From the NCBI GenBank assembly GCA_000004695.1, contig CM000151.3:288001-352000 (forward strand): 64,000 nt of DNA, in the 5' to 3' direction. The notes below the pieces were generated by a model. It was not told the DNA's origin. It made no database searches and worked only from the letters and a program-made list of their open reading frames with translations. A program made the position numbers and the translations under genes. This document shows, piece after piece, positions 1-64,000 of this stretch; positions within the stretch are counted from its first letter, which is position 1; the number at the start of each line of letters is the position of its first letter. This DNA is from Dictyostelium discoideum. Lineage: Eukaryota.

Positions 1-159
1 AGTGAAATGTTTTGAATTGTACCTAATGAATCTTTATTATTATTATTATCTCTATTAAAATAAAAATAAATTAAAAAAAAAAAATGAAAAAAAAAATGAA
101 AAAAAAAAAAATGAAAAAAAAAAAAAATTAAAAAAAAAAGGGTTTTTTTTTTTTTTATT

Positions 160-400
160 TTAATTATTTTAAAGTAATTTCATTGTTTACTCATCAAAAC
201 CTATTGATAATAGTAAAGGTCTTGGTGGTGGTGGTGGTGGTCGATTACATAAAGAACCTATTTTAATTTATTAATATTTATTTGATAATATTTTCATCAC
301 CATTAACATCAATTAGATATTATAAAATTTAATATCTATAGTCCAAAACTATTAATAATCCATATTTCACAATAATATTATGAAAAAATAAAAATTAATT
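160..400 (+). pseudogene. C-terminal remnant of a paralog-array family member (internal deletion, stops)
   Basis: Matches ...DFIVYSSK..GGGG..RLHKEPI..YLFDNIF.SPLTSIR.Y.....NPYF of the intact copies, but is interrupted by stops and lacks the N-terminal 500 aa. Confidence 0.5.
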
Positions 401-472
401 ATTATCCAAAAAAAAAAAAAAAAAAAATTTAACATTGGTCAAACCCACTCTTTATAATTTAAACAAATAATA

Positions 473-2452
473 ATGTCAACAAGTAAAAAAATTAAAACAG
501 ATAATAATAATAAAATATTTCAAGATGTTATTGATTTTGAAATTTTAAAATCTATTATCAATTATTTATTAATCAGTAAAAAAAATAATAAAAATAATAA
601 TACTATTAATCAATATAAAATTAGTAAATTTTATTTAAATAGAAATGAAATATTAAATTATATATTAGTTTCAAAAAAGTGGTATAATTTTATATCATTA
701 ACAATATCAAATAATATTATTAATAATAAATCATTTGAACATTGGTTAGAAATTAATTATAATAAAAATAAATCATTTACTGAAAATTATAATAATCAAA
801 ATCAATATGATAAAAATAATTTAGTTTTTTATAGTAAAGATGATGGTGAATTCTATGTACATAAACATAATAATATTAGTTTTAATAAAGAGTTTTCAAT
901 TATAAAAATCAAAGAATCAATAATCAATGATTATCTCAAAAACAATTTATTTTTAGATAAAATTACAATTGATGATTTTAAAGAAATTAAAAATAAATTT
1001 GAAAATAATCAATTACTTTATAATAGAATTGTAGTTAATTTTTGTCGTAATAATGATGATACACAAATGACAACATATAAATATGGTGAAGTTCATTATT
1101 TTAAAGATCAATATAAAATTTTATTTAAAATACATGAATATGTATCAAATGAAAATTCAGAAACCATATCAAATTTATTTAAAGTGTTAGAATTAAATCA
1201 TGATTTTGAGTTGGATAAAATTTATAATCCAAAATCTGAAAAGGATAATAAAGGTAATAAGAAACCTACTACTGAATTATATTTAAATAGTTTATCAATT
1301 GTTGGTTATGATTGGAGTAAAGATGAGGATGATGATGAAGAAACAGTAAAGATATTCAAAATTTTCAAAGGTAAGAATTTAATTTATGATGGTTCCGATA
1401 TTCAGCATGAAATTTCAACACATGTCAATTATTCAGCATTATTTGACCCAGATAACTCAGGTCAACAAGTTGAATCAATTAAAGTAAAAAGTGAACGTGG
1501 TAATGATGAGTATGTCGAAGCACGTCATTTAATTAAAATTAATCAATTTGAAAATTTACATTCAATTACAATACCAATTAATTCATTTCAAATATTATCA
1601 AACTTATCCGATGATAAAATGGTATTTTATCAGTTTCATAGATATGATACAGATCCAGACAATTCAGATAATATGAAATCAGAATTAAATCAAATGATCA
1701 ATTCACTCATCACATGTAAATCTTTAAAGAATTTAAAAATACTATGTGTAAATTCAAAAAACTATTCAATTGATTTTGAAAGATTGGTTGGTGGTGATAA
1801 AGTTTCGCCTTATGAAATAAATAAAACTATAGAATCATTTTCAAATTCATTTAAACCATTATTTTCAGAATTAAATTCATCAATTGAAAGAATTGAATTT
1901 GATTGTATGGGTTTATTAAATATCAATACATTTTCAAATTTATTAAATAATAAATCAATTAAATATTTATATTTATATGATGATAGTGATTTCTTTGTTT
2001 ACTCTTCAAAAGCAAGTGATAATGGTGGTGGTAATGAATTACATAAAGAACCTATTTCAATTAATCAATATTTACTTGAGAATATTTTTTCATCACCATT
2101 AACATCAATCAGGCATTATAGAATTTGTTTCAGAGAATCAAAACAATTAAAATTCATATTTAATTTAATATTAAATAATATTTTTAAATTACATTTATAT
2201 TCATTAATATTTGAATTCTGTGAAAACGAAATAGTTGGTGAATTTGTTAAAGAATATAAAAATTTAATAAATAATATTTCAACACAACAACAACAACAAG
2301 AAGAACAACAAAAATCAAACAACATCAATTTAAAAGAAATTAAAATTAAAATTATAACTCCATTTGAATATGAAGAATATATTCAAGAATTGAATAATAT
2401 TAATAATCCATATTTCGCAACAGTAATAAAGAAAATAATTACTGATTGTTAG
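473..2452 (+). CDS. Paralog-array family member 1 (659 aa, intact): F-box-like N-terminus with polyN linker
   Basis: Intact 1980-nt ORF in about 78% AT DNA. The N-terminus FEILKSIINYLL..(polyN)..NEILNYILVSKKWYNFISLTISN resembles an F-box split by a low-complexity insert. It has the invariant ALFDPDNSGQQVESIKV and the C-terminal NPYFATVIKK shared by all copies. The conserved leader CTCTTTATAATTTAAACAAATAATA lies directly 5' of the ATG. Confidence 0.75.
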   Translation: MSTSKKIKTDNNNKIFQDVIDFEILKSIINYLLISKKNNKNNNTINQYKISKFYLNRNEILNYILVSKKWYNFISLTISNNIINNKSFEHWLEINYNKNKSFTENYNNQNQYDKNNLVFYSKDDGEFYVHKHNNISFNKEFSIIKIKESIINDYLKNNLFLDKITIDDFKEIKNKFENNQLLYNRIVVNFCRNNDDTQMTTYKYGEVHYFKDQYKILFKIHEYVSNENSETISNLFKVLELNHDFELDKIYNPKSEKDNKGNKKPTTELYLNSLSIVGYDWSKDEDDDEETVKIFKIFKGKNLIYDGSDIQHEISTHVNYSALFDPDNSGQQVESIKVKSERGNDEYVEARHLIKINQFENLHSITIPINSFQILSNLSDDKMVFYQFHRYDTDPDNSDNMKSELNQMINSLITCKSLKNLKILCVNSKNYSIDFERLVGGDKVSPYEINKTIESFSNSFKPLFSELNSSIERIEFDCMGLLNINTFSNLLNNKSIKYLYLYDDSDFFVYSSKASDNGGGNELHKEPISINQYLLENIFSSPLTSIRHYRICFRESKQLKFIFNLILNNIFKLHLYSLIFEFCENEIVGEFVKEYKNLINNISTQQQQQEEQQKSNNINLKEIKIKIITPFEYEEYIQELNNINNPYFATVIKKIITDC

Positions 2453-3224
2453 AAAATAAAAAATAAAAAATAAAAAAAAAAACAAAAAAAAATATTTCTA
2501 ATATTAATACATGTATGCATAGAGTTTTTATTCTAACATTCAATTTTTGTTTTTGGCGAAGTGTTAAATTAAAATACTTATAGGCTATCTCTTTGATGAA
2601 AGGAATTGTTATCCTTCTCTTGCCAAGTTTGTTTTAATTATAATACTATTGGAATGTGAAGATAGTGATAAATTATTATATGGTAGCAGTGATTTTGGAA
2701 TATGGAGATGATGGTGATAATAAAGATTTTTGGTTGAAAAAGATGGTGAAACTTTGTGAAGTTGTTGATAGATCTTTTAAACCTAAACTTTGCATATTGG
2801 AATAGCTGATGTTATTGAACAAAATACATTACCTCTAAAACCAAATAATTATGTTTGAACCACCAAATAAACTAGTTCCAAAGCTTGAAATTGTAAATAA
2901 TAGACCACCAATTGGTTGAGTTGAATCACATAGAAATCCACCATAGTAGTTGTTGATTGATGAGCCATGAGTAAATTGGTAGATGCCAATTCGAAGATGC
3001 TCCACTAGGTGATTATTGTATTGAAGCGAACAATTCCCAAGTGATACATATCAAGCAGTTAATACATCATCAGATTCACCATTCTCTTCAGACAATTCAA
3101 TTGTTAAATCATGTTTCAGGAACATTAGATTATCAAAACTTAGGTTTATCAACATTCTATGAAATTGGTACCATTGTTTGGATTGATTCAAATAACAATG
3201 ATAAATTCGAACAACCACGTGATT

Positions 3225-3884
3225 GTCCCATGCCAAAATTATCATATTAATTTCAGCAGCCATATTAATTTTGGCATGGGACTTATGTCTGCCAAAATTA
3301 CCGTATTAATTTCAGCATGTACATAGCAGCCAAAATTAATAAGGTAATTTTGGCATAGAAAAAAAAAAAAGTCAAAGTCATTTAATTAATAATCATCTCA
3401 AATATAAACAAAATTTTAGTACTAAAATTATTATTATTATTTTTATTATAATAATTATAATAAAAAAAAAAAAAAAAAAATTTCATATTATTTTATTTAT
3501 ATCTTTTATTTATTTTTATCTTTTTATTTTTATTATTAATTTTATAATTTATTTTCATTTCTTTTTTTTAGTTGATGTATATTTTTTTATTATTCATTTA
3601 TGTCTACGTTCTAATAAAAAAAATATACACAAAAAAAAAAAAAATTAAAAATAAAAAAAAAAATAAATTGAAGGCACTCATATACTGTCTTCCCAAATAA
3701 CATGTTTTTCAATGTTTTTATACAAATCAGAATTATTTTAAAATAAATTTATGGGATTCTTTTTTTTGTTAATCAAGCAAAATAACGCAGGTATCTCAAT
3801 CAGTCACTTTTCTAAATATTAATTTTTTATTATTAAATCATTATATAATTAAATTAATTAAAATAATTAAAAAAAAAATAAAAA

Positions 3885-3920
<36 letters not shown>

Positions 3921-4420
3921 GAATGAAATGGAATAAAATAAATTAAAAAAAAGAAATACAGAAATTAAAGAAACTTATTTCGAAATTGTTTAAACAATCA
4001 TACAGTTTAAAATTAAATAAATTGTTTTAAACCACCACTTTTTTTGAACACATGAAAATAAATAAGAAATAAAAATAAAAAGATAAAAAAAGATTTGTTT
4101 TTATTTTTTTTTATTTTATAATTATTCTTGTCGTCAGTATTGTTACTATTAATTAATCCCATGAGTTTTTTATTATTATTATTTTTAATTCTTTTATATT
4201 TGAGATGATTATTATTAATTAAATGACTTTGAGTTTTTTTTTTTATTTTTCTATGCCCAAAATTACCATATTAATTTCAGCCTAAAATAGGTGGTCTGTG
4301 CATGCCAAAATTAATATGGCTGCTGAAATTAATATGGTAATTCTAGCAGACATAAGTCCCATGCCAAAATTATCATATTAATTTCAGCAGCCATATTAAT
4401 TTTGGCATGGGACACGTGAT
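3225..4420. mobile_element. MITE-like non-autonomous element (P element family) with complex palindromic termini
   Basis: The same 58-bp palindrome GTCCCATGCCAAAATTATCATATTAATTTCAGCAGCCATATTAATTTTGGCATGGGAC sits at both ends (3225-3282 and 4366-4420). Subterminal modules (CTCAAATATAAA..AATGACTTTGA..CTATGCC) are in inverted orientation at 3340-3420 versus 4190-4265. The interior is AT-rich and non-coding. Related ends occur at 11760-11885, 19690-20155, 45890-46030, 60020-60500 and 61930-62215. Confidence 0.6.
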
Positions 4421-4740
4421 ATCGGAAAATCACATGCATCAATTACATTAACCAACAATGGCAATGGTGAAACATCAACAATTCCAACAGATGTTGATGG
4501 AGCAGTAGTGGTTGATGATTACAAATTTTTATCCGTTAATTGTGGTTATAAAGTGTTTTTAATTTCAAATATTATATATAAAAAAAATAAAATTTTAAAA
4601 AAAACCAATTTGTAAAATACATTATAAAAAACAAATAATAATTATGTAACTATATGTAAAATAAACTTTTCAAATAAATAATATTAAAAATTATAGAAAG
4701 AAATTTTTAAGTTATCAATTTTCATTATTTTTTTTTTTAC

Positions 4741-4920
4741 TGAATTTGGTGTACACAGGATCATAGGTTCCCCCGTCATTTTTTGAAAATGGGGCACATC
4801 CCCTTAAAATAAAAAACTAAATGCTAAAAGTTATCTATTTTTATATCTAATTTCGAATTAATATTATCGAGGAAATCTGTGAATGCTAATCTAACCAACA
4901 GATACCTGCTTTTTCATTTC
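4741..4920 (+). repeat. Dispersed repeat with conserved hairpin core GGTGNACACAGGATCATAGGTTCCCCGTCATTTTTTGAAAATGGGG
   Basis: Near-identical copies at 5551-5700, 37795-37915 and 50555-50640 (reverse), plus a fragment at 11590-11620. Always next to Ser/Thr-rich coding-like repeat segments. Confidence 0.6.
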
Positions 4921-5844
4921 TATCAACATTGAATCTACTACAGATATTGATATTATTATTATTTAATTTTTGTGAAAGAAATGTCACGGAGGTGAACCTG
5001 TTTCTTCTTATTTGATTCTATACTTCTTAGTTGATAAAGAGTGTGGACCTGTAGTTTAAGTTAGTAGGTAGTGGTGGTAAAACTTGATGGCATCGTGTAA
5101 AGGATGATACAGTATGAGTGGTTGTTGATGCAGAACGAGTTGAAGCCTTTGTCAAAGTTGTGTATATCAAATGATGCGAATACTCTATTAGTTTGAACGA
5201 TGCTATTGTAAACTACTAAATCAGTGTAAGCTGTACATTTGGTAAGTGGCGTAATAATTGAACTTTGTGACATTGTGTAAAAGAGATCGTTGACATAGTG
5301 ACCTTGTGGTGTGAGGGTTCATTTGATTTTGTATAGAGCAAAGCCATACTAATAATACATTGTGGTGTGAGGGTCAATTGAGTTGGAAATTAATTTGTTT
5401 TATTATCGAACCTGATGCTTTCTACTATTAACACTACTTCTGGATTTAGTGTGATACCTATCCACTTTTACTATTACAATTACATGAAGTTCATGATAAT
5501 TTTAGGTTTTTTGATTTTGCTGATGGATATTGATGATCTTCTTCTTTGGTGAACACAGGATCATAGGTTCCCCGTCATTTTTTGAAAATGGGGCCCATCC
5601 CCTTAAAATAAAACCATATGCTAAAATTTATCCCTTTTTACATCCAATGTTGAATTAATTATCGAGGAAATAGGTGACCTGCTTTTCATTTCTATCTTCT
5701 GCTATGTATCAAAATTGTACCAAGATTAAATTGATCACTTGGGTTTCTATTGTTGTTTGGTGCTGACAGAAACCATTAAATCAGATTGTTGATCCGTTTT
5801 ATCTCTTCTTTACCACCACCAATACTTGATTTGCCGCAAGTAGT

Positions 5845-6213
5845 TTATGGTGCACCATGAGTAGCTGATGGAACAGTAGTGGTTGATGATGCAAAATGAG
5901 AAGTTAATGGACCAATAGAAGTTGATGGTGTTGCATGAGTAGTTGATGGACCAGTGGAAGTTGATGATGTAACATGAGTAGTTGGTGAATCAATGGAAGT
6001 TGATGATACAGTATGAGTATTTGATGGACCAGTGGAAGTTGATGATGTAACATGAGTAGTTGATCTACTACTACCACTACTACCACTACAACTACTGCTA
6101 CTATTAATACTAATACTAATACTATTACTAATACTAATACTAATACTAATACTAATACTAATACTAATACTAATTCTACTATCTTTACTATTCATTCCAA
6201 TTGGTGTTATCAT
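5845..6213 (-). repeat. Ser/Thr-rich mucin-like tandem-repeat ORF (TTHVTSSTSTGPS units, poly(IS) run); probably part of a repetitive element
   Basis: 122-aa ORF of imperfect 13-aa repeats. Related Thr/Ser/Pro-coding segments lie at 4440-4520, 31240-31500 (frameshifted) and 37640-37740, each beside the hairpin repeat. Confidence 0.35.
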
Positions 6214-6764
6214 CTGAAGTTGAATTAATTTTTATCACTTTTAAAACCGAATTCTCGACGTCTCCAAGAATATAAGAACAATAATTCAATATTGTTACAT
6301 TATGTTGTTGAAACATTTACACCTCTACCCCGTGCATATGTATCATTATTATTTGATATTGCAATTGAATGATTAACAATTAAAATGAAAACCAAAAAAA
6401 AAAAAAAAATTGGAAATTGGTAATGTTTCTACTGTAAAAAAAAAAATTAAAAAAAAAAATTAAAAAAAAAAAAAATAAAAAAAAAAATAAATAATTTTAG
6501 AAGCTATTATTATTTATTTATTTATTTATGTATTTATTTTTTTTTTATTTTTTTTATATATTTATCTTTTTAATTATTTTTTTGACAAATAATTGAGAAT
6601 GAAAACTAGAATTATTACCAATCTAATTTATTTCTTAATTTTTTTTTTTTTTGATTTTTCTTTTTTTTTTGATATTTTTCAAAAATTTTTTTTTAAAATA
6701 TATAAATGAGATATTTTAAAACATATCATTTATCAGACACTCTTTATAATTTAAACAAATAATA

Positions 6765-8618
6765 ATGTCAACAAATAAAAAAATAAAAACAGATAATAAT
6801 AATAAAATATTTCAAGATATTATTGATTTTGAAATTTTAAAATCTATAATCGATTATTTATTAACCAGCAAAAAAAATAAAAATAATAATAATATTAATA
6901 ATAATCAATATATAATTAAAAAATTTTATTTATATAGAGATGAAATATTAAATTATATATTAGTTTCAAAAAAGTGGTATAATTTTATATCATTTACAAT
7001 ATCAAATAATATTATTAATAATAAACTATTTGAACATTGGTTAAAAACTAATTTTAGTAATAATTCATTTATTGAAAATTATAATAATCAAAATCAATAT
7101 GATAAAAATAATTTAATTTATAATAACATAGAAGATAAACAATATAAAATTAGTTTTAATAAAGAATTTTCAATTATAAAAATCAAAGAATCAATAATCA
7201 ATGATTATTTTAAATTCAATTTATTTTTAGATCATTTTACGATTGACGATGATTTTAAAGAAATTAAAAATAAATTTGAAAAAAATCAATTACTTTATCA
7301 TAGAATTGTAGTTAGTGTTGATACTGATAATTATGGGTTTCCTAGTGATATTTTATTTACAATACATGAATATGTATCAAATGAAAATTCAGAAATCATA
7401 TCAAATTTATTTAAAATATTAGAATTAAATTTTGATTTTTGGTTGGATTACGGATATTGTCCACGTTCTGAAGAGGAGGATGATGAAGGTAATAAAAAAT
7501 GTAGAGAAATATATTTAAATAATTTATCAATTGCTGGTTATAATAGAGAAGTAGGTGAAGATGAAGAAACATTAAAGATATTCAAAATTTTCAAAAGTAA
7601 AAATATAATTTATGATGGATCCAATATTGATGAAAGTGATACTCCAACACATATCGATTATTCAACATTATTCGATCCAGATAATTCAGGTCAACAAGTT
7701 GAATCAATTAAAGTAAAAAATGAATATGGTAATGAAGCACGTCATTTAATCAAACTTAATCAATTTAAAAATTTACATTCAATTACAATACCAATTAATT
7801 CATTTCAAATATTATCAAACTTATCTGAAGAAATGGGATTTTGTAAGTTATATCGTACGATATATTCAGGTGATTCAGATAATATGAAATCAGAATTAAA
7901 TCAAATGATTAATTCATTCATTACAAATAAATCTTTAAAGTATTTAAATATATCATCTGTAAATTCAATATACACTCTTCCAATTAAAAATTATGATGGA
8001 GGTTATCATGAAATTTTTTTTAATAAAATAAATAAAACTATAGAATCATATTCAAATTCATTTAAACCATTATTTTCAGAATTAAATACATCGATTGAAA
8101 GAATTGAATTTGATTGTATGGGTTTATTAAATAATAAATCAATTAAATATTTATATTTATATGATAGTGATTTCATTGTTTATTCATCAAAACAAAAAGG
8201 TAATGTTAGTGGTATTCGATTACATAAAGAACATATTTCAATTAATCAATATTTATTTGATAATATATTTTCATCACCATTAACATCAATTAGACATTAT
8301 AAAATTAAATTCATAGAATTAAATCAAATCAAATTCTTATTTAATTTAATATTAAATAATATTTTTAAATTACAATTATATTCATTAATATTTGAATTCA
8401 ATGATAGCGAATTAATTGGTGAATTTGTTAAAGAATTTAAAAACTTAATAAATAATATTTCAACACAAGAACAACAAAAATCAAATAACATAAATTTAAA
8501 AGAAATTAAGATTAAAATTCAAGATGTTAATATTGATAAATATATTCAAGAATTAAATAATATTAACAATCCATATTTTACAACAATAATAAAGAAAAAA
8601 GCTAATAATGATGATTAA
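6765..8618 (+). CDS. Paralog-array family member 2 (617 aa, intact)
   Basis: Same architecture and motifs as 473..2452. The conserved leader ...CTCTTTATAATTTAAACAAATAATAATG is present upstream. Confidence 0.75.
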   Translation: MSTNKKIKTDNNNKIFQDIIDFEILKSIIDYLLTSKKNKNNNNINNNQYIIKKFYLYRDEILNYILVSKKWYNFISFTISNNIINNKLFEHWLKTNFSNNSFIENYNNQNQYDKNNLIYNNIEDKQYKISFNKEFSIIKIKESIINDYFKFNLFLDHFTIDDDFKEIKNKFEKNQLLYHRIVVSVDTDNYGFPSDILFTIHEYVSNENSEIISNLFKILELNFDFWLDYGYCPRSEEEDDEGNKKCREIYLNNLSIAGYNREVGEDEETLKIFKIFKSKNIIYDGSNIDESDTPTHIDYSTLFDPDNSGQQVESIKVKNEYGNEARHLIKLNQFKNLHSITIPINSFQILSNLSEEMGFCKLYRTIYSGDSDNMKSELNQMINSFITNKSLKYLNISSVNSIYTLPIKNYDGGYHEIFFNKINKTIESYSNSFKPLFSELNTSIERIEFDCMGLLNNKSIKYLYLYDSDFIVYSSKQKGNVSGIRLHKEHISINQYLFDNIFSSPLTSIRHYKIKFIELNQIKFLFNLILNNIFKLQLYSLIFEFNDSELIGEFVKEFKNLINNISTQEQQKSNNINLKEIKIKIQDVNIDKYIQELNNINNPYFTTIIKKKANNDD

Positions 8619-9223
8619 AAAAAATTATCTATATCTAAATTATTCATTTTTCATCCAACTATTTATTTTTTTTTTATTTTTTTTTTTTCAAGTTTTATTT
8701 GGATAAAATTAAATAAAATATTTTTTTTATTTATTTTTTTTTTTTTAGTTTCAAACTGTCACACCTGAATAAAAAAAATAAATGAAAAAACCCTCCCTCT
8801 TTATAATTTTTACAAATAATAATAATATCAACAAATTAAACAGACAATTATAATTTACAAAAAAAAAAAAAAAAAAAAAAAAAAATGGAAAAAAGAAAAC
8901 ATTTTTTTTTTTTAATTATTTCTAATTATTTTTAGAATTTAAACACTTTTATACACCTTATTATATTTTAAAATTTAAATTATTTAAAATGAGTGAATTA
9001 GGGGCAAAAAACGAAAAAAAAAAAAGAATTTCTTGCATAAAAAATATCTTTCTCAAATTTTTTTTTTTTTTTTTTATTTTATTTCATTTTTATTTTTATT
9101 TTATTTTTTATTTTATTTCATTTTATTTTTTTTTCCCAAAAAAAACCTTGTTTGAACCAAACAAATACTGTAACACACAAAAAAAAAAAATTGTAAACAT
9201 CTTTAATGGGTGCGACCATAAAT

Positions 9224-9272
<49 letters not shown>

Positions 9273-9662
9273 TTTGGGACAGTATTTGTTCGTTTCACAA
9301 AAAAAACAATTGAAAAAATCTTTCATGGCACTAAAAAAAGATTTTTAAAAAAAAAAAAAATGGATAAAATTTTAAAAAAACGATATCCATTTTGAATAAT
9401 TTAAAAAAAAAATAGGATGTATAAAGATAATCAAAAAAGAAACTTTTTATCCAAAAATGGATAAAGGTAAAATACTAAAAATTAAAATATATATATTAAA
9501 AAAAAAAATTAAATATATTTTTTTTATATATTTATTTTTTTTTTTTTTTTTTTTTTTTCTAAAAATTTAACAAAATAAACATTTTTTCAAAAAAAAAAAA
9601 AAAAAAAAAAAAAAAATTACCTCATTATTCTCGCGCACTCTTTATAATTTAAAAAAATAATA

Positions 9663-11516
9663 ATGTCAACAAATAAAAAAATAAAAACAGATAATAATAA
9701 AAAAATATTTCAAGATATTATTGATTTTGAAATTTTAAGATCAATAATTAATTATTTATTAATCAGCAAAAAAAATAAAAATAATAATAATAATACTAGT
9801 AATCAATATAAAATTAATAAATTTTATTTAAATAGAGATGAAATATTAAATTATATATTAGTTTCAAAAAAGTGGTATAATTTTATATCATTAACAATAT
9901 CAAATAGTATTATTAATAATAAATTATTTGAACATTGGTTAAAAATTAATTATAATAATAAATCATTTATTGAAAATTTTAATAATCAAAATCAATATGA
10001 TAAAAATAATTTAATTTCTAAAAACAAAAAATATAAACAAAATAAAATTAGTTTTAATAAAGAGTTTTCAATTATAAAAATCAAAGAATCAATAATCAAT
10101 GATTATTTTAAATTCAATTTTTTTTTAGATTATATTACAATTGATGATTTTAAAGAAATTAAAAATAAATTTGAAAATAATCAATTACTTTATAATAGAA
10201 TTGTAGTTAATGGTAGTTATGAAGGGGAAGTTTTATTTGGAATACATGAATATTTATCAAATGAAAATTCAGGAGTTATTTTAAATTTATTTAAAATATT
10301 AGAATTAAATCATGCTTTTAATTTATATTATAAACCAAAATCTGAAGAGAAGGATGAGGAGGATGGTCATGATGATAAAGGTAATAAGAAATGTACTGAA
10401 ATATATTTAAATAGTTTATCAGTTTTTGGTTTTGATGAAGGTGAGGGTGAAGTTCAAACATTAAAGATATTCAAAGTTTTCAAAGGTAAAAATTTAGTTT
10501 ATGATGGATCTGAAGAAGATCCTGATTTTCAAACACATATCAATTACTCTGCATTATTTGATCCAGATAGCTCAGGTCAACAAGTTGAATCGATTCAAGT
10601 ACAAAATAAATATGATAATGAAGAGTCAGTCGAAGCACGTCATTTAATCAAAGTTAATCAATTTAAAAATTTACATTCAATTATAATACCAATTAATTCA
10701 TTTCAAATATTATCAAACTTATCTAAAGAAATGGGATTTATTAGTTCCCATGGTTATGAAGAATATTCAGGAAATTCAGAAAATATGAAATCAGAATTAA
10801 ATCAAATGATCAATTCAATCGTTACAAGTAAATCTTTAAAGAATTTAAAAATAACATCTGTAAATTCAATATATTATCCAATTGATTACAAAGCTTTTTA
10901 TGATGGTGATCTTGAAACCCTTACTAATAAAGTAAATGAAACTATAGAATCATTTTCAAATTCATTTAAACCATTATTTTCAGAATTAAATACATCAATT
11001 GAAAGAATTGAATTTGATTGTATGGGTTTATTAAATATCAATACATTTTCAAATTTATTAAATAATAAATCAATTAAATATTTATATTTATATAATAGTG
11101 ATTTCATTGTTTTTTCACCTAAAAAAAGAGGTGGTCCATTTCATAGAGAACCTATTTCAATTAATCAATATTTATTTGATAATATATTTTCATCACCATT
11201 AACATCAATTAGACATTATAAAATTAAATTCATAAAATCAAATGAATTAAAATTCATATTTAATTTAATATTAAATAATATTTTTAAATTACAATTATAT
11301 TCATTAATATTTGAATTCAATGAAAACGAATTAATTGGTGAATTTTTTAAAGAATATAAAAATTTAAAAAATAATATTTCAACACAACAACAAAAATCAA
11401 ATAACATAAATTTAAAAGAAATTAAAATTAAAATTAAAGATGATGAATATATTCAAGAATTAAATAATATTAATATTCCATATTTCACCACAACATTAAT
11501 AAAGAAAATAACCTAA
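9663..11516 (+). CDS. Paralog-array family member 3 (617 aa, intact)
   Basis: Paralog with the same N-terminal F-box-like motif, ALFDPDSSGQQVESIQV core and IPYFTTTLIKKIT end. Conserved leader upstream. Confidence 0.75.
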   Translation: MSTNKKIKTDNNKKIFQDIIDFEILRSIINYLLISKKNKNNNNNTSNQYKINKFYLNRDEILNYILVSKKWYNFISLTISNSIINNKLFEHWLKINYNNKSFIENFNNQNQYDKNNLISKNKKYKQNKISFNKEFSIIKIKESIINDYFKFNFFLDYITIDDFKEIKNKFENNQLLYNRIVVNGSYEGEVLFGIHEYLSNENSGVILNLFKILELNHAFNLYYKPKSEEKDEEDGHDDKGNKKCTEIYLNSLSVFGFDEGEGEVQTLKIFKVFKGKNLVYDGSEEDPDFQTHINYSALFDPDSSGQQVESIQVQNKYDNEESVEARHLIKVNQFKNLHSIIIPINSFQILSNLSKEMGFISSHGYEEYSGNSENMKSELNQMINSIVTSKSLKNLKITSVNSIYYPIDYKAFYDGDLETLTNKVNETIESFSNSFKPLFSELNTSIERIEFDCMGLLNINTFSNLLNNKSIKYLYLYNSDFIVFSPKKRGGPFHREPISINQYLFDNIFSSPLTSIRHYKIKFIKSNELKFIFNLILNNIFKLQLYSLIFEFNENELIGEFFKEYKNLKNNISTQQQKSNNINLKEIKIKIKDDEYIQELNNINIPYFTTTLIKKIT

Positions 11517-11759
11517 AATTTAGGTGGTGTAATAGTTGAACGTGATGACATCGTGTAAAGGGGATCGTTGGCATAATAACCTACTAAATTTGGTGAACAC
11601 AGGATCATAGGTTTACTATAAACAAACATATAAAGAAATAAAAGATAAAAATAAAATGATATAAGATTTTTTTTTTTTTTTTTTTTTTTATTATTATTAT
11701 TATTGTAATAAAAAAAAAATAATAATTTTAGTACTAAAATTTTTTTAGTAATTTTAGTA

Positions 11760-11885
11760 ACAGTTAATTAATCCCATGAGTTTCTATTTGTTTATATTTG
11801 AGATGATTATTAATTAAATGACTTTGACTTTTTTCTTTTTTCTATGCCAAAATTACCATATTAATTTCAGCATATACATAGCTGC
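11760..11885 (+). repeat. Solo end fragment of the palindromic-end MITE family
   Basis: TTAATTAATCCCATGAGTTT..ATTTGAGATGATTATTAATTAAATGACTTTGA..CTATGCCAAAATTACCATATTAATTTCAGC matches the 4110-4290 terminus. No partner end nearby. Confidence 0.5.
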
Positions 11886-11936
11886 CAATGTGGTGTTCAA
11901 TTCATTCTAGATAATTTAAATAGTAACTATTATTAA

Positions 11937-12050
11937 CTATTTCTTTATTACTGTTGTGAAATATGGAATATTAATATTATTTATTTCTTGAATATATTCA
12001 TTATCATTAGTTTCAATTTTAATTTCTTTTAAAGTAATGTTATTTGATTT

Positions 12051-12126
<76 letters not shown>

Positions 12127-13916
12127 ATTGAAATATTATTTATTAAATTTTTAAATTCTTTAACAAAATCACAAACTAATTCGTTTTTATTGAATTCAAA
12201 TATTAATGAATATAATTGTAATTTAAAAATATTATTTAATATTAAATTAAATATGAATTTTAATTGATTTAATTCATTCAATTTAATTTTATAATGTCTA
12301 ATTGATGTTAATGGTGATGAAAATATATTATCAAATAAATATTGATTAATTGAAATAGGTTCTTGATGTAATTCATTACCGCTATAACTTGGTTTTGAAG
12401 AGTAAACAATGAAATCACTACCATATAAATATAAATATTTAATTGATTTATTATTTAATAAATTTGAAAATGTATTGATATTTAATAAACCACAACAATC
12501 AAATTCAATTCTTTCAATTGATGTATTTAATTCTGAAAATAATGGTTTAAATGAATTTGAAAATGATTCTATAGTTTCGTTTATTTTATTAGCAAAAATT
12601 TCATGATCAGCTCCCTTACAATCACGATAATATAAACCTTCATAATCAATTGGAGAATATTTTGAACTTACTGATGAGATATTTAAATTCTTTAAAGATT
12701 TACTTGTAATAAATGAATTGATCATTTGATTTAATTCTGTATTAATATTTTCAGAGTTACCCGATTCTGATTTACTATTATAAAATCTAATAAATCCCAT
12801 ATCCTCAGATAAGTTTGATAATATTTGAAAAGAGCTAATTGGTATTGTAATTGAATGTAAATTTTCAAATTGATTAACTTTGGCTAAATGGAGAGGTTCA
12901 ACAAATTCATCATTATCAGGTTCAATTTGTACTTTAATTGATTCAACTTGTTGACCTGAATTATCTGGATCAAATAATGCTGAATAATTGACATGTGTAG
13001 GCATATCACTACAAGTATCAGATCCATCATAAAATATATTTCTACCTTTGAAAATTTTGAATATCTTTACTGTTTCTTCATCATTACCTACTTCTCCATC
13101 AAAACCTGCAATTGATAAATTATTTAAATATAATTCAGTACATTTCTTACCACCTTTATCAGTATCATGATCACCTTCCTCCTCTTCAGAGTTTGGGCTA
13201 TAACCATTATCCAAACAAAAATCAATATTTAATTCTAATATTTTAAATAATTTTGATATGACTTCTGAATTTTCATTTGATACATATTCATGTATTCTAA
13301 ATAAAGTTGTTTTATTATTATTACTATCATAATCAGCATCAACATTAACTACAATTCTATTATAAAGTAATTGATTATTTTCAAATTTATTTTTAATTTC
13401 TTTAAAATCATCAATTGTAATCTTATATAAAAATAAATTGATTTTAAAATAATCATTGATTATTGATTCTTTGATTTTTATAATTGAAAACTCTTTATTA
13501 AAACTAATTTTATTTTGTTGATAATTATAATCTTCATCTTTAAAAATTAAATTATTTTTATCATATTGATTTTGATTATTATAATTTTCAATAAATGATT
13601 TATTTTTATTATTATAATTAATTTTTAACCAATGTTCAAATAATTTATTATCAATAATATTATTTGATATTGTTAATGATATAAAATTATACCACTTTTT
13701 TGAAACTAATATATAATTTAATATTTCATTTCTATAAAAATAAAATTTATTAATTTTATATATATTAATAGTATTATTATTTAAATTATTATTTTTATTT
13801 TTATTTTTTTTGCTAGTTAATAAATAGTTGATTATAGATTTTAAAATTTCAAAATCAATAATATCTTGAAATATTTTATTGTTATTATTTGTTTTTATTT
13901 TTTTACTTGTTGACAT
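11937..13916 (-). CDS. Paralog-array family member 4 (659 aa, intact), the only inverted copy; carries a (CAA)n-encoded polyQ tract of about 26 Q
   Basis: Intact ORF on the minus strand with the family motifs. A (TTG)n/(CAA)n microsatellite at 12050-12125 encodes QQQ...Q just before the C-terminal SNNITLKEIKI motif. Confidence 0.75.
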
Positions 13917-14227
13917 TATTATTTGTTAACATGATATGTTAAGAGTGAGTTTGAATTTTTAAAGTGTTTGAAAAAAAAAAAAGTAAAAAAAAAAAGAAAA
14001 AAAAAAAAAAAGTTGTGATTAGAGATGCTGGAAATGAAAAAAAAATAAAAAAAAAAAAAAAAAAAAATTTGGCAAAAAAAAAAAAAAATTGTTTTTTTTT
14101 ATTTTTTTTATTTTTTTTAAAAACAAGTTTAAACGATCCATCTTCTAATGGTAAAATGATGGGATCATTTAATTTTAATCTCTGAGTGCCGAAGAATTCC
14201 AATGGAGTATGAAGATGTTCAGTTGGT

Positions 14228-14708
14228 TCTATAGTTTTGTTTATAAATAAAAAAAGAGAGAATTTAATTAATTAATTAAAAATAATAATAATAATAATAA
14301 TAGTTTACCTTGGTAAGCTTTACTCAAATCATGTAGTTTTTGTTTCTTTAGTGGTGACTTTCTTTTGAGGCTAGAGTTGGATTTTGAATCTTCATCTGAC
14401 TCCGATTCTGATGGATCTGAATATTCTTCCTCATTGTCATTTGGGTTTGGTAATTGTGGTTGTGGTGGTGTTATTGTTGGTATTGTCTGTGCAGTAGATG
14501 CAGAAGGGACTTGAACGGTGATTGTGTGACTTTTTAAATCTGATGAAATTTTCTTTATCCTTTGGGTTAACGCAGTTTTGGTTCTTTTTTGTTGGAAATT
14601 AATATTTAAATTATTGAGAATATCGTCGGCAACCAAAGAAGGTTTTTTTAATAATTCGCTTTTAATATAATTATCTTCAGCTGGAGACCAATTTGAAGTT
14701 TTGGGCAT
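14228..14708 (-). CDS. Myb/SANT-like DNA-binding protein. Exon 1 is 14309..14708, then a GT..AG intron 14229..14308; exon 2 starts at 14228 and its 3' end is uncertain. Likely the accessory gene of a Harbinger/PIF-like transposon
   Basis: N-terminal WSPAEDNYIKSELLKK...KRTKTALTQRIKKI fits the W-x-EED Myb/SANT pattern, followed by an acidic Ser-rich tail. The splice donor CAAG|GTAAAC and acceptor CTATAG| join in frame to ...EPTEHLHTPLEFFGTQRLKLNDPIILPLEDGSFKL. It lies next to, and diverges from, a DDE_Tnp_4 fragment. Confidence 0.5.
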
Positions 14709-14731
14709 TCTTTAAATATAAAAATAAAATT

Positions 14732-14771
<40 letters not shown>

Positions 14772-14945
14772 AAAAAAAAAAGAAGTTTTGTCAAAATACT
14801 CTCCATTAGTTTTTTCAAAAAAAAAAAAATGCACATTTTTTTTAAAAAAAATTACAGTAACAATAAATTACTATAAGCTGCTCGTAATATTTTACGAGGG
14901 CAGCACCAAAAAAAAAGTCCAGTAACTTTTACACTAAAAAAAAAA

Positions 14946-15115
14946 GATTGATGGTATTAAAATTTATTCAGTCATAGACACCACATTATTTAATATTCAA
15001 AAACCAACTGATTTTCAAGATGTTTATTATTCACCAAAACACAAAAAACATGGCATCAAATTGGAAGTTGTATGCAACGTTTCAGATGGAAAAATCATTT
15101 GGGTATCAAATGGTG

Positions 15116-15183
<68 letters not shown>

Positions 15184-15319
15184 AAGAAACTAATTTTTTT
15201 TTTTAATTTTAGAATTTTATGGTGGGTCTGAACACGATATTACTATTTCAAGACATTCAGGTTTGGTTGATGGTGAATTTAATTTAGAGGAAGATGAAAA
15301 AATTTTGGCTTTCTATTAA
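14946..15319 (+). pseudogene. Harbinger/PIF-type DDE transposase (DDE_Tnp_4) fragment, N- and C-terminally incomplete
   Basis: IDGIKIYSVIDTT...YYSPKHKKHGIKLEVVCNVSDGKIIWVSN(E)FYGGSEHDITISRHS matches the Harbinger core (aIDGThi..YynrKg.ysiNvq.vcD..g.i..v..GwpGS.HD..vl..S). A 104-nt intron (15108..15211) made mostly of a 68-nt poly(A) separates ...VSN from EFYGGSEHD. No upstream catalytic N-terminus, and it stops about 30 aa after the HD motif. Confidence 0.6.
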
Positions 15320-15444
15320 TTAATAGAAACACTTTATCGATTATAAATAAAAATATTAAAATAACTAAAGATAAAAATGAAAATTTATAAAAAAAATTTA
15401 AATAATCATAAATAAAAGATAAAAATAAAAAGATATAAAAAAGA

Positions 15445-15475
<31 letters not shown>

Positions 15476-15583
15476 ATTCTTGTCATCAGTATTGTTACTA
15501 TAATTAATCCATGAGTTTTTTAATTATTGAATTTATATTTGAGAGATTATTATTTAAATGACTAAGAATTTTTTATTTTTTTT

Positions 15584-16540
15584 TTACTTACTATCATTAT
15601 AATCAGTAGCAGTATAGTTTATTGGGTCATCTAGCATTGATTTTAATCTATTATTATCTAATTTTCCTTCAAAATTTTCAATTTCTTGAATTGTTGTCGG
15701 AACTGATTCTAAAGATACTTTTAATAATATTATTGAAGTTGAAACTTGTTCTTTTTCTTTTTCTTTTTCTGATTCAGTTAATATCTTTAATTTTATTATT
15801 AATTTACAAGTGGTAATTAATCTTTTTAATGTTGATCTTTCATTAACCTGATATATAGTTTTGAGGTTTTTAATTATTAGATCAATTGTTAATTTACTAT
15901 TATTACAACTACTACTATTATTATTATTATTATTATCATTACCAATGTTATTTAAATAACATAATAATCCTTTAAAAATATTATCATTTTTTGGAATTTC
16001 ATCTAACTCGATTGATTTCTCACCAAAATCAGTGTTATTTAATGATGTTTCTAATGATGTTGATGATGGTGAGTTTGATTTTTTTAATTCTAAATTCTTT
16101 GATTGTATTATTGCAGTTGATACATAAATTGGTGAAGAGTAATAATACCTTTGAATTTTGAAAAAGTTTCTATTAAATTTGAAATCATTTTTAATTATTT
16201 CAAATAATTTCTTTAAATAAATTAAAATTAAATCTTTACGCCAACTAGATTGATCAGACTCTTTACGCCAACAAGTTTCACCAAATTCTAAATATCTACA
16301 ATTTCTATAAGCTTTTTCTTTTAAAATACTAATTTGATTTGAATCTATTAGTTTAGTTATTGACGATACTGAATCGTAACTAAATGAATATTGGTTATAC
16401 ATAAATGAGAATATCTTTTTATAAATTGCTTTATTTCTAAACAATTTCCAAAATAATATTTCAATTGGTTCTATATTATCTGTAATTGTTAATTTTATTG
16501 AATGAATTAGTATTTTCTTTTCGTTCATGTTCTTCTTCAT
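15584..16540 (-). CDS. ORF1-family protein (318 aa), intact short copy; transposon-associated, function unknown
   Basis: Intact ORF MKKNMNEKKILIHSIKLTITDNIEPIEILFWKLFRNKAIYKKIFSFM.... An identical N-terminal 150 aa occurs in the longer degenerate copy at 55222..57782. Family fragments at 58300-58400 and 63450-64000. Bounded downstream by a truncated palindromic-MITE terminus (15470-15580). Confidence 0.6.
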   Translation of the reverse strand: MKKNMNEKKILIHSIKLTITDNIEPIEILFWKLFRNKAIYKKIFSFMYNQYSFSYDSVSSITKLIDSNQISILKEKAYRNCRYLEFGETCWRKESDQSSWRKDLILIYLKKLFEIIKNDFKFNRNFFKIQRYYYSSPIYVSTAIIQSKNLELKKSNSPSSTSLETSLNNTDFGEKSIELDEIPKNDNIFKGLLCYLNNIGNDNNNNNNSSSCNNSKLTIDLIIKNLKTIYQVNERSTLKRLITTCKLIIKLKILTESEKEKEKEQVSTSIILLKVSLESVPTTIQEIENFEGKLDNNRLKSMLDDPINYTATDYNDSK

Positions 16541-17424
16541 ATTCTCTTTTTCTTTTTTTTTACAATTTTAATCCTTTCAATTATTTCTTGTTTATTTAAG
16601 TGATTTATTTCTATACAATATGATTTTGCAATTTCTTTAATTGATTTTAAATTCTTTTTCTCTAATTCACAATTATTATCATTATCTTTATCATCTTATT
16701 AATTAAAGATGACAAAAATAATTTAAATATATAAATTATTTTTCATTGTTGTGGTGGTGGGGGAAATTAAAAAATAAAAAAAAAAAAATATAAAAAAATA
16801 TAAAAAAAAATATAAAAAAAAAAATAAAAAAAAAAAAAAACAAATAAAAAACATTTTTATGGTGAAACGGATTTTATTTAGTTTTTTTTTTTTTTTTTTT
16901 TTTTTTCTATTTTATTTTTTTTTTTTACTATTTTATTAAATATTTATATTTAAAAAAAAAAAAAAAAAAAACATATAAAAAACATTTTGTAACACTTAAA
17001 AAAAAAAAAAAAAAAAAAAAAATTCAGCGACTCTATTATGGTTTTAAAAAAAAAATGGTAAGTCATAAATATTCACTTAAAATAAACAAAAGTTTTACAA
17101 TCTTTATTATGATATACTAATATTAATTTTAGAAAAAAAAAAAAAAAAAAAAAAATTTTAGTTTAGATTAAAAAATTTTAAAAATAAAGGAATTAAATGT
17201 TATTGAAAATTAAATAAAATTAAATTTATTTATTTATTTATTTATTTATTTATTTGTTTATTTATTTTTTATTTATTTAATGGAATTCCGTTTATATATT
17301 TTTTTTTAATGAAATTTCATTAATTTTTTTTCAATGAAATTTCAAACAAAGAAATAAGCAAATATATATTATTTGTTTATTTCTTTGTTTGAAATTTCGT
17401 TGAACATTATTTTTAAACGAATTC

Positions 17425-17550
17425 AAATGACTACATAACCCCTGTAAGCGGTTAGTATCCCCTTGTAATCCTTACAACCAGTGTAGCCCACAAATCCGGC
17501 CATTCGTCTTACAGGCCTATTAGCCGCTTACAGGGGTTACGTAGTCATTT
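17425..17550. repeat. GC-rich (about 55% GC) 126-bp palindromic element: 27-bp inverted repeats around a 71-bp core with three CTTACAGG motifs
   Basis: AAATGACTACATAACCCCTGTAAGCGG ... CCGCTTACAGGGGTTACGTAGTCATTTT. A second copy in inverse orientation lies at 54262-54400 with 5 substitutions, none compensatory. It stands out sharply in AT-rich surroundings. Confidence 0.55.
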
Positions 17551-18086
17551 TGCTCGTTGGGGGTGTAATTAATATTTATTTATATTTTTATTATGGGCTA
17601 ATTCTTTTTTTATTATTTAATGATAATTTTATATTAAAATATGATATATTATTAATTAATATTAATTTGTTAAAAATTTTATTATATTATAATCTCTTTA
17701 TAAAAAGTGAGAAATTATGTGTCATAAAATATCTAATAAAATAATGAATTTTCTAAAATTTTTTTTTCCAGCGAATAATAAAAAAAAAAAAACTGTTTTT
17801 GTTAACAATGGGGTGAAGATGATTTATTGTAATTTTTTAATAATTTTAGTTCTGTTTTTTTTTTAATGGAGATATGAGAGAGATTATTATGATATTTTGA
17901 ATGATTGGATCATAGTAATAAAACAATATTTTTAATTTTTTTCTTTTTTTTTTTTCTTTTCATTCTTTTTTTTTTTCTTTTCATTCTTTTTTTTTAGTAC
18001 TTAATCTTTTTTTTTTTCATCTTTCAAAATAAAAAAAAAATATTTATATAAATTTTAACTTTAAATTAAAATAAATAAATTTTAGA

Positions 18087-18509
18087 ATGGCTGAAGAATA
18101 TCATCAATTGAAAATTACAATATTTACTGATAAAGGGAGATCAACAATAAGTGGTTTTGGTAAGTTAATTAGAATTATTAATTTATAAATATTTAATTTT
18201 AGTTTATATATTAAAAAATGTAACATTTAATTTCATTCTTCTGGCTTTTTTAAAAATATAGAGTATCCTCAACCTATATTACCTTATCCTGCACCATATA
18301 CTTTTAGATTTTTTCATTACGATATTGAAGGCCCAAATTTAACCAACAAAGAATTTAAAGTAAAAACAGGTAAAATTGAATACAAAGGAGAAGAATTTGA
18401 TATTCCTCCATCATCTAAGGGCTCATGGAGAAGAGAAGATAACCTATTCGATTTAATCTCTGTTACAATATATCCAAGTAGACAACCAAAAAAAGTTTTT
18501 CATTATTAG
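18087..18509 (+). CDS. Small two-exon gene (about 106 aa), hypothetical protein. Exon 1 is 18087..18159, intron 18160..18261, exon 2 18262..18509
   Basis: ATG..GGTTTTG|GTAAGTT donor and TATAG|AG acceptor. The spliced frame gives MAEEYHQLKITIFTDKGRSTISGFEYPQPILPYPAPYTFRFFHYDIEGPNLTNKEFKVKTGKIEYKGEEFDIPPSSKGSWRREDNLFDLISVTIYPSRQPKKVFHY*. A diverged paralog with the same exon/intron structure lies at 53330..53751 (-). Confidence 0.6.
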
Positions 18510-18766
18510 ATCTTAAAAACAGATCTGAAACAATGAAAACAAAAATAAAAAATTTTAAAATTTTTTCATAATTGAATTGATATAAAAAAAAAATTATGAT
18601 TAAAAAAAAAATATGTGTGGAAAAAAAAAAAAATTAAAAATAAAAAATATATTTGTTTATGGTGTTATGTTTTTTGGTAAGGTTTAAAGTGATCAAAAAA
18701 TTATCATTCAAACTTGTATACCAGTGTTCGACCTTTTTCCACATTTGGAAAAAAAGGGTGTCTTTT

Positions 18767-19420
18767 TTAATTTCCCTTCCATTCCATGTTTTTGTTTGAT
18801 TGAGTTGTGATTCCACCATTATTGGAAGTTGTTGCAGCTTCATGTGTTGATCTAACTTCGGTGGTAGAGTGCTCGATTGCTTTTCCAACTAGGTCATCTG
18901 TTGATTTTCTTTTGGTTATTTCGATATCCCTTTGCAATTTATTTTTACTTGAGAGTTTGGTGGCCTCTATTCTAGAAGTAGGCTCAGTATTGTAATAAGC
19001 CTTTATAATAGCAGAATGATTATCTGCTTTATAATGATTACTGATGTGCTGTTGACACTGGTTTTGATTAATCATATGAGAGACACCATCTTCATCTTTG
19101 TTAAGCCTAACCTTCTCTATAATCTTCACTAAGTCTTTTGGGTACCAATTTTTTCTTTTTATCTTTATCAATATAAAACACTTCTTTAATAGTTGCCGTA
19201 CCATATTCTACATTCTCAACAACATACTGTTTATCCAAAATGTTTTTCCAATAGCTTATATTTTGTCCACTCAATTTGGTATTATGAAATTTATAATCTA
19301 TTTTAAATTTTACATCTTCGTCATATTTTTCCAAGAGTTTTTTTAATTTATTTTTATTATTTTTTCAATTTCTGTTGCAGAAAGTTGATTATTTAATTTA
19401 TTGTCTTTACTGAAGACCAT
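18767..19420 (-). pseudogene. ORF-T: repeat-associated coding region split across two overlapping frames (19107..19334 and 18767..19204); probable transposon ORF with a frameshift
   Basis: The MEKYDEDVKFKIDYKFHNTKLSGQ...LVPKRLSEDYREG frame ends where the frame-shifted MVRQLLKK...RLNKDEDGVSHM...EATTSNNGGITTQSNKN frame is already open. A third upstream segment (MVFSKDNKLNNQLSATEIEKIIKIN*) needs another +1 shift. A mirror copy at 60955..61697 (+) has the same frame breaks. Confidence 0.4.
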
Positions 19421-19620
19421 TTTTTGGAACGAAAACTTTAAAAAAATAAAAAAATAAAAAAAAAAATACTTTTTTTTTTTAATTTTTTTTTTTATATTTT
19501 TTTTTTTATATTTTTTTTTTTTAAATTTTTTTTTTTAATTTTTTTTTTTTATTTTATTTTTTTAAAGTTTCGAACAATTATATATAAAAAAAAAGTAAAA
19601 GATATCCCTTCGGTTAATTA

Positions 19621-19689
<69 letters not shown>

Positions 19690-19698
<9 letters not shown>

Positions 19699-20155
19699 TT
19701 CGAAATGTTTAAACAATCATACAGTTTAAAATTAAATAAATTGTTTTAAACCACCACTTTTTTTGAACACATGAAAATAAATAAGATATAAAAATAATAA
19801 GATAAAAAAAGATTTTTTTTTTTTTTTTTTTTTATTTTATAATTATTCTTGTCGTCAGTATTGTTACTATAATTAATCCCATGAGTTTTTTTTATTATTA
19901 TTTTTAATTCTTTTATATTTGAGATGATTATTATTAATTAAATGACTTTGAGTTTTTTTTTTTATTTTTCTATGCCCAAAATTACCATATTAATTTCAGC
20001 AGCCATATTAATTTCAGCCTAAAATAGTTGGTCTGTGCATGCCAAAATTAATATGGCTGCTGAAATTAATATGGTAATTCTAGCAGACATAAGTCCCATG
20101 CCAAAATTACCATATTAATTTCAGCAGCCATATTAATTTTGGCATGGGACACACA
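19690..20155 (+). repeat. Terminus of the palindromic-end MITE family, capping the 15.4-20.2 kb duplicated block
   Basis: Matches the 3955-4420 subterminal and terminal sequence, including the double palindrome ...CCATATTAATTTCAGCAGCCATATTAATTTCAGC...GTCCCATGCCAAAATTACCATATTAATTTCAGCAGCCATATTAATTTTGGCATGGGAC. Preceded by (AAT)n at 19621-19690. Confidence 0.55.
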
Positions 20156-21069
20156 CTACTACTATGATTCAACCAAATCAATATTCAACATTTAAATTAG
20201 AATTAATAGTATTAAAACAAGAATTTTCATTAATGTTCATTAAATTTAGAACGTAGTTTGAAATCATAGAATCATGACCCAACCACTGACTAGTAGTTTA
20301 AATCCATTCTCAAGTAATCATTCCAAATTATCACCACCAGCACCAAATGCAACATCAACTACAACATCAAATCAGCAGCATCTCAATCGAAACAATTGCA
20401 GCTCATGAATCAATTCTTACTCTTCAAATCTAGCCAGTAAATGGTATCTCTGAAAATGAGACAAAATCTCAACAAGCCACCCCAGAGAATTAGATTAGAG
20501 CTCTGAAGTTGATTGATGCAACCCATTGTTATCACAGGTGGTAAATCTGTAACAATATTTTCAACCATATGGTTAATATGAATAAATTTTATTATCTATA
20601 ATTAAAGGTTGTTGATTTAATCTATCGTTATTATTAATTTTATCTATTGATAAATCTAGTAGTATATCTCTTATCTCGTCTAATCTTTTTTTTGCAGTTT
20701 TTTGTGAAATTTTAAAAATAAATGATAAATTATCCATAGTAGGATAATTTTTTATAAAATAAAAAAATAATAATTTGAAATTTTTATTTTATTTTATTTT
20801 TCTTCGTTTATTGATCCATATATTTTAATAAAGGAAATTTTATCTACCCAAAATAAGGAGCGAAATTCCCTTTAATATATTCTCTAAGGAATTATATGTT
20901 TCCATTCTTTAATAATAATTCATTAAAATTAAAAAAAAAAAAAAAATTTAAAAAAAATAAAAAAAAAAAAAGACTTTTAAAATTGAATATGAAAATGGTG
21001 ATAATTATGCCATTATTGAATTTGTACTCTATGATAAATTTAATGGTCAAGAAATTTTAAACAAATGGG

Positions 21070-21112
<43 letters not shown>

Positions 21113-21489
21113 TTTTCTTTAATTTTACTGGCAATTAATATCTATCACACCACCAAAAAAAATACCCCATAATTTACATTCCTTTTAAAAAATTATGTAA
21201 AATGTATGTAAATTCATATTATTTTTTGAGTAGTTTTTTAATTTTTTAAGTTGTCGTGGAATTTTTTTATTTTATTTTTTTTTGTTTTTTTATTTTGTTT
21301 TTTTTTTTTTTATTTATTTTTTTTAATTTTTTATTTTCATTAATCCAAAAGGCTTTAAGTATCGATTTCTCTTTTATTTATTCTATTATATTATGTTCTA
21401 ATTTTTGTTGTAGACTTGTTCCGCAACTACAACATTAACTGTGTCACACCCAAACAAATAAAATTAAAAAAAAGATAAAAATAATAATA

Positions 21490-23472
21490 ATGTCAACAAA
21501 AAAAAAAATTAAAACAGATAATAATAATAAAATATTTCAAGATTTTATTGATTTTGAAATTTTAAGATCTTTAATCAATTATTTATTAATCAACAAAACA
21601 AATAATAATAATAATAATAATAATAAATATAAAATTAGTAAATTTTATTTACATAGAAATGAAATATTGAATTATATATTAGTTTCAAAAAAGTGGTATA
21701 ATTTTATATCATTAACAATATCAAATAATATTATTAATAATAAATCATTTGAACATTGGTTAAAAATTAATAATAATAATAATAATAAATCATTTACTAA
21801 AAATTATAATAATCAAAATCGATATGATAAAAATAATTTAATTTTTAATAACAAATATAGTAAAAATAAAATTGGTTTTAATAAAGAATTTTCAATTATA
21901 AAAATCAAAGAATCAATAATCAAAGATTATTTTAAATTCAATTTATTTTTAAGTAATATTACAATTGATGATTTTAAAGAAATTAAAAATAAATTTGAAA
22001 ATAATCAATTAGTTTATAATAGAATTGTTGTTGATATTAAAACTGGCTATTATGGTGAAGGGAATCAAGATGAAATTTTATTTAAAATACATGAATATGT
22101 ATCAAATGAAAATTCAGAAATCATATCAAATTTATTTAAAATATTAGAATTAAATCATGATTTTATGATAATCGATGACTTTCATCCAAAATCTAAAGAA
22201 GAGGATGAAGAGGATGAGGAGGATGATGAAAATGATAAAGGTAGTAAGAAATGTACTGAAATATATTTAAATAATTTATTGGTTTCCGGTTATGATCTAA
22301 CTATGGATGAGGATGAAGATAGAGAATCATTAAAGATATTCAAAATATTTAAAAGTAAAAATATATTTTATGATGGGTCTGGTATTGCTAGTGATATTCC
22401 AACACATGTCAATTATTCAGCATTGTTTGATCCTGATAATTCAGGTCAACAAGTTGAATCGATTAAAGTAAAAAATGAACTTGAAGATCCTGATTTTGTA
22501 GAACCACTCCATTTAATCAAAGTTAATCAATTTAAAAATTTACATTCAATTACAATACCAATTAATTCATTTCAAATATTATCAAACTTATCCGAAGAAA
22601 TGGGATATTTTAGTATCGATTGTTTTAAATCTGGTTTTGGTCTTTCAGATAATATGAAATCAGAATTAAATCAAATGATCAATTCATTCATTACAAGTAA
22701 ATCTTTAAAAAATTTAAAAATAACATCTATTAGTACAAAAGAAGATCCAATTGATTATGATGCTTATTATGATGAAGGTGATCTTCAAACTTTTATGAAT
22801 CAAATAAATGAACCTAAAGAATCATTTTCAAATTGTTTCAAACCATTATTTTCAGAATTAAATACATCAATTGAAAGAATTGAATTTGATTGTTGCGGTT
22901 TATTAAATATCAATACATTTTCAAATTTATTAAATAATAAATCAATTAAATATTTATATTTATATGATAGTGATTTCTTTTTTTCTTCATTAAAAACAAG
23001 TGATGGTGGTAGTGATGATTGTGGTATTGATGATGATGGTGGTAGTGATGATTGTGGTATTGATGATGATGGTGGTAGTGATGATTGTGATGCATATCAA
23101 AAAATTATTTCCATTAATCAATATCTATTTGAAAATATATTTTCATCACCATTAACATCAATTAGACATTACAGAATTAAATTCAAAGAATTAGATGAAT
23201 TAAAATTCATATTTAATTTAATATTAAATAATATTTTTAAATTACAATTATATTCATTAATATTTGAATTCAATGAAAACGAATTAGTTTATGAATTTGT
23301 TAAAGAATTTAAAAATTTAATAAATAATATTTCAATACAAGAACAACAACAACAACAACAAAAATCAAACAACATAAATTTAAAAGAAATTAAAATTATA
23401 ATAAATGATGACTGTTTAGAAGAATTAAATAATCCATATTTCAAAACAACAATAAAGAATAGCCCATATTAA
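21490..23472 (+). CDS. Paralog-array family member 5 (660 aa, intact); contains an internal 3x (DDCGIDDDGGSD) tandem expansion
   Basis: Intact ORF with the family motifs. A 39-nt unit is repeated three times at 22990-23100 inside the variable region that precedes the conserved ISINQYLF motif. Confidence 0.75.
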   Translation: MSTKKKIKTDNNNKIFQDFIDFEILRSLINYLLINKTNNNNNNNNKYKISKFYLHRNEILNYILVSKKWYNFISLTISNNIINNKSFEHWLKINNNNNNKSFTKNYNNQNRYDKNNLIFNNKYSKNKIGFNKEFSIIKIKESIIKDYFKFNLFLSNITIDDFKEIKNKFENNQLVYNRIVVDIKTGYYGEGNQDEILFKIHEYVSNENSEIISNLFKILELNHDFMIIDDFHPKSKEEDEEDEEDDENDKGSKKCTEIYLNNLLVSGYDLTMDEDEDRESLKIFKIFKSKNIFYDGSGIASDIPTHVNYSALFDPDNSGQQVESIKVKNELEDPDFVEPLHLIKVNQFKNLHSITIPINSFQILSNLSEEMGYFSIDCFKSGFGLSDNMKSELNQMINSFITSKSLKNLKITSISTKEDPIDYDAYYDEGDLQTFMNQINEPKESFSNCFKPLFSELNTSIERIEFDCCGLLNINTFSNLLNNKSIKYLYLYDSDFFFSSLKTSDGGSDDCGIDDDGGSDDCGIDDDGGSDDCDAYQKIISINQYLFENIFSSPLTSIRHYRIKFKELDELKFIFNLILNNIFKLQLYSLIFEFNENELVYEFVKEFKNLINNISIQEQQQQQQKSNNINLKEIKIIINDDCLEELNNPYFKTTIKNSPY

Positions 23473-23481
23473 CCATCAGTA

Positions 23482-23523
<42 letters not shown>

Positions 23524-23570
23524 AAACTTGTTTTCAAACATACTCTTTAATATTAACAAATAATGTCAAC

Positions 23571-23625
23571 AAATAAATTAAAAAACAGATAATAATAATA
23601 CAATATTTTAAAATTTAATTTTTTT
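23571..23625 (+). pseudogene. N-terminal stub of a family paralog truncated just left of the transposon TIR
   Basis: AACAAATAATGTCAACAAATAAATTAAAAAACAGATAATAATAATACAATATTTT matches leader + MSTNK.K.DNNN.IF, then is lost. The matching C-terminal stub (LNNIFKLQLYSLKFE) lies at 29095-29150 on the other side of the transposon. Confidence 0.45.
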
Positions 23626-23895
23626 TTTTTTTTTTTTATATAAATAAATAATTTACCTTTTGATTTGGAAATATAATTTATTTTATTTTGTTTGTTGTAG
23701 GGAATTTTCCATAAAATTTCACTACAGTAGCGTAGTGAATTTTATTATTTAATTTCACTACAGTAGCGTAGTGAAAAAAAAAAATCACTGACCTTAAATT
23801 TTTTTTTTTTTCAAAAAACAAATAAAGTTTATTAAATTGAAATTTTATTTTTTGTTTTAATTATTATTTTATTTATTTTTATTATAATTATTGTT

Positions 23896-23935
<40 letters not shown>

Positions 23936-24076
23936 CAATTTTTTTTTTTTAAATTTTTTTCAATTTTTATTTGTTTATTAAATTGTAATTTTATTTTTTG
24001 TTTTAATTATTATTTTATTTATTATTATTGTTAATTTTTTTTTTTTTTCAATTTTTTTTTTTTTAATTTATTTTTA

Positions 24077-24385
24077 TTAATTTATTTTTATTAACTCCCT
24101 GAGTTGTTCAATTGCTTGATTTACCATATCACTGTAAACACTGCACACAATTGAATTTTTTCTAGCTTTGTTACCTCTGGTGCATTTGATGTTTTTGCAT
24201 TTTCCTTTGTATACAAAAAAGTCCAAATATAATTCGTTTTCTATTACAGTTTTTACACAATGTTGGTGAAATTGTTTTGATTTTAATTCTAATGCTTCTA
24301 ACATCATATTTGGATTTTTAACGATTAAAGCATCACCACTATTTACATATAGTACTTTGGCTGCTTTTTCGAGGAATTTAGTCAA
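24077..24385 (-). CDS. Hypothetical ORF (102 aa) inside the Tdd-4-like element
   Basis: Open frame LEKAAKVLYVNSGDALIVKNPNMMLEALELKSKQFHQHCVKTVIENELYLDFFVYKGKCKNIKCTRGNKARK.... A possible short upstream exon at 24386-24480. No recognisable domain. Confidence 0.3.
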   Translation of the reverse strand: MTKFLEKAAKVLYVNSGDALIVKNPNMMLEALELKSKQFHQHCVKTVIENELYLDFFVYKGKCKNIKCTRGNKARKNSIVCSVYSDMVNQAIEQLRELIKIN

Positions 24386-24842
24386 ATTTTCCTCTGAATC
24401 TAACTATTCTTCATTGCCATATTCAATGGCTAAATTTCTTAAGAGTTTTATCGAATCTATTAATTCTTCGATCATTCTTTTTTTTTGAAATTTTTTTTTA
24501 TTTTGTTTTTTCAATTTTTTTTTTTTATTTTGTTTTTTCAATTTTTTTTAAGTTTTATTTTTTTTTATTTTTTTTTATTTTTTTTAACAAATGTAATTTT
24601 TTTTTATTTTTTTCAATTTTTTTTTTTTTTTAATTTTTAATTTTTTTTTTTTTTTTTAATTTTTTGTGTTGATTTGTGTTTTTTTTGTTTTTTTGATTTG
24701 GCCACTTGTTTTTATTTTCTAATTTCCCCATACCCCCTTCTATTAATTGCAACCAAATCAAGTTCTAATTTTTGTGTCCTTGTTAACTTTGTTTTTGCAA
24801 CTTTTTTTGAAGGTATCACATTAACGATTTTTCCTATTGATG

Positions 24843-25042
24843 GTGATTTGGAAGGTGATTTAAATGGTGATTTAAAAGGTGAATTGGAAGGTGATTTAAA
24901 TGGTGAATTGGAAGGTGAAATGGATGGTGATTTGGAAGGTGATTTAAATGGTGATTTGGAAGGTGATTTTAATGGTGATTTAAATGGTGAATTGGAAGGT
25001 GAAATGGATGGTGATTTGAGAGGTGATTTGGATGGTTTAGAA
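24843..25042. repeat. 15-bp tandem repeat (GGTGATTTRRAWGGT, about 13 units); possible subterminal transposase-binding repeats
   Basis: Direct tandem units in the DNA. Translates in the + frame to GDLEGDLNGDLKGELEG..., but more likely non-coding. Its reverse complement carries the AAATCACC motif that is also tandemly repeated inside the R elements. Confidence 0.5.
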
Positions 25043-26121
25043 TGTGATTTTAAAGGAGGTTTATTAACAATTGGTAGGACGGGAGGACGGCCTCTGAACA
25101 GTTGTTACTATACCACTATACCATTACCAGATTGTGGTATAGTATACGATGGTATTATTTGCACTTGAGGTAACTATTTCTTTTAATCTTTTAAATTCAT
25201 ATCCTTTCTCAAACAATTCATTAAATTTGGCGCTGTTAGATTATTATTTAAAAATGGGAGTATTTCTTCTTGTTCCATTTCATTATTGAGTTTGTGTTGA
25301 AATGGATTATCGTTAATGATAGGTGGAATATTTGATGGATTGTTAATAGCATCTTCCAAAACCCTAAATGGATCATTTTGTGTTACCAATTGATGCAAGT
25401 TGAAATTGGATAAATCCTTACCAAGATTTTTAATAAACTGAACCAAAAATTCAATAACTTTCCCATCATTATTTAAATAAAGACCAGAAGTAAAAGAATC
25501 AATATCTTTTTGTATGTTTGGCGATGTTCTAAAAATATCAACTGTTGATTGTTTATAAAGAACCAACTTGTTACCTCCTACAAAACCAGAGTATAAACCT
25601 TTTTTTTGAAGGCTATTGATTCCATCTTCCAAAAATTCAAGTTTATAAAGTTGTTTAGTGTCTTCCTGTATTACCTTATGAATTTTACACAAAATCAATA
25701 TTTTCTATTAGAATTAAATATAAAATTTGTTAATTATTACTGTTTCATATATTATTAATCTTTATGTTTTAATTACTTACATTATTTTTTTTAATTTCTA
25801 GAAAGAGTACAGTATCACCAACTTTCAATCCCTTTGGTGGTTTTGAATTCCATTGATTTTGGTAACTTGTGAGATTTTCAAGAATAATAGCTGTTCTTTC
25901 TTCTTTTGAAACATCTGAAACACCAATTGATTGAGAGTCTTGTTCTGATTGAACATTAATAAACAAAGGAACAATACCAACAGCTTGAGATGGTGTCATT
26001 TTAATTGTTCTTGTTTTTGTATTATTGTAATCATACAAAGCTTGTTTTAATAGTTCAGAAAGAGACCTAGAAGTACCATCAAGAAAACTAAAATTTATTT
26101 ATAAATGATTAATTAATAAAC

Positions 26122-26873
26122 ATCACAGCAAAGAAAAAACCACCTTTAAATTCGCTTTAAATTAAATTTAAATTTGCTTTAAAGTCCTGAATTAAAGCAA
26201 TTTTAAAGGTAATTTTTAAGGTTACTTTAAAATCACCTTAAAAATTACCTTTAAAATTACCTTTAAAATTACCTTTTTAATGGCTTTAAAAGCGAGGTCC
26301 TGAGTTCGAATCCGTTATTTAACGGATAAATTTTTTAAAATTTTTTTTTTAATTTTTCAAAAATTACCCAAAAGGGATTCGATCCCCCGACCCTCTATCA
26401 AAGGGTAGTCTCATCAACCATTACACCATTTGATTGCTTTGATGAAAAATTTAAAAATGATAGAATATTTTATCCCCATTTTTTTGTGCTAAAATTAGAT
26501 CTTTTTTATTAAAAATCTTAAATTTATGTTTAAAGGAAATTTAAATTCACTTTAAATCTACTTTTAATCTACTTTAAATCCTATTTAAAATTAATTTAAA
26601 ATAAATTTTAAAGGTATTTTTAAATATCTTAAAAATTATCTTAAAAATTACCTTAAAAATCACCTTTAAAATCACCTTTAAAATCACCTTTAAAATTGCT
26701 TAAAAATTTATTTTAAAGCAAATTTTAAAGGCATTTTTAAATATCTTAAAAATTACCTTAAAAATTACCTTAAAAATGAATTTTTTAAACGCGGCTTTAA
26801 ATTCAATTTAAATCCAATTTAAATCAACTTTTCTTTAAATTTGCTTTAAAGGTGCATTTTTCTTTGCTGTGAT
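26122..26873. mobile_element. R element copy 1 (about 750 bp, MITE-like) inserted in the transposase gene
   Basis: 12-bp terminal inverted repeat ATCACAGCAAAG / CTTTGCTGTGAT. Internal tandem AAATCACCTTT and AAATTACCTTT repeats. Internal tRNA-like segment with A-box and B-box. Flanked on both sides by AT. A second copy at 27678..28458 is more than 98% identical in the same orientation. An R-like fragment also lies inside a MITE at 35100-35200. Confidence 0.6.
26374..26437 (-). ncRNA. tRNA-like module inside R element (A-box TGGTGTAATGG, anticodon-arm-like ACCCT/TTGATAG/AGGGT, B-box GGATCGAATCC); lacks an acceptor stem, so a tRNA-derived / SINE-like promoter module
   Basis: The minus strand reads GCAATCAAATGGTGTAATGGTTGATGAGACTACCCTTTGATAGAGGGTCGGGGGATCGAATCCC. 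The T-arm and anticodon arm fold, but the 3' acceptor strand does not pair with the 5' end. An identical module lies in R2 at 27959..28022. Confidence 0.4.
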
Positions 26874-27677
26874 ATCGATAATTTATATTGTTCACAATAT
26901 CATACTCTTGTTGTTTTAATTTTGAGATCCTCTCCTTGATAGTTCGATTCAATCTTTCTACCATACCTTGAGTTGTTGGTGTACGAGGAGCTCCATGTGC
27001 TGACTTGGAGCCTGGAAAAAGTTTTAGGAATTCTTTTTGGACTTTGTTTTTAAATTCACGTCCATTATCGCAGTGCCATACTTTCACAGGTTTGCCAAAG
27101 TACGTGAGAGCCAAAAAATTGTATATGGGAACTGTTCTCTTTGTTGTCAAACATCTAAAAAATAAATGATAATTAAAATAAAAAAAGAAAACTAATAAAT
27201 TAATAAATAAAAAATAAATACCTTCCAGTAGCAAATTTTGTAAAAGAATCTATGCATAGAATAATGTAAACAACATCGGTGTCGTACGGTTGTACAGAGT
27301 CATATTGGATAAGATCATCTAGTTTAGTTAGTATCTTTTCATTATCATCATCGTATGTAACTTTTTCTTTATGTTCACCTTTAATTGATGTTAAATCATA
27401 AACCAATCTTGAGTATTCCTCGGTATCTACAATTGGAGCAAAATCCTTTGTTATACCTATTAATTTATTTAAATTATTAAAAGAGTTTTAATATAAAAGT
27501 TACAAAACATCATATAAAAATGATTGATACCAAACCTTTTATTCTATTTCGTTGGCAAATGTCACACGTATCTACTGCATCAGATACAAAAGAATACAAT
27601 CCCATATTATAATATTTAGTCTTGTAGTTCCCATAGGTTGCATCTCTTCCTATATGACCTTTATGCATTTCTTCCCA

Positions 27678-28458
27678 GAGTGATACCATCACAGCGAAGA
27701 AAAAACCACCTTTAAATTCGCTTTAAATTAAATTTAAATTTGCTTTAAAGTCCTGAATTAAAGCAATTTTAAAGGTAATTTTAAAGGTAATTTTTAAGGT
27801 TACTTTAAAATCACCTTATTTAATATTTATTTATAGGCTTATCATTTAAGCTGAAGGGTTATTTTAATGGCTTTAAAAGCGAGGTCCTGAGTTCGAAGCC
27901 GTTATTTAACGGATAAATTTTTTAAAATTTTTTTTTAATTTTTCAAAAATTACCAAAAGGGATTCGATCCCCCGACCCTCTATCAAAGGGTAGTCTCATC
28001 AACCATTACACCATTTGATTGCTTTGATGAAAAATTTAAAAATGATAGAATATTTTATCCCCATTTTTTTGTTCTAAAATTAGATCTTTTTTATTAAAAA
28101 CCTTAAATTTATGTTTAAAGGAAATTTAAATTCACTTTAAATCTACTTTAAATCTACTTTAAATCCTATTTAAAATTAATTTAAAATAAATTTTAAAGGT
28201 ATTTTTAAATATCTTAAAAATTATCTTAAAAATTACCTTAAAAATCACCTTTAAAATCACCTTTAAAATCACCTTTAAAATTGCTTAAAAATTTATTTTA
28301 AAGCAAATTTTAAAGGCATTTTTAAATATCTTAAAAATTACCTTAAAAATTACCTTAAAAATGAATTTTTTAAACGCGGCTTTAAATTCAATTTAAATCC
28401 AATTTAAATCAACTTTTCTTTAAATTTGCTTTAAAGGTGCATTTTTCTTTGCTGTGAT
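27678..28458. mobile_element. R element copy 2 (MITE-like) inserted in an exon of the transposase gene
   Basis: Same TIRs and internal structure as 26122..26873. Removing it plus one flanking AT dinucleotide joins ...EVCLEVINDYR to MVSLWEEMHKGHIGRD... in frame. Confidence 0.6.
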
Positions 28459-28743
28459 TCTATAATCATTAATTACTTCTAAACACACTTCTTTTGATAT
28501 ATTTCTATCTCCGCCACAATTCATGACTTTTTTTTCAATTCTAAATAATTTTTCTTTTCTGTTTCTGTTTTTTATTGGTCAGAATTTAAAAAATGATTGT
28601 GTTATTGTAAGGAAAAATATTTACTCATCATGTAAAAATTTATAATTTTTATGTTTAGTATTTTCAAAATTATTATCTTCAATAAATTTTAAATAATTTA
28701 TAATTTCATTTATTTTATCTTGTTTCATTTTGGGAAAATGAAA

Positions 28744-28778
<35 letters not shown>

Positions 28779-29313
28779 TGTTGGGGAAAAAAAAAAAAAG
28801 TTTTGGCGCAAAAAAAAAAAAAAAAATTAAATAAAAAAAAAAAAAAATTAAATAAAAAAAAAAAAAAATAAAAAAACTTATATAGAACTAATAATCAAAT
28901 AAAAGATAATAATTTAATAAACTTTATTTGTTTTTTGAAAAAAAAAAAATTTAGGGTCAGTGATTTTTTTTTTTCACTACGCTACTGTAGTGAAATTAAA
29001 TAATAAAATTCACTACGCTACTGTAGTGAAATTTTATTGAAAATTCCCTACAACATTGTTCGATGAAAATGAGAAGATTTTTTTTATCCCAGTTGTAGTG
29101 AAAAAATTAAATAATATTTTTAAATTACAATTATATTCATTAAAATTTGAAAAAAAATAATAAAAAAAAAAAAAAATTTTTGGCTTTTAAGATTTATGGA
29201 GAATTATCCATCAAAAAAAAAAAAAAAAAAAAAAGGTTAAAAAAAAAAAAAAGGTTAAAAAAAAAAAAAAAATTAAACTTTTTTTTAAAAACTTATTCTT
29301 AAAACAAATAAAA

Positions 29314-31125
29314 ATGTTAACAAATAAAAAAATTAAAACAGATAATAGTAATAAAATATTTTCAAATACTAATGATAATGAAATTTTAAGATCTTTAATC
29401 GATTATTTATTAATCAGCAAAAACAATAAAACAAATAATAATAATAATGCAAATCAATATAAAATTAAAAAAATTTTAATAAATAGAAATGAAATATTCA
29501 ATTATATATTAGTTTCAAAAAAGTGGTATAATTTTATATCATTAACAATATCAAATAATATTATTGATAATAAATCATTTGAACATTGGTTAGAAATTAA
29601 TTATACAAAAAAATCATATACTAAAAATAATAATAATCAAATTCAATATGATAAAAAGAAAATTAATTTTAATAAAAAGTTTTCAATTATAAAAATCCAA
29701 GAATCAATAATCAATGATTATTTTAAATTCAATTTATTTTTAGATAATTTTACAATTAATTATTTTAAAGAAATTAAAGATAAATATGAAAATAATCAAT
29801 TAGATTATAAAAGAATAGTTGTTAATCTTAAAACTAATTCTGGTGGTAATAAAAAAATTTTATTAAATATAAATGAATATGTATCAAATGAAAATTCAGA
29901 AATCATACCAAATCTATTTAAAATATTAGAATTAAATTCTGATTTTAAGTTGGACAAGTGCTATATTCCAATATCTGAAGGTACTGAAATATATTTAAAT
30001 AATTTATCGATTTCTGGTTATGAGGGTATAACATCGAAGATATTCCAAATTTTCAAAAGTAAAAAGATAATTTATGATGGGTCTTGTTGTCCAACAAATG
30101 TCAATTATTCAAAGATATTTGATCCAGATAATTCAGGCCAACAAGTTGAATCGATTAAAGTTAAAAATGAAAGTGGTAATAAACAGTTTGTTGAACCACA
30201 TCATTTAATTAAAGTTTACCAATTTGAAAATTTACATTCAATCACAATACCAATGGATTCATTTCAAATATTATCAGGCTTTTCTGAAAAAATGGGATTC
30301 AATAAATTTGATATGAATAATAAATATCCAGGTAATTCGAAAAATATGGAATCAGAATTAAATCAAATGATCAATTCATTCATTACAAGTGAATCTTTAA
30401 AGAATTTAAAAATATCATCAGTATGTTCACAATACGTTATTTTTAAAATGAATATTGATAAAATAAATCAAATTAAAGAATCAATTTCAAAATCATTTAA
30501 ACCATTATTTTCAGAATTAAATACATCAATTGAAAGAATTGAATTAGATTGTGGTGGTATATTAAATATCAATACATTTTCAAATTTATTAAATAATAAA
30601 TCAATTAAATATTTATATTTATATGATAGTGATTTTATTGTTTATTCATTTAAACAAACTGGTGGTGGAAGTTATTGTAGTATTAATCAATTTCTATTTG
30701 AAAATATATTTTCATCACCACAAACATCAATTAAACATTATGGATTTTGCTTCAAAAAATCAAATGAACTCGAATTAATATTTAATTTAATATTAAATAA
30801 TATTTTTAAATTACAACTATATTCATTAATATTTGTATTAAATAAAAACGAATTAATTGAGAAATTTGTTAAAGAATATGGAAAATTTATAAAAAAAATT
30901 TCAACACTAATACAAAAACCACAACAAGAACAACAAGAAAAACAAGAACAAGAACAACAACCACAGGAAATACAAAATTTAAATTTAAAAGAAATTAAAA
31001 TTAAAATTAAAATTAAAATAAAATTATTTTAAAATTAAATATAATCAATATTTTCAAGAATTAAAAAATTTAAAAAATCCATATTTCACAACAGTAATAG
31101 AGAAAACGGTTAATATTAATGGTTA
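29314..31125 (+). pseudogene. Paralog-array family member 6 (572-aa ORF 29314..31032 plus a frameshifted C-terminus); lacks the acidic variable insert
   Basis: Family motifs are present. After the stop at 31032 the NPYFTTVIEK C-terminal motif continues in another frame (31040-31125). Could be a real frameshift or a homopolymer sequencing error. Confidence 0.55.
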
Positions 31126-31764
31126 AAAAAATATAAAAATTATAACACTCAATCAAATACTAAAACAAAAAACTTTTCAATTAAAAATCAAAACAATCTT
31201 GATGCTGAATCAATTTTTAAACCAATTAAACATAAAATTCATTCAACAGGTAAACCAACTACCCATGCCGTACCATCAACCACAACTGCTCCATCAACTA
31301 CTGGTGCTGAATCATCAGCCCCTACTGGTTCATCAACTACTCTTGCTGTATTACCATCACCACTACTGTACCATCAACCACAACTGCTCCATCAACTACT
31401 GTTTCACAAACTACTCATGCTGTATTACCATCACCACTACTGGTTCATCAACCACCCATGCTACACCATCCACCACTAGTGACTAACCAACTACTCGTGC
31501 TGCACCATAATATATATAATAATAAATAAATAAATAAATAAATAAATAAAAAGAATAAATAAATAAAAAAAAGATAAAAATTAAAATTGAATACCATCTT
31601 TCAATATTTTTTTTTTTATTGGTATCATTCGTTTTAATATGGTATCATTCGTTTTATTGGTGTAAGACTAGAGAAATTATTAGGTGTAGTTGGTGAAAAT
31701 TCAACATTCCCAATTGAAAGTATGGCAATATCAAGAAATAATCATTATTTAGGTAGTATTTCTC

Positions 31765-32151
31765 ATGATTTTAGTTAAAAGTTGGAATATTGCTTGTTTC
31801 TATGAAGAGGATGAAAGTGAAGATGCTGATTCTGCAAATGCAAATGCAATTGAAATTGAAAATGATGATGATGATGATAGTGGTAGTGAAATGGGTGATG
31901 ATGACCATGATGATGATCATCATCATGGCGAAGAACAAGACAAAGAAGAAGAGGAATCTTCACCCGATGAAGATATTAAACTTAAAAAACCTCAACAAAA
32001 TCCAATTAAAGCTCAACAAATTGAAAAACAAAAACAAAAACAAAATCAAAAAGAAGTTTCTTTAAAAATAAAAAAAAATAAAAAAAATGAAAAAAAAAAA
32101 AAAAAAAAAAAGAAAGGAGTGGAGTTAATCAATTACATGTTCATATGTTAA
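31765..32151 (+). CDS. Hypothetical acidic/His-rich then Lys-rich low-complexity ORF (128 aa)
   Basis: An ORF without family similarity: EEDESEDADSANANAIEIENDDDDDSGSEMGDDDHDDDHHHGEEQDKEEEESSPDED..KKNKKNEKKKKKKKK. The composition is protein-like, but low complexity makes coding status uncertain. Confidence 0.25.
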   Translation: MILVKSWNIACFYEEDESEDADSANANAIEIENDDDDDSGSEMGDDDHDDDHHHGEEQDKEEEESSPDEDIKLKKPQQNPIKAQQIEKQKQKQNQKEVSLKIKKNKKNEKKKKKKKKGVELINYMFIC

Positions 32152-33639
32152 TCACAACATTTGTTTTTTTTTTTTTATTTTATTTTATTAAATTTAAAAT
32201 AAAAATAAAATAATCAAAAAAGAACTTTACATTTTAACATCAAAAAAGTTAAAATAGAATATAAGTAAGGGGTTAAATAAAAAAGGAAAAAAAAAAAAAA
32301 GATCACTTTTATCCCATTTTTGGTATTTTAAAAAATTATTTCAGATATGGTAATTTTTATTACTTTTAATTTTTTTTTTATTATTTTTTATTTTTTTTTT
32401 GGGAAATCGGATTTAATTAAAATGGAAATTTTCCTTTTTTAATTAATAGAAATTGAAATAATATTTAGTATAAATAGTAAAAAAAAAAAAAATTAAAAAA
32501 TCATTTTTAACAAAGAAATAACAAATAAAAAATAAATATAACTTTAAGCAAATACATATAGTTTTTCCAATGTAATCTTTTTTAAATTAAAAAAAAAAAA
32601 AAAAAATTTAATAAATCTAACATATCAATCTAATCAATATTAAAAGTTTAATACTATTAAAAAGTTTAGATATAGGTTTTTTATGGTTGCTTAATTGTAA
32701 CAAAAAAAAAAAATAAAAATAAAAAAAAAAAAAAAAAAAAAGAATTTTTTTATAAATTTAAATGGTAAATAATAATAACTATAATAATAATTATAATAAT
32801 AATAATAAAAATAATATTATTAATTAAAAAAAAAAGTAGTAATAAACTAATGGTAATTTTTTAATGGTTGCGAAAACCCTTTTTAAAATATTAAACTAAG
32901 AAACATTTAAATAACTATTAAAGTAAAAAAAGTTTAGATTGAAGTTTTATTACTGGATTTCTAAAAGAAAAATTAAAAAAAAGGGAGTTTCTTTAATAAA
33001 AATGTAGATGATTATGTAAGCGATACCTCTCCGATGATAATATATCGTTGAGATACCACCCTCAAATGATAAGACCGTTGAGATCTCTCAAATGATAAGA
33101 TATCGTTGTTTGGTTCACCATATGATATTACAGATTAAAGTAAATCAAAGGGCGGGGCCATTGTTTGGGTTGGTAATATAAAATGAATCAATTCTGATCA
33201 AATTTTAGAGAACTAAAATTTTGAAAGTATTTGACCATATATTTAAAAATATTACCACAATGCAAGCAATTTTAGAAATCCAGATAAAACTTCAAAAAAA
33301 ATCTTACTGGAAACCAATTACACCCGTTTTGCTAGGCTAAAAATGAATGGTTTGGAAAACTCATCAGGGGAAAAAAGAAATTAATAAATTTAATTATAAA
33401 ATAATAAAATTACGCAATTTATAATTTTTTTATTGATTTTATCAGATATTTCTTATTTTTTAATAGTTTTTGTCATATTTTTTTTACATAAACATACACC
33501 AACTCATATACACATAAAAAGATGAATATAGAATAACAATAATACAATAAATAAAATAAAATAAAATAAAATAATATAATATAATATAATATAATATGTG
33601 TAATAGTAATAATAATAATAATAATTTTTTAAGCCCAAT

Positions 33640-34716
33640 CCATTGGTATTACAGAAAACTTTATTTGAGAAATCTATAATATTTTCACTCTTTAAAATGT
33701 TACCTGTATCATCTAAACCATACTCTTTCAAAAAGTTATCAATTGGAATTTGTTTTGAAAATTTCTCAACATTCCAATCACATTGCCCTTTAATTGTAAA
33801 TCCAAATCCTTTTACAACATCATCTAAATCTAAACCTTCTTCACCCTTAATTTTACCTCTAGTTTTCTTCCAATAAACATATTCTGTAAATCCAACAGGT
33901 CCTGCAAAAACATTACCAAAATAAATAAAATCTCTCTAAAAAATAAATTAAAATTAGTAAAAAAAAACCAAAAAAAACAAAATAAATTATTATTTTTTAC
34001 TTACTGGTTTACCAAGTACAGGTATAATTGGTGTTAATAAATCAGCCAATTTATCAATATTTGCCATTTTAACAGCAGATCTATTAATAAAGATTGAACC
34101 TTTAATTGATTCATAAGGATTTGATTTGTTTCTTGCAACATAGAATCTCTTTGAATCTAAAGTATCCAATGCATTTTTATGTTGATCTAATTCCCCTAAT
34201 AACTCTTCTGAACAATGACCTCTTATTGGTTTATCTGTTATTGAACCTTACCAACAAATTTAACAAGGGTATGATCAACTGAAAATCCTTCCCATGGATT
34301 ATAACATTCACTATTACAATTTATCCATTCAAATATTTGTTTTGATGGAAAACCAAGATCCTCATCCTCTAATATATGTTCAGTTTGTCTATAAAATTCT
34401 GGTAAATCTTTCTCTGCAAATGCAAGTCCTTTTGTACTTTGAAATCTATCAACTTTAATTAAATCATTTCTACCATCTTGTTCTTTACCTAATCCTTGAC
34501 CTTCAATATGCCCATGTTTTGCCTTTTTTTAAAAAAAAAATAAATAAATAAATATTAAATTATTTTAATTTTTTTTTGATAAGTGATACATACCAAAAAA
34601 TTTGCACCAAAACTTAATTTAGGTGTATCTTCTTCTTCTTTATCATCATCTTCTTCATATACGAAACTATCTTCGAAATCTTGATCATCGTTTTCACTTC
34701 TATTTGATGATAACAT
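33640..34716 (-). pseudogene. CMTR1-like (cap-specific mRNA 2'-O-methyltransferase; G-patch + FtsJ/RrmJ) gene fragment: three exons, one internal frameshift, 3'-truncated
   Basis: Exon 1 34594..34716 MLSSNRSENDD...KLSFGANFL. Intron 34523..34593. Exon 2 from 34522: AKHGHIEGQGLGKEQDG (G-patch) ... a frame break near 34240-34250 ... ELLGELDQHKNALDTLDSKRFYVARNKSNPYESIKGSIFINRSAVKMANIDKL (FtsJ K motif). Intron 33936..34004. Exon 3 from 33935: RDFIYFGNVFAGPVGFTEYVYWKK (AGPGGF-type SAM motif) ...GFGFTIKGQCDW.... The coding stops being recognisable at about 33640, before the FtsJ D-K-E residues. Confidence 0.55.
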
Positions 34717-34790
34717 TCAAATTGGACACCCAACAATGGGTGATAGATTTTAAAAAAGAATAAAATTAATTTGGTTGAATTAATTGTTAA

Positions 34791-34823
<33 letters not shown>

Positions 34824-34904
34824 TAAAAAATGTGAATTTGAATGTTTGAATTAATAAATTAAAATGAAAAAAAAAAAAAAAAAAAAAAATATTGATAAAA
34901 ACAT

Positions 34905-35322
34905 TCAAATTGGACACCCAAAAAAATTTTCATTTTATTTTTCATTTTTTTTTTTTTTTTTTTTACAAACAATAATTTAAATTTATTAATTCTTAATATG
35001 AATTAAGTATAGATAAATAGAGCACTCAAAAATACACAAAATGATATAAAAATTAAAAAAAATGAATGTAATCATTCTGTTTTTTGAATTTTTTATTTTA
35101 CTTTTTAAATCAAAATAAATTTTAAAGGCATTTTTAAATATCTTAAAAATATCTTAAAAATCACCTTTAAAATTATTTACCATTCATTCGTTTTTATCAA
35201 TAAAAAATAAAATTAGAAAAAAAAAAGAAAATTGTGATTTTTTTTTTTTTTTTATTTTTTTATTTTTTTTTTTTATTTTATTTTTTTTTTTTTTTTGGTT
35301 GTCCAATTTGAATGCTGTTATC
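34905..35322. mobile_element. Small MITE (about 420 bp) with 22-bp TIRs CATTCAAATTGGACACCCAAAAA; the interior carries an R-like AAATCACC repeat fragment
   Basis: ACATTCAAATTGGACACCCAAAAAA at 34905 and its reverse complement TTTTTGGTTGTCCAATTTGAATG at 35297-35322. A solo TIR copy at 34706-34730 overlaps the CMTR1-like ATG. A related copy lies at 43276-43520. Confidence 0.5.
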
Positions 35323-35359
35323 AACCAAAAAAAAAATATAACAACTTAAACAAAAAATA

Positions 35360-37456
35360 ATGTCAAAAAATAAAAAAACTAAAACAGATAATAAAATATT
35401 TCAAGATGTTATTGATTTTGAAATTTTAAGACCTATAATCAATTATTTATTAATCAGCAAAAATAAAAATAATAATAATAATAATAATAATAATACTAAT
35501 AGTAATCAATATAAAATTAATAAATTTTATTTAAATAGAAATGAAATATTAAATTATATATTAGTTTCAAAAAAGTGGTATAATTTTATATCATTAACAA
35601 TATCAAATAATATAATTAATAATAAATCATTTGAAAATTGGTTAGAAATTAATAATAATAATAATAATAATAATAAATCATTTATTGAAAATTATAATAA
35701 TCAAAATCAATATGATAAAAATAATTTAATTTTTAATATTAAAAATGAAAAACCAAATTATTATAATCAAAAACGAAATAATACAGTTTTTAATAACAAA
35801 GAAGATAAACAAAATAAAATTAGTTTTAATAAAGAGTTTTCAATTATAAAAATCAAAGAATCAATAATCGATGATTATTTTAAATTCAATTTATTTTTAG
35901 ATGATATTACAATTGATGATTTTAAAGAAATTAAAAATAAATTTGAAAATAACCAATTACTATATAATAGAATTGTAGTTAATCTTAAAACTAGTGGTAA
36001 TAATACTTTATTTGAAATAAATGAATATGTATCAAATGAAAATTCAGAAATCGTATCAAATTTATTTAAAATATTAGAATTAAATTTTGATTTTTGGTTG
36101 GAGGATGGTTATAGTGCAAAATATGAAGAGTTGGAGGAGGAGGATGATCATGGTGGTAAGAAATGTACTGAATTATTTTTAATAAATAATTTATCAATTT
36201 CTGGTTTTAATATTAGTATAGGTAATGATGAAACATTAAAGATATTCAAAAATTTCAAAAGTAAACATATAATATATGATGGGTCAGATGATGTTGATAA
36301 TTATCAAGCGCATGCCAATTATTCAGTATTATTCGATCCAGATAATTCAGGTCAACAAGTTGAATCAATTAAAGTACAAAGTAAACATGGTAATAAAGAG
36401 TCTGTTGAACCACTCCATTTGATCAACGTTAATCAATTTGAAAATTTACATTCAATTACAATACCAATAAATTCAATTCTATTATTATCAGAGATATCTA
36501 AAGAAATGGGCTTTTATGGATTCTATGATGGAAATGCATATTCAAGTTTTACTGGAGATGTCAAATCAGAATTAATCGAAATGGTCTTTTCAATCGCTAC
36601 AAGTGAATCTTTAAAGAATTTAAATATAACATCAATCAATTTTGAACAATATCCAATTAATTTCCAAGATTACGCTCACTATTATTTATCTCTTCCTGGT
36701 GGTGGTGGTCTTGAATTTTTTGCAAACAAAATAAATGAAATTATAGAACAATTTTCAAATTCATTTCAACCATTATTTTCAGAATTAAATACATCAATTG
36801 AAAGAATTGAATTTGATTGTTGTGGTTTATTAAATATCAATACATTTTCAAATTTATTAAATAATAAATCAATTAAATATTTATATTTATATAATAGTGA
36901 TTTCATTGTTTATTCATTAAAACAAAATGATAGTGGTAGTGGTAGTATGAAGCAAATGCATAAAGAACCTATTTCAATTAATCAATATTTATTTGAAAAT
37001 ATATTTTCATCACCATTAACATCAATTAGACATTATAAAATTAATTTCAAAGAATCAAAACAAATCAAACCAGTATTTAATTTAATATTAAATAATATTT
37101 TTAAATTACAATTATATTCATTAATATTTGTATTAAATAAAAGTAAATTAATTGGTGAATTTGTTAAAGAATTTAAAAATTTAATAAATAATATTTCAAT
37201 ACAACTACAACATCAACAAGAACAACAACAACAACAAGAACAACAAAAACAAAAATTAAATAATATAAATTTAAAAGAATTTAAAATTAAAATTGAAATT
37301 GAAAATAAAATTAAAATTAAAATCAAAGATAAAAATGAAATTAAAATTAATGAAAGGTATATTCAAGAATTAAATAATATTGATAATCCATATTTCACAA
37401 CAGTAATAAAGAAGATAGTTAGAAATGAAACCCCAAAAAAAAATTATCGAAAATAA
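35360..37456 (+). CDS. Paralog-array family member 7 (698 aa, intact; the longest, with extra N-rich insert and KIKIEIENKIKIKIK tail repeat)
   Basis: Intact ORF with the family motifs (LFDPDNSGQQVESIKV, NPYFTTVIKK). Confidence 0.75.
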   Translation: MSKNKKTKTDNKIFQDVIDFEILRPIINYLLISKNKNNNNNNNNNTNSNQYKINKFYLNRNEILNYILVSKKWYNFISLTISNNIINNKSFENWLEINNNNNNNNKSFIENYNNQNQYDKNNLIFNIKNEKPNYYNQKRNNTVFNNKEDKQNKISFNKEFSIIKIKESIIDDYFKFNLFLDDITIDDFKEIKNKFENNQLLYNRIVVNLKTSGNNTLFEINEYVSNENSEIVSNLFKILELNFDFWLEDGYSAKYEELEEEDDHGGKKCTELFLINNLSISGFNISIGNDETLKIFKNFKSKHIIYDGSDDVDNYQAHANYSVLFDPDNSGQQVESIKVQSKHGNKESVEPLHLINVNQFENLHSITIPINSILLLSEISKEMGFYGFYDGNAYSSFTGDVKSELIEMVFSIATSESLKNLNITSINFEQYPINFQDYAHYYLSLPGGGGLEFFANKINEIIEQFSNSFQPLFSELNTSIERIEFDCCGLLNINTFSNLLNNKSIKYLYLYNSDFIVYSLKQNDSGSGSMKQMHKEPISINQYLFENIFSSPLTSIRHYKINFKESKQIKPVFNLILNNIFKLQLYSLIFVLNKSKLIGEFVKEFKNLINNISIQLQHQQEQQQQQEQQKQKLNNINLKEFKIKIEIENKIKIKIKDKNEIKINERYIQELNNIDNPYFTTVIKKIVRNETPKKNYRK

Positions 37457-38163
37457 ATCAGGTTCTTCTCATTAATTGTATGGGATTTTATTATTATAAT
37501 AATAATTTTTTTTTTATTTCTATAATTCATTTTTAAGTATCAAGGTTGGTTATATTATTTTATTTATATATTTATTTTAATTTCAAAGGATGGAAAGAAA
37601 TGTGGAGGTGAATCTATTTCTACTTATTTGATAAATAGTGTGTAGTCCTGTATTTGACGTTTTACCACCACCATCACAACTACTTGATTTATTTCCAGTA
37701 GTTGATTGATGGTACAGCATGAATAGTTGGCAGACTTCCATGGAAGTTGATGAATGAATTTTAAATTTAAATGGTTTAAAAATTTAAATGTTGTTTATTG
37801 GTGTGCACACAGGGTCATAGGTTCCCCGTCATTTTTTGAAAATGGGCATATCCCCTTAAAATAAAAAACTATATGCTAAAATTTATCTCTTTTTATGTCC
37901 AATCATTTCATTACAGTTAGTGGTGGTGGTGGTGGTGGAACTATTACCAATACTATCTACTATTTCCTTTACTTTATTGTTGTTGTGTGATATATTGTTG
38001 ATTATTTATTTTTTTGCTGCATATTTTGTTTATTTATTTATTTTTTTTTTTTATTTTTTTATTTTATTTTTTAATCTCGAACGAAAAATTTTCAAAAAAA
38101 AAAAATTAACCTCTTTTGACATTATTATTTGTTTAAATTAACTCACTCTTTATAATTTAAACA

Positions 38164-38201
38164 AATAATAATGTCAACAAATAAAAAAATTAACCAGCAA
38201 A

Positions 38202-38234
<33 letters not shown>

Positions 38235-38440
38235 TATAATAATAATAGTAATAATAATAATAATTATACTTCTAATAATATAAAATTAGTAAATAATATT
38301 AATCAATATAAAATTAGTAAATTTTATTTGAATAGAAATGAAATATTTAATTATATATTAGTTTCAAAAAAGTGATAATTTTATATCATTAACAATATCA
38401 AATAACATTATTAATAATAAATCAACAAACCCGCTTGCAT
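38164..38440 (+). pseudogene. Family N-terminal fragment with internal deletions and stops
   Basis: Leader ACTCTTTATAATTTAAACAAATAATAATGTCAACAAATAAAAAAATTAACCAGC... skips part of the N-terminus. The ILVSKKW motif is disrupted (..AAAAAGTGATAATTT). Confidence 0.5.
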
Positions 38441-38564
38441 AAAATTTAATAAAAATAAAATATAAAAAAAAAATAAAATAAAAATTTCTAAAAGTTTGGC
38501 AAACAAAAAAAAAATAAGTTTTTTATTCAAAACATACTCTTTATAATTTTTAAAACAAATAATA

Positions 38565-38675
38565 ATGTCAACAAATAAAAAAATTAAAACAGATAATAAT
38601 AATAATAATAAAATATTTCAAGAAATTATTGATTTTGGAATTTTAAAATCTTTAATCGATTATTTATTAATCAAC

Positions 38676-38746
<71 letters not shown>

Positions 38747-40345
38747 TAATAATCACAATACTAGTAATCAATATAAAATTAATAAATTTTATTTAAATAG
38801 AAATGAAATATTAAATTATATATTAGTTCAAAAAAGTGGTATAATTTTATATCATTAACAATATCAAATAATATTATTGATAATAAATTATTTGAACATT
38901 GGTTAAACATTAATAATATTAGTAATAAATCATTTATTGAAAATTATAATAATCGAAATCAATATGATAAAAATAATTTAATTTCTAAAAACAAAGAAGA
39001 TAATCATAATAAAATTAGTTTTAATAAAGAGTTTTCAATTATAAAAATCAAAGAATCAATAATCAATGATTATTTTAAATTCAATTTATTTTTATATAAG
39101 ATTACAATTGATAATTTTAAAGATATTAAAAATAAATTTGAAAATAATCAATTACTTTATAATAGAATTGTTGTTAATGTTGATACTGGTTATGATGAAG
39201 AGAATCTAGATGAAATTTTATTTAGGATACATGTGTATCAAATGAAAATTCAGAAATCATATCAAATTGATTTAAAATATTAGAAAAAAATTATGATTTT
39301 ATGGTAATCGATGGTTATAATACAAACTCTGAAGAGGAGGAGGAGGATAAAAGTAATAAGAAATGTACTGAAATATATTTTAATAATTTATCAATTGTAG
39401 GTTTTGATACAAATATAGGTGAGGATAGAGAAGCAGTAAAGATATTCAAAATATTCAAAAGTATAAATATATTTTATGATGGGACCTTTCTTAATGCTAT
39501 TCCAACACATGTCAATTATTCAGCATTATTTGATCCAGATAATTCAGGTCAACAAGTTAAATCAATTATAGTACAAATTGGACGTGAAGAATATTCTGAT
39601 TTTGTTGAACCACGTCATTTAATCAAAGTTAATCAATTTGAAAATTTACATTCAATTACATTTTCAATCAATTCATTTCAAATATTATCCAATCTATCGA
39701 AAGAAATGGGATATTTTAGTTTCAAATGTATAAAATCTGATTTTGGTAATTCAGATAATATCAAATCAGAATTAAATCAAATGGTAAATTCAATCATTAC
39801 AAGTAAATATTTAAAGAATTTAAAAATAACATCCATTAATACAGAAAAACATCCAATTGATTATGATACTTATTATGATTATGGTGAACCTCAAGCTTTT
39901 GTTAATAAAATAAATGAAACTGCAGAATCATTTTCAAATTCATTTAAACCATTATTTTCAGAATTAAATACATCAATCGAAAGAATTGAATTTGATTGTA
40001 TGGATCAATACATTTCAAAATTATTAAATAATAAATCAATTAAATATTTATATGATAGTGATTTCATTGTTTACTCATTAAAACCAAGTGGTGGTGCTGG
40101 TGGTGCTGATGGTAGTCAAGTACATAAAGAACCTATTTCAATTAATCTATATCTATTTGATAACATATTTCCATCACCATTTACATCAATTAGACATTAA
40201 AGAATTAAATTCAAAGAATCAAAACAATTAAAATTCATATTTAATTTAATATTAAATAATATTTTTAAATTACCATTATATTCATTAATATTTGAAGAAT
40301 TAATTAATATTAATAGTCTATATTTCAAAATAGTAATAAAGAATA
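38565..40345 (+). pseudogene. Family member with multiple frameshifts (ORF pieces 38565..38858 and 39301..40200 plus a shifted C-terminus); contains a very long (AAT)n polyN tract
   Basis: The N-terminal ORF breaks at ILVQKSGIILYH (versus ILVSKKWYNFIS), resumes in another frame, and after the stop at 40200 continues as RIKFKESKQLKFIFNLILNNIFKL. Confidence 0.6.
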
Positions 40346-40675
40346 ACTATAAATATGAACGTGACATTTTTCAAAAACTCTTCATCAGTCCAAAAGCCCC
40401 AAAAAAAAATAAAAATAAAAATTGAATAAACACACTGCAAAAATTAATAATATTTTAATTTTTTATTATTTTTTTTTCAAATAGTTTTTAGCTTTTTCTT
40501 TATTTATCATTTTTTTAATTTCTTTTAAATTTATTTTTTATGTAATTTTAAAAACATTCAAACCAAATATCAATATTACACTTTTCAAATAAGCTTAAAA
40601 AATAATAAAATAATAAATAAAAAGTGTGGAATTTTAAAGATTTTTTGACTTAACCGATTTATTAATAAATTTTTT

Positions 40676-42047
40676 TTAAAGTTCAATTTTTGGTTCCCAA
40701 CCTAACATGGTAACATCACAATTTTTCACCTTTGGATGAGTGAGTTGTTGTTTATATTTTGGAGTTCTGTAAACAAAAGTTTCAAATGGGAAATTTGTTA
40801 AAGGAGTATCAAAAAGGTATAAATTAACTGATTGTGGTATTTCACTTTTTTCTTGATTAAATCCATCTAATAAAAACCAATTGGAAACACAATTTGGTAT
40901 TGAACCTTTTAATAATGGTTTTTTAATTGCACCAACGAGCAGATATGTAATTGATTCTGGTAGCATACCTTTTGTTAGTTGAATATTGAATCCATCAAGT
41001 AATAGTAAAAATTGAACCGATGTTGGAATTGAACCTATTTCAATTGTTTTAACACTTGGTGCAATCGCTACACGAATAGTACCTTTTGGAATGACAGAAT
41101 CATTTTTATAAAAAAAATATTCATATCCTAAAACTGTATATAATAATTTAATATTAATAAAATAATTTAAATAAACAAAACCACAATTATTATTATTGTA
41201 GTTTTATTTTTTCAAAATATTTACCAGTAACTCTTTTTGGATCCTTTACATTTGTAATAGAGGGGGAATCTCTAATTTCAAATATTTCTTTAATTGAATT
41301 TTTAACTTGTTCACTATTTACAATATTTACATTTTTATATTGATTCATTAATTCTTTGATTTTATTAACATTTTGATTATCTTTTATTAATAGTTGTGAT
41401 TGGTGACAATGTTTTAACATTTCAATATGTTGATAACTATTATTATTATTGTTTTTATTATTATTAATGATTTCATCAATATTTATTTGATTTATTGTAT
41501 TTTTATATTTATTTGTAATTAAATTAATAATATTTAAATTATCATGTATAGTGGTTGAAATATTTGTATTGGTATCTTTATTTTCATCATAGATTGTTAC
41601 TAATTGTTTGATTTTATCAATTTCAATGATTTGTAATAATTTGGAGAGTTCTTTAAATTCTTCTGTGATTGTATTTACATTTTCAGTGTGTTTATCTTCT
41701 AATGATTTAAATAAATTATTTGATTCTTTCAATAGCTCATTATTGATACCGATTTGGTTATTTAAATTTTGAAGGTGATTATTTTTGAATTCTTCAAAGA
41801 TTGCTTTTGAATTCTCTACATCTATATGATCAAATTTATGACCAATATGACCTGAAACAATACAATCATTACATACTACTGTCTGTTATAATTGTAATAA
41901 TATGAATGAAAATAATTAGTAAGAATTACTTTTTTTTTATTTATTAAAATGTAGAATAATAACTACCTTACAGGTTGAACAAATCAATTTAATATCATAC
42001 TCTTTATGTATTGAACATTTGTTATCATATTTATTTATATTATCCAT
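40676..42047 (-). CDS. B-box zinc-finger + FNIP-repeat protein, 3 exons (42047..41967, 41882..41225, 41127..40676), about 396 aa
   Basis: Exon 1 MDNINKYDNKCSIHKEYDIKLICSTCK plus exon 2 TVVCNDCIVSGHIGHKF gives a C-x2-H-x7-C-x2-C-x4-C-x2-C-x4-H-x2-H B-box. A coiled-coil-like N/K-rich middle. Exon 3 has FNIP-type repeats (IPTSVQFLLLLDGFNIQLTKGMLPESITYLLVGAIKKPLLKGSIPNCVSNWFLLDGFNQEK..IPQSVNLYLFD). Introns 41883..41966 and 41128..41224 have GT..AG ends and keep the frame. Confidence 0.6.
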
Positions 42048-42459
42048 TGTAAAAATTTTGAAATGATTTAAAAAAAATAAATTTTGGTGTTAAGATTCAA
42101 AAAAAAAAAAATAAAAAAAAAATAAAAAAAAATAAAATAAAATAAAAAAAATAAAAATTAAAAAAAGAAAATCTTATTATTATTATAGCAATGAATTAAA
42201 AATTTTTTATTTATTTATTTATTTGTTTATTTGTTGTTTATGTAATCCGAAGTGATTTGAGGTTGTGATGGTGATTGTGTTGTTGGATATGTTTGTTGTT
42301 GTTGTTCTTGTGGTGATTTTTGAGTTTGTTCTACTGGTTATTGTGTTTGTATTTGGTGAATATTGTTGATGTATTATTAAAAGATTGAAAATCTTGATTT
42401 TTCCAATCACTGATGCTGAATTAACACTACCAAATCTAATACAATGTCGTTGTATTTGA

Positions 42460-42923
42460 TTTTTGAAAATTTGCTAAAATATTTCACCACTAGTTGTGGC
42501 ACTATCGGTATCAACACCCCTCTGCTATGTCGTCAGGGAAAAGGAATTGAACTTTTAATGGTACCTTTTTACCAAGTGCTTCGATCTCTGTATCTACACA
42601 GGTGTTAATGAATGTGGACCCAATTGAGTGAGTGCATCCAACCTATAGAGACAATACTAGCGAAACCATCATCATCATCTCTACTTTATTTAAAAGAGTG
42701 TAAATAGTTTGAAACATACTTTGAAAGTCTTGATATCGGGTGCAAATGAACCACAACACCACAACAAAGTGATAACAATTCCCAACCTCTAAAGCTTTAT
42801 TCTCTCTCTCTTTTACCTGGATGACCTGTCAATTGTTTAATGATTTGACAATAGATTTCATCACGTAACTCTGGATGATTTAAACATTGACGAACATAAA
42901 TGTACAAATTTGATTATGTGGTT

Positions 42924-42966
<43 letters not shown>

Positions 42967-43080
42967 CCCATATATTATAAATTTGCAACAATTGATGCAT
43001 TTAAATTATTATTATTATTTATATTATCATTATTTGATGAAAATACTTTATTAACGACAACTGGTGATGTTGAAGGAAAA
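42460..43080 (-). pseudogene. MyTH4-domain (unconventional myosin tail) gene fragment embedded in a 0.6-kb duplicated repeat
   Basis: The minus strand encodes ...[27 protein letters not shown] followed, after a 1-frame shift, by [34 protein letters not shown], the characteristic MyTH4 core. A second, further-deleted copy of the same repeat lies at 49320..49860. Upstream parts 42220-42460 and 48650-48830 also match. Confidence 0.5.
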
Positions 43081-45148
43081 TAAATAAATGATGGGTTACA
43101 AAAAATTTTCAGTGTGAGATTTGAAAAAAAAAAATTAAAAAAAAAAAAATAAAAAAAATAAAAAAAAAATAAAAAAAATAAAAAAAAAAGGATATATAAA
43201 AATCAAATCTAACCATTTGTTAGATTTGATTTTTATATATCCTAAAAAGGATTTAGTAGATAAATTGTAAAAACATTCAAGATGGACAACCAAAAAAAAA
43301 AAAAAAAAAATTTTCTTTTAACGGGCGAATATATTTTATAAAAAATAATGTTTATATTGATGAACATTCAAATTAGACCCAAAAAAAAAAAAAAAAAAAA
43401 AAAAAAAATCGATAACAATTTAAATTTATTAATTTTTAATATGAATTTAGTATAGATAAATAAAGCACCCAAAAATACACAAAATGATATAAAATATATC
43501 AAAAACGAATTTAATTATTATTATTATTTTTAATTTTTTTTTTTTTTTTTTTTTTTTGGGTTCAATCGAGAAAAAAAAAATTAACTTGGCTGAAATAATT
43601 GTTTTATTTTTATTTTTTAATAATGAATTTAATCTTGATCAGTGTAAATATTTTTATTTTTTTAATTTTTTTATTTTTTTTTTTTTTTTTTTATTTTTTT
43701 TTTTTTTATTTTTTTTTGTTATCCCAGATTTTAATTTTTTATTTTTTATTCATCCCTTTTTTATTATATTTTAGTTATTTTATTTAACAACAAACACTGT
43801 TCTTTTTCTTTTATTTCTTTTAGTTTATCTTGGTCGAATTCAATGCCAAAACCATCATTATATGTTTCTTGAAGATCACCTAACATACAGAGTATTAAGA
43901 CGATTTTGTTTAAATGATCCAAATTTCCTCGGTATGTTGAAATTATTTTAAAATGATTAATTTTTTAAAAAAAAGTTTTCCACATACACACGGTTGGAGC
44001 TTACAAAATTAGGTAAAGATATATCTAGAAAAAAAAATAATAAAATAATAAAAAATAAAAAATACCAATAATATAATTATTTTAATAATAATAAAAAAAA
44101 AAAAAAATAAAAAAAATAAAAAAAATAATAATAAAATAAAATTAATAACAAAGTATTATAAGAAAGAGATTTGGTTATTTAAAATAATTACCCAATATTG
44201 GAAAGCTATCATGTTTACGAATAATTTGACCATTATTATAGTATTGTGGCTCTCTATTTTGGTCTTTTATAGTATATATTTGATCATGATCAGGAACCTG
44301 GGAATCCCTCAGGATGTAGTAAAATAATCTGTATGATCTAGTGCATACCTTACAATGAAATTTGACCACATGACTTTGCTTTTACCAGAATAGTATTTTT
44401 TTTTGGATTTGGTAATCAGTGGGAGTTTAAATATCAATAGGAGCAAGGAGCACAATTGGCAGAAGGATTTGATTTTCTTGGTGTTGGCATTTGTTTTCTT
44501 TTTTTTGGAATATGCATTTGCCGAGTATCAAGTATCATATTTTATTACCCACAAGAGAGCAAATAAGCGTTTTATTTGGGTCTGATGTGGCCAATAAATG
44601 GTCAATCAAAAATAATTGTTTACCTTTAAAAACAACATTGTTTCCTTTTTTACACTGTTCAGCAATTGCAAGTGAAAAAGCTAATATAAAACCCAATATA
44701 GATGCTTTTGGAAATATTGATGTGTTGATCCAACCAAAGGAAATAAAAAAAGTTGATGAAGAAGAATGGATCGAGAATTAATTAATTGGAAAAAAAAAAT
44801 CAAAAAAAATCAAATCAAATCAAATCAAATCAAATCAAATCAAATAAAATCCAATCCAATAAAATAAAATAAAATAAAATAGAATCGAATTAAATTAAAC
44901 AAAATCAAAAAAAAAAAAAAAAAAAAAAAAATTAATTAATTAATTAAATAAATAAATAAAATTGGATAATGCAAATTAATCTTTATTTTGTTTTTAAATT
45001 ATTATTTATTATTATTGTTTTTTATTATTTATTATTTTTTGAAATATTGCGATTTCTCGCAACTCTATTGTTTTTATCAATTTAATAATAATAAAAAAAA
45101 AAAAAAAAAAAAAAAAATTTTCATTTACAATTTTTACAAAAAATAATA

Positions 45149-46140
45149 ATGTCAACAAATAAAAAAGTTAAAACAGATAATAATAATAAAATATTTCAAG
45201 ATTTAATTGATTTTGAAATTTTAAGATATTTAATCGATTATTTATTAATCAGCAAGAAAAATAAAAATAAAAATAAAAATAATAATCAATATGAAATTAA
45301 TAGATTTTATTTTAATAGAAATGAAATATTAAATTATATATTAGTTTCAAAAAAGTGGTATAATTTTATATCATTAACAATATCAAATAATATTATTGAA
45401 AAAAAATCATTTGAACATTTGTTAGAAATTAAAAATAATAATAAAAAATCATTTATTAAAAATTATAATAATCAAAATCAATATGATAAAAATAATTTAA
45501 TTATCAAGGATCTATATTAGTTTTAATAAAGAGTTTTCAATTATAAAAATCAAAGAATCAATAATCGATGATTATTTAAAATTTAATTTATTTTTATATG
45601 GCATTACAGTTAATGATTTTAAAGAAATTAAAAAGAAATATATTTGATAATAATCAATTAGTTTATAATAGAATTGTATTTGATGTTTACTAATGATACA
45701 GATTATGATTATGGTGATTATAGTATTTTATTTAAAATACATAAATATGTATCAAATGAAAATTCAGAAATCATATCAAACTTATTTAAAATATTATAAT
45801 TAAATTTCGATCCTTTTTTAACCACTGGTTATAGCCCAAAATCTGAACATGATGAAAGTTATAAGAAATGTAGTGAAATATATTTTAATAAATTATCAAT
45901 TATGGGTTCTGATAGAGATATTAATATGGTAATTTTAGACTCCTGAAATTGATATGGATGCAAATTAAATTAATATGGCTGCTGAAATTAATATGGCTGC
46001 TTAAATTAAATTAATATGGATGCAAATTAATAAATAAATAAATAAAAAAAAAAAAAAAAAAAAATTTAATTTATAAAAAAATTTAGAATAATATTCATAA
46101 TCCATTTTTCAAAACAATAATAAAGAATAACAAATAATAA
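45149..46140 (+). pseudogene. Family member with frameshifts, a large internal deletion and an inserted palindromic-MITE fragment (45890-46030)
   Basis: ORF 45149..45520 has the family N-terminus, then breaks (..NNLIIKDLY*). The remaining frames carry KESIIDDY, NQLVYNRIV and SNENSEIISNLFKIL. A C-terminal NPFFKTIIKNNK stub lies at 46090-46140. Confidence 0.6.
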
Positions 46141-46338
46141 CTATCAGTAATAATATTAAAAAAAATAAAAAAAATAAAATAAAAGAAATAATAAAATAAA
46201 AAAGAGGTACAATTCAGGTTTCTGAATTTCTTTTTTTTCAATTTATTAATAAAAAGAATTCTTTTTAAAAAAATATTCAAACTAAATATCAACATTACAC
46301 TTTTCAAATAAATTTAGAAAATAGTATTAAAATAATAA

Positions 46339-46375
<37 letters not shown>

Positions 46376-46484
46376 ACTTTCTAAAAAAAAAACCAACTAC
46401 CAATCAAAAGATTTTTTTTTTTTTTTTTTTTTTATTTTTTTTTTTTTTTTTAATTTGTCAGACTCTTAAAAATTTAAACAAATA

Positions 46485-48395
46485 ATGTCAACATATAAAA
46501 TTAAAATAGATAATAAAATATTTCAAGATCTTATTGATTTTGAAATTTTAAGATCAATAATTAATTATTTATTAACCAGCAAAAAAAATAAAAAAAAAAA
46601 TAGTACTAATAATAGCAATACTAGTAATCAATACAAAATTAATAAATTTTATTTTAATAGAAATGAAATATTAAATTATATATTAGTTTCAAAAAAGTGG
46701 TATAATTTTATATCATTAACAATATCAAATAATATTATTAATAATAACTTTTTTGAACATTGGTTAAAAATTAATAATAATAAATCATTTATTGAAAATT
46801 ATAATAATCAAAATCAATATGATAAAAATAATTTAATTTTTAATAACAAAGGTCGTAAACAATATAAAATTAGTTTTAATAAAGAGTTTTCAATTATAAA
46901 AATCAAAGAATCAATAATCAATGATTATTTTAAATTCAATTTATTTTTAAATAATATTACAATTTATGTTTTTAAAGAAATTAAATACAAATTTGAAAAC
47001 AATCAATTACTTTATAATAGAATTGTAGTTAATATGGATACAAATTATGGTGAAGGGAATAAAGATGAAATTTTATTTAAAATACATAAATATGTATCAA
47101 ATGAAAATTCAGAAATCATATTAAATTTATTTAAAATATTAGAATTAAATCATGATTTTATGATAACCCATCTTCCGGGTTCTGAAGAGGTGGAGGATGA
47201 AGGTAATAAGAAATGTACTGAATTTCATTTAAATAATTTATCAATTTGTTGTTTTGATAGATGTGTAGGTGAAGATAGAAAAACATTAAAGATATTCAAA
47301 AATTTCAAAGGTAAAAATATAATTTATGATGGACCCAATGTTACTTATGATATTACAACATATATCGATTATTCAGTATTATTTGACCCAGACACTTCAG
47401 GTCAACAAGTTGAATCTATTAAAGTAAAAAATGAATATGAGGATTGTGCTAATTTTGTTGAAGCACGTCATTTAATCAAAGTTAATCAATTTGAAAATTT
47501 ACATTCAATTAAAATACCATTGAATTCATTTCAAATATTATCAAACTTATCTGAAGAATTGGGGTTTGATGGTTTCGATTGTTTTAAATCAGATTTTGGT
47601 TATTCAGATAATATGAAATCAGAATTAAATCAAATGATAAATTCATTTATTACAAGTAAATCTATAAAGAATTTAAAAATAACATCCATTATTTCAACAG
47701 AAGATTCTCCAATTGAATATCATACTTCTTGTGATGAAAGTAATATTCAAACTTTTATTAATAATATAAATGAAAGTAAAGAATCATTTTCAAATTCATT
47801 TAAACCATTATTTTCAGAATTGAATACATCAATTGAAAGAATTGAATTTGATTGTATGGGTTTATTAAATATCAATACATTTTCAAAATTGCTAAATAAT
47901 AAATCCATTAAATATTTATATTTATATGATAGTGATTTCATTTTTTATTCACTAAAACCAACTGGTGGTGATAGTGATGATGATGATGATGATGATGGTG
48001 ATGGTGGTAGTGCAGTACTTCAAGAAACTATTTCAATTAATCAATATTTATTTGAAAATATATTTTCATCACCATTAACATCAATTAGACATTATAAAAT
48101 TAATTTCAAAGAATCAAAACAATTAAAATTCATATTTAATTTAATATTAAATAATATTTTTAAATTACAATTATATTCATTAATATTTGTATTCAATGAT
48201 AACGAATTAATTGGTGAATTTGTTAAAGAATTTAGAAATTTAATTAATAATATTTCAACACAACAACAACAAAAATCAAATAACATAAATTTGAAAGAAA
48301 TTAAAATTGAAATGTATGATGAAAACTATTTCCAAGAATTAAATAATATTAATAGCCCATATTTCAAAACTGTAATAAAGAATTACCAATATTAA
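46485..48395 (+). CDS. Paralog-array family member (636 aa, intact); variable region is a poly-Asp run (SDDDDDDDGDGGS)
   Basis: Intact ORF with the family motifs (LFDPDTSGQQVESIKV, SPYFKTVIKNYQY). Confidence 0.75.
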   Translation: MSTYKIKIDNKIFQDLIDFEILRSIINYLLTSKKNKKKNSTNNSNTSNQYKINKFYFNRNEILNYILVSKKWYNFISLTISNNIINNNFFEHWLKINNNKSFIENYNNQNQYDKNNLIFNNKGRKQYKISFNKEFSIIKIKESIINDYFKFNLFLNNITIYVFKEIKYKFENNQLLYNRIVVNMDTNYGEGNKDEILFKIHKYVSNENSEIILNLFKILELNHDFMITHLPGSEEVEDEGNKKCTEFHLNNLSICCFDRCVGEDRKTLKIFKNFKGKNIIYDGPNVTYDITTYIDYSVLFDPDTSGQQVESIKVKNEYEDCANFVEARHLIKVNQFENLHSIKIPLNSFQILSNLSEELGFDGFDCFKSDFGYSDNMKSELNQMINSFITSKSIKNLKITSIISTEDSPIEYHTSCDESNIQTFINNINESKESFSNSFKPLFSELNTSIERIEFDCMGLLNINTFSKLLNNKSIKYLYLYDSDFIFYSLKPTGGDSDDDDDDDGDGGSAVLQETISINQYLFENIFSSPLTSIRHYKINFKESKQLKFIFNLILNNIFKLQLYSLIFVFNDNELIGEFVKEFRNLINNISTQQQQKSNNINLKEIKIEMYDENYFQELNNINSPYFKTVIKNYQY

Positions 48396-50011
48396 CTGGT
48401 AACAATATTAAAAAAAAAAATAAAATAAAATAAAAATAATAATATTCGGAAAACATTGAAACCATAATGTTAAAAATAAAAAATAAAAAATAAAAATAAA
48501 AATAAAAATAAAAATAAAAATAAAAATAAAAATAAAAATTAAAAATAGTTATAAAAATAATAATAAAAATAAAAATAAAAAAATAATAATTAAAATAAAA
48601 ATTTTGTTTGTTTAAATTATCATTTTTATCTTTAAAATTGAAAAAAAGGTCTGAAGTGATTTGGTTAATCAGTAGTTGTGAACGTGATTATGTTGTTGGA
48701 TATGTTTGTTTGTTGTTGTGATGTTTGAGTTTATTGTATTGTTGATGTATTATTAAAAGAGTGAAAATCTTGATTTTTACCAATCACTGATGCTGCATTA
48801 ACACTAACGACTAATACAATGTCATTGAATTTGAAAATTTCCTAAAATATGACCTGTCTCTACCACCTAAACTACTATTTTCTCTTCTTATACCACAATC
48901 AATACTATTTCCATCAACAGAATTTAAACTTGATAAACTTGTTGTTGATGCTACTGTTGCTGTATATTGAATTGAAGACGTAGAGCTGATAATTTTACGA
49001 CTAATTGGTAAATGATCTTTTGAAACGGATCTTAATAATTGATGGAAATAGAAACCAACTTGAAACTCACGAGGCGGTCTCTCTGGTTTTAAGAATAATT
49101 GAATCTTGAAATAGAATTGAAAAGGTTCCAATAGAATTCGTTCTGTTGTTGTTACACATGAAGATTATAATGATTCAAATTAAAGTAATGAATTCTCCCA
49201 TTTACTAACTAGATATCTAAAATGAATTCACTATTGGATATGGATCTCTCTTTATTCTTTAAAACTTCAAAAACTGACAAAACAAAAGCATCCGATTTTA
49301 AACCTGCCAATTTGGTTAGTCTATTGGTAATTTCACCACTAGTTGTGGCACTATCGATATCAACACCGCTCTGCCACGTCGTCAGGGAAAAGGAATTGAA
49401 CTTTTAATGGTACTTTTTGCCAAATGCTTCGATCTCCATATCTACACAGGTGTGTTAATGAACGTGAACCCAATTGAGTGATTGCATAGAGATAATACTT
49501 CACCACCTCTACTTTGTTTAAAAGAGTGTAAATAGTTGAAACATACTTTGAAAATCTTTATATCAGGTGCAAAGTGATAACAATTCCCAACCTAGCTTTA
49601 TTCTCTCTCTTTTACCTGGATGACCTGTCAATTGTTTAATGATTTGATAATAGATCTCATCACGTAACTCTGGATGATTTAAATGTGGTTTCTTTCTTTC
49701 TTTCTTTCTTTCTCCCATATATTGTAAAATATGTGAAAATACTAATGCTATCTTTTTAAAATTTGCAATTTATATTATTATCATTATTTGATGAAAATAT
49801 TTTATTAACAACACCTGGTGATGCAGAAAGGGTAGTTGATGGACAAAAGCCAAACTAGTAATACCTTGTGGTGTGAGGGTTTGAATAGAGAAAAATCTGG
49901 AATTTTTCTGAATATACCTTTACCAGTGGAGAGATAATCGATAGCCAACGTTCGGGAACAGAAAGCAACGATTGGAATTACAATTTACTATTACCGTACT
50001 ACTACTACTAT

Positions 50012-50059
<48 letters not shown>

Positions 50060-50296
50060 CACTTCTACAATCTTTACTATTCTTTCCAATTGGTGCTATC
50101 ATCTGGAGTTTAATTTCTATGAATCCATAACCTATCTGTTATTTTGTAACTAATTCGAGCGTATTATGCCTGCGAGAAACTCAAAAAGATATCTCAATTT
50201 TTTAATTTTTTTTTTTATTTTTTTAATTTTTTTTATTTTAATTTTTTTTTTTTTTTTTTTGAAATCTTCCCTCTTATATAATTTAAACAAATAATA

Positions 50297-50470
50297 ATGT
50301 CAACAAATAAAAAAGTTAAAACAGATAATAATAATAAAATATTCCAAGATATTATTGATTTTGAAATTTTAAGATCTATTATCAATTATTTATTAACCAG
50401 CAATAATACTAGTAATAATAATAATAGTAATCAATATAAAATTAAAAAATTTTATTTAAATAGAAATGAA
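50297..50470 (+). pseudogene. Family N-terminal fragment truncated by insertion of the hairpin-repeat element
   Basis: Leader + MSTNKKVKTDNNNKIFQDIIDFEILRSIINYLL...KIKKFYLNRNE. It ends where the repeat sequence GCAGGTATCTATTGG... begins, followed by the reverse copy of the 4741-4920 hairpin repeat at 50555-50640. Confidence 0.55.
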
Positions 50471-50872
50471 AAAGCAGGTATCTATTGGTTAGATAAGCAT
50501 TCACTGATTTAGTCGATAATATTAAGATTGATGAATATAAAAAGAGATAAATTTTAGCATATAGCTTTTTATTTTAAGGGATAGGCCCCATTTTCAAAAA
50601 ATGACGGGGAACCTATGACCCTGTGTGCACCAAATACAGTAGGTTACTATGTCAACGATCTCCTTTACACAATGTCATCACCACATTCAACTTATTATGA
50701 GGCCACTGACACACCCAAAGGTACAACTTACTTTGTTTTAGTAGTTACAATAAAATTGTTCAAATTAATACACAAAATGATATGAAATATAAAAAAAATG
50801 AATATTATAATTCTATTTTTAGAATTTTTTTTTTTTTTTTAATTTATTATCATAAAAACATTTTTGGTTGTG

Positions 50873-50908
<36 letters not shown>

Positions 50909-50948
50909 AACATTAACCAGTCAGGTACGCTCTATAAACAAAATATAA

Positions 50949-51039
50949 TGTCAACAAGTAAAAAAATTAAAACAGATAATAATAATAAAATATTTCAAGA
51001 TCTTATTGATCTATAACCAATTATTTATTAACCAGCAAA

Positions 51040-51109
<70 letters not shown>

Positions 51110-51440
51110 TTTCTTTTTAAAGTTGAAAAAAAAAAAAAAAGGTATGCTACAAGAAATCAAAAAATTCTTCGAAAATTAATGAAGTTTTTTTACATTATAT
51201 AATGATAAGGAATTAGTTGATGAATTTATTAAAGAATTTAAAAATCTAATAAATAATATTTCAACAAAACAAGAACAAAAATCAAGAAACATATTTTTTA
51301 AAGAAATTTCTTTACGTATTAATATGATTCAATTCTTCTAAATACGTAAATAAGTATTTAGAAGAATTGAATCATATTAATAATCCATTTTTCAAAACAA
51401 TAATAAAGAGTTACCAATTACAATACAAAACTATCAGTAA
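50949..51440 (+). pseudogene. Family member with a massive internal deletion (N-terminal 20 codons fused to a C-terminal tail)
   Basis: ATGTCAACAAGTAAAAAAATTAAAACAGATAATAATAATAAAATATTTCAAGATCTTATTGAT, then (AAT)n, then ...ELVDEFIKEFKNLINNISTKQEQKS...LEELNHINNPFFKTIIKSYQL. Confidence 0.5.
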
Positions 51441-52029
51441 TTATATTTAAAAAAAATAAAATGAGGTACATCTTAATCAAGGTTTCTATTTCAATTAATT
51501 ACAATTACTAATAAATAATTTGAAAATTATCAAACCAAATATCAACATTCTATTTTTCAAATAAAATTAATAATATAATTTATTTATTTTTATTTGTTTT
51601 TTTATAATTTATTAATTTACTTTTTTTTCACTATTTTTTTTTAATTGAAAAGGGGTAGGGGTGAAAAAAAGAAAAAAAAAGGGAAAATGTAAAGGTGAAT
51701 AATTTCTGAAAAAAAAAAAAAAAAAAAGTGGAAAATTCCACAATAAAATTTTAACTCAATCTAATAAAAATGCCTCAATAATAATGTTTTAAATTTCAAA
51801 TGTATCATTCTTCCATATGATGTTTCTGAAACCAATAAATTCCCTTCCCATGGACTTCTGATGATCCTCTTGATATAGCCATCAACCTTCCAGATTGTTA
51901 TGAATATAGTATACAATAGTGTTAGCCAATTTCCGGAAAAAAAATCCAATTTATGGCGGAAAATGGAAAATGGAAGATTTTCCAATATATTTTTAAATAG
52001 TGGAAATAATTGGAAAAAAGATTATAATG

Positions 52030-52091
<62 letters not shown>

Positions 52092-53329
52092 AATCAAATC
52101 AAATCAAATCAAATCAAATCAAATCAAATCAAATCAAATCAAATCAAATCAAACCAAATCAAATCAAATCAAATAAAATAGAATCTAATCAAATTAAACA
52201 AAATCAAAAAAAAAAAAAAAAAAAAAAAAAATAAATAAAATTGGATAATGCAAATTAATCTTTATTTTATTTTTAAATTATTATTTATTATTATTGTTTT
52301 TTTTATTATTTTACCTTTATTTTTTTTTTTTTTTAATTAATAATCGTCAAGATATTACAAAAAAAAAATAAAAAATAAAAATTAAATTTAGTAATAGTTT
52401 AAAAAATAAAGAGTATTTTTATTATTTATTTTTTTTATTTTAAAAATTTTACCAAAACAAAGTCTGCTAGTTTTTTTTTACTTTTTATTTTTAGCCTTAT
52501 TTTTATAAAAATAATTAGTCGTTAAAACATATCATTTATGTTCAATATACAAACTATACTTACTCAGAATCTACAAATTTTTATCCGTTAATTGTGGTTA
52601 TAAAGTGTTTTTAATTTCAAATATTATATAAAAAAAATAAAATTTTAAAAATAACCAATTTGTAATAAAAACAAATAAAAATTATGTAACTATTTGTAAA
52701 ATAAACTTTTCAAATAAATAATATTAATAATTATAGAAAAAGATTTTTAAGTTATCATTATTTTTTTTTTTTTTTTTGGTTTTGTTATTTTTTTTTTAAT
52801 ATGAAATTTGTAATATTATTAAAATGGTATTTTTAGATGATAACTGTTAAAAAATGTGGTTAAATTTTATGAAACTTTTATAAAAACTTAGTGTGTTTAT
52901 TTGATTTTTTTTTTTGTTTTTATTTTTTTTTCTCACTTTAGTAAAAAAAAAAATAAAAAAAAAAAATAAAAAATTAATGAATAATAAATAAATTGAATTG
53001 GGTGACCCATAATTAATAAATAATTAAAAAAAAAAATTTTTTGCTGACCCTGGTTAATTGAAAAAAAAAAAAATGGAAAAAATATTATATTAATATGGAA
53101 GTTTTTAAAAAAAACATGGAATGGAAGGGAAATTAAAAAAAACACCCTTTTTTTCCAAAAGTGGAAAAAGGTCGAACACTGGTATACAAGTTTGAATGAT
53201 AATTTTTTGATCACTTTAAACCTTACCAAAAAAACACATATTTTTTTTTTAATCATAATTTTTTTTTTATTACAATTCAATTCTGAAAAAATTTTATAAT
53301 TTTTTATTTTTGTTTTCATTGTTTCAGAT

Positions 53330-53751
53330 CTAATAATGAAAAACTTTTTTTGGTTGTCTACTTAGATATATTGTAACAAAGATTAAATTCATTAAGTTAT
53401 CTGCTCTTCTCCATGAGCCCTTAGATGATGGAGGAATATCAAATTCTTCTCCTCCGTATTCAATTTTACCTGTTATTACTTTAAATTCTTTATTGGTTAA
53501 AATTGGGCCTTCAATTGTGTATCCAGAAAGTCTAAAAGTATATGGTGCAGGATAAGGTAATATAGGTAGAGGATACTCTATATTTTTAAAAAAGCCAGAA
53601 GAATGAAATTAAATGTTTATTTTTTAATATATAAACTAAAATTAAATATTTATAAATTAATAATTCTAATTAACCTACCTGTACCACTTATTGTTGATCT
53701 CCCTTTATCAGTAAATATTGTAATTTTAAATTCAGGCACTTCTTCAGCCAT
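53330..53751 (-). CDS. Paralog of the small two-exon gene (about 106 aa): exon 1 53751..53679, intron 53578..53678, exon 2 53577..53330
   Basis: MAEEVPEFKITIFTDKGRSTISGT | EYPLPILPYPAPYTFRLSGYTIEGPILTNKEFKVITGKIEYGGEEFDIPPSSKGSWRRADNLMNLIFVTIYLSRQPKKVFHY*. The 73-nt exon 1, the phase-1 intron and the stop position match the copy at 18087..18509, while amino-acid substitutions keep the frame. Confidence 0.6.
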
Positions 53752-54261
53752 TCTATAATTTATTTATTTATTTTAATTTAAAGTTAAAATTTAAATAAAT
53801 ATTTTTTTTTTATTTTGAAAGATGAAAAAAAAAGATTAAATACTAAAAAAAAAAGAATGAAAAGAAAAAAAAAAAAGAAAAAAAAGAAAAAAATTAAAAA
53901 TATTGTTTTATTACTATGATCCAATTATTCAAAATATCATAATAATCTCTCTCATATCTCCATTAAAAAAAAACAGAACTAAAATTATTAAAAAATTACA
54001 ATAAATCATCTTCACCCCATTGTTAACCAAAACAGTTTTTTTTTTTAATATTGGCTGAAAAAAAAATTTTAGAAAATTCATTATTTTATTAGATATTTTA
54101 TGACACGTAATTTCTCACTTTTAATAAAGAGATTGTAATTTAATAAAATTTTTAACAAATTAATATTAATTAATAATATATCATATTTTAATATAAAATT
54201 ATCATTAAATAATAAAAAAAGAATTAGCCCATAATAAAAATACAAATAAATATTAATTACA

Positions 54262-54400
54262 CCCCCAACGAGCAAAATGACTACGTAACCCCTGTAAGCG
54301 GCTAATAGGCCTGTAAGACGAATAGCCGGATTTGTGGGCTACACTGGTTGTAAGGATTACAAGGGCTACTAACCGCTTATAGGGGTTATGTAGTTATTTG
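54262..54400. repeat. Second copy (inverse orientation) of the GC-rich palindromic element
   Basis: Reverse complement of 17425-17560 with 5 substitutions, three of them in the stem arms (CTTATAGG, TTATGTAGTT). Confidence 0.55.
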
Positions 54401-54850
54401 AATTCGTTTAAAAATAATATTCAACGAAATTTCAAACAAAGAAATAAACAAATATATTTATATATAAATTTGCTTATTTCTTTGTTTGAAATTTCATTGA
54501 AAAAAAATAATAAAATTTCATTAAAAAAAATAAATAAACGGAATTCCATAAAATAAATAAAAAATAAATAAACAAATAAACAAATAAATAAATAAATAAA
54601 TAAATTTAATTTTCAATAACATTTAATTCCTTTATTTTTAAAATTTTTTAATCTGAACTAAAATTTTTTTTTTTTTTTTTTTTTCTAAAATTAATATTAG
54701 TATATCATAATAAAGATTGTAAAACTTTTGTTTATTTTAAGTGAATATTTATGAATTACAATTTTTTTTTAAATGTTACAAATGTCGCTGTATTTTTTTA
54801 AGTGTTACAAAATGTTTTTTATTGGTTTTTTTTTTTTTTTTTTTAAATTT

Positions 54851-54883
<33 letters not shown>

Positions 54884-55221
54884 CTAAATAAAATCCGTTA
54901 CACCATAAAAATGTTTTTTATTTGTTTTTTTTTTTATTTTTTTTTTTATATTTTTTTTTATATTTATTTATTTTTTTTTTTTTTTTATTTTTTAATTTCC
55001 CCCACCACCACAACAATGAAAAATAATTTATATATTTAAATTATTTTAATCATCTTTAATTAATAAGATGATAAAGATAATGATAATAATTGTGAATTAG
55101 AGAAAAAGAATTTAAAATCAATTAAAGAAATTGCAAAATCATATTGTATAGAAATAAATCACTTAAATAAACAAGAAATAATTGAAAGGATTAAAATTGT
55201 AAAAAAAAAGAAAAAGAGAAT

Positions 55222-57782
55222 ATGAAGAAGAACATGAACGAAAAGAAAATACTAATTCATTCAATAAAATTAACAATTACAGATAATATAGAACCAATTG
55301 AAATATTATTTTGGAAATTGTTTAGAAATAAAGCAATTTATAAAAAGATATTCTCATTTATGTATAACCAATATTCATTTAGTTACGATTCAGTATCGTC
55401 AATAACTAAACTAATAGATTCAAATCAAATTAGTATTTTAAGAGAAAAAGCTTATAGAAATTGTAGATATTTAGAATTTGGTGAAACTTGTTGGCGTAAA
55501 GAGTCTGATCAATCTAGTTGGCGTAAAGATTTAATTTTAATTTATTTAAAGAAATTATTTGAAATAATTAAAAATGATTTCAAATTTTATAGAAACTTTT
55601 TCAAAATTCAAAGGTATTATTACTCTTCACCAATTTATGTATCAACTGCAATAATACAATCAAAGAATTTAGAAATTTAGAAATTATTTATAAATGAATT
55701 CAATTACCAACCAACAAAAACAGATCTTTTAAATTCAATCGAGACAGGTTCAAATAAAATCATCAAATATATATTAGAATTAAAAAAATCAAACTCACCA
55801 TCATCAACATCATTTGAAACATCATTAAATAACACTGATTTTGGTGAGAAATCAATCGGGTTAGATGAAATTCCAAAAAATGATAATATTTTTAAAGGAT
55901 TATTATGTTAAATAACATTGGTAATGTAATAATAATAATAATAGTAGTAGTTGTAATAATAGTAAATTAACAATAATTAAAAACCTCAAAACTAAATATC
56001 AGATTAATGAAAGATCAACATTAAAAAGATGAATTACCACTTGTAAATTAATAATAAAATTAAAGATATTATCTGAATCAGAAAAAGAAAAAGAAAAAGA
56101 ACAAGTTTCAACTTCAATAATATTATTAAAAGTATCTTTAGAATCAGTTCCAACAACAATTCAAGAATTGAAAATTTTGAAGTAAAATTAGATAATAATA
56201 GATTAAAATCAATGCTAGATGACCCAATAAACTACACTGCTACTGATTATAATGATAGTGAAATTAAAATTTTTATAAAGAAATCATTAATATTTATATT
56301 ATTCAACAACAAATATTACAAATTCTTTATATTTACATCAATATTATAATAATGAAATTAGTAACGTTAATTTAAATTTCATTAAAGAAATTCATTTTAT
56401 TGAAATTGCATTTAGATTTGGAAATTGTGAAATTTTATCAAAGGTTACCGATGTAAATAATATATATGGACTATTCAATTCTAAAACACTATTATTACCA
56501 AATAATAATAAAGATATTAGTAGTTTAGGAAATTATAATATTCTATTCTCACATTGTTGTAATGATAATAAAGAGAAAAAGATGAAATTCATGGATCAAC
56601 TATCAATTGAAAGTGTATACCAAACAACATTATCCTACTATATGTTCATTATGCTCATAGTTCATAATGATATTGAACTATTGAGATATTATTGCAGGAA
56701 TAGGGGAATGAATTTTAATTTTTATATTGATTTTCAAAGTTTAGATGTTCAACCAACTTATTATATAGAATCAACAGAGATGTTAGATTATTTATTTAAT
56801 AACCATATTAGATACTTTTTAGATCCTTTTTATACTGGGAATTATAGTACACATTTTAAAAGTTTAATACTATTAAAACATTTTGAATCATTATTGTTTA
56901 AAACAGGACAGCTTCAATTAGAGGAAAATGATAATCTTGTTTGCTTTATAAAAAAAGAAGATAAAAGATATAATAATATTCAAAATAAAAATTCAAGAAA
57001 TATCAAGATTTTGTTGATTAATCATTTTTCATCAAATCCATCAATATACTATAATGAAAGATTAGATCATCAATTATTTTTAGTACTCACCAGCAGTAAT
57101 GACGATTCATCATCATCTTCATCATCACCACCAATCAACTTTGAAGTATTAAAAGATTTAGCAATCGATGCACTCAAATTTGATATTAATCTATTTCATT
57201 CAAGAACATTAACAAAAAATCATTATACCAAGAATTATTTGAAATTTATAGAATGGATGTTTTTAAACTATAATGATGAAATGAAAAAAGGTGGTCATTT
57301 TTATCATAATGAAGTCTACTATTTCCATTTATTAATGTCAATTGATCAATTTGATTATAATAATAATAGTAACGATTTAAAAGAAAAAGGTGGTACTACT
57401 ATTAATATTGAAAAAAATGCTTAAATTAATTATTCTAGTTAAAGAATTAACACCTTATTTATTTGAAGCAAATAATTTTAAATTTTTAAATTGGTTTTTA
57501 ACAAACATTAAAGATTATCATCATCAATTAAAATTATCATCATCATCACTCAAAACAAAACCAGATAAGGAATCAACTACGGTAGGAGATATTGTTTGTT
57601 CAATTTTATCTTTTATTTCAAGCAATTCAAGATTAAAAATACTTGAATATATTCAAAACTTTAGTTTCATTTTAAAGAATAAACCAAATAATGGAGTTTT
57701 AAATCCTGGTCAATTTTATTTTTATCACTTTCTTGTTCAATTAATATTTCAGAATTTCTTTTACAATTCATTCCAATCATGA
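55222..57782 (+). pseudogene. Long degenerate copy of the ORF1-family gene (ORF pieces 55222..55680, 56582..57424, 57390..57782)
   Basis: The first 152 aa are identical to 15584..16540. After that the frame breaks repeatedly, but the coding-like composition continues for about 2.5 kb. It ends at a truncated palindromic-MITE terminus (58040-58100). Confidence 0.5.
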
Positions 57783-58958
57783 ATTTAATTCAAATGAAAT
57801 CTTTGAACCATACTTTAAAAATAATTTTAAATATCTAACAAATTAATAAAATAATTGATGATGACCATTCTTCATACAAACCAGCATTACCAAAATTATT
57901 GGACATAATTATTTATTTATTTACTTATTTAGATTTGGATGATTTGGATCAACAACAGCATCAAGTTATTTAGTAGTGATAGTGGAACATCAAAAACTAC
58001 TAATACTACACAGCTAACCAAAAGCAATAATAATCAATAATAAAAAAACTCATGGATTAATTATAGTAACAATGTTGATGACAAGAATAATTATAATTTT
58101 AATAAAAAAAAAAAAAAAAAAAAAAATCTTTTATATCTTTTTATTTTTATATTTTATTTATGACTATTAAATATTAATAAATAAAGATAAAAATGGAAAT
58201 ATATAAAAAATTTTTTTAATATTTAATATTTAATCTGAATTTTACAATCTTTTTTTTTTTTTGTTACTCTAATATTCAATTTTTTTTTTTTTTTTTTTTT
58301 TATTAAATTAACAATTACAGATAATATTGAACCTACTGAAATATTATTTTGTTTAGAAATAAGGCAATTTATTAAAAGATATTCTCATTTATGGATATCC
58401 AAATCTCAATAACATATGATTCAATGTCATCAATAACACAACTAATAGATTCAAATCAATATGGTATAATTAACTCTTACAAAAGATCCGAGTAATTTTA
58501 AAAGACCCAGAGTAATTTCCTTAAACTAACAATCAAATTAAGGAAATTAACTTTCAAAGTATTTTGTATTAAAGATTTGCATAGTCTATGTTAACTTCAT
58601 GAAGGATCCTTCTTCATATTTGGTGGGATTATAGGTTTAATTGCGTTATTCGTGGGTCAAGATCCCATGTTTTCCGCGGGCTGTTGTAATGTATATAAAT
58701 TTTTTCAATCTAATGTCTTTTTTTATTGATTAAACAAGTTCTCCCAGTATATGAATAAAAAATAATTAATAGTTTTATAAATGGATTTAAATTTTAAAAA
58801 TTATTCCTTTTTAATACTTGTAAGGTTATTATTATTATTTTATTTTATTTTTTTATTTTTTTTATATTCAAAGGAATTTTAAATTATTAAAATGTTGTAA
58901 TAAATATTATATGAATTAATCGAATGAAAAAAGATTTGCAAGCATCAACTAGTTTTCT

Positions 58959-58998
<40 letters not shown>

Positions 58999-59021
58999 CA
59001 ATAAATTTTTAAAATTGAAAG

Positions 59022-59095
59022 TATTCAGAGCGGGAATCGAACCCACGACCTAATCCGTGTTAAGGATTCGTGATAACCGACTACACCATCCGAAC
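59022..59095 (-). tRNA. tRNA-Val(AAC): tRNA-Val (anticodon AAC)
   Basis: The minus strand reads GTTCGGA TG GTGT AGTCGGTTA TCAC G AATCC TTAACAC GGATT AGGTC GTGGG TTCGATT CCCGC TCTGAAT A. This is a cloverleaf with a canonical T-loop and a 5-bp anticodon stem. The 7-bp acceptor stem has two G-T wobble pairs (1-72 and 5-68), so it may be slightly degenerate. Confidence 0.6.
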
Positions 59096-60019
59096 TAATT
59101 GATAAAATTTTTGAAAAACCAACAGTACATGCAATTAATTTTATTCCAATTCAAAAAAAAAAAAAAAAAAAAAAAAGCAATTAATTTTAAACAGATCGAA
59201 AAAAAACAAACAACAACAACAATCTTTTTTTTTGATTATTTCATTTTTCATATAAAAAAGACTTAAAAAACAAATAAATAAATAAATAAACTATTTTAAA
59301 AAGCCATCTTTTTACTTTATTGGAATTAATTATTTGTTCCGTTTTGAGAATTTTGCGTAGCAAAATTTTCAAAAAAAAAGCAAAAAATAATCAGATCGAA
59401 AAAAAACAAACAACAACAAAAATCTCTTTTTTTGATTATTTCATTTTTCATATAAAAAAGTAAACTAACCCCTCTTTTAGAGACCCTGTAAAAAAAAAAA
59501 AATTACAAATAAAATGAGATCTAGCATCTCAAGAAGAAGCAACTAATAATTGCGTTATCCAATTCAAAAAAAAAAATAAAAAAAAATTTAATTTTATTTA
59601 ATGGTATTTAATTTTTATATATTTATTATACAATTTTTAATTTATTTTAATACAATTTGAAATAAAATTTTATTTTGTTTTTATATTGAAATTTTTGTAA
59701 TTTTAATTTTAGATTTTTATAATTATAAGAATTGGTGTTTGTAAATTTGTAATTTGTAAATTGTGAGTTTTTAGAAATACAGAGTTTATGACTTTTGATA
59801 TTTATATTAAATCAATAATTTTAAATTTTTAAATTGGTTTTTAACAATCATTCAAAAGTATCACAATTACCCGTTCCTTGCAGCACCAATGATTGTATTA
59901 AAATTTTGGTTATCACACTTTTGGATCGTTTTATATTAAATTTTAAATTACATATATTTGAATACATTCATCAAAATTTCGATTTTATTTTAAAGAAAAA
60001 CTCAGAAGGTGGAATATTA

Positions 60020-60500
60020 ACTGTCCCATGCCAAAATTAATATGGCTGCTGAAATTAATATGGTAATTTTGGCATGGGACTTATGTCTGCTAGAATTACC
60101 ATATTAATTTCAGCAGCCATATTAATTTTGGCATGGGCCGACCAACTATTTTAGGCTGAAATTAATATGGCTGCCGAAATTAATATGGTAATTTTGGGCA
60201 TAGAAAAATAAAAAAAAAAACTCAAAGTCATTTAATTAATAATAATCATCTCAAATATAAAAGAATTAAAAATAATAATAAAAAAAAACTCATGGGATTA
60301 ATTATAGTAACAATACTGACGACAAGAATAATTATAAAATAAAAAAAAAAAAAAAAATCTTTTTTTATCTTTTTATTTTTATTTCTTATTTATTTTCATG
60401 TGTTCAAAAAAAGTGGTGGTTTAAAACAATTTATTTAATTTTAAACTGTATGATTGTTTAAACAATTTCGAAATAAGTTTCTTTAAAGAAATTCTGTATT
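60020..60500 (-). repeat. Palindromic-MITE terminus (reverse orientation), followed by (ATT)n at 60601-60750
   Basis: Reverse complement of the 3955-4420 terminal block, including the triple CCATATTAATTTCAGC palindromes and CTCAAAGTCATTTAATTAATAAT...CTCATGGGATTAATTATAGTAACAATACTGACGACAAGAATAATTAT. Confidence 0.55.
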
Positions 60501-60596
60501 TCTTTTTTTTATTTTATTTTATTTCATTTCATTCTATTTTTTTTTTTTTATTTTTTTTATTTTTTTATTTTTTTATTTTTTTTTTGTATATTTAAG

Positions 60597-60752
<156 letters not shown>

Positions 60753-60954
60753 TAATTAACCGAAGGGATATCTTTTACTTTTTTTTTATATATAATTGTT
60801 CGAAACTTTAAAAAAATAAAATAAAAAAAAAAAATTAAAAAAAAAAATTTAAAAAAAAAAAATATAAAAAAAAAAATATAAAAAAAAAAAATTAAAAAGT
60901 ATTTTTTTTTTTATTTTTTTATTTTTTTAAAGTTTTCGTTCCAAAAAATGGTCT

Positions 60955-61697
60955 TCAGTAAAGACAATAAATTAAATAATCAACTTTCTGCAACAGAAAT
61001 CGAAAAAATAATAAAAATAAATTAAAAAAACTCTTGGAAAAATATGACGAAGATGTAAAATTTAAAATAGATTATAAATTTCATAATACCAAATTGAGTG
61101 GACAAAATATAAATTGGAAAAACATTTTGGATAAACAGTATGTTGTTGAGAATGTAGAATATGGTACGGCAACTATTAAAGAAGTGTTTTATATTGATAA
61201 AGATAAAAAGAAAAAATTGGTACCCAAAAGACTTAGTGAAGATTATAGAGAAGGTTAGGCTTAACAAAGATGAAGATGGTGTCTCTCATATGATTAATCA
61301 AAACCAGTGTCAACAGCACATCAGTAATCATTATAAAGCAGATAATCATTCTGCTATTATAAAAGCTTATTACAATACTGAGCCTACTTCTAGAATAGAG
61401 GCCACCAAACTCTCAAGTAAAAATAAATTGCAAAGGGATATCGAAATAACCAAAAGAAAATCAACAGATGACCTAGTTGAAAAAGCAATCGAGCACTCTA
61501 CCACCGAAGTTAGATCAACACATGAAGCTGCAACAACTTCCAATAATGGTGGAATCACAACTCAATCAAACAAAAACAAAACGGGTAAAAAAAGAGCTAA
61601 TCAATTACAATCTGATGCTGATTTTTTCACCAAAAGATTTTCAAACGAAACTTCATCTGTTAGTAACAAAAGAGTAAGTAGAAGAGTAGATAATTAA
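60955..61697 (+). pseudogene. Mirror copy of ORF-T (ORF pieces 61034..61258 and 61161..61697) with the same frame breaks
   Basis: Protein pieces are more than 97% identical to 18767..19420. The 61161 frame extends further here (..TGKKRANQLQSDADFFTKRFSNETSSVSNKRVSRRVDN). Confidence 0.4.
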
Positions 61698-61929
61698 AAA
61701 AAAAAAATTAAAAAAAAAAAATTATTTTAATTTTTTTTTTTTTTTTTATTTTATTTTTTTTTTTTATTTTTAATTTTTTTTTTTGTTAGCCTTGGAAATA
61801 AATGAATAATAAAAAAATATATATCAACTAAAAAAAAAAGAAATGAAAATAAATTATAAAATTAATAATAAAAATAAAAAGATAAAAATAAATAAAAGAT
61901 AAAATAAAATAATATGAAAATTTTTTTTT

Positions 61930-62215
61930 TTTTTTTTTTATTATTATAATTATTATAATAAAAATAATAATAATATTAATTTTAGTACTAAAATTTTGTT
62001 TATATTTGAGATGATTATTAATTAAATGACTTTGACTTTTTTTTTTTCTATGCCAAAATTACCATATTAATTTTGGCAGCTATGTACATGCTGAAATTAA
62101 TATGGCTGCTGAAATTAATAAGGTAATTTTGGCAGACCTAAGTCCCATGCCAAAATTAATATGGCTGCTGAAATTAATATGGTAATTTTGGCATGGGACA
62201 ATTAACTATTAAAGA
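61930..62215 (+). repeat. Palindromic-MITE terminus
   Basis: ATTTGAGATGATTATTAATTAAATGACTTTGA..CTATGCCAAAATTACCATATTAATTTTGGCAGC...GTCCCATGCCAAAATTAATATGGCTGCTGAAATTAATATGGTAATTTTGGCATGGGAC. Confidence 0.5.
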
Positions 62216-62880
62216 ATTAAAATATTTTTTATTTTCATCACTTCAAAGGGATAAAGTTAAAATTTCTAAATTCCTTTTTCAATTTATTTCTATTTCCGAA
62301 ATTTGAAGCACATAAAAAATCACATAAAAATAATAAATATAATTAATAATAAAAAAAAAAAATAAAAAAAAAAAATAAAAAAAAAAAATATTGAAAATTA
62401 AAAATTTTGGTTGGGAATTAAAAAAATAAAAAATGCAGCAAAAAGCATTATTAAAATTAAATCAAACAAAAATAAATTAAATTATATTAAATTAAATCAA
62501 ATAAAATTTTTATTTTTTTTTTTATTTTTATTTTTTTTCGTTTTTATTTTTATTTTTTTTTTTTTTACTTTTATTTTTTTATTTTCATTGCCCTGCAAAT
62601 AAATCCTCACTCTTTCTTCGAATTTTATTTTAATTTGACCGTTTTATTAGCGAGAGAATTAAAAAAAAAAAAAAAAAAATTAAAAAAAATAAATAGAATT
62701 GACCTTGTAACGCGATATATACTATTATAATTATTGTAGTAGAAGTTGGTGCTACTGTATAACTACCTAAACTTTCATTTTTACAATTATTATCATTACC
62801 AAAATATCTGAATTTGATTTTAGAAAATTTAACCTCTACAAATACTACTTCCATCAATTGAATTTAAGCCTGATAAACTT

Positions 62881-62900
62881 GTGAGATTTATTGTTGATGC

Positions 62901-62973
<73 letters not shown>

Positions 62974-62975
62974 GA
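62881..62975. repeat. (GTT)n microsatellite, about 95 bp
   Basis: Perfect trinucleotide repeat. Other simple repeats: (CAAAT)n at 44807-44850 and 52083-52170, (TTTC)n at 42920-42962, (AGT)n-like at 49985-50060, and a poly(A) of about 68 nt at 15113-15180. Confidence 0.9.
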
Positions 62976-63449
62976 AGTAGACTAATAATTTGGTGGATGT
63001 GGTTTTTGAGTCTAATTAATTTTGATGTATTGTTACTAACTTTCATGTCAACCTTTGTTCTACCTCTAGCTAATTGATAGTAATTTTATGAATAATATTG
63101 TTAATTAATGTATCTGTAGTGCACCTAAGAAAAGCTGGATAATCTATTGTTGGTTGTGATGATAATTGTTACTAATTTAATTGAATCTCTATTTATTGTT
63201 TTCATTGTGATTATTGATATAATTTTTTTTTTTTTTTGAATTTAGTAATTGTGACAAAAAAAAAAAATAAAAAATAAAAAATGTTGAAACAAGGCTGTGG
63301 AAACCAAGAAAAAAAAAAATAAATAAAATAAAATTAAAAAAAAAAATGGTGAAATTTTAATAAAAAAAAAAAAAAAAATTTTATTTTTAAGAGCAAAGGG
63401 ATTTACTTTTTTTATTTAATTTTATTTTATTTTATTATTTTTAAAATTT

Positions 63450-63779
63450 TTGCCACAGCATCACACATCAATGAACAACAATATAGAAAATGAAGATGGT
63501 AGTGAATTAGATAAATTTGATGATAGTGAATTAGAGAAAGAGATTGCTCAATCATACAGTATTTCAACAAGTAGATTAAAAATAGCAGAAATCATTGAAA
63601 AGATTAAATCAGTAGTTAAAAGGATAAGAGAAAATGAAGAACAAAAACAAAATGTTAATTCATTTAATAAAATTATTAAATTAACAATTACAGATAATAT
63701 TGAACCTACTGAAATATTATTTTGGAAATTATTTAGAAATAAAACAATTTATAAAAAGATATTCTCATTTATGGATTGA
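63450..63779 (+). pseudogene. ORF1-family N-terminal fragment. Another copy starts at 63940; a related fragment at 58300-58400
   Basis: ...ELEKEIAQSYSISTSRLKIAEIIEKIKSVVKRIRE...KIIKLTITDNIEPTEILFWKLFRNKTIYKKIFSFMD* ends where the intact copy continues with YNQYSF. Confidence 0.45.
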
Positions 63780-64000
63780 AACAATCTGATAAAAATTTAA
63801 ATAAAAAAAAAAAGTAAAGGTAATATCACTATTTTTTTTTATTTTTTTTTTTATTTTTTTTTTTTGAAATTTCGTAACTTTTTTTTTATTTTTTATTTTT
63901 TATTATTTTCATAATTTTTTGACAGCGCTTCATAACAATGAACAATAGTGTAGAAAATGAAGATGATATTGATGATTGTGAATTAGAAAAAAAGAATTTA

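Follow-up and report, generated by a model that had tools for sequence, protein, structure and literature searches.

A tandem gene array in the genome of Dictyostelium discoideum AX4 probably encodes F-box/LRR proteins of a subfamily specific to Dictyostelium, which would serve SCF (Skp1-cullin-F-box) ubiquitin ligases as substrate receptors. The array lies in a 64,000-nucleotide stretch of chromosome 2 (the window), in which tblastn and ORF listing recover about 15 copies of one gene family: 8 long ORFs of 572 to 698 aa and 7 fragments or pseudogenes of the same F-box/LRR family. These counts, and the presence of one copy on the minus strand, bear out the preliminary description of this DNA, and every conserved block that it quoted was found in the family alignment (A1); the observation of the array is confirmed.

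All copies but one lie on the plus strand. The array begins with a C-terminal fragment (173-329; matching residues ~468-514 by tblastn), which is followed by the intact copies c1 (473-2452; 659 aa; DDB_G0271214), c2 (6765-8618; 617 aa; DDB_G0271412 on the 8.48-Mb chromosome 2 of AX4, with 100% identity, and the copy used for the structure model) and c3 (9663-11516; 617 aa; DDB_G0271202). The sole inverted copy, c4 (11937-13916, minus strand), is intact at 659 aa and corresponds to DDB_G0347826 by loop sequence match. Next come c5 (21490-23472; intact, 660 aa; DDB_G0271418) and c6 (29314-31114; DDB_G0271424), the most diverged copy. The eight copies previously called intact do have long ORFs, but that of c6 (572 aa) runs only to 31032, its C terminus having been lost by a frameshift, and the rest lies in another frame at 31034-31114. 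Beyond the intact c7 (35360-37456; 698 aa; DDB_G0271430) are an N-terminal fragment (38140-38486), a near-full-length pseudogene in three reading frames (38565-40296; at least two frameshifts) whose polyN loop has grown to ~30 N, and a truncated, frameshifted pseudogene of the N-terminal ~260 residues (45149-45922). The last intact copy, c8 (46485-48395; 636 aa; DDB_G0271434), is followed by N-terminal fragments of residues 1-60 (50297-50470; leader-like sequence at 50270) and 1-22 (50948-51013) and by a C-terminal fragment of residues ~545-610 in two frames (51198-51408; tblastn).

The leader that had been ascribed to each copy is less widely shared than described. The 30-nt sequence CACTCTTTATAATTTAAACAAATAATAATG is exact at three sites in the window (446, where it spans 446-475 at c1; 6738; and 38144, at the N-terminal fragment) and has one mismatch at 9636, whereas in the remaining copies only the ATG-proximal ~15-20 nt and the first codons align. 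A solo leader-like remnant with 4 mismatches, its ATG changed to ATA, lies just 3' of c2 (8795-8824, plus strand). Some low-complexity tracts also needed correction: the D9 run is D7 (c8, 47976-47996), the polyQ tract of the inverted copy is present but is Q25, about (CAA)25 rather than (CAA)26 (12051-12125), and the acidic repeat, though present in c5, is a perfect 33-bp (11-aa) unit, DDGGSDDCGID, repeated 2.7 rather than 3 times (23001-23089).

Assignment of the N terminus depends on how its low-complexity loop is treated. Unmodified, the proteins match no Pfam domain above threshold (the only hit is a subthreshold half-match to PF00646, E = 0.14), and in PDB a profile built from the full-length family picks up neither an F-box nor an LRR protein by sequence. 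The preliminary description had proposed an F-box split by a low-complexity insertion and suggested an HMM search with the two halves rejoined. When the loop was trimmed to 2 residues in 17 diverse members and 24,736 Pfam families were screened, PF00646 was matched by 17 of 17 (best E = 4.6e-6) and PF12937 by 13 of 17 (best E = 1.2e-6), matches that depend on taking out the loop, a cut made with the F-box model already in mind; trimmed c2 scored 20.6 bits, the gathering score being 20.5. A profile of the rejoined region matched 12 sequences in PDB, 11 of them F-box proteins (including Dia2, Skp2, KDM2A, Cdc4 and FBXO42), at weak E-values of 0.04 to 2. The AlphaFold prediction for c2 is confident (model 2; pLDDT 80.6, pTM 0.78) and has three N-terminal helices followed by an RNI/FBXL-type LRR solenoid. 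Most of the three helical segments (residues 16-33, 51-65 and 69-85) has a block pLDDT of 84-92, with helix 1 beginning lower (block means, 68 and 88). The trimmed Pfam search, the PDB profile and the model agree that an F-box is interrupted in the loop between helices 1 and 2, as proposed, and the model supports the reading of the rest of the protein as an LRR solenoid.

In c2, helix 1 occupies residues 16-33 (6810-6863), the low-complexity loop residues 34-50, helices 2-3 residues 51-85 (6915-7019) and the predicted solenoid residues ~150-617 (7212-8615), all on the plus strand. In the family, helix 1 consists of IFQDIIDFEILKSIIDYLL and helices 2-3 of EILNYILVSKKWYNFIS; the loop between them, 18 to 68 residues long and partly poly-Asn, is an insertion ancestral to the whole group-4 family. 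A short linker with an invariant SIIKI motif joins the F-box to the ~460-residue solenoid. Across species, the best-conserved part of the protein is helices 2-3 (LVSKKW...). The canonical Leu-Pro of the F-box is kept in remote relatives (e.g., KIFPDYLDFEIIKSIINYLL), but in the expanded discoideum subfamily Gln replaces the conserved Pro.

The family is already partly catalogued, as Skp1 interactors. Seven members, with predicted F-box-like sequence, are entered in the Skp1-interactor list of Boland et al. (2022, J Biol Chem; PMC9485057, Fig. S3), four from within the window (DDB_G0271202, DDB_G0271418, DDB_G0271434 and DDB_G0347826) and three from just outside it (DDB_G0271408, DDB_G0271404 and DDB_G0271228). 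In that figure, most of the seven have the helix 1-2 loop insert, five are marked "LRR+" and six of seven bear a vegetative and/or slug co-IP flag, among them DDB_G0271202 (c3) for three Skp1 co-IPs, and DDB_G0271418 (c5) and DDB_G0271434 (c8) each for vegetative and slug co-IPs. These associations come from co-IP and mass spectrometry, given in a supplementary figure (PMC9485057), among paralogs that are ~70% identical. The genes are the same as ours but are entered separately in that supplementary list; we found in the paper no account of one tandem family, of copy-number variation, of pseudogenes or of the selection pattern, and some of the per-gene alignments place the loops differently (e.g., DDB_G0271418 and DDB_G0271434).

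That the native sequences fall below every Pfam threshold, that the loop insert is long and the LP motif of the expanded clade degenerate, and that the co-IP support is proteomic only would all suit LRR proteins whose N-terminal motif no longer works as an F-box and which act outside SCF ligases, their recovery with Skp1 being indirect or nonspecific. We regard such a loss of function as quite unlikely, given that all of the rejoined sequences single out the F-box among the Pfam families screened, that the PDB profile matches are nearly all F-box proteins, that helices 2-3 are the region best conserved across species, and that the Skp1-interactor list contains seven of the paralogs, including one with flags for three separate co-IPs. 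Among the closest known systems are the FBXL-type SCF receptors (human FBXL2, FBXL17 and Skp2; plant COI1/TIR1/MAX2; yeast Dia2), with which the family shares a predicted architecture of a three-helix F-box at the N terminus and then an LRR solenoid of the RNI/cysteine-containing type, an F-box signature after loop removal, and reported Skp1 association (PMC9485057). Unlike these receptors, the Dictyostelium proteins carry the insertion between helices 1 and 2, have Gln for the conserved Pro, lack a Pfam LRR or F-box match in the native sequence, and have no sequence relatives outside group-4 Dictyostelium among the matches, from 1.84 billion proteins, that were traced to a source.

Transposon insertion in the array, which had also been noted, is evident. 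A mobile element of ~5.4 kb (23693-29055) is inserted between c5 and c6, bounded by 243-nt inverted repeats (23693-23935 and 28813-29055); it contains an integrase-core remnant (26824-27234, minus strand) and internal 786-bp direct repeats (26121-26882 and 27687-28466) that include tRNA T-arm-like sequence, and several interspersed repeats are common to different intergenic regions of the window. The many copies, the transposon remnants between them and the location of one family member (DDB_G0269084) on chromosome 1 might suggest that the repeated unit is itself the cargo of a mobile element copying itself around the region. This is extremely improbable: DNA similarity between copies ends ~50-150 bp upstream and ~10-120 bp downstream of the ORF, the unit has no flanking terminal repeats, a Pfam search found no transposase or reverse-transcriptase domain in the family protein, and the predicted fold is that of a standard cellular F-box/LRR protein.

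The open reading frames are clearly maintained by selection. Neutral simulation yields about 7 to 13 stop codons per copy, and chance is excluded: E-values are 0.0 and no simulated copy stayed open. Average constraint on the protein is relaxed, with a joint omega of 0.46 that is significantly below 1 (LRT against omega = 1, 59); pairwise maximum-likelihood values are 0.36 to 0.56, and copies from one wild isolate replicate the result (0.44 to 0.62). No 40-codon window has a dN/dS significantly above 1, and the E/D runs, polyQ, polyN and DDCGID repeat all amount to indels of simple sequence within the loops that separate LRR repeats, so the "hypervariable cassettes" of the preliminary description are not borne out as described. 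Its "conserved scaffold" stands in part: the blocks are present, but observed/expected synonymous differences are only 0.23 to 0.34 for residues 57-175, as opposed to 1.75 for residues 286-378 and 2.4 for residues 568-617. Since part of the scaffold is conserved at synonymous sites as well, its similarity points to homogenization of the DNA rather than to constraint on the protein.

Site models that allow synonymous-rate variation still detect dN > dS at a small class of sites, most clearly in the N-terminal LRRs (residues 176-300) and less so in residues 1-175. These tests used only 11 sequences and models implemented for this analysis. The dual-rate mixture gives 2dlnL = 23.7 (parametric null maximum, 9.2 in 24 replicates), and with a separate tree for each partition the values are 16.6 for residues 176-300 (null maximum, 3.2) and 8.1 for residues 1-175 (null maximum, 3.3). 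The signal is modest, and recombination between paralogs or misalignment near indels could produce it. Codon analysis of the kind that had been proposed does yield a few dN > dS sites, mainly in the N-terminal LRRs, but the whole-gene value is 0.46 and the cassettes are repeat indels. Judged by what the preliminary description itself offered as refutation, its finding is not overturned.

It is possible, though we would not call it probable, that the variation among these same F-box/LRR proteins is all neutral, in a redundant and decaying set of genes in a transposon-rich region; the variable blocks would then reflect relaxed constraint and slippage, and the dN > dS sites would be artifacts of gene conversion or misalignment. 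The overall omega of 0.46 without significantly elevated windows, the simple-repeat nature of the cassettes and the detection of recombination or homogenization fit this possibility, as do the collapse of the M2a LRT from 164 to 23.7 when synonymous rates may vary, the many candidate sites that are I/V/T/F toggles, a pattern that recombination can mimic, and the pseudogenes, which make up about half of the copies in both the AX4 window and a wild isolate. Against it are the selection that clearly keeps frames open, the dual-rate statistic, which exceeds all parametric null replicates, also for residues 176-300 with their own tree, and the expression of several members as proteins recovered with Skp1 (PMC9485057).

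The family is lineage specific, as had been claimed: matches form 59 representative clusters among the 1.84 billion proteins, and every match looked up or named came from group-4 Dictyostelium. Its expansion in the discoideum clade amounts to about 14 genes in AX4 and at least 45 clusters (90% identity) in one wild isolate. The wild-isolate locus is likewise a same-strand tandem array of intact and broken copies. None of the AX4 copies checked shares a 90%-identity cluster with a wild isolate. The many pseudogenes, differing copy numbers and missing AX4-wild partners agree with the rapid evolution initially suggested, but part of this turnover is simply time, because AX4 and the wild isolates used for comparison have diverged genetically.

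Strain-specific repertoires, the tandem arrangement and some dN > dS sites within the LRR domain could also be read as signs of self/non-self, kin/cheater or pathogen-directed recognition, each strain holding a private set of SCF receptors for polymorphic targets, by analogy with plant S-locus F-box arrays and with the immune role proposed for expanded nematode F-box families. The SLF/SFB self-incompatibility genes of Solanaceae and Rosaceae reportedly each recognize a subset of polymorphic partners. SLFs have FBA/Kelch-type domains, in contrast to the LRRs of the Dictyostelium family, and are defined by S-RNase linkage and haplotype-specific alleles. The Dictyostelium array has no known partner locus or haplotype structure, and its clustering of F-box genes makes for no more than a resemblance. 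Expanded nematode (FBXA and others) and plant F-box families were reportedly proposed by Thomas, in Genome Research in 2006, to have undergone adaptive evolution in their substrate-binding domains. Like ours, these families are tandemly arrayed and turn over rapidly by birth and death, with numerous pseudogenes, repertoires that differ between strains or species, and an F-box that is conserved where the substrate-binding domain is more variable; the Dictyostelium family differs in being much smaller, in its modest positive-selection signal, which covers only part of the LRR domain, and in having its C-terminal LRR strands most conserved. Those strands, presumed exposed positions included, are near-invariant across ~60 paralogs, the opposite of classical recognition LRRs. 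Slug-stage Skp1 association reported for some members (PMC9485057) would accord with a recognition role, but we consider this role unlikely, since nothing points to a linked polymorphic partner, divergence time accounts for part of the turnover, and the proteins look cytosolic, with no apparent secretion or membrane features. The tgr (tgrB1/tgrC1) allorecognition family of the same genomes is also rapidly duplicating and strain variable (PMC12745789), but it occupies a different locus and works by a different mechanism, Tgr proteins being transmembrane with Ig-like TIG domains and the array proteins soluble F-box/LRR proteins.

As SCF receptors, the array proteins would dock on Skp1 through the F-box, as co-IPs in the literature report for the listed members (PMC9485057) and as we infer for the rest, and would hold substrate in the LRR solenoid. 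The family probably evolves by birth and death, its copies arising in tandem and then decaying, in a region that collects transposons, with inter-repeat loops varying mostly through trinucleotide-repeat slippage and the N-terminal ~120 codons kept alike at the DNA level, presumably by concerted evolution. Diversifying selection appears to act on a few percent of sites, most of them in LRRs 2-5 (residues 176-300); the statistics support this but are sensitive to recombination and alignment. The array is a real expansion, specific to its lineage, of a type of protein that was already known, and several of its members have already been reported to bind Skp1.

The eight long open reading frames (ORFs) recovered from the window by ORF listing and tblastn all belong to one gene family. 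These are c1 at 473-2452 (+; DDB_G0271214), c2 at 6765-8618 (+; DDB_G0271412, 100% identical), c3 at 9663-11516 (+; DDB_G0271202), c4 at 11937-13916 (-; DDB_G0347826, assigned by its loop sequence), c5 at 21490-23472 (+; DDB_G0271418), c6 at 29314-31032 (+; DDB_G0271424), c7 at 35360-37456 (+; DDB_G0271430), and c8 at 46485-48395 (+; DDB_G0271434). Genes were assigned from database proteins that match exactly or nearly so, or from the loop sequence. The same searches yielded seven decayed pieces (173-329, 38140-38486, 38565-40296, 45149-45922, 50297-50470, 50948-51013, and 51198-51408), exactly reproducing the 15 copies, one of them inverted, that were counted in the preliminary description. 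The AX4 array extends upstream beyond the window (DDB_G0271406 and 271408), and the window itself, part of AX4 chromosome 2, is extremely AT-rich, with a G+C content of 14 to 30%.

The eight proteins are 69 to 78% identical to c2, and every conserved block quoted earlier is common to all of them in the alignment. At the DNA level, similarity between copies (72 to 85%) spans the ORF, some 50 to 150 bp upstream and, downstream, a few tens of bases; because it ends so close to the ORF, what is repeated is the gene with its short leader rather than a long segment. Three sites carry the leader, CACTCTTTATAATTTAAACAAATAATAATG, unchanged, and a fourth differs from it at one position; in the remaining copies it can be aligned only in its ATG-proximal part. 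Several details of the preliminary description needed correction: the aspartate run is D7 and not D9, the polyglutamine tract is Q25 and not (CAA)26, the acidic repeat consists of 2.7 perfect copies of a 33-bp unit and not of 3, and the C terminus of c6 is frameshifted. A second Q25 run lies outside the array, at 62900-62974 in a minus-strand reading of the unrelated flank. A leader-like sequence at 8795-8824 (+), 180 bp downstream of c2, has four mismatches to the family leader, with ATA in place of ATG, and no ORF after it; it may be all that is left of a deleted copy.

When the family consensus was mutated by the observed substitution spectrum to the observed divergence of each copy (300 trials per copy), the simulated neutral sequences acquired 7 to 13 stop codons per copy, and for every copy none of the 300 was stop-free, indicating that the open frames are kept by selection.

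Whole native proteins gave no significant match to any Pfam family, the best being a subthreshold F-box half-motif (E = 0.14, 12.6 bits), and a full-length family profile searched against PDB sequences returned nothing relevant and one chance lectin match. Removal of the low-complexity, partly polyN loop between F-box helices 1 and 2, the check originally proposed, produced an F-box match at E = 0.004 to 0.02. Once only 2 residues of the loop were left in each of 17 diverse members, PF00646 matched 17 of 17 (best E, 4.6e-6) and PF12937 matched 13 of 17 (best E, 1.2e-6), and the c2 score of 20.6 bits lay above the gathering score of 20.5, all outcomes that hinge on this editing of the sequence. 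Similarity to structurally known F-box proteins was found with a profile of the rejoined region: 11 of the 12 PDB sequences returned at E values up to 10 are F-box proteins, a striking specificity for matches whose individual E values are weak (Dia2, 0.043; Skp2, 0.045; KDM2A, 0.18; Cdc4, 1.7; FBXO42, 2.3).

Structural modeling of c2 points the same way. A first AlphaFold run with close paralogs alone gave an N terminus with pLDDT below 50; the rerun with remote relatives added (model 2) has helices at residues 16-33, 51-65, and 69-85, mostly in blocks with pLDDT of 84 to 92, and a low-confidence loop at 34-50, such that a three-helix bundle is predicted at the N terminus, before the substrate-binding domain. 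Between the two models, the structural match to FBXL2 rose from a Z score of 10.6 over 235 aligned residues to 13.8 over 292, a gain seen for F-box/LRR proteins. The C-terminal LRR solenoid is of the RNI/cysteine-containing type that marks the FBXL subclass. Remote relatives found by exhaustive profile search retain the canonical Leu-Pro, as in KIFPDYLDFEIIKSIINYLL, and bear the same loop insertion (18 to 68 residues), indicating that the split in the F-box is ancestral and not a recent polyN accident. FNIP-repeat proteins are the common LRR class in Dictyostelium, but the Pfam FNIP repeat (PF05725) has zero matches in family members, and assignment to that class was dropped. The earlier reading of the N terminus as an F-box was right: taken together, the sequence and model evidence identifies the protein as an F-box/LRR protein of the FBXL type whose F-box is interrupted by a loop.

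Some of this was already in print. A set of aligned F-box-like sequences drawn from global BLASTp predictions and from Skp1-recovered proteins (Boland et al. 2022, J Biol Chem, PMC9485057, Fig. S3) places seven family members among Skp1 interactors, six of the seven flagged in vegetative and/or slug coimmunoprecipitations (co-IPs). Along with DDB_G0271202 (c3), which is flagged in three separate co-IPs, the figure includes DDB_G0271418 (c5), DDB_G0271434 (c8), and DDB_G0347826 (c4), as well as DDB_G0271408, 271404, and 271228, which are located outside the window. It draws the insertion between helices 1 and 2 for most of these members and assigns an "LRR+" domain, by Swiss-Model, to five. The F-box reading is thus published, as is the association with Skp1 for half of the intact copies in the window; the passages available from that paper do not treat the members as one family or mention the array. 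Whether the family had been catalogued, a question left open in the preliminary description, can therefore be answered in part: seven of its members are listed as Skp1 interactors, but in those passages they are not recognized as a single arrayed family. A literature search found no mention of the gene ids in paper text, none of the family's UniProt ids is present in a life-cycle proteome supplement, and the family goes unmentioned in the available passages of a 2025 genome paper on tgr genes. In the databases, all members are still named "hypothetical protein."

A profile search of 1.84 billion representative proteins returned 59 matching clusters, and every match whose source was looked up or named comes from group-4 Dictyostelium. 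D. purpureum, D. firmibasis, D. citrinum, and D. dimigraforme have 1 to 3 distant members each (24 to 33% identity), and the close family (above approximately 50% identity) does not extend beyond the discoideum clade. Counted as clusters at 90% identity, the family has at least 45 in one wild isolate (locus tags ACTFIW_010987-011136), about 19 in a second (ACTFIR), and 11 and 5 in two cryptic sister species, compared with about 14 genes in AX4 (database gene ids plus those in PMC9485057); such protein-set counts include pseudogenes, since gene models in the wild isolate bridge frameshifts and fuse copies. Family proteins in AX2 (ACTFIT) are identical to those of AX4, and none of the 10 AX4 clusters looked up has a wild-isolate member.

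One wild-isolate locus of 22 kb (GCA_054859355.1, JBTAPG010000035.1:148253-170211) holds at least six same-strand copies, three of them intact and the others broken or fused by the gene caller, whose models bridge frameshifts and join adjacent copies into "proteins" such as those of 1013 aa and 1071 aa. Adjacent wild copies are 79 to 85% identical to each other, against at most 75% to any AX4 copy. The locus lies about 150 to 170 kb from its contig end, and c2 in AX2 lies about 318 kb from its own. The family differs almost completely between isolates, with at least threefold variation in copy number, and the rapid evolution proposed earlier is genuine fast turnover. Part of it is simply time, because the wild isolates compared come from the tropics and have diverged genetically from AX4 (PMC12745789).

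Among about 60 paralogs, low-entropy blocks coincide with F-box helices 2 and 3, the SIIKI motif, and the strands of the C-terminal LRRs (SIERIEFD, SIKYLYLY, SIRHYKI, LYSLIFEF, and LKEIKI). High-entropy, indel-rich blocks occupy residues 181-200, 221-250, 261-300, 361-370, 401-420, and 471-490 and, apart from 221-250 and 281-300, lie mainly in inter-repeat loops in which model confidence is lower. In contrast to classical recognition LRRs, the C-terminal repeat strands of this family are near-invariant, and variation within strands is limited to the N-terminal repeats. Repeats of trinucleotides or of short units make up the acidic, Gly/Ser, polyQ, and polyN "cassettes," as is ordinary in Dictyostelium coding sequence. 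What had been described as hypervariable cassettes is thus mostly simple-repeat loop variation, and what remains is a localized, moderately supported diversifying signal from site models.

Nei-Gojobori counting gave a dN/dS of approximately 0.92 with apparent windows above 2, but the near-neutral or adaptive reading that this invites was rejected: a codon model (F3x4 frequencies, kappa) gives 0.36 to 0.56 per pair, and the higher value is an artefact of counting biased by the ~80% A+T composition. The joint maximum-likelihood omega is 0.46 (likelihood ratio test [LRT] against 1, 59), and no 40-codon window is significantly above 1, the highest being 2.1. Under the codon model, neither the gene as a whole nor any such window shows a significant excess of dN over dS. 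Purifying selection is clear at residues 286-378 (omega, 0.09 to 0.25) and 429-515 (0.2 to 0.3).

Synonymous rates vary 5- to 10-fold along the gene. The ratio of observed to expected synonymous differences, corrected for amino acid composition, is 0.23 to 0.34 at residues 57-175, compared with 1.75 at 286-378 and 2.4 at 568-617, with nonoverlapping bootstrap intervals. In this N-terminal segment (6933-7289 in c2), synonymous divergence among paralogs is 3 to 10 times below that of the rest of the gene and dN/dS is near 1; with omega near 1 and both rates low, the N-terminal "invariance" is largely homogenization at the DNA level and not protein constraint. We infer family-wide concerted evolution of a module running from F-box helices 2 and 3 to the SIIKI motif, which could arise through gene conversion or through constraint on the RNA or DNA itself. 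A GENECONV-like pairwise tract scan detected a single tract with global significance (c7-c8, residues 490-521, P = 0.01), which hints at conversion; the homogenization of the N terminus is family-wide rather than pairwise.

Site models were fitted with our own code to 11 coding sequences, eight from the window and three from the wild isolate, with recombination and alignment partly controlled. The LRT of 164 for M2a against M1a is inflated, because the test assumes one synonymous rate, and that result was set aside in favor of a dual-rate mixture with parametric bootstrap. Under this FUBAR-like grid mixture, allowing beta > alpha gives a 2dlnL of 23.7, whereas 24 parametric null replicates reach at most 9.2. 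With four partitions, each on its own tree, the statistic is 16.6 for residues 176-300 (null maximum, 3.2) and, more weakly, 8.1 for residues 1-175 (null maximum, 3.3), and it falls within the null range for the other two. Candidate sites with dN > dS include 211, 226, 234, 237, 289, 290, 293, and 297. With as few as 11 sequences and our own implementation, the result is suggestive of localized diversifying selection, strongest at residues 176-300.

The array is interrupted by other repeated sequences. Between c5 and c6, an inserted element of ~5.4 kb (23693-29055) is bounded by 243-nt inverted repeats that are 80% complementary. It contains an integrase-core remnant (26824-27234 [-]; rve_3, E = 7e-4), a (GDLxG)n ORF at 24674-25168, and two internal 786-bp direct repeats (94% identical), each with a tRNA T-arm-like sequence, GCGAGGTCCTGAGTTCGAATCC, and 12-bp micro-repeats. 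We take it to resemble the Tdd-4/DDT class, the Dictyostelium DNA transposons with integrase-like transposases. Further interspersed repeats recur between family copies; the possibility that the family itself is transposon-borne was considered and dropped. Ser/Thr/Pro-rich, coding-like 39-bp repeats with the motifs ..THVTSSTSTGPS.. and ..STTHATPSTTS.. occur in two separate intergenic stretches of the array (5842-6213 [-] and 31199-31508 [+]), adjoining patches of higher G+C content, and may either belong to a mobile element or be what remains of a mucin-like gene. Two opposite-strand ORFs lie between family copies (40676-40966 [-] and 41193-41732 [-]); the former has a near-threshold FNIP-repeat match (19.5 bits, cutoff of 21) and is probably a fragment of an FNIP/LRR gene.

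An inverted segmental duplication (15582-20151 [-] and 53107-62200 [+]), 90 to 98.6% identical, has been rearranged into several blocks. It bears an ORF of 145 and 178 aa (18767-19204 [-] and 61161-61697 [+]) that begins MVRQLLKKCFILIKIKRKNWYPKDL, and part of the duplication may be a mobile element, since related pieces occur at 3222-4422. It also bears a second gene family, with a 318-aa ORF at 15584-16540 (-) corresponding to 55222-55680 (+) and the sequence following. Three copies or fragments of this family (the third at 63450-63779 [+]) have the N-terminal motif IEPIEILFWKLFRNKAIYKKIFSFM in common; they show no Pfam match above threshold, and the family is lineage-specific and flanks the F-box array. 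The only tRNA gene in the window, tRNA-Val(AAC) at 59021-59095 (-), has repeats nearby; tRNA genes are frequent targets of Dictyostelium retroelements.

F-box proteins determine which proteins a cell destroys, and this family is, with good confidence, a lineage-specific, tandemly expanding set of SCF substrate receptors. Large, fast-changing F-box families in plants and nematodes have been connected with immunity and with barriers to mating. Dictyostelium, a leading model of social conflict and of host-pathogen interactions, has an F-box protein, FbxA/ChtA, that is the product of a classic "cheater" gene. A strain-private, diversifying repertoire of SCF receptors used in conflict would have N-terminal LRRs that diversify and a shared Skp1-docking module that gene conversion keeps uniform. 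Its targets might be polymorphic proteins of other strains, in cheater or kin control during chimeric development, or else proteins of intracellular bacteria, giant viruses, or mobile elements. We consider such a repertoire improbable, and a role in self/non-self or pathogen conflict as such is speculative and about as improbable. In S-locus-like or tgr-like self/non-self loci, a linked polymorphic partner and haplotype-specific alleles govern compatibility, whereas here only turnover in copy number and sequence is seen between isolates; a tgr-like receptor was also considered and dropped.

About 14 "hypothetical proteins" on chromosome 2 are now united as one Skp1-linked F-box/LRR family. If its variation proves neutral, the locus would be a clean case of birth and death, combined with partial concerted evolution, in a genome of extreme AT richness, and a caution against simple dN/dS counting, which is badly biased in such a genome. 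If the proposed use in conflict is true, it would be an amoebozoan counterpart to the immune role proposed for the expanded F-box families of nematodes and plants. The array offers a concrete, deletable locus for asking whether SCF receptors act in strain-specific or pathogen-directed recognition by amoebae.

Follow-up and report, generated by a model that had tools for sequence, protein, structure and literature searches.

The 64-kb stretch of Dictyostelium discoideum DNA analysed here, which we refer to as the window, has a G+C content of ~20% and includes very long runs of A and of T. Six of the seven long window ORFs that were checked are exact annotated D. discoideum AX4 proteins; DDB_G0271214, DDB_G0271412, DDB_G0271418, DDB_G0271414 and DDB_G0271172 are exact ORF matches on chromosome 2, and the sixth is DDB_G0271430. 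These matches place the window unambiguously on chromosome 2 of strain AX4. A paralogous gene family in the window gave no significant Pfam domain. Sequence reading combined with masked blastn revealed three main copies and several fragments of an interspersed D. discoideum repeat, and more copies were found on several other contigs by way of ORF-cluster members, the query being the small ORF of the 2-kb form of the element. On the basis of a published small-RNA sequence, an Rfam model and secondary citations, the window repeats can be assigned to the D. discoideum thug DNA transposon family. The copy map was built from blastn with masking and score filters, since an unmasked run was swamped by A/T-rich low-complexity matches, and comprises the following features (strand is given where one applies).

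3224–4414, minus strand: copy A, a complete thug element of 1,191 bp with no ORF, with termini TGTCCCATGCC...GGCATGGGACA (blastn map)
60022–62200, plus strand: copy B, a complete thug element of 2,179 bp with a remnant transposase ORF and a long (TAT)n microsatellite
18787–20151, minus strand: copy C, an element of the 2-kb type, broken off at 18787 inside the remnant ORF
11624–11888: thug fragment from the subterminal region that breaks off within the second hairpin and has lost the outermost ~90 bp (sequence reading)
45925–46030: degenerate run of 16-bp modules with no terminus, abutting a truncated paralogue gene copy
15408–15585: old remnant of thug subterminal sequence (84% identity), located at the 3′ end of DDB_G0271414
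58020–58161: another old remnant of thug subterminal sequence (82% identity)

At ≤2 mismatches, the 64-kb window holds 28 occurrences of the 16-bp module CCATATTAATTTCAGC, compared with 0.09 expected from shuffles, and every match falls at a site named in the first-pass annotation of this DNA. That annotation had counted six or more termini. Five are genuine (3224, 4414, 20151, 60022 and 62200), but 11624–11888 and 45925–46030 are fragments that lack the outermost hairpin; in the unmasked blastn run the former matched copy A at 71–93%. The limits of 3225–4420 proposed for the first copy likewise describe a real element, at 3224–4414, but position 4420 is where the right target-site duplication ends, not the element itself.

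Copy A is inverted relative to copy B and is ~87% identical to the 2-kb copies, which suggests that it is a member of an older subfamily. The 2-kb form ranges from 1,955 to 2,179 bp across copies, and the 98.9–99.9% mutual identity of these copies points to recent amplification. Copy C, which is 98.6–99.9% identical to copy B and the other 2-kb copies, has an intact right terminus at 20151 (GGCATGGGACA followed by CACACT) with no partner end present; at its other side it stops at 18787 next to other repeated DNA, within a remnant ORF annotated as DDB_G0271194 (145 aa). It is the only copy truncated beside another repeat, which gives little support to the earlier description of the family as recombinogenic, with several truncated ends abutting repeats.

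Copies A and B and four complete copies from another D. discoideum assembly (L002, L003, L004 and L005) have identical TGTCCCATGCC...GGCATGGGACA termini, of the TG...CA type. In the window, the complete copies are flanked by these duplications:

3218–3223: left target-site duplication of copy A, CGTGAT, identical to 4415–4420
4415–4420: right target-site duplication of copy A, CGTGAT (direct reading)
60016–60021: left target-site duplication of copy B, ATTAAC, identical to 62201–62206
62201–62206: right target-site duplication of copy B, ATTAAC

The first-pass annotation had proposed target-site duplications of intact copies as a check, for example at the flanks of 3225–4420, and CGTGAT indeed stands on both sides of copy A. 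Perfect 6-bp duplications also flank L002 to L005 (CTTATT, GTTGCA, TATAAC and TATAGT) and a member of a related subfamily, L007 (TATGGA). Thus, all seven complete copies, two in the window and five in other D. discoideum assemblies, carry a perfect 6-bp duplication; the seven differ in sequence, and no target motif is evident among them. Two further copies were set apart: the terminal motif is absent from L006, and L008, from D. cf. discoideum, has thug-type ends but mismatched flanks (TTCGTC/TTTACA) and was left out of the intact copies.

Reconstruction of the empty sites was informative about the targets. With 3224–4420 (copy A and one of its duplications) taken out, the junction is spanned by a restored open frame of 147 codons, and the reconstructed empty site of copy B holds a 98-codon open frame, compared with a mean of 11 codons for open frames in the window. 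By these lengths, copies A and B both inserted into coding-like sequence. For copy A, the 120-aa peptide reconstructed from the empty site had no homologue in a protein search. In the one other assembly compared at the three window sites, GCA_054883475.1, the same three insertions are present and collinear, with no insertion polymorphism or excision footprint.

The coding content of the 2-kb form indicates where the family may have come from.

60949–61697, plus strand: remnant transposase ORF with two frameshifts, comprising N- and C-terminal transposase parts and no rve/DDE core

The segment at 61161–61697 is annotated as DDB_G0271172, a hypothetical protein of 178 aa, and the window thug ORF has no significant Pfam domain. 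However, an exhaustive profile-free search matched its residues ~6–100 and its last 40–70 residues (...KKRANQLQSDADFFTKRF...) to proteins of 434–571 aa from other D. discoideum and D. cf. discoideum assemblies. Between the two matched parts, the full-length relatives have an rve core (PF00665) that scores 51.7–60.6 bits against a Pfam cut-off of 32.6, and the alignment shows their D, D, 35, E triad (FDTC...CDNG...(35)...IERWN). This rve segment is absent from the window copies, a deletion by comparison with the relatives that encode it. In copy B, the frames upstream carry the match on to the transposase N-terminus, with two frameshifts. Because the ORF matches both termini of the transposase and the rve core is missing, it consists of the two ends of a ~570-aa transposase gene whose catalytic middle has been deleted, and the window copies are internal-deletion derivatives of an integrase-type cut-and-paste transposon.

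Two of the copies outside the window still carry transposase sequence. L007 (5026–8822) is a 3,797-bp element that holds a 571-aa rve gene between near-perfect inverted repeats of 123 bp, which start with TGTCCCATGCCAA and contain the ATTAATTTCAGCAGCC module; its ends are related to those of the window type but diverge beyond the first 13 nt. Because L007 has the end motif but no terminal palindrome, the repetition of the motif in alternating orientation seems to be a derived trait of the non-autonomous forms. L002 (2963–12811) has window-type ends and a 6-bp duplication and keeps a 1.77-kb segment, missing from copy B, that encodes the rve core, but this copy is disrupted by a nested Tdd element with ends TGTTGTAGGG...CCCTACAACA and its own 5-bp duplication, TCATC. 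An intact transposase copy with ends exactly of the window type was not among the copies found, L002 being disrupted and L007 divergent at its ends.

Pfam searches of the thug-type proteins (P0022, P0024, P0025 and P0030) found rve, rve_3 and rva_4 and no Integrase_H2C2. The best NCBIfam matches of the thug-type core are to IS481 (75–84 bits) and then IS3 (56–61 bits), scores far below the respective equivalog cut-offs of 224 and 160. No relatives of the thug-type transposase were found beyond D. discoideum and D. cf. discoideum, using search tools built mainly for prokaryotes. The TG...CA ends and a 6-bp staggered cut fit an enzyme of the IS481/IS3-like class. Bacterial IS481 and IS3 transposases have the DD35E spacing and TG...CA-type ends in common with thug, but thug has a eukaryotic host and its enzyme has different N- and C-terminal regions.

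The first-pass annotation had also described termini of nested palindromes built from the 16-bp module, and folding bears this out. Each true terminus is a 59-nt hairpin with a 17-bp stem (ΔG −25 to −27 kcal/mol, z about −5.6), adjoined by longer hairpins with 35–50-bp stems (z −7 to −13, with RNA and DNA parameters). The alternating orientation of the units means that the thug ends can form several long hairpins, each of which excludes the others. The principal hairpins are listed below.

3224–3282: terminal 59-nt hairpin, left end of copy A, 17-bp stem, −25.1 kcal/mol, z −5.6
3290–3355: second, subterminal hairpin at the short end of copy A, −29.5 kcal/mol, z −7.2
4311–4397: mir-7131 precursor hairpin at the long end of copy A, Rfam RF03716, 96.1 bits over the full model length
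4356–4414: terminal hairpin, right end of copy A, with 58 nt identical to 3225–3282
20048–20134: mir-7131 precursor hairpin of copy C, Rfam RF03716, 98.9 bits
60039–60125: mir-7131 precursor hairpin of copy B, Rfam RF03716, 98.9 bits
60095–60188, minus strand: second published microRNA hairpin, miRNA_can_D3 (Meier et al. 2016), fold −54.7 kcal/mol, z −9.2
62142–62200: terminal hairpin, right end of copy B

One end each of copies A, B and C matches the microRNA family mir-7131 (RF03716) at 94.0–98.9 bits over model positions 1–84 of 84, where the curated gathering score is 74 bits. These hairpins score on both strands, being near-perfect palindromes, and their sequence is almost identical to the model consensus. 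In copy B the mir-7131 hairpin forms between the inner half of the terminal palindrome and the inverted unit that follows it, and a DNA fold of 60022–60205 gives −58 kcal/mol (z −13). In addition, the thug-S element has been reported to be a source of multicopy microRNAs that depend on DrnB and RbdB (PMC4894637, PMC6161686) and to contain one validated RbdB-dependent microRNA pair (PMC4894637). The published 21-mer, AUUAAUUUCGGCAGCCAUAUU, matches the window exactly at 60164–60184 on the minus strand, with no difference found between thug-S and the window in this respect, and its partner 23-mer, UAUGGCUGCUGAAAUUAAUGUGG, matches 60099–60121 with one mismatch. These two sequences occupy the two arms of a hairpin whose stem is 35 bp long, and their starts are 63 nt apart, in agreement with the published supplementary coordinates. 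By sequence identity, then, the hairpins at the window thug ends correspond to microRNA precursors that are already catalogued, mir-7131 and miRNA_can_D3. As a separate observation, the 5p and 3p labels in Table 2 of PMC4894637 appear to be swapped relative both to that paper's own coordinate table and to the strand of the 21-mer found here.

Several other explanations could account for parts of these results. Were thug a satellite-like palindromic repeat that is not mobile and spreads by recombination or replication slippage, one could understand the reiteration of modules in alternating orientation, the truncated or degenerate patches at 11624–11888 and 45925–46030, and the copy broken off beside other repeated DNA at 18787. 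The first-pass annotation had raised this alternative for the case that copies elsewhere lacked defined ends or duplications, but all seven complete copies have both: their ends are sharp, and their 6-bp duplications are perfect and differ from copy to copy. Moreover, the flanks of different copies are unrelated to each other, and removal of the element restores open reading frames. Because of the defined ends and the copy-specific duplications, we read the thug repeat as a transposon and consider a satellite extremely improbable. A different question is whether thug is mobilised by the integrase-like transposase of Tdd-4 and Tdd-5 (Ginger2/TDD). These are cut-and-paste elements of the same organism that share with thug TG...CA ends and an rve-type DDE enzyme (Bao, Kapitonov and Jurka 2010, PMC2836005); both families start with TGT, and the window itself contains a Tdd-4-type element (23693–29055, duplication TTGTT). 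Yet beyond TGT the Tdd ends (TGTTGTAGGGAATTTTC) have nothing in common with the thug ends, and the target-site duplications differ in length, being 5 bp in Tdd-4/5 (PMC2836005; TTGTT and TCATC in the copies seen here) and 4 bp in animal Ginger2, as opposed to 6 bp in all seven thug copies. Tdd enzymes have an H2C2 zinc finger (Integrase_H2C2 was found by Pfam in the Tdd protein P0018) and SPXX repeats, whereas the thug-type enzyme, which the thug relatives encode themselves and whose identity to the Tdd enzyme is only 27% over 113 aa, has neither. The 769-aa AX4 gene model DDB_G0270824 on chromosome 1, in which a thug ORF is fused to an H2C2-plus-rve integrase with SPXX repeats, could also be taken to link the two systems; however, the Tdd element in L002 is a nested insertion in thug with its own duplication, and so the fused model is most likely a similar nesting artefact. 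Taken together, these differences make it very unlikely that Tdd transposase moves thug.

DDB_G0270824 was also considered as a candidate for the thug enzyme. It was rejected in that role, since its last 570 aa amount to a Tdd-4-type protein that also occurs on its own, and since L002 shows Tdd nested in thug.

Another alternative concerns the hairpins, which might primarily be host microRNA genes that were duplicated by chance, the transposon-like features being secondary. In favour of this are the curated Rfam family of microRNAs and the DrnB/RbdB-dependent small RNAs that have been published. However, every mir-7131 hairpin in the window lies ≤115 nt from an element terminus, and the hairpin is built from a motif that forms the inverted repeat of a transposase-encoding relative. 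L007 has this motif without a terminal palindrome, and the hairpins would therefore be a derived feature of transposon ends. We thus give an origin as host genes little credence and regard the hairpins as parts of the transposon.

Other known systems resemble thug in part. The first-pass annotation had called the family a MITE, and much of this stands, since the copies are non-autonomous, have inverted repeats and duplications, and derive from an autonomous element, with the DDE core deleted relative to the rve relatives. They are, however, larger than classical MITEs, which are typically < ~800 bp and non-coding: the thug forms measure 1,191 and 1,955–2,179 bp, and the 2-kb form keeps a 178-aa remnant ORF. 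Internal-deletion derivatives is therefore the more exact term for the window copies. Plant and animal MITE-derived microRNA genes show how transposon inverted repeats can give rise to microRNA hairpins, and foldback (FB) elements have long, internally repetitive inverted termini; in thug, by comparison, each single terminus is multiply palindromic, and one end alone can form a precursor. FB elements have 9-bp duplications and tandem sub-repeats, whereas thug has 6-bp duplications and sub-repeats that alternate in orientation. IS3EU elements, like thug, combine an integrase-type DDE enzyme with a 6-bp duplication. The same combination, with an rve-type enzyme, is found in GingerRoot and in Maverick/Polinton elements, but their ends are TA...TA and AG...TC, respectively, and not TG...CA (PMC6839031); Polintons are in addition large self-synthesising elements, unlike thug.

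The explanation that we consider highly probable brings these results together as follows. Non-autonomous thug copies would move by a cut-and-paste mechanism, with transposase supplied in trans by a full-length member of the family. The enzyme would be an rve-type (retroviral-integrase-like, DD35E) DDE transposase of ~570 aa, acting at the TG...CA ends and cutting the target with a 6-bp stagger. The 2-kb form would correspond to the full-length element minus ~1.77 kb encoding the catalytic core, and the 1.2-kb form would have lost the whole ORF. In the non-autonomous forms, a ~38-bp end motif (TGTCCCATGCCAAAATTACCATATTAATTTCAGCAGCC) would have been reiterated in alternating orientation, giving nested palindromes, and the repeated motifs are putative extra transposase-binding sites. 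Once transcribed, the thug ends would form hairpins with 35–50-bp stems, which the Dicer-like DrnB/RbdB machinery would cut into 21–23-nt microRNAs (mir-7131 and miRNA_can_D3). The ends, the duplications, the hairpin potential, the identity with catalogued precursors and the deletion relationship to an rve element were all seen here; the existence of the thug small RNAs and their DrnB/RbdB dependence come from the literature (PMC4894637, PMC6161686). Which transposase copy is active and a regulatory role of the microRNAs are points that we infer. The central claim of the first-pass annotation, a mobile non-autonomous family with hairpin-forming ends, is thus sustained by the perfect 6-bp duplications of all seven complete copies.

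A broader reading is that thug represents a separate integrase-type lineage (rve, DD35E, IS481/IS3-like) with TG...CA ends and 6-bp duplications, distinct from Ginger2/TDD, and that its non-autonomous derivatives gained multiply palindromic ends through repetition of the end motif; these ends then became Dicer-dependent microRNA genes and possibly silence the element itself. We offer this only tentatively and think it rather doubtful as a whole.

The thug hairpins have been present in microRNA catalogues since about 2012. The observation is therefore real but not new, both the family and its microRNA hairpins being known already. The thug-S and thug-T DNA transposons, interspersed elements with inverted ends in the same organism, were described by Glockner et al. 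(2001, Genome Res 11:585), as cited in PMC4894637, PMC6161686 and PMC5633606, and make up about 0.1% of the D. discoideum genome (PMC5633606). The accessible literature treats thug as unclassified and without a recognisable transposase. A link between the remnant ORF and an rve transposase was not found stated in the literature citing thug, but the original description may hold it; the rve/DDE link and the consistent 6-bp duplication are accordingly annotation-level additions that may or may not be contained there.

With the family catalogued since 2001, the value of the locus as a discovery is small. It does provide a clean example of a single transposon end that is palindromic enough to serve as a microRNA precursor, in an amoebozoan host, a group in which the origins of microRNAs have been little studied. 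Derivation from an rve/DDE element gives thug a mechanism and a probable superfamily neighbourhood, and this origin, together with a 6-bp duplication beside the 5-bp duplication of Tdd-4, may help the annotation of Dictyostelium repeats. A thug origin also accounts for several gene models that are chimeric or spurious: DDB_G0270824, DDB_G0271172 and the "genes" of 25 aa that have been called in the termini.

Both complete thug copies in the window, A and B, break long open frames, which come to 147 and 98 codons, respectively, after removal of the element. No homologue of the frame at copy A was detectable among 5.8 billion proteins, and the sequence hit by this copy may be an unannotated gene or pseudogene. 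A tRNA gene lies near copy B; tRNA genes are the targets of Dictyostelium TRE retrotransposons.

Features flanking or within thug copies A and B (window coordinates)
2975-3223 and 4421-4613: interrupted 147-codon frame, flanks of copy A
59825-60021 and 62207-62303: interrupted 98-codon frame, flanks of copy B
59021-59095, minus strand: tRNA-Val(AAC) gene, ~930 bp from copy B
60602-60750: (TAT)n microsatellite, ~150 bp, within copy B

In assembly GCA_054883475.1 (locus L001), copy B is ~196 bp shorter at the (TAT)n tract, and the tract is therefore either length-polymorphic or collapsed in assembly. Copy B also carries an exact match to the 21-mer of a published thug-S microRNA pair, for which the source appears inconsistent: the 21-mer is named 3p and the 23-mer 5p in Table 2 of PMC4894637, but by the coordinates in its S4 Table the 21-mer belongs to the 5′ arm on the stated strand, and the exact match in the window (hairpin 60099-60188) agrees with this. 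Because the hairpin is a near-palindrome, small RNAs from its two strands would be almost the same.

The truncated thug copy C begins 270 bp from one duplicate of a ~2.4-kb inverted segmental duplication, and the other duplicate has no adjoining thug sequence. The duplicated segment (16078-18517 versus 53322-55684; 92-98% identical) contains DDB_G0271414 and a 152-aa ORF whose match to annexin is weak. The window also holds a cluster of at least nine paralogous genes, each of ~2 kb and with 60-95% DNA identity, among them DDB_G0271214, DDB_G0271412, DDB_G0271418 and DDB_G0271430; a Pfam scan of DDB_G0271214 and DDB_G0271412 found no domain.

Members of the paralogous cluster (window coordinates)
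473-2452, 6765-8618, 9663-11516, 11937-13916 (minus strand), 21490-23472, 29314-31032, 35360-37456, 38544-40360 and 46485-48395: ~2-kb paralogues
45119-45942: truncated paralogue, breaking off at the start of degenerate thug modules

A second transposon type is represented by a Tdd-4-type element whose ends (TGTTGTAGGGAATTTTC) are exactly inverted and which is flanked by a duplicated 5-bp sequence, TTGTT. ORF fragments within it match the Tdd-4-type integrase, including its SPXX-repeat region.

Tdd-4-type element and its repeats (window coordinates)
23693-29055, minus strand: Tdd-4-type DNA transposon
24804-25072: tandem 12-bp coding repeats, the SPXX-repeat region
26190-26811 and 27768-28396: arrays of a 12-bp unit

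Irregularities of assembly and annotation accompany these elements. In the Tdd element nested within the thug copy at locus L002, a 760-bp segment occurs four times, with three direct copies (4108-4868, 6299-7056 and 8108-8867 of L002) and one inverted (9977-10736). Gene models at these elements include 25-aa ‘genes’ called within thug termini (among loci L001, L003, L004 and L007), a 571-aa model in L007 whose exon 1 is read through an inverted repeat, and the AX4 model DDB_G0270824, in which thug and Tdd-4 ORFs are fused.

Follow-up and report, generated by a model that had tools for sequence, protein, structure and literature searches.

A half-relic of a two-gene Harbinger/PIF-type transposon in the genome of Dictyostelium discoideum

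Positions 14021–15309 of the 64,000-nucleotide stretch of Dictyostelium discoideum DNA analysed here, referred to as the window, very probably represent the immobile, non-coding half-relic of a ~2.5-kb Harbinger/PIF cut-and-paste transposon specific to the D. discoideum group. The relic comprises two gene remnants in divergent orientation, a transposase piece on the plus strand and a truncated partner gene on the minus strand, together with a single transposon terminus at the partner-gene end. The window has a G+C content of ~20% and is 99.4% identical to assembly GCA_054883475.1 over 3.5 kb. The features that an earlier note had described in this DNA are present at or near where it placed them, and their peptides were reproduced by translation.

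Splicing of plus-strand positions 14944–15112 to 15213–15316 yields a 91-residue peptide composed of KIDGIKIYSVIDTTLFNIQKPTDFQDVYYSPKHKKHGIKLEVVCNVSDGKIIWVSN and EFYGGSEHDITISRHSGLVDGEFNLEEDEKILAFY, followed by a stop codon. It matches the Pfam family DDE_Tnp_4 (PF13359) over profile positions 1–79 of 158, with an E-value of 2.7e-13 and a score of 50.3 bits (Pfam cut-off of 24.8 bits), a match far above chance that bears out the earlier identification of a truncated Harbinger/PIF-type transposase. The piece corresponds to approximately residues 109–195 of a 283-residue full-length relative (locus L009), and is devoid of the N-terminal half and the C-terminal end, as had been proposed. A word-indexed search with the 91-residue fragment found no relatives; these were reached through a four-sequence profile.

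The exon 1 remnant of the transposase (14947–15112, plus strand; 165/168 nucleotides identical to L009 9230–9063) carries the first catalytic aspartate within VIDTT and the YYSPKHKKHGIKLEV motif. It is followed by a 100-nucleotide intron (15113–15212), which has a homologue at the same position in loci L005 and L009; the poly(A)-rich character noted earlier for this intron is real, but the A run measures 66 nucleotides (15116–15181) rather than 68. The exon 2 remnant (15213–15309, plus strand) contributes the second catalytic aspartate within GGSEHD. At 15309, shortly ahead of the ADKGY motif, homology to the transposase breaks off, and the stop codon of the piece, at 15317–15319, lies outside the element. 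The catalytic triad is consequently incomplete: VIDTT and GGSEHD are kept, the peptide ends at EKILA followed by FY and the stop, and both ADKGY and the glutamate of the ...IENVF... segment, which are present in L005, L009 and protein P0019, are missing. An incomplete Asp/Asp/Glu triad means that this copy is dead, not that it falls outside the PIF/Harbinger superfamily. In AX4 the plus-strand remnant, on the 8.48-Mb chromosome, is annotated as DDB_G0271198 (45 residues), an entry best read as an annotation artefact of a dead transposon fragment.

Located on the minus strand is the partner gene. Exon 1 (14309–14708) encodes residues 1–133, all identical to residues 1–133 of DDB_G0269532, the full-length partner protein of AX4 (279 residues). 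An 80-nucleotide phase 1 intron with GT...AG boundaries (14229–14308) separates it from an exon 2 remnant (14120–14228; residues 134–170, EPTEHLHTPLEFFGTQRLKLNDPIILPLEDGSFKLVF). The frame is open across the exon junction and the splice is consistent with the gene models of paralogues P0001 and P0009, in agreement with the earlier description of an open reading frame (ORF) running through its spliced junction. Identity to DDB_G0269532 is 100% where the two are aligned (residues 1–165), and the frame runs on to residue 170, past which there is no further match. There it enters poly-T, and the ORF terminates in ~60 residues of poly-T/poly-A read-through, with a stop at ~13939. The ORF therefore holds residues 1–170 of 279 and is truncated; the gene described earlier as intact-looking has lost its last 109 residues, comprising the conserved C-terminal domain, to a 360-bp deletion.

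In a second D. discoideum strain the partner gene is called as a gene (P0001) and is 99.4% identical in DNA sequence. The window ORF is apparently absent from the AX4 protein set, in which the cluster members of the partner family are only DDB_G0269532 and DDB_G0271528. Eight relatives of the partner protein came up in a word-indexed search, and they belong to D. discoideum, D. cf. discoideum or D. dimigraforme alone. When 1.84 billion representatives were searched exhaustively with a profile, six Dictyostelium-type proteins were the only return and one further full-length member was gained; nothing homologous was found outside the D. discoideum group.

The divergent pair of transposase and partner genes is found again at no fewer than five other Dictyostelium loci (L002, L003, L005, L008 and L009), whose flanking genes are unrelated. 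Loci L002 and L003 are internally deleted copies of the two-gene element, L005 has a transposase split by a 3.2-kb integrase-bearing insertion, and L008 is a copy from a second subfamily. Locus L009, from D. cf. discoideum, carries an apparently intact 283-residue transposase gene with one intron (8636–9554), the product of which combines a helix-turn-helix region at its N terminus with the whole DDE_Tnp_4 domain (E-value of 4.4e-25, profile positions 1–158 of 158). Its core DNA is 97–98% identical to the transposase piece in the window.

The termini were identified by reading through the ends of aligned elements, the automatic inverted-repeat search having been swamped by poly(A) and poly(T). 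The terminal sequence AGAGATGSTGKRAWTTGAAAA forms inverted repeats at the two ends of L002 (7589 and 9185) and L004 (3635 and ~9044), and at one end only of L006, L009 and the window copy (14021). The 3-bp flanks are equal in both complete derivatives, AAT/AAT in L002 and ATT/ATT in L004. With two cases in AT-rich DNA, the putative target duplication has the length known for Harbinger elements (typically 2–3 bp, PMC3627910) and the sequence AWT, not TWA. In the intact relatives the AGAGATGSTGKRAWTTGAAAA repeats enclose head-to-head transposase (283 residues) and partner (279 residues) genes with one intron each, and the full element is estimated at ~2.5 kb between its AGAGATG... inverted repeats. 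The recurrence of the pair at five loci, the inverted repeats and the matching 3-bp flanks uphold the earlier proposal of a single transposon that includes both divergent genes. Of the features anticipated there, terminal repeats were likewise found, and so were putative target duplications in L002 and L004, while the window copy has a single end.

That end is the terminal inverted repeat at 14021–14041 (plus strand; AGAGATGCTGGAAATGAAAAA), with an outer flank of ATT (14018–14020); the same sequence ends L002, L004, L006 and L009, and it is the sole match to the terminus consensus in the 64-kb window. Next to it is an A/T-rich subterminal and 3′-untranslated remnant of the partner gene (14042–14119, minus strand), 98–100% identical to L006 8966–9067. 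At 14119–14120 a global alignment with L006, a copy from a sister strain, places the junction of the 360-bp deletion (L006 8606–8965), on either side of which 100/100 and 31/31 bases are identical. This deletion removed partner codons 171–279 with their stop codon, and some of the 3′ untranslated region.

What is left of the divergent intergenic (promoter) region shared by the two genes (14709–14946) aligns to L009 9977–9762 and to L004. It ends at the junction of a 531-bp deletion (14946–14947, relative to L009 9231–9761) that shows ATTG microhomology. With it went part of the intergenic region, amounting to half of the region upstream of the partner gene, as well as transposase codons 1 to ~108 and with them the helix-turn-helix region. 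A deletion common to the window and L004 was considered and rejected, as alignment to L009 shows L004 to extend into intergenic sequence that has not been deleted; only the window locus thus bears the 531-bp loss. Also absent from the window copy are the catalytic glutamate region, the transposase-side subterminal sequence and the second terminus, leaving ~1.29 of ~2.5 kb. With one terminus, the 531-bp and 360-bp losses, and a transposase cut before ADKGY and the glutamate, this copy cannot transpose. A fragment of an abundant local repeat lies at 15408–15585, 100 bp past the transposase break, and may mark the truncating event.

The partner protein is predicted by AlphaFold to consist of three regions. 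At the N terminus is a putative three-helix bundle (helices 9–21, 27–38 and 44–60; pLDDT of 77 when modelled alone), which in exon 1 is followed by an acidic, serine-rich linker with a KRK...KKQK basic patch. The linker is predicted to be disordered over residues 60–150, and residues 150–275 of full-length copies are modelled as a β-rich domain (pLDDT 73–87), which in the model is a β-sandwich of the small-heat-shock/CS-like type.

Compared with solved folds, the N-terminal bundle gives TM-scores of 0.5–0.63, none of them significant (best E-value of 0.59). The nearest folds include the Pax paired subdomains, the SANT domain of DMAP1, CDC5L, c-Myb, Trichomonas vaginalis Myb3 and homeodomains. 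The predicted bundle with its helix-turn-helix would thus be a generic homeodomain-like fold, compatible with Myb, SANT, homeodomain or paired domains. The 61-residue N terminus matches no Pfam family at E ≤ 10, P0009 and P0012 match none at E ≤ 1 (Myb_DNA-binding, Myb_DNA-bind_3/4 and MADF included), and a profile search of the PDB with the partner protein gave no match. Myb/SANT repeats are recognized by tryptophans or other aromatic residues spaced ~19–21 residues apart. The only tryptophan present is W7, which is replaced by leucine in P0007, and the positions ~20 and ~40 residues beyond it are aliphatic (L26/V27 and L47/I51). The earlier assignment to a Myb/SANT-like family is thus not sustained, given one tryptophan and no match in Pfam, in the PDB or outside the group; judged from the model, ‘Myb-like’ would describe a fold-level possibility and not a demonstrated family membership. 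The sequence of the partner shows no detectable kinship with the Myb/SANT/trihelix proteins that known Harbinger elements encode, and its putative role is read from its position and fold.

If it behaves like its counterparts in characterised Harbinger elements, the partner protein may bind subterminal DNA through its three-helix domain, and its C-terminal domain, with the putative β-sandwich acting as a protein–protein interaction module, may recruit or import the transposase. The basic patch KRKSPLKKQK is a candidate nuclear localisation signal. The transposase would then excise the element at its inverted repeats and reinsert it, and insertion would duplicate 3 bp of an AWT target. Abortive gap repair and slippage typically erode DNA transposons, and the microhomology at the deletion junctions would fit either process.

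Two-gene transposons of the PIF/Harbinger superfamily include zebrafish Harbinger3_DR, maize PIF and rice Pong, and their usual target is TWA. Like them, the Dictyostelium family pairs a transposase that has a DDE_Tnp_4 domain and an N-terminal helix-turn-helix with a second gene, whose small product has a predicted N-terminal three-helix domain of DNA-binding type; it also has short inverted repeats at its termini, a putative 3-bp duplication of the target and frequent internally deleted derivatives. It differs from them in its partner protein, which has one tryptophan and matches no Myb/SANT/trihelix model, in a putative target of AWT rather than TWA, and in the small size of its transposase (283 residues).

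A second, distantly related DDE_Tnp_4 family in Dictyostelium (AX4 DDB_G0282883, equal to P0017; L005 9256–12012) belongs to the same superfamily and has the same head-to-head two-gene layout. In its partner protein (298 residues, no Pfam match), likewise, a low-complexity linker joins a small domain at the N terminus to another at the C terminus. The transposases of the two families are, however, only 25–34% identical, and no similarity is detectable between their partner proteins (hhalign probability 0.3). DDB_G0282883 has altered motifs (GSELD and ADEDF) and looks inactive; P0015, a copy of this family in another D. discoideum strain, retains ADKGY. In L009, two identical 434-residue DDE_Tnp_4 genes (6888–8192 and 12149–13453, both minus strand; E-value of 1.3e-11) flank or interrupt an element of the family described here, and represent a third Harbinger-type family, apparently recently active in D. 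cf. discoideum. ORFs with an integrase-type zinc finger (H..GH.G..KTY.KF...C..C.R) lie inside or between Harbinger-like genes in L005 (4459–7111) and L008 (1570–4983), and probably belong to Tdd-type elements, as transposons nested in transposons.

The DNA transposons of D. discoideum have been catalogued as Tdd, DDT and thug, with transposases said to be unlike any known (PMC5633606), and no description of Harbinger/PIF in Dictyostelium or Amoebozoa was found in the accessible literature. The earlier statement that the described dictyostelid families include no Harbinger elements fits that catalogue (PMC5633606), but UniProt labels AX4 DDB_G0282883 as DDE Tnp4 domain-containing. The present family is specific to the D. 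discoideum group and seems undescribed for the organism, judging by the published catalogue. It resembles Tdd-4/5, DDT-A/B/S and thug-S/T in host genome, low copy number, mutual nesting and insertion into other repeats.

One alternative, improbable but the most serious of those considered, is that the window holds a copy of an already catalogued thug-T or DDT element whose transposase was never recognised as Harbinger-type. The published remark that the Tdd, DDT and thug enzymes resemble no known ones (PMC5633606) would allow it, and thug-S hairpin repeats lie near both transposase remnants in the window. These thug-S-type repeats, which carry mir-7131 hairpins, have no AGAGATG terminus, however, and only a single such terminus exists in 64 kb; they also abut the Harbinger-like pieces at differing points and in differing orientations. 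Tdd elements, for their part, encode integrase-like enzymes (PMC2836005), and such ORFs occur here as insertions into the element. Hardly credible is the reading in which chance or a local segmental duplication brought the two ORFs together, without their forming one mobile unit. The window is indeed rich in local gene duplicates, and its partner remnants at 14.1 and 44.5 kb both adjoin genes of the MSTxKK family, but the head-to-head pair stands among unrelated flanks at five loci and in two subfamilies, bracketed by inverted repeats with equal 3-bp flanks.

A further alternative, suggested by the earlier note, is that the partner gene has survived or been domesticated, its truncated product being kept by the host as a DNA-binding protein, for instance as a repressor on transposon ends; truncated transposon products act as end-occupying repressors in other systems. 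The vertebrate genes HARBI1 and NAIF1, domesticated descendants of a Harbinger transposase and of its Myb-like partner, offer a model for a partner protein that outlives its transposon, although the window gene differs from them in being truncated, attached to a terminus, multi-copy and confined to one species group. We consider such retention very unlikely. In its favour are 170 authentic open codons with a correct splice, the gene call and high identity in the second strain, and an N terminus that models as a three-helix bundle of DNA-binding type. Against it, the frame breaks off at residue 170 of 279, only 100 bp from the transposon terminus that still adjoins the gene, and ends in read-through of poly-T/poly-A; half of the upstream intergenic region is gone, and the ORF is apparently missing from the AX4 protein set. 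The same locus was found only in the second D. discoideum strain (L001). Its 100% identity to an intact paralogue indicates that the copy is young, and the intactness of what is left is then a matter of youth and not of selection; in so young a copy some leftover activity of the truncated product is nevertheless conceivable. For the partner C-terminal exon, dN/dS is ~0.1 between subfamilies, where dS is near saturation, and 0.7–1.5, near 1, between recently diverged copies. Such values are usual where an active transposon lineage depends on a gene while single copies decay neutrally, and would not indicate host capture. The window copy is a deletion derivative still bearing a transposon terminus, and domestication is unsupported for it; the half-relic of a group-specific Harbinger/PIF transposon remains the preferred reading.

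Other remnants of the superfamily occur in the window. At 20576–20871 (minus strand) is the N-terminal helix-turn-helix part of a second-subfamily transposase, 94% identical to residues 1–54 of P0019 from D. citrinum. This remnant matches HTH_Tnp_4 with an E-value of 7.7e-5, below the Pfam cut-off, is frameshifted and ends in ...PLIIDNKIYSY and a stop, after which a cluster of mir-7131 hairpins follows. That this piece and the 14.9-kb core are parts of one split gene was considered and rejected, since they overlap by ~10 codons and belong to different subfamilies (94% versus 55–66% identity to P0019). A C-terminal remnant of a second-subfamily partner gene lies at 44491–44781 (plus strand; aligned over 44509–44778), with 78% identity to P0012 residues 195–288 and 42% to P0009. 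A pseudogene of the MSTxKK family begins shortly downstream of it, an arrangement that repeats the one at 14.1 kb.

This neighbouring family, of proteins ~650 residues long that begin with the pattern MST.KK.K.DNNNKIFQD.IDFEIL..., has at least four paralogues in the window (11937–13916, minus strand; 21490–23472, 45149–45520 and 46485–48395, plus strand) and further copies in L001. It has no significant Pfam domain and looks like a locally amplified, lineage-specific gene family.

Perfect hairpin repeats are clustered at 3223–3282, 4301–4415, 19976–20152, 45967–46010, 60022–60197 and 62087–62226, and TATGGCTGCTGAAATTAAT is present in 13 copies in the window against 0.01 expected. Three hairpin loci reach the Rfam gathering score for mir-7131 (94–99 bits), and the hairpin has a folding energy of −91.5 kcal/mol (z −14). 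The motif resembles miRNA_can_D3 (PMC4894637), assumed here to be the same RNA as ‘miRNA-like_D3’, which sits in the intron of the thug-S transposon (PMC4894637). A repeat of ~200–570 bp flanks the hairpins, at 3231–3519, 3973–4415, 11626–11872, 15408–15585, 19580–20152, 58020–58161, 60022–60591 and 61882–62200. Beside the cluster at 58–62 kb is a tRNA gene (59022–59095, minus strand; Rfam, 57.9 bits); tRNA genes are landing sites for Dictyostelium retroelements. No mir-7131 or miRNA_can_D3 hairpin lies within 14021–15309, those of the window being at ~3.2, 4.3, 20.0, 46.0, 60.1 and 62.1 kb. The thug-S hairpins come after pieces of transposase both in L005 and at 20 kb, and were considered as a part of the element, such as an intron; this was rejected, as junction points and orientations differ and termini are unshared.

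The window copy itself is an ordinary, genuine transposon relic. Beyond it, we tentatively propose a wider picture that is possible, if on balance doubtful: that the D. discoideum group harbours undescribed Harbinger/PIF lineages in which the obligatory partner would be a lineage-specific fusion of a minimal three-helix DNA-binding domain with an sHSP/CS (p23-like) β-sandwich, in place of a Myb/SANT/trihelix protein, and that the intact DDB_G0269532 may have outlived every copy of its own transposase in D. discoideum proper, which would suggest cross-mobilisation by another Harbinger family or a first step of host capture. A clear Harbinger/PIF element would add a recognised superfamily to D. 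discoideum, whose catalogued transposases reportedly resemble none known. The ends of the family are defined, a putative target duplication accompanies them, a sister lineage preserves an apparently intact transposase, and several copies are deletion derivatives; its defined protein pair and ends make a testable transposition system. The unusual architecture predicted for the partner would widen the range of Harbinger accessory proteins.

Follow-up and report, generated by a model that had tools for sequence, protein, structure and literature searches.

How did two blocks in a 64-kb window of Dictyostelium discoideum chromosome 2 come to hold the same modules in inverted and apparently circularly permuted order? 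The window, by which we mean the whole 64,000-nucleotide stretch analyzed here, was compared with itself by BLAST, with block A read on the + strand and block B reverse-complemented. Block A (15393-20151) matched 53107-58175 together with 60022-61578 (E = 0), and the inverted, permuted duplication of several kilobases described in a first-pass annotation was thus seen again. The individual matches were 15393-15536 to 58175-58027 (89% identity), 15581-16112 to 56269-55753 (93%), 16088-18618 to 55674-53234 (92.5% over 2543 columns, E = 0), 18670-18797 to 53233-53107 (97.7%), 18787-19693 to 61578-60680 (98.6%), and 19693-20151 to 60478-60022 (97.4%). Block A reads X followed by Y, and the reverse complement of B reads Y', a 1.85-kb gap, and X'. 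Every module that the annotation had listed for A could be located (a thug fragment, ORF1, a palindrome, a small gene, ORF-T, (AAT)n, and a terminus), and A and B indeed enclose the paralogs at 21490, 29314, 35360, 39301, and 46485.

We consider it likely that an inverted duplication of host DNA, giving X and X', was followed later by separate insertions of a thug-S-like transposon, giving Y and Y'. On this reading, what looks like a circular permutation is coincidental, an abundant element having come to sit on one side of X and on the opposite side of X'. The A/B arrangement is, in other words, a case of ordinary genome turnover.

X (15393-18797) and X' (53107-58175, - strand) form an inverted segmental duplication of 3 to 5 kb, an alternative which the annotation had also offered and which is correct for this part of the blocks. 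In X, a ∼1.4-kb divergent intergenic region containing a GC-rich palindrome separates a csb/Dicty_CAD gene from an ORF1-family gene, downstream of which lies an old thug fragment; X' has the csb gene, the palindrome, a long but disrupted ORF1, and the old thug fragment. By substitutions alone, the arms are 96.6% identical (104 mismatches in 3045 aligned bases), and the lower alignment figure of 92.5% mostly reflects indels in homopolymer and microsatellite runs. Only the exons of the small csb gene are unusually diverged within X, with 30/318 differences compared to 74/2727 in the rest (Fisher p = 9e-8). The view that the small gene and ORF1 had both diverged therefore holds for the small-gene exons and, as far as indels and truncation are concerned, for ORF1, but not for ORF1 substitutions, since the shared part is 98.6% identical.

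The ORF1 family, traced from the open reading frame list and by tblastn with DDB_G0271438 and DDB_G0271166, is Dictyostelium-specific, with proteins of ∼890 to 950 aa; a composite ORF1 query found members at 33 to 39% identity over ∼95% of its length, and no Pfam domain was found in ORF1. Copy A (15584-16671, - strand) is truncated to a 318-aa open exon (15584-16540) and an upstream exon (16585-16671), and it has lost 1.76 kb from the 3' end of its coding sequence and an internal stretch of 105 bp relative to copy B (55091-57782, + strand), which is long but interrupted by an in-frame stop and frameshifts.

Divergence between the arms is uneven. A tract of 392 bp spanning ORF1 exon 1 and the intron and extending into the first part of exon 2 (16321-16712, equivalent to 55441-55050) is identical in A and B, and the larger interval 16175-16712 contains a single mismatch in 538 bp, compared to 3.3% elsewhere in X (binomial p = 2e-7). 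The perfect identity of the 392-bp tract suggests that the arms have exchanged sequence and makes it a candidate for gene conversion. In this respect, and in having kilobase-scale arms of host genes (3.2 kb aligned, 96.6%) that lie 33 kb apart, the pair resembles inverted low-copy repeats, which undergo gene conversion and nonallelic homologous recombination. It is also plausible that the geometry of the inverted arms could drive inversion. In contrast to such repeats, however, no inversion between two assemblies was seen in the sampled parts of the A-B interval, and X and X' are not a simple pair but members of a small family numbering at least four copies: two more copies lie ∼190 kb away at the DDB_G0271320/0271326 locus (L006, 2363-4627 and 8266-10583), are 89 to 95% identical to B, and contain no thug sequence.

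The left edge of X is marked by an old, diverged thug-like fragment (15393-15585, + strand) that corresponds to positions ∼1810 to 1999 of the 2179-bp element, lacks the terminus, and matches 19777-19969 and 60393-60204 at 84.5 to 86%. Since copy B also has this fragment (58026-58175), it is older than the duplication. Counting against the proposed history, the left edge of A/B homology falls ∼10 to 20 bp from the inner end of the fragment in both copies. A also retains ∼55 bp more of the fragment than B, so that neither arm was simply derived from the other and at least two extra deletions are needed. No preduplication allele was found among the other strains sampled (L005, L007, and L008), whose rearrangements leave no usable empty site. 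The donor of the duplication was probably B-like, because B lies in a native tandem ORF1-family array and keeps both the long ORF1 and the flank common to other X copies.

The second component, Y, is a thug-S-like DNA transposon with TGTCCCATGCC termini and mir-7131 hairpins, and 5/5 complete copies are flanked by 6-bp target-site duplications (ATTAAC and CGTGAT in the window; TATAGT, GTTGCA, and TATAAC elsewhere). The copy in B, Y' (60022-62200, - strand), is a complete element of 2179 bp bounded by TGTCCCATGCC...GGCATGGGACA, with the duplication ATTAAC at 60016-60021 and 62201-62206, ORF-T at 61161-61697 (+ strand; DDB_G0271172), a (TTA)51 run at 60601-60752, and a mir-7131 hairpin at 60037-60125. 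The copy in A (18787-20151, + strand) is truncated to element positions ∼625 to 2179, with a shortened ORF-T at 18767-19204 (- strand; DDB_G0271194), an (AAT)24 run at 19621-19693, and the terminus with its terminal palindrome at 19693-20151, including a hairpin at 20048-20136 (Rfam RF03716; 98.9 bits versus a gathering score of 74). A third copy in the window (3224-4414, + strand) is a 1.19-kb, internally deleted, MITE-like derivative with both termini, the duplication CGTGAT, and a hairpin at 4311-4399. What had been annotated as a MITE terminus is accordingly not a free-standing MITE but the ∼460-bp end of a 2.0- to 2.2-kb thug-S-like element.

The mir-7131 hairpins are reportedly linked to thug-S in miRBase and Avesson 2012, and we infer the name thug-S for Y on this basis. 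Y shares with thug-S a multicopy, dispersed distribution in D. discoideum, terminal inverted repeats, termini that fold into hairpins matching the full mir-7131 model (94 to 99 bits versus 74), and the lack of a recognizable transposase domain; its complete copies are 1955 to 2179 bp long and encode a 178-aa ORF. Multicopy miRNA loci have been reported to sit in the DNA transposon thug-S (PMC6161686, PMC4894637), and the Thug family goes back to Glöckner et al. 2001, as cited in PMC5633606.

Y' is a clean insertion into an ORF1-family pseudogene. The 1.85-kb gap next to it contains the remains of this second family member (58302-60021, + strand; N-terminal part at 58302-58471 and C-terminal part at 59799-60021 by tblastn) and a tRNA-Val(AAC) gene (59021-59095, - strand; ARAGORN and Rfam), none of which is present in block A. 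The C terminus resumes past the transposon at 62201-62300 (+ strand), where tblastn matches residues 889-923 of P0010 and 845-879 of P0015. When Y' and one copy of the duplication were removed, a continuous C-terminal frame (...GGIL|TIKELK...) was restored, which gives ungapped alignments with DDB_G0271166 and DDB_G0271438.

The X|Y junction of A (18787-18797) is, by contrast with that clean insertion in B, a derived breakpoint at which X is fused to the transposon interior (position ∼625) across a 7-bp microhomology, TGTTTTT. In a three-way alignment, B and an unlinked copy, C1, remained homologous for ∼92 bp past the breakpoint, whereas A switched to thug; the junction is absent from B. At its other end, Y stops exactly at the transposon terminus, and the flank beyond is unrelated to that of Y'.

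The two components also differ in age. Y differs from two copies on chromosome 3 at 0/848 plus 2/452 positions (L010) and 2/870 plus 0/452 positions (L009), and from Y' at 5/841 plus 6/448 positions (11/1,289; 0.9%). The sole amino acid difference in ORF-T is a Gly in Y and the chromosome 3 copies and a Glu in Y'. Since Y is closer to the chromosome 3 copies than to Y', and X and X' differ by ∼3%, X and Y were never duplicated together. At 1.4%, divergence in the part of ORF1 common to both arms does not differ significantly from the Y-Y' value, and the age argument thus rests on the intergenic portion of X and on the chromosome 3 comparison.

Taken in sequence, X would have been duplicated in inverted orientation, ∼35 kb away, within a fast-evolving gene-family cluster. 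The arms would then have diverged by ∼3% at presumably neutral sites, acquiring separate ORF1 deletions and frameshifts, and appear to have swapped a conversion tract of ∼0.5 kb. Much later, in a young genome-wide burst of the 2.0- to 2.2-kb cut-and-paste transposon, one copy would have entered the ORF1-family pseudogene 1.85 kb from X' (complete, with ATTAAC) and another would have landed beside X in A. A microhomology-mediated deletion at TGTTTTT may finally have removed the first ∼624 bp of the latter together with adjoining flank, leaving X fused to the interior of the element.

Among the alternatives, the one that survives best is a single replication-based event (template switching, FoSTeS/MMBIR), in which X' was copied, synthesis switched at a microhomology back to Y', and Y' was copied from position ∼625 to its end, so that A would be one rearranged copy of B. 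A 7-bp microhomology is typical of that process, and only 1.85 kb separates Y' from X', with Y' oriented to X' as Y is to X. Nevertheless, such an event is already disfavored, and we regard it as improbable: a Y copied from Y' should not stand 2 differences per ∼1,300 bp from each chromosome 3 copy and several-fold closer to Y' than X does to X', nor share its Gly with the former; and its precise stop at the terminus fits transposition but would otherwise be coincidental.

More doubtful still is the capture of X by the transposon during abortive gap repair after excision, comparable to Pack-MULE-like transduplication or filler DNA, whereby a resident thug at A was mended from the ectopic B template and its first 624 bp were replaced by host DNA. 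Host gene sequence does abut the transposon interior at a microhomology in block A, as in captures by Pack-MULEs and composite transposons; the internally deleted derivative at 3224-4414 shows that such repair errors occur in this element family, and the thug-like fragment at the far edge of X could have helped reannealing. Unlike those systems, however, block A has only one transposon end and no surrounding target-site duplication, with neither thug positions 1 to ∼1810 nor a left terminus to the left of X, and the host module is also found without the transposon. The thug copy is, moreover, much younger than the host duplication (0 to 2 substitutions per region from unlinked copies, versus ∼3% between X and X'), and X must therefore have been at A, or have already diverged, before the element arrived.

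It is very improbable that A and B are copies of one composite mobile element in which X and Y moved together via a tandem or circular intermediate, as the first-pass annotation had suggested. The same modules occur in both blocks, permuted but with relative orientation kept, and in each block the opposite edge of X is marked by the old thug fragment. Against this, X plus Y as a whole is bounded by neither terminal repeats nor a target-site duplication; Y' is flanked by a duplication of its own and splits a reading frame; the unrelated gap of B has no counterpart in A; and B lacks the derived junction seen in A. X is found without Y at L006, Y is found without X at L009 to L011 and at 3224-4414, and the two differ in age, the A-side transposon being nearer to chromosome 3 copies than to the B-side one. 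The composite element is refuted by the empty site that is restored on removal of Y' and by the fact that X and Y are distributed separately. An assembly artefact (repeat misjoin or collapse) has the least to recommend it: although the region is very AT-rich (20% G+C) with many repeats, and a microsatellite/T-rich stretch at 60478-60674 differs by ∼196 bp between assemblies, the arms differ at >100 sites and so are not a collapsed duplicate, the AX4 annotation independently includes the genes of both copies (DDB_G0271196 and DDB_G0271194 in A, the latter being the truncated 145-aa ORF-T beside staC; DDB_G0271178 and DDB_G0271172 in B), and the arrangement, on whose assembly the first-pass annotation had been cautious, is real in a second, independent assembly (GCA_054883475.1, contig JBTAPE010000001.1), which is colinear with the window at 99.2 to 99.9% over both blocks and ∼8 to 10 kb of the interval adjoining each and, since it represents this strain or one nearly identical to it (8 mismatches in 18.6 kb), validates the assembly rather than the population state.

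The GC-rich palindrome of X (17425-17550; copy B, ∼54275-54400) is ∼125 bp long with inverted ends of ∼27 bp (AAATGACTACATAACCCCTGTAAGCGG...) and separates ORF1 from csb, the two genes being divergently transcribed. Its DNA fold has an energy of -33.5 kcal/mol (z = -8.1), and in the window and in eight loci the motif was confined to copies of the X module. No Rfam match was obtained, substitutions between copies were not compensatory, and copy C1 has internal deletions.

The small gene of A (18087-18509, + strand; exons 18087-18159 and 18262-18509) encodes a single-domain protein of 106 aa that matches DDB_G0271196, staC, at 100% (P0001); staC has been named and used as a stalk gene and marker (PMC9117722, PMC8808424). 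Its counterpart in B (53330-53751, - strand) is DDB_G0271178, likewise a single-domain 106-aa protein. Both are labeled csb-family proteins in UniProt and score well above the Pfam PF05720 (Dicty_CAD) cutoff of 23 bits (115 for A and 98.6 for B). A sequence search yielded no solved structure for csb proteins, and an all-beta AlphaFold model (pLDDT 81) had no significant fold match in the PDB. Differences between csb paralogs are almost confined to four hypervariable patches, a clustering for which we found no earlier description in the literature, and pN/pS exceeds 1 in all pairs.

Weighing against independent insertions, finally, the transposon has the same orientation relative to X in both blocks, and the window holds three copies plus fragments in 64 kb. 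This is a striking local density for a family reported to make up ∼0.1% of the genome (PMC5633606), and it hints at something nonrandom, for instance local hopping or target preference.

Self-BLAST bore out the two repeat blocks of the first-pass annotation almost to the base, and every module listed for them was found. Block A consists of a host segment, X (15393-18797), and a transposon copy, Y (18787-20151). Block B carries their counterparts on the opposite strand, X' at 58175-53107 and Y' at 61578-60022, with 1.85 kb between them. The assembly was confirmed at both blocks by a second one, GCA_054883475.1, whose contig JBTAPE010000001.1 is colinear with the window at 99.2 to 99.9% identity; nearly all differences were homopolymer or microsatellite indels, and 8 mismatches were counted in 18.6 kb. 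Proteins encoded in the window were 100% identical to the AX4 chromosome 2 genes DDB_G0271196, DDB_G0271178, and DDB_G0271172. For X, we accept the annotation's alternative of a segmental inverted duplication: the two copies are kilobase scale, highly identical, gene bearing, inverted, and present in both assemblies. Y would be explained by independent, much younger insertions of a thug-S-like transposon together with one secondary deletion. The result matters mainly as a clean-up, in that a seemingly new mobile element resolves into an inverted segmental duplication and independent insertions of a known transposon family, with the exact ends of the thug-S-like element, its 6-bp target-site duplication, and a restored empty site as by-products.

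X and X', which carry a csb gene and an ORF1 gene, showed a substitution identity of 96.6% (104 mismatches in 3045 aligned bases); the BLAST identity of 92.5% was owed mostly to indels in A/T runs. Both genes had been described as diverged. This held for the small (csb) gene, whose exons were the only unusually diverged part of X (30/318 differences versus 74/2727, p = 9e-8; about 3% divergence outside these exons), but not for the shared part of ORF1, which was 98.6% identical and showed no substitution divergence. In copy B, ORF1 is disrupted by a stop in frame within a 105-bp segment and further on by frameshifts, but 1.76 kb of 3' coding sequence is retained; in copy A, a 318-amino-acid frame remains open and ends exactly at the start of an old transposon fragment. 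This fragment, thug derived and diverged by about 15% from the present-day family, is common to both arms at the ORF1 end, and the left edge of the duplication coincides with it. About 55 bp more of it is kept in A than in B, indicating that each arm underwent deletions of its own.

Block B lies inside a tandem array of the approximately 900-amino-acid ORF1 family, which occupies the right end of the window, and it retains the long ORF1; we therefore infer a B-like donor for block A. A composite ORF1 query matched family members at 33 to 39% identity across about 95% of its length, and Pfam searches with ORF1-family proteins returned no domain. Two further copies of the arrangement of csb gene, palindrome, and 5' part of ORF1 were found on the same contig at a distance of about 190 kb (DDB_G0271320/0271326 locus, L006); they were 89 to 95% identical to B, had the same gene order, and contained no thug sequence. 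In another strain, an ORF1-family gene was found in divergent orientation beside a csb array.

The arms also share a 538-bp stretch with a single mismatch, compared with 3.3% elsewhere (p = 2e-7). It includes 392 bp of perfect identity (16321-16712, equal to 55441-55050) that span ORF1 exon 1, the intron, and the beginning of the second exon. The most likely cause is gene conversion, which suggests physical exchange between the arms; constraint would be the alternative. Inverted arms with such an identical tract could plausibly support inversion of the 33-kb stretch between them, which holds five paralogous genes.

The annotation had taken the terminal modules of Y and Y' for a miniature inverted-repeat transposable element (MITE). 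Element ends were fixed by direct end alignment, and all five available ends of this supposed MITE started with TGTCCCATGCCAAAATTA. The units at 19693-20151 and 60022-60478 nevertheless proved to have only one true terminus each, the other side running through (AAT)n into ORF-T, the transposon's open reading frame; for the unit at 60022-60478, the real second terminus lies at 62200. The element in the window that does answer to the definition of a MITE is a third, internally deleted copy of 1.19 kb at 3224-4414. Terminal inverted repeats beginning with TGTCCCATGCCAAAATTA were present at both ends of this copy, of the B-side copy (60022-62200), and of three copies of 1955 to 2001 bp fetched from chromosome 3 and another contig (L009, L010, and L011). 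Each of these five complete copies is flanked by a 6-bp target-site duplication: ATTAAC around the B-side copy, CGTGAT around the 1.19-kb copy, and TATAGT, GTTGCA, and TATAAC around the other three. The element is dispersed and multicopy on several chromosomes, with ORF-T genes of at least 90% identity annotated on AX4 contigs of 8.48, 6.43, and 4.92 Mb and another homolog on a 5.13-Mb contig. Complete copies differed by 0 to 1.8%, and copies on different chromosomes only 0 to 0.4% apart are evidence of a very recent burst of what is a very young family.

The terminal palindrome matched Rfam family RF03716 (mir-7131) over the full model with 94 to 99 bits at 4311-4399, 20048-20136, and 60037-60125. 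We take the multicopy miRNA loci of thug-S to be mir-7131. Multicopy miRNA loci of Dictyostelium discoideum have been placed in the DNA transposon thug-S (PMC6161686, PMC4894637), and together with the mir-7131 termini this is why we call Y thug-S-like. Y is classed as a thug-S-like class II (cut-and-paste) DNA transposon, the name being drawn from the hairpins and these papers. A literature search for mir-7131 found nothing, and the supplements of two D. discoideum miRNA papers contained no mention of 7131 or thug. ORF-T, the sole conserved open reading frame, encodes 178 amino acids, too short for a typical DDE enzyme; it had no Pfam match, and its homologs were confined to Dictyostelium, at several loci and on several chromosomes. 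Proteins of Dictyostelium DNA transposons have been reported to show no likeness to known transposases, and the thug family to make up about 0.1% of the genome (PMC5633606). Three thug-like copies and three fragments lie in the 64 kb, among them a fragment of about 100 bp at 11787-11884. The (TTA)n array comprises 51 units in the complete B-side copy versus 24 in the A-side copy, and within the complete transposon the stretch at 60478-60674 (T-rich sequence plus part of (TTA)n) exceeds its counterpart in GCA_054883475.1 by about 196 bp.

Y' inserted independently. On either side of it, tblastn located consecutive parts of an ORF1-family C terminus (59799-60025 on the left, 62196-62300 on the right), and in silico removal of 60022-62206 restored one continuous ORF1-family frame, ...EYIHQNFDFILKKNSEGGIL followed directly by TIKELKYFLFSSLQRDKVKISKFLFQFISISE, whose alignment to DDB_G0271166 and DDB_G0271438 is gapless across the insertion site. 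The 1.85 kb between Y' and X' consists of the rest of this decayed ORF1-family gene and a tRNA-Val gene, neither of which occurs in block A. The tRNA-Val(AAC) gene (59021-59095, minus strand) sits between the N-terminal and C-terminal fragments of the ORF1-family pseudogene. Dictyostelium retrotransposons are known to insert at tRNA genes.

The A-side Y was not copied together with X and belongs to the young burst. Pairwise substitutions against the chromosome 3 copies numbered 0/848 and 2/452 (L010) and 2/870 and 0/452 (L009), compared with 5/841 and 6/448 against Y'; the sole amino acid difference in ORF-T likewise places the A-side Y nearer to the chromosome 3 copies than to Y'. The A-side Y ends exactly at the transposon terminus, and the sequence beyond it bears no relation to the flank of Y'. 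X was seen apart from Y at L006, and Y apart from X at four loci.

At the junction between X and Y in block A, the sequence reads ...ccattccatgttttt joined to gtttgattgag..., the right part being internal transposon sequence. In B, the left part runs on as ...ccatgttttttttaaaaacttcc..., with an overlap of TGTTTTT. C1, an X-module copy located elsewhere on the chromosome, continues to match B for about 92 bp past the junction point of A. Since C1 and B agree there, the B flank is ancestral, and A has lost both this flank and the transposon's first ~624 bp. The junction in A is thus derived, and a microhomology-mediated deletion after transposon insertion would be the simplest reading; it would provide a documented case of host DNA fused to a transposon interior by microhomology.

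The remaining reading of the annotation, in which X and Y form one composite, tandem, or circular-intermediate element present in circularly permuted form, is rejected, with junctions, boundaries, divergence, and co-occurrence all against it: B lacks the junction seen in A, Y' and X' lie 1.85 kb apart with unrelated sequence between them, Y' has its own target-site duplication, and the parts have no shared history, Y being nearer to the chromosome 3 copies than to Y' and X and Y occurring apart.

The small gene of the module encodes a 106-amino-acid Dicty_CAD/csb protein, and the products of copies A and B matched PF05720 with 115 and 98.6 bits (cut-off, 23). Copy A (18087-18509, plus strand) is staC (DDB_G0271196), a stalk marker listed as D. 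discoideum specific (PMC9117722, PMC8808424); the other three paralogs are DDB_G0271178, DDB_G0271320, and DDB_G0271326, located at 53330-53751 of the window and at 2739-3161 and 8460-8882 of L006, all on the minus strand. staC thus arose by recent duplication of a module with at least four copies. The four paralogs are near-identical in the intron, flanks, and most codons, and the introns of A and B differ at 2/101 positions. The coding sequences of A and B differ by 26 nonsynonymous and 4 synonymous changes (pN, 0.103; pS, 0.060), and pN/pS ranged from 1.6 to 5.1 in all six pairs of paralogs. The 27 variable residues cluster in four hypervariable patches (residues 5-8, 24-30, 41-45, and 82-91), where a given codon is frequently different in each copy and changes are often multinucleotide. 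This pattern fits diversifying selection on the csb paralogs; alternatively, patchy conversion by other paralogs may have introduced the differences. On a tentative reading, the csb gene may be the payload that keeps the module duplicating. If true, the paralogs would form a D. discoideum-specific, stalk-expressed adhesion-domain family under diversifying selection, and the inverted duplication would mark a step by which a fast-diversifying recognition/adhesion repertoire has grown, not neutral junk. The AlphaFold model of the protein is an all-beta domain (pLDDT, 81), for which Foldseek found no significant match in the PDB; a sequence search of the PDB likewise returned no relative.

The space between the divergently oriented csb and ORF1 genes holds a GC-rich palindrome (17425-17550 and ~54275-54400; ~3669-3769 and 9294-9504 in L006), about 125 bp long and with inverted ends of 27 bp, which was found only in copies of the X module. 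It may represent a promoter element, the remnant of a foldback, or an RNA. An alignment of the four copies, one of which has internal deletions, contained no compensatory changes and hence lends no support to a structured RNA, and Rfam searches of the region at permissive thresholds gave only weak generic hairpin matches, located on an adjacent AT-rich hairpin and not on the palindrome. This near-perfect hairpin of about 85 bp (17322-17405; ~54410-54500 in B) is present in A and B, with T-runs in its place in two unlinked module copies; its own Rfam matches were generic, miRNA-like, and below threshold.

The arrangement as a whole is ordinary for a repeat-rich gene-family cluster. The window, with a G+C content of 20%, holds nine copies, one of them truncated, of a 570- to 700-amino-acid paralog without a Pfam domain; they share ~80 to 85% nucleotide identity and lie at 473-2452, 6765-8618, 9663-11516, 11937-13916 (-), 21490-23472, 29314-31032, 35360-37456, 39301-40200, and 46485-48395. 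Pfam searches with ORF-T, ORF1, the 617-amino-acid paralog, and neighboring open reading frames gave nothing above threshold. In other D. discoideum strains, these paralogs are interleaved with ORF1-family genes in a different order, indicating that the region varies between strains. A preduplication or empty-site allele was sought in sequences of other strains, ACTFIW (L005 and L007) and ACTFIZ (L008), and none was found, the regions being too rearranged; the csb arrays there were only about 30 to 65% identical. Degenerate retrotransposon remains were also seen at ~24600-28500, including an open reading frame with an integrase-core motif (26824-27234, minus strand); the gene model of GCA_054883475.1 for this interval gave weak rve/Integrase_H2C2 matches, and two direct repeats within it (26121-26882 and 27687-28466) were 94.5% identical.

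Follow-up and report, generated by a model that had tools for sequence, protein, structure and literature searches.

[quoted passage not shown] The Class I RNAs of this species, 37 of which have been curated (Kjellin et al. 2021, PMC7919456, supplementary file 19), are 42-65 nt long and carry a 5-6-bp terminal stem with a single-stranded 11-nt CCUUACAGCAA beside its 5' half; the published rule places the end of their upstream element (DUSE, [AT]CCCA[CT/AT]AA) 56-64 nt before the site where transcription starts, or before a TGTG box. Some Dictyostelium miRNAs are documented to arise from palindromes of the thug-S type, and one miRNA primary transcript, pri-mir-1177, reads into its downstream gene.

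Here we describe a GC-rich inverted repeat at positions 17425-17550 of a window of D. discoideum AX4 chromosome 2 (the window being the whole stretch of 64,000 nucleotides that was analyzed, to which all positions refer). It had been predicted from the sequence to be either a small structured RNA or a MITE, and neither is confirmed. By dissecting the repeat and its second copy, comparing the two copies with each other and with their flanks, and searching RNA families, miRNA catalogues and mobile or foreign DNA for relatives, we arrive at the tentative hypothesis that the repeat is an orphan, decaying foldback element that was duplicated passively along with its surroundings.

Results

Anatomy of the inverted repeat

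The repeat sits in an AT-rich spacer of ~1.5 kb between two divergently oriented coding sequences. The left neighbor is DDB_G0271414, matched with 100% identity by a minus-strand ORF at 15584-16540, and an open frame upstream of this ORF has weak Rho_N/SAP-like similarity; the right neighbor is a plus-strand exon (18231-18506) with a Dicty_CAD domain (E=1.8e-28). The parts of the repeat are the following:

17425-17451: left arm AAATGACTACATAACCCCTGTAAGCGG, 27 nt, including the outer CCTGTAAG box at 17441-17448
17452-17523: spacer, 72 nt, the outermost 6 nt at each end prolonging the palindrome to 33 bp
17462-17470: degenerate box CCTTGTAAT, in the spacer
17470-17480: CCTTACAACCA, in the spacer
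17487-17493: CCCACAA, in the spacer
17508-17515: inner CTTACAGG box, in the spacer
17524-17550: right arm CCGCTTACAGGGGTTACGTAGTCATTT, 27 nt, including the outer CTTACAGG box at 17527-17534
17552-17566: GC-rich 15-mer GCTCGTTGGGGGTGT, adjoining the right arm only

As originally predicted, the arms form a 27-bp stem with one mismatch (26/27 complementary; A17435 vs C17540), and the palindrome can be extended from 27 to 33 bp at the cost of two more mismatches, both transitions. The predicted GC-rich segment in AT-rich surroundings is likewise found as a sharp island, with a GC content of 46% over the 126-bp unit and 50% over its central 102 nt in place of the 55% first given; the 425-bp flanks have 12.5% and 14.5% GC, and the window has ~20% GC throughout. 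Besides the repeat, no local palindromes of the window other than thug-S sequences reach 30% GC. Together with T17551 the right arm gives a TTTT end on the plus strand. The 15-mer beyond it is the same in both copies of the repeat and, lying on the right side only, makes the repeat unit asymmetric; read on the minus strand it is a 5' leader, ACACCCCCAACGAGC, and we take this block to resemble G-box/CA-rich promoter elements.

The whole unit of copy 1 has fold energies of -58.9 (plus strand) and -64.4 kcal/mol (minus strand), compared with averages of -24 (plus) and -32 (minus) for shuffles of the same 126 nt (z ~ -10; 0/200 shuffles as stable). The GC-rich inverted repeat is a real structure, far from chance expectation. 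The 72-nt spacer folded alone has z-scores of -0.6 and -1.0 in copy 1 (not significant) and of -2.7 and -2.2 in copy 2 (modest); because the spacer has no significant self-complementarity of its own, the unit consists of inverted arms plus a spacer, and the description "perfect palindrome" does not hold.

The octamer CCTGTAAG/CTTACAGG is indeed repeated, with a count that differs from the four occurrences first reported: it is exact three times in copy 1 (17441 plus, 17508 minus, 17527 minus), where the fourth box is the degenerate CCTTGTAAT, and exact twice in copy 2. In the whole window six occurrences stand against 0.2 expected, and five of the six are within the two copies. Each arm has two boxes, 19-21 bp apart, in a mirror layout. 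We know of no factor that binds CCTGTAAG.

A second copy within an inverted segmental duplication

Self-BLAST shows positions 15581-18797 to be colinear with 56269-53107, that is, a 3.2-kb inverted segmental duplication of ~92-93% identity, which takes in the flanking genes too and whose differences are mostly indels in A/T runs. Its parts are as follows:

15581-18797: duplication arm 1, carrying copy 1
53107-56269: duplication arm 2, carrying copy 2
54275-54399: copy 2 of the repeat, inverse orientation, 125 nt
54259-54274: GC-rich flank ACACCCCCAACGAGCA of copy 2, counterpart of 17552-17566

A second copy had been predicted at 54262-54400, and it exists, in inverse orientation and with the bounds listed here. 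Since both copies lie inside one duplication, they are not independent of each other. They differ at five positions: two C-to-T changes in the same arm and, in the core, one G-to-A change, one substitution and one 1-nt deletion. In the independent GenBank assembly GCA_054883475.1 both copies are base-for-base identical to those described here, which rules out an assembly artefact and means that no variation was gained from that assembly. Further full or partial copies were found neither in the 64-kb window nor in ~27 kb of additional D. discoideum DNA (~90 kb in total), and a 20-kb Dicty_CAD paralogue cluster of a third assembly holds no copy of the inverted repeat.

The duplication as a whole is split into two blocks (15581-20151 vs 53107-56269 plus 60022-61578), which adjoin on the left, while 3.8 kb separates them on the right. 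The level of identity along it is mosaic, with a 650-bp tract of ~100% at 16094-16743 and 89-95% at 18232-18481, and this pattern suggests tracts of gene conversion. The Dicty_CAD exons at 18231-18506 (plus) and 53333-53608 (minus) differ at 17% of GC sites, compared with 3.4% in the neighboring ORF.

Stem substitutions, strand signal and divergence

On the minus strand of copy 1, which is equivalent to the plus strand of copy 2, all three arm mismatches found over both copies are G.U pairs, and on this strand the stem differences of copy 2 either change G-C to G.U or are inherited G.U pairs. Stem substitutions had been cited as an argument against an RNA, which loses its force because all three are compatible with G.U pairing on one strand. 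The RNAalifold consensus for this strand has 51 pairs, all kept in both copies (-64.1 kcal/mol), whereas three arm positions are open in the consensus for the opposite strand (43 pairs, -45.6 kcal/mol). One spacer change turns a G.U into an A-U pair on the minus strand of copy 1, and the single-strand folds of copies 1 and 2 reach -64.4 and -68.3 kcal/mol on the minus-equivalent strand vs -58.9 and -52.6 kcal/mol on the other. This folding across copies, suggested with the original prediction as a check, shows no compensatory double change between the two.

Five mismatches occur in the 33-bp extended arms; both arms are hit and all five are transitions, three of them pairing as G.U on the minus strand and the other two on the plus strand. 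In copy 1 the inner helix, with four G.U pairs, is no better than shuffles. Given this 3 vs 2 split and an inner helix at the level of shuffles, the strand asymmetry is weak and not significant. Scattered, transition-only arm mismatches are what is expected when a palindrome that was once perfect decays neutrally with an AT bias.

At GC sites the copies of the duplication diverge by 4/68 in the repeat; the immediate flanks show 14/101 (p=0.13), and the noncoding DNA of the duplication taken together shows 36/191 (p=0.01). The lower value in the repeat is only a hint of constraint; in a duplication that is mosaic, with a 650-bp tract of ~100% identity, a conversion tract could explain it as well.

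Searches for RNA families and miRNAs

A covariance model of Class I RNAs was built from an alignment of the 26 canonical members among the 37 curated D. discoideum RNAs (6-bp terminal stem) and run over the whole window with filters off and E<=10. It gave no match overlapping 17425-17567 or 54259-54399; its best scores in the window, at other sites, are <=13.7 bits, compared with an Infernal score of >=15 in the published Class I classifier. The sequence likeness on which a Class I lead had been based is real, CTTACAG forming the core of the motif published as CCTTACAGCAA. The CCTTACAACCA of the spacer, for its part, agrees with the motif at 9/11 positions and directly follows a short stem half on its 3' side. 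Yet the CUUACAG of the arms is fully base-paired, while that of Class I RNAs is single-stranded, and neither the G/AAG start nor the CUG(U) end of Class I RNAs is present in the repeat. Elsewhere in the window, a lone CCTTACAGG at 41965-41974 agrees with 8/11 motif positions in an AT-rich setting and has no match to the Class I model.

A DUSE-like element had been suggested at about 60 nt upstream; none is present at 56-64 nt. The nearest such motifs are the following:

17591-17597, minus strand: DUSE-like heptamer CCCATAA, upstream of the hairpin, its end 40 nt from the hairpin base and hence outside the 56-64 nt of the rule
54228-54234: counterpart of CCCATAA at copy 2

Heptamers of this type number 10 in the window vs 11.9 expected, which is chance frequency, and upstream on the plus strand there is no CCCA motif. 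The CCCACAA of the spacer was considered as a DUSE, being 58 nt before G17552, but was rejected: AT-rich sequence with an internal T5 follows, which makes no plausible RNA.

In Rfam searches nothing was found at the repeat when the whole window was scanned at the gathering threshold, and at E<=10 the 601 nt and 181 nt of the repeat region gave only generic hairpin-miRNA noise (for the 181 nt, generic plant-miRNA hairpin models at 20-21 bits vs gathering scores of 100). RF03716 (mir-7131) does not match the repeat even at E<=10, and ARAGORN relaxed to 70% of its threshold finds no tRNA there. Membership among tRNAs, tRNA-derived RNAs, vault RNAs, Y RNAs, snRNAs or snoRNAs was rejected, there being no cloverleaf or covariance-model match. 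Several likenesses noted by eye were dropped for want of model support, namely a tRNA A/B box, a vault RNA box A, an Sm site (AUUUGUGG), a SECIS AUGA, a C/D box, a U1 5'-end-like CUUAC and splice-like GTAAG/CTTACAG.

Judged by its extended hairpin (a z-score of ~ -10 and the 51-pair consensus, with the minus-equivalent folds of both copies), the repeat is predicted to have the form of a miRNA precursor. The strings of its arms and core are absent from the searched text and supplements of three miRNA catalogues (Meier 2016, Liao 2018, Edelbroek 2024), no mention of its sequence was found in the literature searched, and the palindromes of Drewell 2023 are AT-rich and do not include it. A 10-nt identity with a pri-mir-1177 primer was set aside as chance; mir-1177 adjoins DDB_G0287713.

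Searches for mobile and foreign DNA

The unit has terminal inverted repeats like those of a MITE (27 nt, or 33 nt with the two further transitions). No direct repeat of 2-10 bp that could be a target-site duplication is present at any boundary tried; the junctions with the flanks read ...CGAATTC/AAATGAC and GTCATTT/TGCTCG..., where AAA/TTT and AT/AT are part of the palindrome. With no target-site duplication and, in ~90 kb, no copy outside the 3.2-kb duplication, the earlier view of a tiny mobile palindrome is left without positive support; two copies confined to a larger repeat had been named beforehand as a refuting outcome, and within ~90 kb this is what is observed. The GC content of 46-50% is, moreover, unusual for Dictyostelium transposons.

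Exact and degenerate patterns of arm and core had 0 matches in JGI metagenomes, GTDB genomes and IMG/VR. An origin from bacterial, ERIC-like or prey DNA found no support, as plasmids, phages and E. coli genomes gave no match in blastn. A protein search with the reading frame that overlaps the hairpin, aimed at other Dictyostelium assemblies, found no match; searches with the neighboring proteins led to one near-identical assembly and to one unrelated CAD cluster without the repeat. This separate cluster comprises four CAD genes (6800-15169 of the 20-kb piece of the third assembly), and the hairpin is absent from it.

Other features of the window

Three full thug-S hairpins (4311-4399, 20048-20136 and 60037-60125) match RF03716 at 94-99 bits on both strands, and two shorter palindromes (3225-3282 and 62142-62199) have the GTCCCATGCCAAAATTA arm in common with them. 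One of the full thug-S copies is 2.5 kb from the repeat, in a block (18787-20151) that is duplicated at 61578-60022. Only 20 bp to the left of the repeat is a 73-bp AT-rich palindrome (17331-17403; 54420-54501 at copy 2, with a loop insertion), which has weak matches to generic miRNA-hairpin models of Rfam (<=36 bits, below gathering).

In GCA_054883475.1 the orthologue of DDB_G0271414 is modeled as a protein of 333 aa whose first exon starts from an ATG in the hairpin spacer (window 17503); the model spans 7505-9417 of the piece of that assembly (window ~15590-17503, minus strand) and implies an intron of ~0.9 kb. The model is probably an artefact of ab initio prediction, although its strand is the one on which the hairpin folds best.

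Eight paralogous ORFs of 572-698 aa, with ~80-90% DNA identity and without a Pfam domain, form a large species-restricted tandem gene family:

473-2452: paralogous ORF
6765-8618: paralogous ORF
9663-11516: paralogous ORF
11937-13916, minus strand: paralogous ORF
21490-23472: paralogous ORF
29314-31032: paralogous ORF
35360-37456: paralogous ORF
46485-48395: paralogous ORF

The remnant of an rve-integrase element (~24700-28500) has 12-bp periodic repeats and two direct repeats of ~770 bp (26121-26882 and 27687-28466), each of which holds a tRNA B-box-like GGTCCTGAGTTCGAATCC. The only tRNA of the window, found by both ARAGORN and Rfam, is tRNA-Val(AAC) at 59021-59095 on the minus strand. Tandem arrays in a 9-bp register are present at 60558-60726 and 38663-38784 (a BLAST ladder in 9-nt steps).

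Discussion

We tentatively favor, at somewhat less than even chances, the reading in which the repeat is the orphan remnant of a foldback or miniature-TIR DNA element. Such an element would have arrived once in the AT-rich spacer between the SAP/Rho_N-like DDB_G0271414 and the Dicty_CAD-domain gene, either by transposition, with the paired boxes as putative transposase-binding sites, or by insertion of foreign or inverted-duplicated DNA. GC-to-AT transitions would afterwards have piled up in both arms, and the element, presumably inactive at present, was later copied passively with the inverse duplication of the 3.2-kb block. Several observations favor this reading: the architecture of terminal inverted repeats around an unstructured spacer; two mirror-arranged octamer boxes per arm; arm mismatches that are all transitions, as neutral decay predicts; two copies that are colinear within one inverted duplication; GC-site divergence that does not differ significantly from that of the immediate flanks; the lack of a match to any known RNA family; and absence from the three miRNA catalogues, in which a transcribed 27-bp perfect duplex should stand out. 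The thug-S hairpins of the window indicate that hairpin-type mobile DNA is present in the neighborhood. Against a foldback relic stand the missing target-site duplication and the one-sided GC-rich 15-mer, which a symmetric TIR element does not explain; the GC-site divergence, reduced relative to the whole noncoding duplication, hints at constraint; mobility itself is unsupported, as no further copy is found in ~90 kb; and GC-rich intergenic islands in the D. discoideum genome are often RNA genes.

The main rival, which we judge unlikely, is that the minus strand of copy 1 (the plus strand of copy 2) encodes a hairpin RNA. Polymerase II would initiate within the AT-rich DNA on the right, perhaps past the minus-strand T13 run at 17792-17780, which could mark a leftward start site, and would transcribe the leader ACACCCCCAACGAGC followed by a rod of 51 pairs with a fully paired base of 27 bp, which DrnB/RbdB might cut to ~21-nt RNAs or which might persist as a stable RNA of ~125-145 nt. 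All predicted pairs being kept on this strand in both copies argues for such a gene, as do the G.U nature of the three arm mismatches, the core change from G.U to A-U and the greater stability of the minus-equivalent fold in each copy; but the strand asymmetry on which these points turn is not significant, and none of them is a compensatory double change. The position of the GC-rich extension, on the 5' side of the minus strand only, would suit a leader. The upstream CCCATAA is on the right strand and kept in both copies, but is a heptamer at chance frequency that ends at 40 nt; downstream on the minus strand there is no terminator beyond a TTT. A GC-site divergence ~2.5-3x below that of the flanks (p=0.13 for the immediate flanks) is in keeping with a functional RNA, the thug-S hairpins of the window are palindromes able to become miRNA sources, and the predicted gene model of GCA_054883475.1 puts a minus-strand first exon in the hairpin. 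Counting against the RNA gene, again, are its absence from the three catalogues and from Rfam.

A more novel reading, which we consider quite unlikely, is that of a lineage-specific hairpin RNA gene on the minus strand (a young, miRNA-like Dicer substrate born from a foldback) or else of the first member of a GC-rich, two-box TIR family not yet described in dictyostelids. Were it such an RNA, its absence from the catalogues would stem from the mapping of reads to two places or from other conditions of expression.

We give little credence to a cis-regulatory module in the divergent promoter of DDB_G0271414 and the Dicty_CAD gene, in which the four CCTGTAAG-type boxes (2+2, in mirror arrangement) and a G-box-like GTTGGGGGTGT would bind dimeric or tetrameric factors and the palindrome would be a by-product of the symmetry of the sites. 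The ~1.5-kb spacer between divergent coding sequences, boxes ~two helical turns apart and GC-site divergence below that of the flanks speak for such a module, and Dictyostelium promoter elements usually take the form of short GC-rich blocks, with G-rich boxes binding GBF. But 27 contiguous complementary bp go far beyond the need of four 8-bp sites, no factor is known for the box, and no hairpin or box cluster is found upstream of the four paralogous Dicty_CAD genes of the third assembly or near the paralogue fragments of the left gene elsewhere in the window.

That the repeat is related to the Class I RNAs, or derived from them, has next to no chance, and membership of the family is effectively refuted, the shared CTTACAG and the 9/11 motif positions being outweighed by the failure of the 26-RNA covariance model in either copy, a length of 126 nt vs 42-65 nt, the wrong termini, the spacing of the DUSE and a motif that is paired in the arms.

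If the hairpin is expressed, it offers a snapshot of the early birth of a small-RNA gene, already in the form of two diverging paralogues. If, as we tentatively prefer, the hairpin is what is left of a foldback element now dead, it adds a little to the inventory of repeats and serves as a warning for screens that take GC islands as a guide to non-coding RNAs. On either reading the Class I RNA family is not extended.

Comparison with known systems

Among described elements of the same genome, thug-S (the source of ddi-mir-7131, RF03716) is like the repeat in being a short, hairpin-forming inverted repeat in AT-rich intergenic DNA. There is no sequence similarity between them, and thug-S is multicopy, ~31% GC and palindromic almost throughout, whereas the repeat has 46% GC and a 72-nt non-palindromic spacer and is known from one duplicated locus only. 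Class I RNAs (the DdR-21 family) share with it CTTACAG and a GC content above the level of the genome, and differ in covariance model, length, termini, DUSE spacing and the unpaired state of the motif. The DrnB/RbdB-dependent miRNA precursors of D. discoideum (mir-1176, mir-1177) resemble it as long, near-perfect intergenic hairpins upstream of a protein-coding gene; the repeat, unlike these, is not in the catalogues searched and has no T-rich-then-G start-site motif directly upstream. From MITEs it departs in having no target-site duplication, dispersed copies or matching autonomous partner in the available sequence, and in its one-sided GC-rich flank. What it has in common with MITEs and foldback elements, and with the IR/DR ends of Tc1/Sleeping Beauty-like elements, is terminal inverted repeats of 27-33 bp; like MITEs it is small (126 bp) and non-coding, and the two direct 8-bp boxes of each arm are comparable to the two transposase-binding repeats of an IR/DR end.

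What the first reader, a model, noticed from the sequence alone, without database searches (positions are those of the whole stretch)
18087..18509. Small intron-containing gene duplicated with the block (copies at 18087..18509 + and 53330..53751 -) and evolving under apparent constraint
Both copies keep the ATG, the 73-nt first exon, GT..AG phase-1 intron (about 100 nt, itself more than 95% identical), and stop codon, while differing at about 20 amino-acid positions. Examples are HQLKIT versus VPEFKIT, FRFFHYDIEG versus FRLSGYTIEG and KGEEF versus GGEEF. Open frames maintained in both after divergence argues that it is a real protein-coding gene (about 106 aa, Pro/Tyr-rich N-terminal half, no recognised domain) carried inside a repeat block. 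That is unusual cargo.
Basis: seen in the sequence. Interest (0 to 1): 0.5.

Follow-up and report, generated by a model that had tools for sequence, protein, structure and literature searches.

The report
Fast-diverging duplicated stalk gene staC
The two copies are already-known, very highly expressed stalk-cell genes of the social amoeba Dictyostelium (staC and its twin, from the small gp24/"csb" family), and their protein-coding parts have diverged several times faster than the surrounding DNA, which suggests selection for change rather than for conservation.

Summary
Both copies (18087-18509 +, 53330-53751 -) have a 73-nt exon 1, a 102/101-nt phase-1 GT..AG intron and a 106-aa ORF, with 18 amino-acid differences.

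The interpretation needs three corrections.
1. These are annotated D. discoideum chromosome 2 genes: DDB_G0271196 (staC, a published c-di-GMP/DIF-inducible stalk marker) and DDB_G0271178. Each reaches about 20,000-27,000 TPM in stalk cells.
2. They do have a recognised domain. Pfam PF05720 matches at E 1e-33 and 1e-28, and UniProt calls them "csb family". The founding members are csbA/csbB (gp24). DdCAD-1 itself lacks this domain.
3. They are not simply constrained. Exons differ at 9.4% of sites against about 3% for 1.6 kb of flanks plus intron (p = 2e-6). With two more paralogs (DDB_G0271326, DDB_G0271320), all six pairwise dN/dS values are 1.7-5.5. Mean pN/pS is 2.5 (bootstrap P = 0.002), and 27 of 29 variable codons change the amino acid. 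Frame and core residues are preserved.

The "repeat block" is a roughly 3-kb segmental duplication present four times, not a mobile element carrying cargo.

The best reading is recent duplication followed by diversifying selection on clustered positions of an abundant small beta-barrel protein. Its function is unknown. The genes are known; the selection signature appears unreported in the papers searched.

The parts
18087..18159 (+). Copy A (staC, DDB_G0271196), exon 1: 73 nt, from the ATG to codon 25 position 1
   Evidence: The spliced product is 100% identical to P0001.
18160..18261 (+). Copy A intron: 102 nt, phase 1, GTAAGT..ATATAG. It has a GTAAC branch-point-like site followed by a pyrimidine tract
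   Evidence: All family members examined have an intron at the same position.
18262..18509 (+). Copy A exon 2: 248 nt including the TAG stop
18506..18528 (+). 8-bp stem-loop that overlaps the stop codon (UUAGAUCU-UAAAAAC-AGAUCUGA, -6.8 kcal/mol). It is conserved in A, C, D, L1_g3, L1_g1 and L1_g4, and lost in copy B through a 13-nt deletion
53679..53751 (-). Copy B (DDB_G0271178), exon 1: 73 nt
   Evidence: The product is identical to P0002.
53578..53678 (-). Copy B intron: 101 nt, GTAGGT..ATATAG
53330..53577 (-). Copy B exon 2: 248 nt including the stop
15582..18796 (+). Arm A of the inverted segmental duplication. It holds the neighbour ORF (15584-16540, minus strand, 318 aa), the shared divergent intergenic/promoter region, staC and about 290 nt of 3' flank
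53107..56269 (-). Arm B of the inverted segmental duplication. The neighbour ORF is interrupted here: 55222-55680 gives 152 aa, followed by about 93 extra nt relative to arm A
17504..18086 (.). About 580-bp region between staC and the divergently transcribed neighbour gene, presumed to be the stalk/cup promoter. About 96-97% identical to the copy B equivalent
   Evidence: Neighbour gene limits, identity. The promoter role is inferred from published staC promoter-lacZ work; it was not mapped here.

Best explanation
SHOWN. The two copies are the Dictyostelium discoideum chromosome 2 genes staC (DDB_G0271196) and DDB_G0271178. Each encodes a 106-aa single-domain protein of the gp24/contact-site-B ('csb', Pfam PF05720) family. 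By inspection I saw no signal peptide or membrane segment. The confident AlphaFold model is a small eight-stranded all-beta domain. Published data show that staC is switched on by c-di-GMP/DIF-1 signalling in stalk and late cup cells. Each transcript makes up about 2-2.7% of stalk mRNA.

SHOWN. A roughly 3-kb unit (the gene, its promoter and the start of a neighbouring ORF) has been copied by segmental duplication to four places: A and B in this window, and DDB_G0271326 and DDB_G0271320 about 200 kb away.

SHOWN AS A PATTERN, INFERRED AS A CAUSE. Since duplication, the coding exons have accumulated amino-acid replacements 2.5 to 4 times faster than synonymous sites, the intron or the flanks. 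The replacements fall in four or five clusters: residues 2-8, 24-30, 41-45, 82-91, plus single sites. Meanwhile the frame, the splice sites and long invariant blocks are untouched (KITIFTDKGRSTISG, LPYPAPYTFR, GEEFDIP, SKGSWR, SRQPKKVFHY). I read this as diversifying (positive) selection on exposed positions of a folded, functional, very abundant protein. That is a set of variants binding or facing something that itself varies.

INFERRED, WEAK. The role is probably that of a stalk/cup structural, adhesive or protective component.
For: IDENTITY. Searches give exact protein matches and the UniProt name 'csb family protein'. One search gives PF05720 at E 1.6e-33 and 2.1e-28. One search shows csbA/csbB (Glycoprotein 24A/B) are 42-46% identical paralogs.

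EXPRESSION. Searches give TPM in cup, stalk, spore and vegetative cells. DDB_G0271178 is about 16k, 26k, 0.1k and 1. staC is about 10k, 23k, 0.1k and 1. [quoted passage not shown]

DIVERGENCE, A VERSUS B.
- 30 of 321 nt differ, giving 18 amino-acid changes and only 2 synonymous-only codons. dN is 0.111, dS is 0.065 and dN/dS is 1.69.
- Exons differ at 30 of 314 sites against 48 of 1589 in non-coding DNA (odds ratio 3.4, p = 2e-6), and against 11 of 881 in the neighbour ORF (p = 2e-10).
- The excess holds separately at A/T-only sites and at G/C-involving sites (each p = 0.01).
- There are 0 indels in the CDS against 20 indel events in non-coding DNA.

DIVERGENCE, FOUR PARALOGS.
- Pairwise dN/dS is 1.66-5.49, with intron mismatches of only 1-5 per 102 nt.
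- 27 of 29 variable codons are nonsynonymous.
- Minimum changes by codon position are 19, 20 and 11.
- Mean pN is 0.092 against pS 0.036 (bootstrap P = 0.0018).
- Variable residues are clustered along the sequence (P = 0.006).

OTHER SUPPORT. The derived codon states are mostly unique: at 11 of the 20 codons that differ, A's codon state occurs in none of the six other family copies held as DNA, and the same count holds for B. The model is confident (pLDDT 83.8, pTM 0.77). The duplicated unit occurs four times.
Against: - For the A/B pair alone, dN > dS is not significant (bootstrap P = 0.08, Fisher 0.21). The case rests on pooling four paralogs and on using the intron and flanks as the neutral yardstick.
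- AT-rich non-coding DNA may mutate or align differently from exons. This was only partly controlled.
- Three codons (5, 7, 43) show B sharing states with C or D against the main (A,B),(C,D) grouping. Against the more distant relative P0004, sites 41, 50 and 59 give conflicting polarities. Some gene conversion or parallel change has therefore occurred.
- Four codons differ at all three positions, which could reflect multi-nucleotide mutation events that inflate dN/dS.
- No population data, site-model likelihood test or 3D mapping of the variable residues was possible.
- The function is not known. The 'adhesion' label of the family rests on the 1987-1990 gp24 work, and that name is also used for the unrelated DdCAD-1.
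Confidence: 0.6

Rival explanations
1. Relaxed constraint. After duplication the copies became redundant. Because stalk genes are expressed only in the occasional social stage, and in cells that die, purifying selection is weak. Replacements then drift to fixation (the 'Red King' process).
For: De Oliveira et al. 2019 conclude that this is the general pattern for Dictyostelium social/prestalk genes. Expression is strictly developmental. dN/dS for A versus B alone, and for C versus D, is not significantly above 1. Against the more distant relative P0004, omega is about 1.2 and not significant.
Against: Relaxation can raise dN only up to the neutral rate. Here pN is 2.5 times pS across the subfamily (P = 0.002), and exon divergence is 3.4 times non-coding divergence (p = 2e-6). 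Codon positions 1 and 2 change more often than position 3. None of the four copies has a stop or a frameshift, although 30 random substitutions leave an ORF intact only 6% of the time and indels are common next door. Long invariant blocks persist. Both copies are transcribed at about 2% of stalk mRNA.
Confidence: 0.15
2. Patchy ectopic gene conversion. Short tracts copied from diverged csb-family paralogs into the exons (introns being too different to take part) created clustered multi-nucleotide differences, without any selection for change.
For: Differences come in tight clusters, and four codons differ at all three bases. The family is multi-copy and partly tandem. Some states are shared in a mosaic way: B shares GTG at codon 5 with C, GAA at codon 7 and GGA at codon 43 with D, and I50/I59 with P0004.
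Against: At 11 of the 20 A/B-differing codons, A's state is absent from all six other family copies held as DNA. The same is true of B's state at 11 codons, and at 5 codons neither state is seen elsewhere. Donors only 35-80% identical would bring in many synonymous differences as well, yet only 2 of 29 variable codons are synonymous-only. Introns of the staC subfamily are 95-99% identical, so conversion between these four copies would not be confined to the exons.
Confidence: 0.15
3. A mutational cause: locally elevated or multi-nucleotide mutation in the exons (higher G+C content, transcription-associated damage), producing more differences in coding than in non-coding DNA.
For: Exons are more G+C-rich. 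G/C-involving sites differ about 7 times more often than A/T sites in the flanks. The genes are extremely heavily transcribed. Triple-base codon differences resemble multi-nucleotide events.
Against: The excess persists within both composition classes: A/T-only sites at 4.3% against 1.5%, and G/C-involving sites at 19.8% against 9.9%, each p = 0.01. The intron is transcribed just as heavily and sits between the exons, yet has only 2 substitutions in 101 nt. A mutational process would not favour replacement over synonymous changes, or positions 1 and 2 over position 3.
Confidence: 0.05
4. One reading: an unclassified gene under purifying constraint, carried as cargo by a repeat or mobile element.
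For: The ORF, ATG, splice sites and stop are kept in both copies. The surrounding region is rich in repeats and has a thug-S transposon fragment abutting copy A.
Against: The domain and family are recognised. dN/dS is above 1. The block has no terminal or inverted repeats, only A/T low-complexity runs. It has no Pfam-recognisable transposase or other transposon domain. The thug-S piece adjoins only copy A, and its counterpart lies 6.9 kb from copy B.
Confidence: 0.03

Closest known systems
csbA / csbB (Glycoprotein 24A / 24B, 'contact site B protein') of D. discoideum: the founding members of Pfam PF05720
   Same: The domain covers the whole protein. Size is about 100 aa. Identity is 42-46%. 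The invariant residues G17, S19, S22, G23, P34, G48 and G67 are shared. csb-type genes in the L001 cluster have the same short exon 1, a roughly 100-nt phase-1 intron and exon 2. csbA and csbB genomic DNA itself could not be retrieved. I saw no signal peptide. The family was found only in group-4 Dictyostelium.
   Different: staC-type genes form a separate subfamily, 75-83% identical among themselves. They carry a 4-residue N-terminal extension (MAEE/MTEE) and a conserved SRQPKKVFHY tail. They are expressed in stalk and late cup cells at very high levels. csbA/csbC are discussed in the literature as early, aggregation-stage genes. The staC copies are dispersed as 3-kb segmental duplicates rather than sitting in the csb tandem cluster.
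DdCAD-1 (cadA; PDB 1YHP / 2B1O), the Ca2+-dependent adhesion molecule also called gp24
   Same: Only the historical name (gp24, 'contact sites B') and the Pfam label 'Dicty_CAD'. By inspection staC has no signal peptide, and DdCAD-1 is published as lacking one (abstract).
Gene families with 'accelerated evolution' of exons after duplication, for example snake-venom PLA2 isozymes and conotoxins (from my own knowledge of that literature)
   Same: Recently duplicated small genes whose protein-coding parts diverge faster than their introns and flanks. Replacement changes exceed silent changes, and a conserved scaffold carries variable patches.
   Different: There is no evidence that the staC proteins are secreted toxins or effectors. 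I saw no signal peptide. The family is tiny (four members in this genome). The intron-versus-exon contrast is robust only within the staC subfamily, not across the whole csb family once AT-rich background identity is allowed for.
tgrB1/tgrC1 allorecognition genes of Dictyostelium
   Same: Lineage-specific, duplicated, rapidly diversifying developmental genes in group-4 dictyostelids. Copies lie in rearranged, repeat-rich DNA.
   Different: The Tgr proteins are large, polymorphic cell-surface proteins (Ig-like/TIG-domain transmembrane proteins, from my own knowledge), and their diversity is allelic and driven by structural turnover at one locus. The staC proteins are 106-aa proteins in which I saw no membrane-spanning segment. 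The diversity shown here is between paralogs within one genome, and allelic diversity was not examined.
Hcp / phage tail-tube proteins and PilZ c-di-GMP-binding barrels (structural neighbours only)
   Different: Scores are borderline, and Foldseek finds nothing with E <= 0.001. Sequence identity is 3-17%. The PilZ RxxxR motif is absent, and only a loose resemblance (GRSTISG / GESTISG) to D/NxSxxG exists. There is no evidence of ring or tube assembly.

Membership tests
csb / gp24 family (Pfam PF05720 'Dicty_CAD') | Full-length match to the PF05720 profile above the curated cut-off | tested here: met
   copy A scores 115 bits (E 1.6e-33, profile positions 1-82 of 82) and copy B scores 98.6 bits (E 2.1e-28), against a cut-off of 23 bits. 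csbA and csbB score 137 and 126 bits.
csb / gp24 family (Pfam PF05720 'Dicty_CAD') | Single-domain protein of about 100 aa with the family's invariant residues | tested here: met
   in the 17-sequence alignment G17, S19, S22, G23, P34, G48 and G67 are invariant and present in both copies. Lengths range from 99 to 119 aa.
csb / gp24 family (Pfam PF05720 'Dicty_CAD') | Shared gene structure: short exon 1 ending just after the conserved SG(x) codons, a roughly 100-nt phase-1 intron, and one long exon 2 | tested here: met
   the window copies A and B, L004 copies C and D, and L001 g1, g2, g3, g4 and g6 all have the intron at the same position (86-108 nt).
csb / gp24 family (Pfam PF05720 'Dicty_CAD') | Cell-cell adhesion activity, or presence at contact sites B | not testable with these tools
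   This needs antibody, adhesion or knockout assays. The family's functional label is historical, and the name gp24 is also applied to the unrelated DdCAD-1.
DdCAD-1 (cadA) family | Beta/gamma-crystallin-like N-domain (PF08964) plus membrane-binding C-domain (PF14564) | tested here: not met
   One search shows DdCAD-1 has these two domains and not PF05720. One search shows staC has only PF05720.
DdCAD-1 (cadA) family | Sequence or fold similarity to PDB 1YHP / 2B1O | tested here: not met
Transposable-element cargo | Terminal inverted or long terminal repeats, target-site duplications, or a transposase/RT gene bounding the duplicated unit | tested here: not met
   One search finds only A/T low-complexity repeats at the block ends. 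One search finds no Pfam domain in the co-duplicated ORF. One search shows the thug-S fragment adjoins copy A only.
Positively selected (diversifying) duplicate gene family | Nonsynonymous rate exceeds the synonymous rate | tested here: met
   all six pairwise dN/dS values are 1.66-5.49. Mean pN/pS is 2.54 (codon bootstrap P = 0.0018). Individually, 4 of the 6 pairs have P < 0.05. A versus B alone has P = 0.08.
Positively selected (diversifying) duplicate gene family | Coding divergence exceeds divergence of linked, presumably neutral, DNA (intron and flanks) | tested here: met
   9.4-9.6% against 2.75-3.0% (p = 1e-7 to 2e-6). The difference holds within both base-composition classes.
Positively selected (diversifying) duplicate gene family | Site-specific omega > 1 under likelihood models after excluding recombination, and a McDonald-Kreitman excess of fixed replacements | not tested
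PilZ-type c-di-GMP receptors | RxxxR and D/NxSxxG binding motifs on a six-stranded beta-barrel | tested here: not met

The most novel reading that the evidence does not exclude
The four staC-type genes may encode a deliberately diversified set of extremely abundant stalk and cup proteins locked in an evolutionary arms race. Candidates for the other side are microbes or predators that attack the fruiting body, or other amoeba genotypes (recognition or conflict in the sterile caste). That would make them a clear case of adaptive, not merely relaxed, protein evolution in Dictyostelium 'altruist' tissue. A still bolder reading is not excluded but is very unlikely (below about 5%): the PF05720 barrel is PilZ-like or Hcp-like and binds c-di-GMP, the signal that induces staC.
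Probability: 0.3. Interest if true: 0.6.

Novelty: already known. Interest (0 to 1): 0.35.

Why it matters
The genes, their family and their expression are already in the databases and the literature, so as a gene discovery this is ordinary.

What appears to be new is the evolutionary pattern. I found no mention of the csb family in any evolutionary context in the searchable library. Four recent duplicates, together making up several percent of stalk-cell mRNA, have changed about a quarter of their residues much faster than linked silent DNA.

The current view is that Dictyostelium social and stalk genes evolve quickly only because selection on them is diluted. A well-supported case of dN >> dS in stalk-specific genes would be a counter-example, and a concrete handle on what the stalk and cup tissues interact with.

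There is also a practical point for annotators. The Pfam name 'Dicty_CAD' invites a wrong functional transfer from DdCAD-1, which does not contain the domain.

Tried and rejected
1. 'The intron is more conserved than the exons across the whole family.' Raw identities suggested this. Shuffled AT-rich introns already align at about 0.6 identity, so the claim holds only within the staC subfamily. I dropped it as a family-wide statement.
2. The intron hosting a known RNA. Rfam at gathering thresholds finds nothing in or near the gene.
3. Homology to DdCAD-1. Rejected.
4. PDB sequence searches with the single protein and with the profile. No hits.
5. Foldseek against the PDB and against viral models. 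No hit with E <= 0.001. The AFDB library was unavailable.
6. Retrieving AX4 csbA/csbB loci and the original DDB_G0271326 gene model. Not on record. The revised 106-aa model was retrievable.
7. Further copies in the window. tblastn finds only A and B.
8. Mobile-element hallmarks at the block ends. None.
9. Pfam on the co-duplicated neighbour ORF, the thug-S-associated ORF and the eight large paralogous ORFs. No domains.
10. Base composition as the cause of the exon excess. Rejected.
11. Assembly artefact. Rejected.

Full report
WHAT IS AT THE COORDINATES. The window is about 20% G+C. It matches D. discoideum AX4 chromosome 2, the 8.48-Mb contig carrying the exact proteins.

Copy A (18087-18509, +) and copy B (53330-53751, -) were read directly and spliced in silico. 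Each has a 73-nt exon 1, a phase-1 GT..AG intron of 102 or 101 nt, a 248-nt exon 2 and a 106-aa product. The introns differ by two substitutions and one single-base indel. The coding sequences differ at 30 of 321 nt, which gives 18 amino-acid differences.

THE GENES ARE KNOWN. Copy A is 100% identical to DDB_G0271196 and copy B to DDB_G0271178. UniProt names both 'csb family protein'.

DDB_G0271196 is staC. [quoted passage not shown] Its domain is listed as Dicty_CAD and its conservation as 'Ddis' only.

The cell-type RNA-seq table of Kin et al. 2018 gives the following TPM values:

| Gene | Cup | Stalk | Spore | Vegetative |
|---|---|---|---|---|
| DDB_G0271178 | 14,792-17,133 | 24,750-27,600 | 83-176 | about 1 |
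| staC | 7,400-11,767 | 20,151-24,212 | 76-152 | about 1 |

Each copy thus supplies roughly 2-2.7% of stalk mRNA. With 30 diagnostic differences the two can be told apart by reads, but I did not re-map reads or count junction reads myself.

THE DOMAIN AND THE FAMILY. Both proteins match Pfam PF05720 over its whole length, far above the cut-off.

A profile search of 1.8 billion representatives, and a second word-indexed profile search, found only about 20 relatives. All were about 100 aa and all came from group-4 Dictyostelium species. They include AX4 'contact site B protein / Glycoprotein 24A and 24B' (csbA, csbB) at 42-46% identity.

The Pfam name is misleading. The real DdCAD-1 was recovered from the PDB as 1YHP/2B1O with a probe sequence. 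It carries the Crystall_3 and Membrane_bind domains and no PF05720. The staC family profile does not find it, and neither does the structural model. 'gp24' is used in the DdCAD-1 literature for DdCAD-1 itself. The 'adhesion' label of the csb family therefore cannot be taken as established function.

STRUCTURE. An AlphaFold2 model built on a 17-sequence alignment is confident (pLDDT 83.8, pTM 0.77) and all-beta, with eight strands. No solved structure is close:
- Foldseek against the PDB gives no hit with E <= 0.001.
- Viral models give a best TM of 0.51.

The PilZ resemblance is tempting because staC is induced by c-di-GMP. However, the defining RxxxR motif is absent and the scores are weak, so I treat it as a remote possibility only.

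THE 'BLOCK'. Self-comparison shows an inverted duplication, 15582-18796 versus 56269-53107. Besides the gene, it contains the roughly 580-bp upstream region and a divergently oriented ORF. That ORF is 318 aa in arm A (15584-16540) and is interrupted in arm B. It has no Pfam domain.

Two further copies of a 2.1-2.7-kb core of this unit lie in locus L004. This locus comes from an independent assembly, ACTFIT / GCA_054883475.1, whose sampled 12.4-kb locus is 99.4% identical to the window (apparently the AX2-214 lab strain; my inference). Those copies carry DDB_G0271326 and DDB_G0271320, about 200 kb away in the same contig.

The block ends show only A/T low-complexity sequence, with no terminal repeats. 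A thug-S transposon fragment abuts arm A at 18787, but its counterpart lies 6.9 kb from arm B. This is segmental duplication in a repeat-rich region, not cargo of a mobile element.

CONSTRAINT OR THE OPPOSITE? A global alignment of the two arms gives these substitution counts:

| Partition | Substitutions / aligned sites |
|---|---|
| Exon 1 | 9/73 |
| Exon 2 | 21/246 |
| Intron | 2/101 |
| 2.4-kb upstream part | 66/2399 |
| 3' flank | 7/225 |

Overall that is 30/319 for the CDS against 75/2725 for the rest of the block (odds ratio 3.7, p = 1.2e-7).

After removing columns near indels, the comparison is as follows:
- Exons 30/314 against non-coding 48/1589 (odds ratio 3.4, p = 2e-6).
- Exons against the neighbour ORF, 11/881 (p = 2e-10).
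- A/T-only sites: 4.3% against 1.5%.
- G/C-involving sites: 19.8% against 9.9%.

The excess therefore holds within both composition classes.

Nei-Gojobori counts for A versus B give dN 0.111, dS 0.065 and a ratio of 1.69. Only two codons differ synonymously, and four codons differ at all three bases.

Adding paralogs C and D:
- All six pairwise ratios are 1.66-5.49, while the introns differ at only 1-5 of 102 sites.
- 27 of 29 variable codons change the amino acid.
- Minimum changes by codon position are 19, 20 and 11.
- Mean pN is 0.092 against pS 0.036 (codon bootstrap P = 0.0018).

Against the closest relative in a wild isolate (P0004, 62% identical), omega is still about 1.2 over the whole protein.

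There is also real constraint of another kind:
- The CDS has no indels, against 20 indel events in the adjacent non-coding DNA.
- All four copies keep an intact ORF, although 30 random substitutions would leave an ORF intact only 6% of the time.
- The variable residues are clustered (P = 0.006) between long invariant blocks.

The simplest reading is a conserved fold with positively selected patches.

RIVALS.
- Relaxed selection is the published general explanation for fast-evolving Dictyostelium social genes. It cannot push dN above the neutral rate.
- Gene conversion from other family members has probably contributed a little. Homoplasies occur at codons 5, 7 and 43 within the subfamily, and polarity conflicts at sites 41, 50 and 59 against P0004. 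But most derived codons are unique among the eight family copies I could examine as DNA, and diverged donors would also have brought in synonymous differences.
- An exon-targeted mutational process is contradicted by the spared intron and by the bias towards replacement changes.
- A/B alone is not individually significant for dN > dS (P = 0.08). The conclusion rests on the subfamily as a whole and on the intron/flank yardstick. No likelihood site models or population data could be run.

A CORRECTION TO MY OWN INTERIM IDEA. Raw identities suggested that the intron is more conserved than the exons throughout the csb family. Shuffling showed that AT-rich introns align at about 0.6 identity by chance. 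The claim is robust only within the staC subfamily.

LITERATURE CHECK. Searches for the gene identifiers, 'csb family', 'Dicty_CAD', and positive selection in Dictyostelium stalk genes found no report of this signature. The 2025 genome paper that supplied the new assemblies deals with the tgr genes and does not mention csb. The library is incomplete, so absence there is not proof of novelty.

VERDICT. The object is a pair of already-known genes of a known small family. The added value is twofold. The functional label borrowed from DdCAD-1 is unfounded. And the staC subfamily shows a consistent signature of diversifying selection, although no site-model, recombination or population tests could be run. 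That signature is moderately interesting for the debate on how 'altruist-tissue' genes evolve.

Noticed in passing
window 4311-4399, 20048-20136, 60037-60125: Three near-perfect palindromic hairpins match Rfam mir-7131 (94-99 bits on both strands). All three lie in a repeated segment (3836-4422, 19580-20151, 60014-60617). The published expression table annotates the gene next to staC as a thug-S transposon, so the miRNA family appears to be transposon-borne.
   Followed up: partly
window 18787-20151 and 60022-61578: A 98.6%-identical repeat abuts arm A of the duplication but lies 6.9 kb from arm B. It carries an ORF of 145 aa (18767-19204, -) or 178 aa (61161-61697, +) with no Pfam match. It is probably a thug-S fragment.
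   Followed up: partly
window 59021-59095 (-): A tRNA-Val(AAC) gene sits in the repeat-rich stretch between arm B and the thug-S-like repeat.
   Followed up: no
window 473-2452, 6765-8618, 9663-11516, 11937-13916(-), 21490-23472, 29314-31032, 35360-37456, 46485-48395: Eight paralogous ORFs of 572-698 aa, each a single uninterrupted reading frame, 78-94% identical in pieces. They account for the multi-copy repeat family seen across the window. The three I tested have no Pfam domain.
   Followed up: partly
window 15584-16540 (-) versus 55222-55680 (+) and 56582-57782 (+): The ORF co-duplicated with staC is an uninterrupted 318 aa in arm A. In arm B it is broken after 152 aa by about 93 extra nucleotides, and beyond the duplication boundary it continues into different sequence. 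The second assembly annotates 333 aa and 672 aa products respectively. One of the two is likely a truncated or chimeric copy.
   Followed up: partly
window 18506-18528; copy B equivalent around 53321-53333: An 8-bp stem-loop that includes the UAG stop codon (AGAUCU ... AGAUCU) is conserved in six family genes with varying loop length. Copy B has lost it through a 13-nt deletion between the two AGATCT repeats, yet is expressed as highly as staC.
   Followed up: partly
L001 6800-15169 (D. discoideum assembly GCA_054859355.1): A tandem cluster of six csb-type genes lies beside MCM6, a proteasome alpha subunit and profilin. g2 is frameshifted. g4 has an in-frame TAA. One copy (13374-13618) lacks exon 1, and a staC-like promoter segment is fused to its intron end. 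The annotated 102-aa protein P0019 is a chimera of g1 and g2.
   Followed up: partly
P0003 / P0026 versus P0027 / P0028 (DDB_G0271326, DDB_G0271320): The NCBI AX4 gene models of 119 aa and 204 aa end in unrelated sequence. The revised UniProt models and the second assembly give 106 aa ending in SRQPKKVFHY, so the original models appear mis-spliced at the 3' end.
   Followed up: yes
Pfam PF05720 versus PDB 1YHP: The Pfam family called 'Dicty_CAD / Cell-cell adhesion domain' does not match DdCAD-1, which has the Crystall_3 and Membrane_bind domains. The name invites wrong annotation transfer.
   Followed up: yes
codon 50 of copies A and B (window 18336-18338; 53501-53503): A, C and D carry an N-L-T sequon (N50) that copy B has lost (I50), as has the wild-isolate relative P0004. 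It would matter only if the protein enters the secretory pathway, for which there is no evidence.
   Followed up: no
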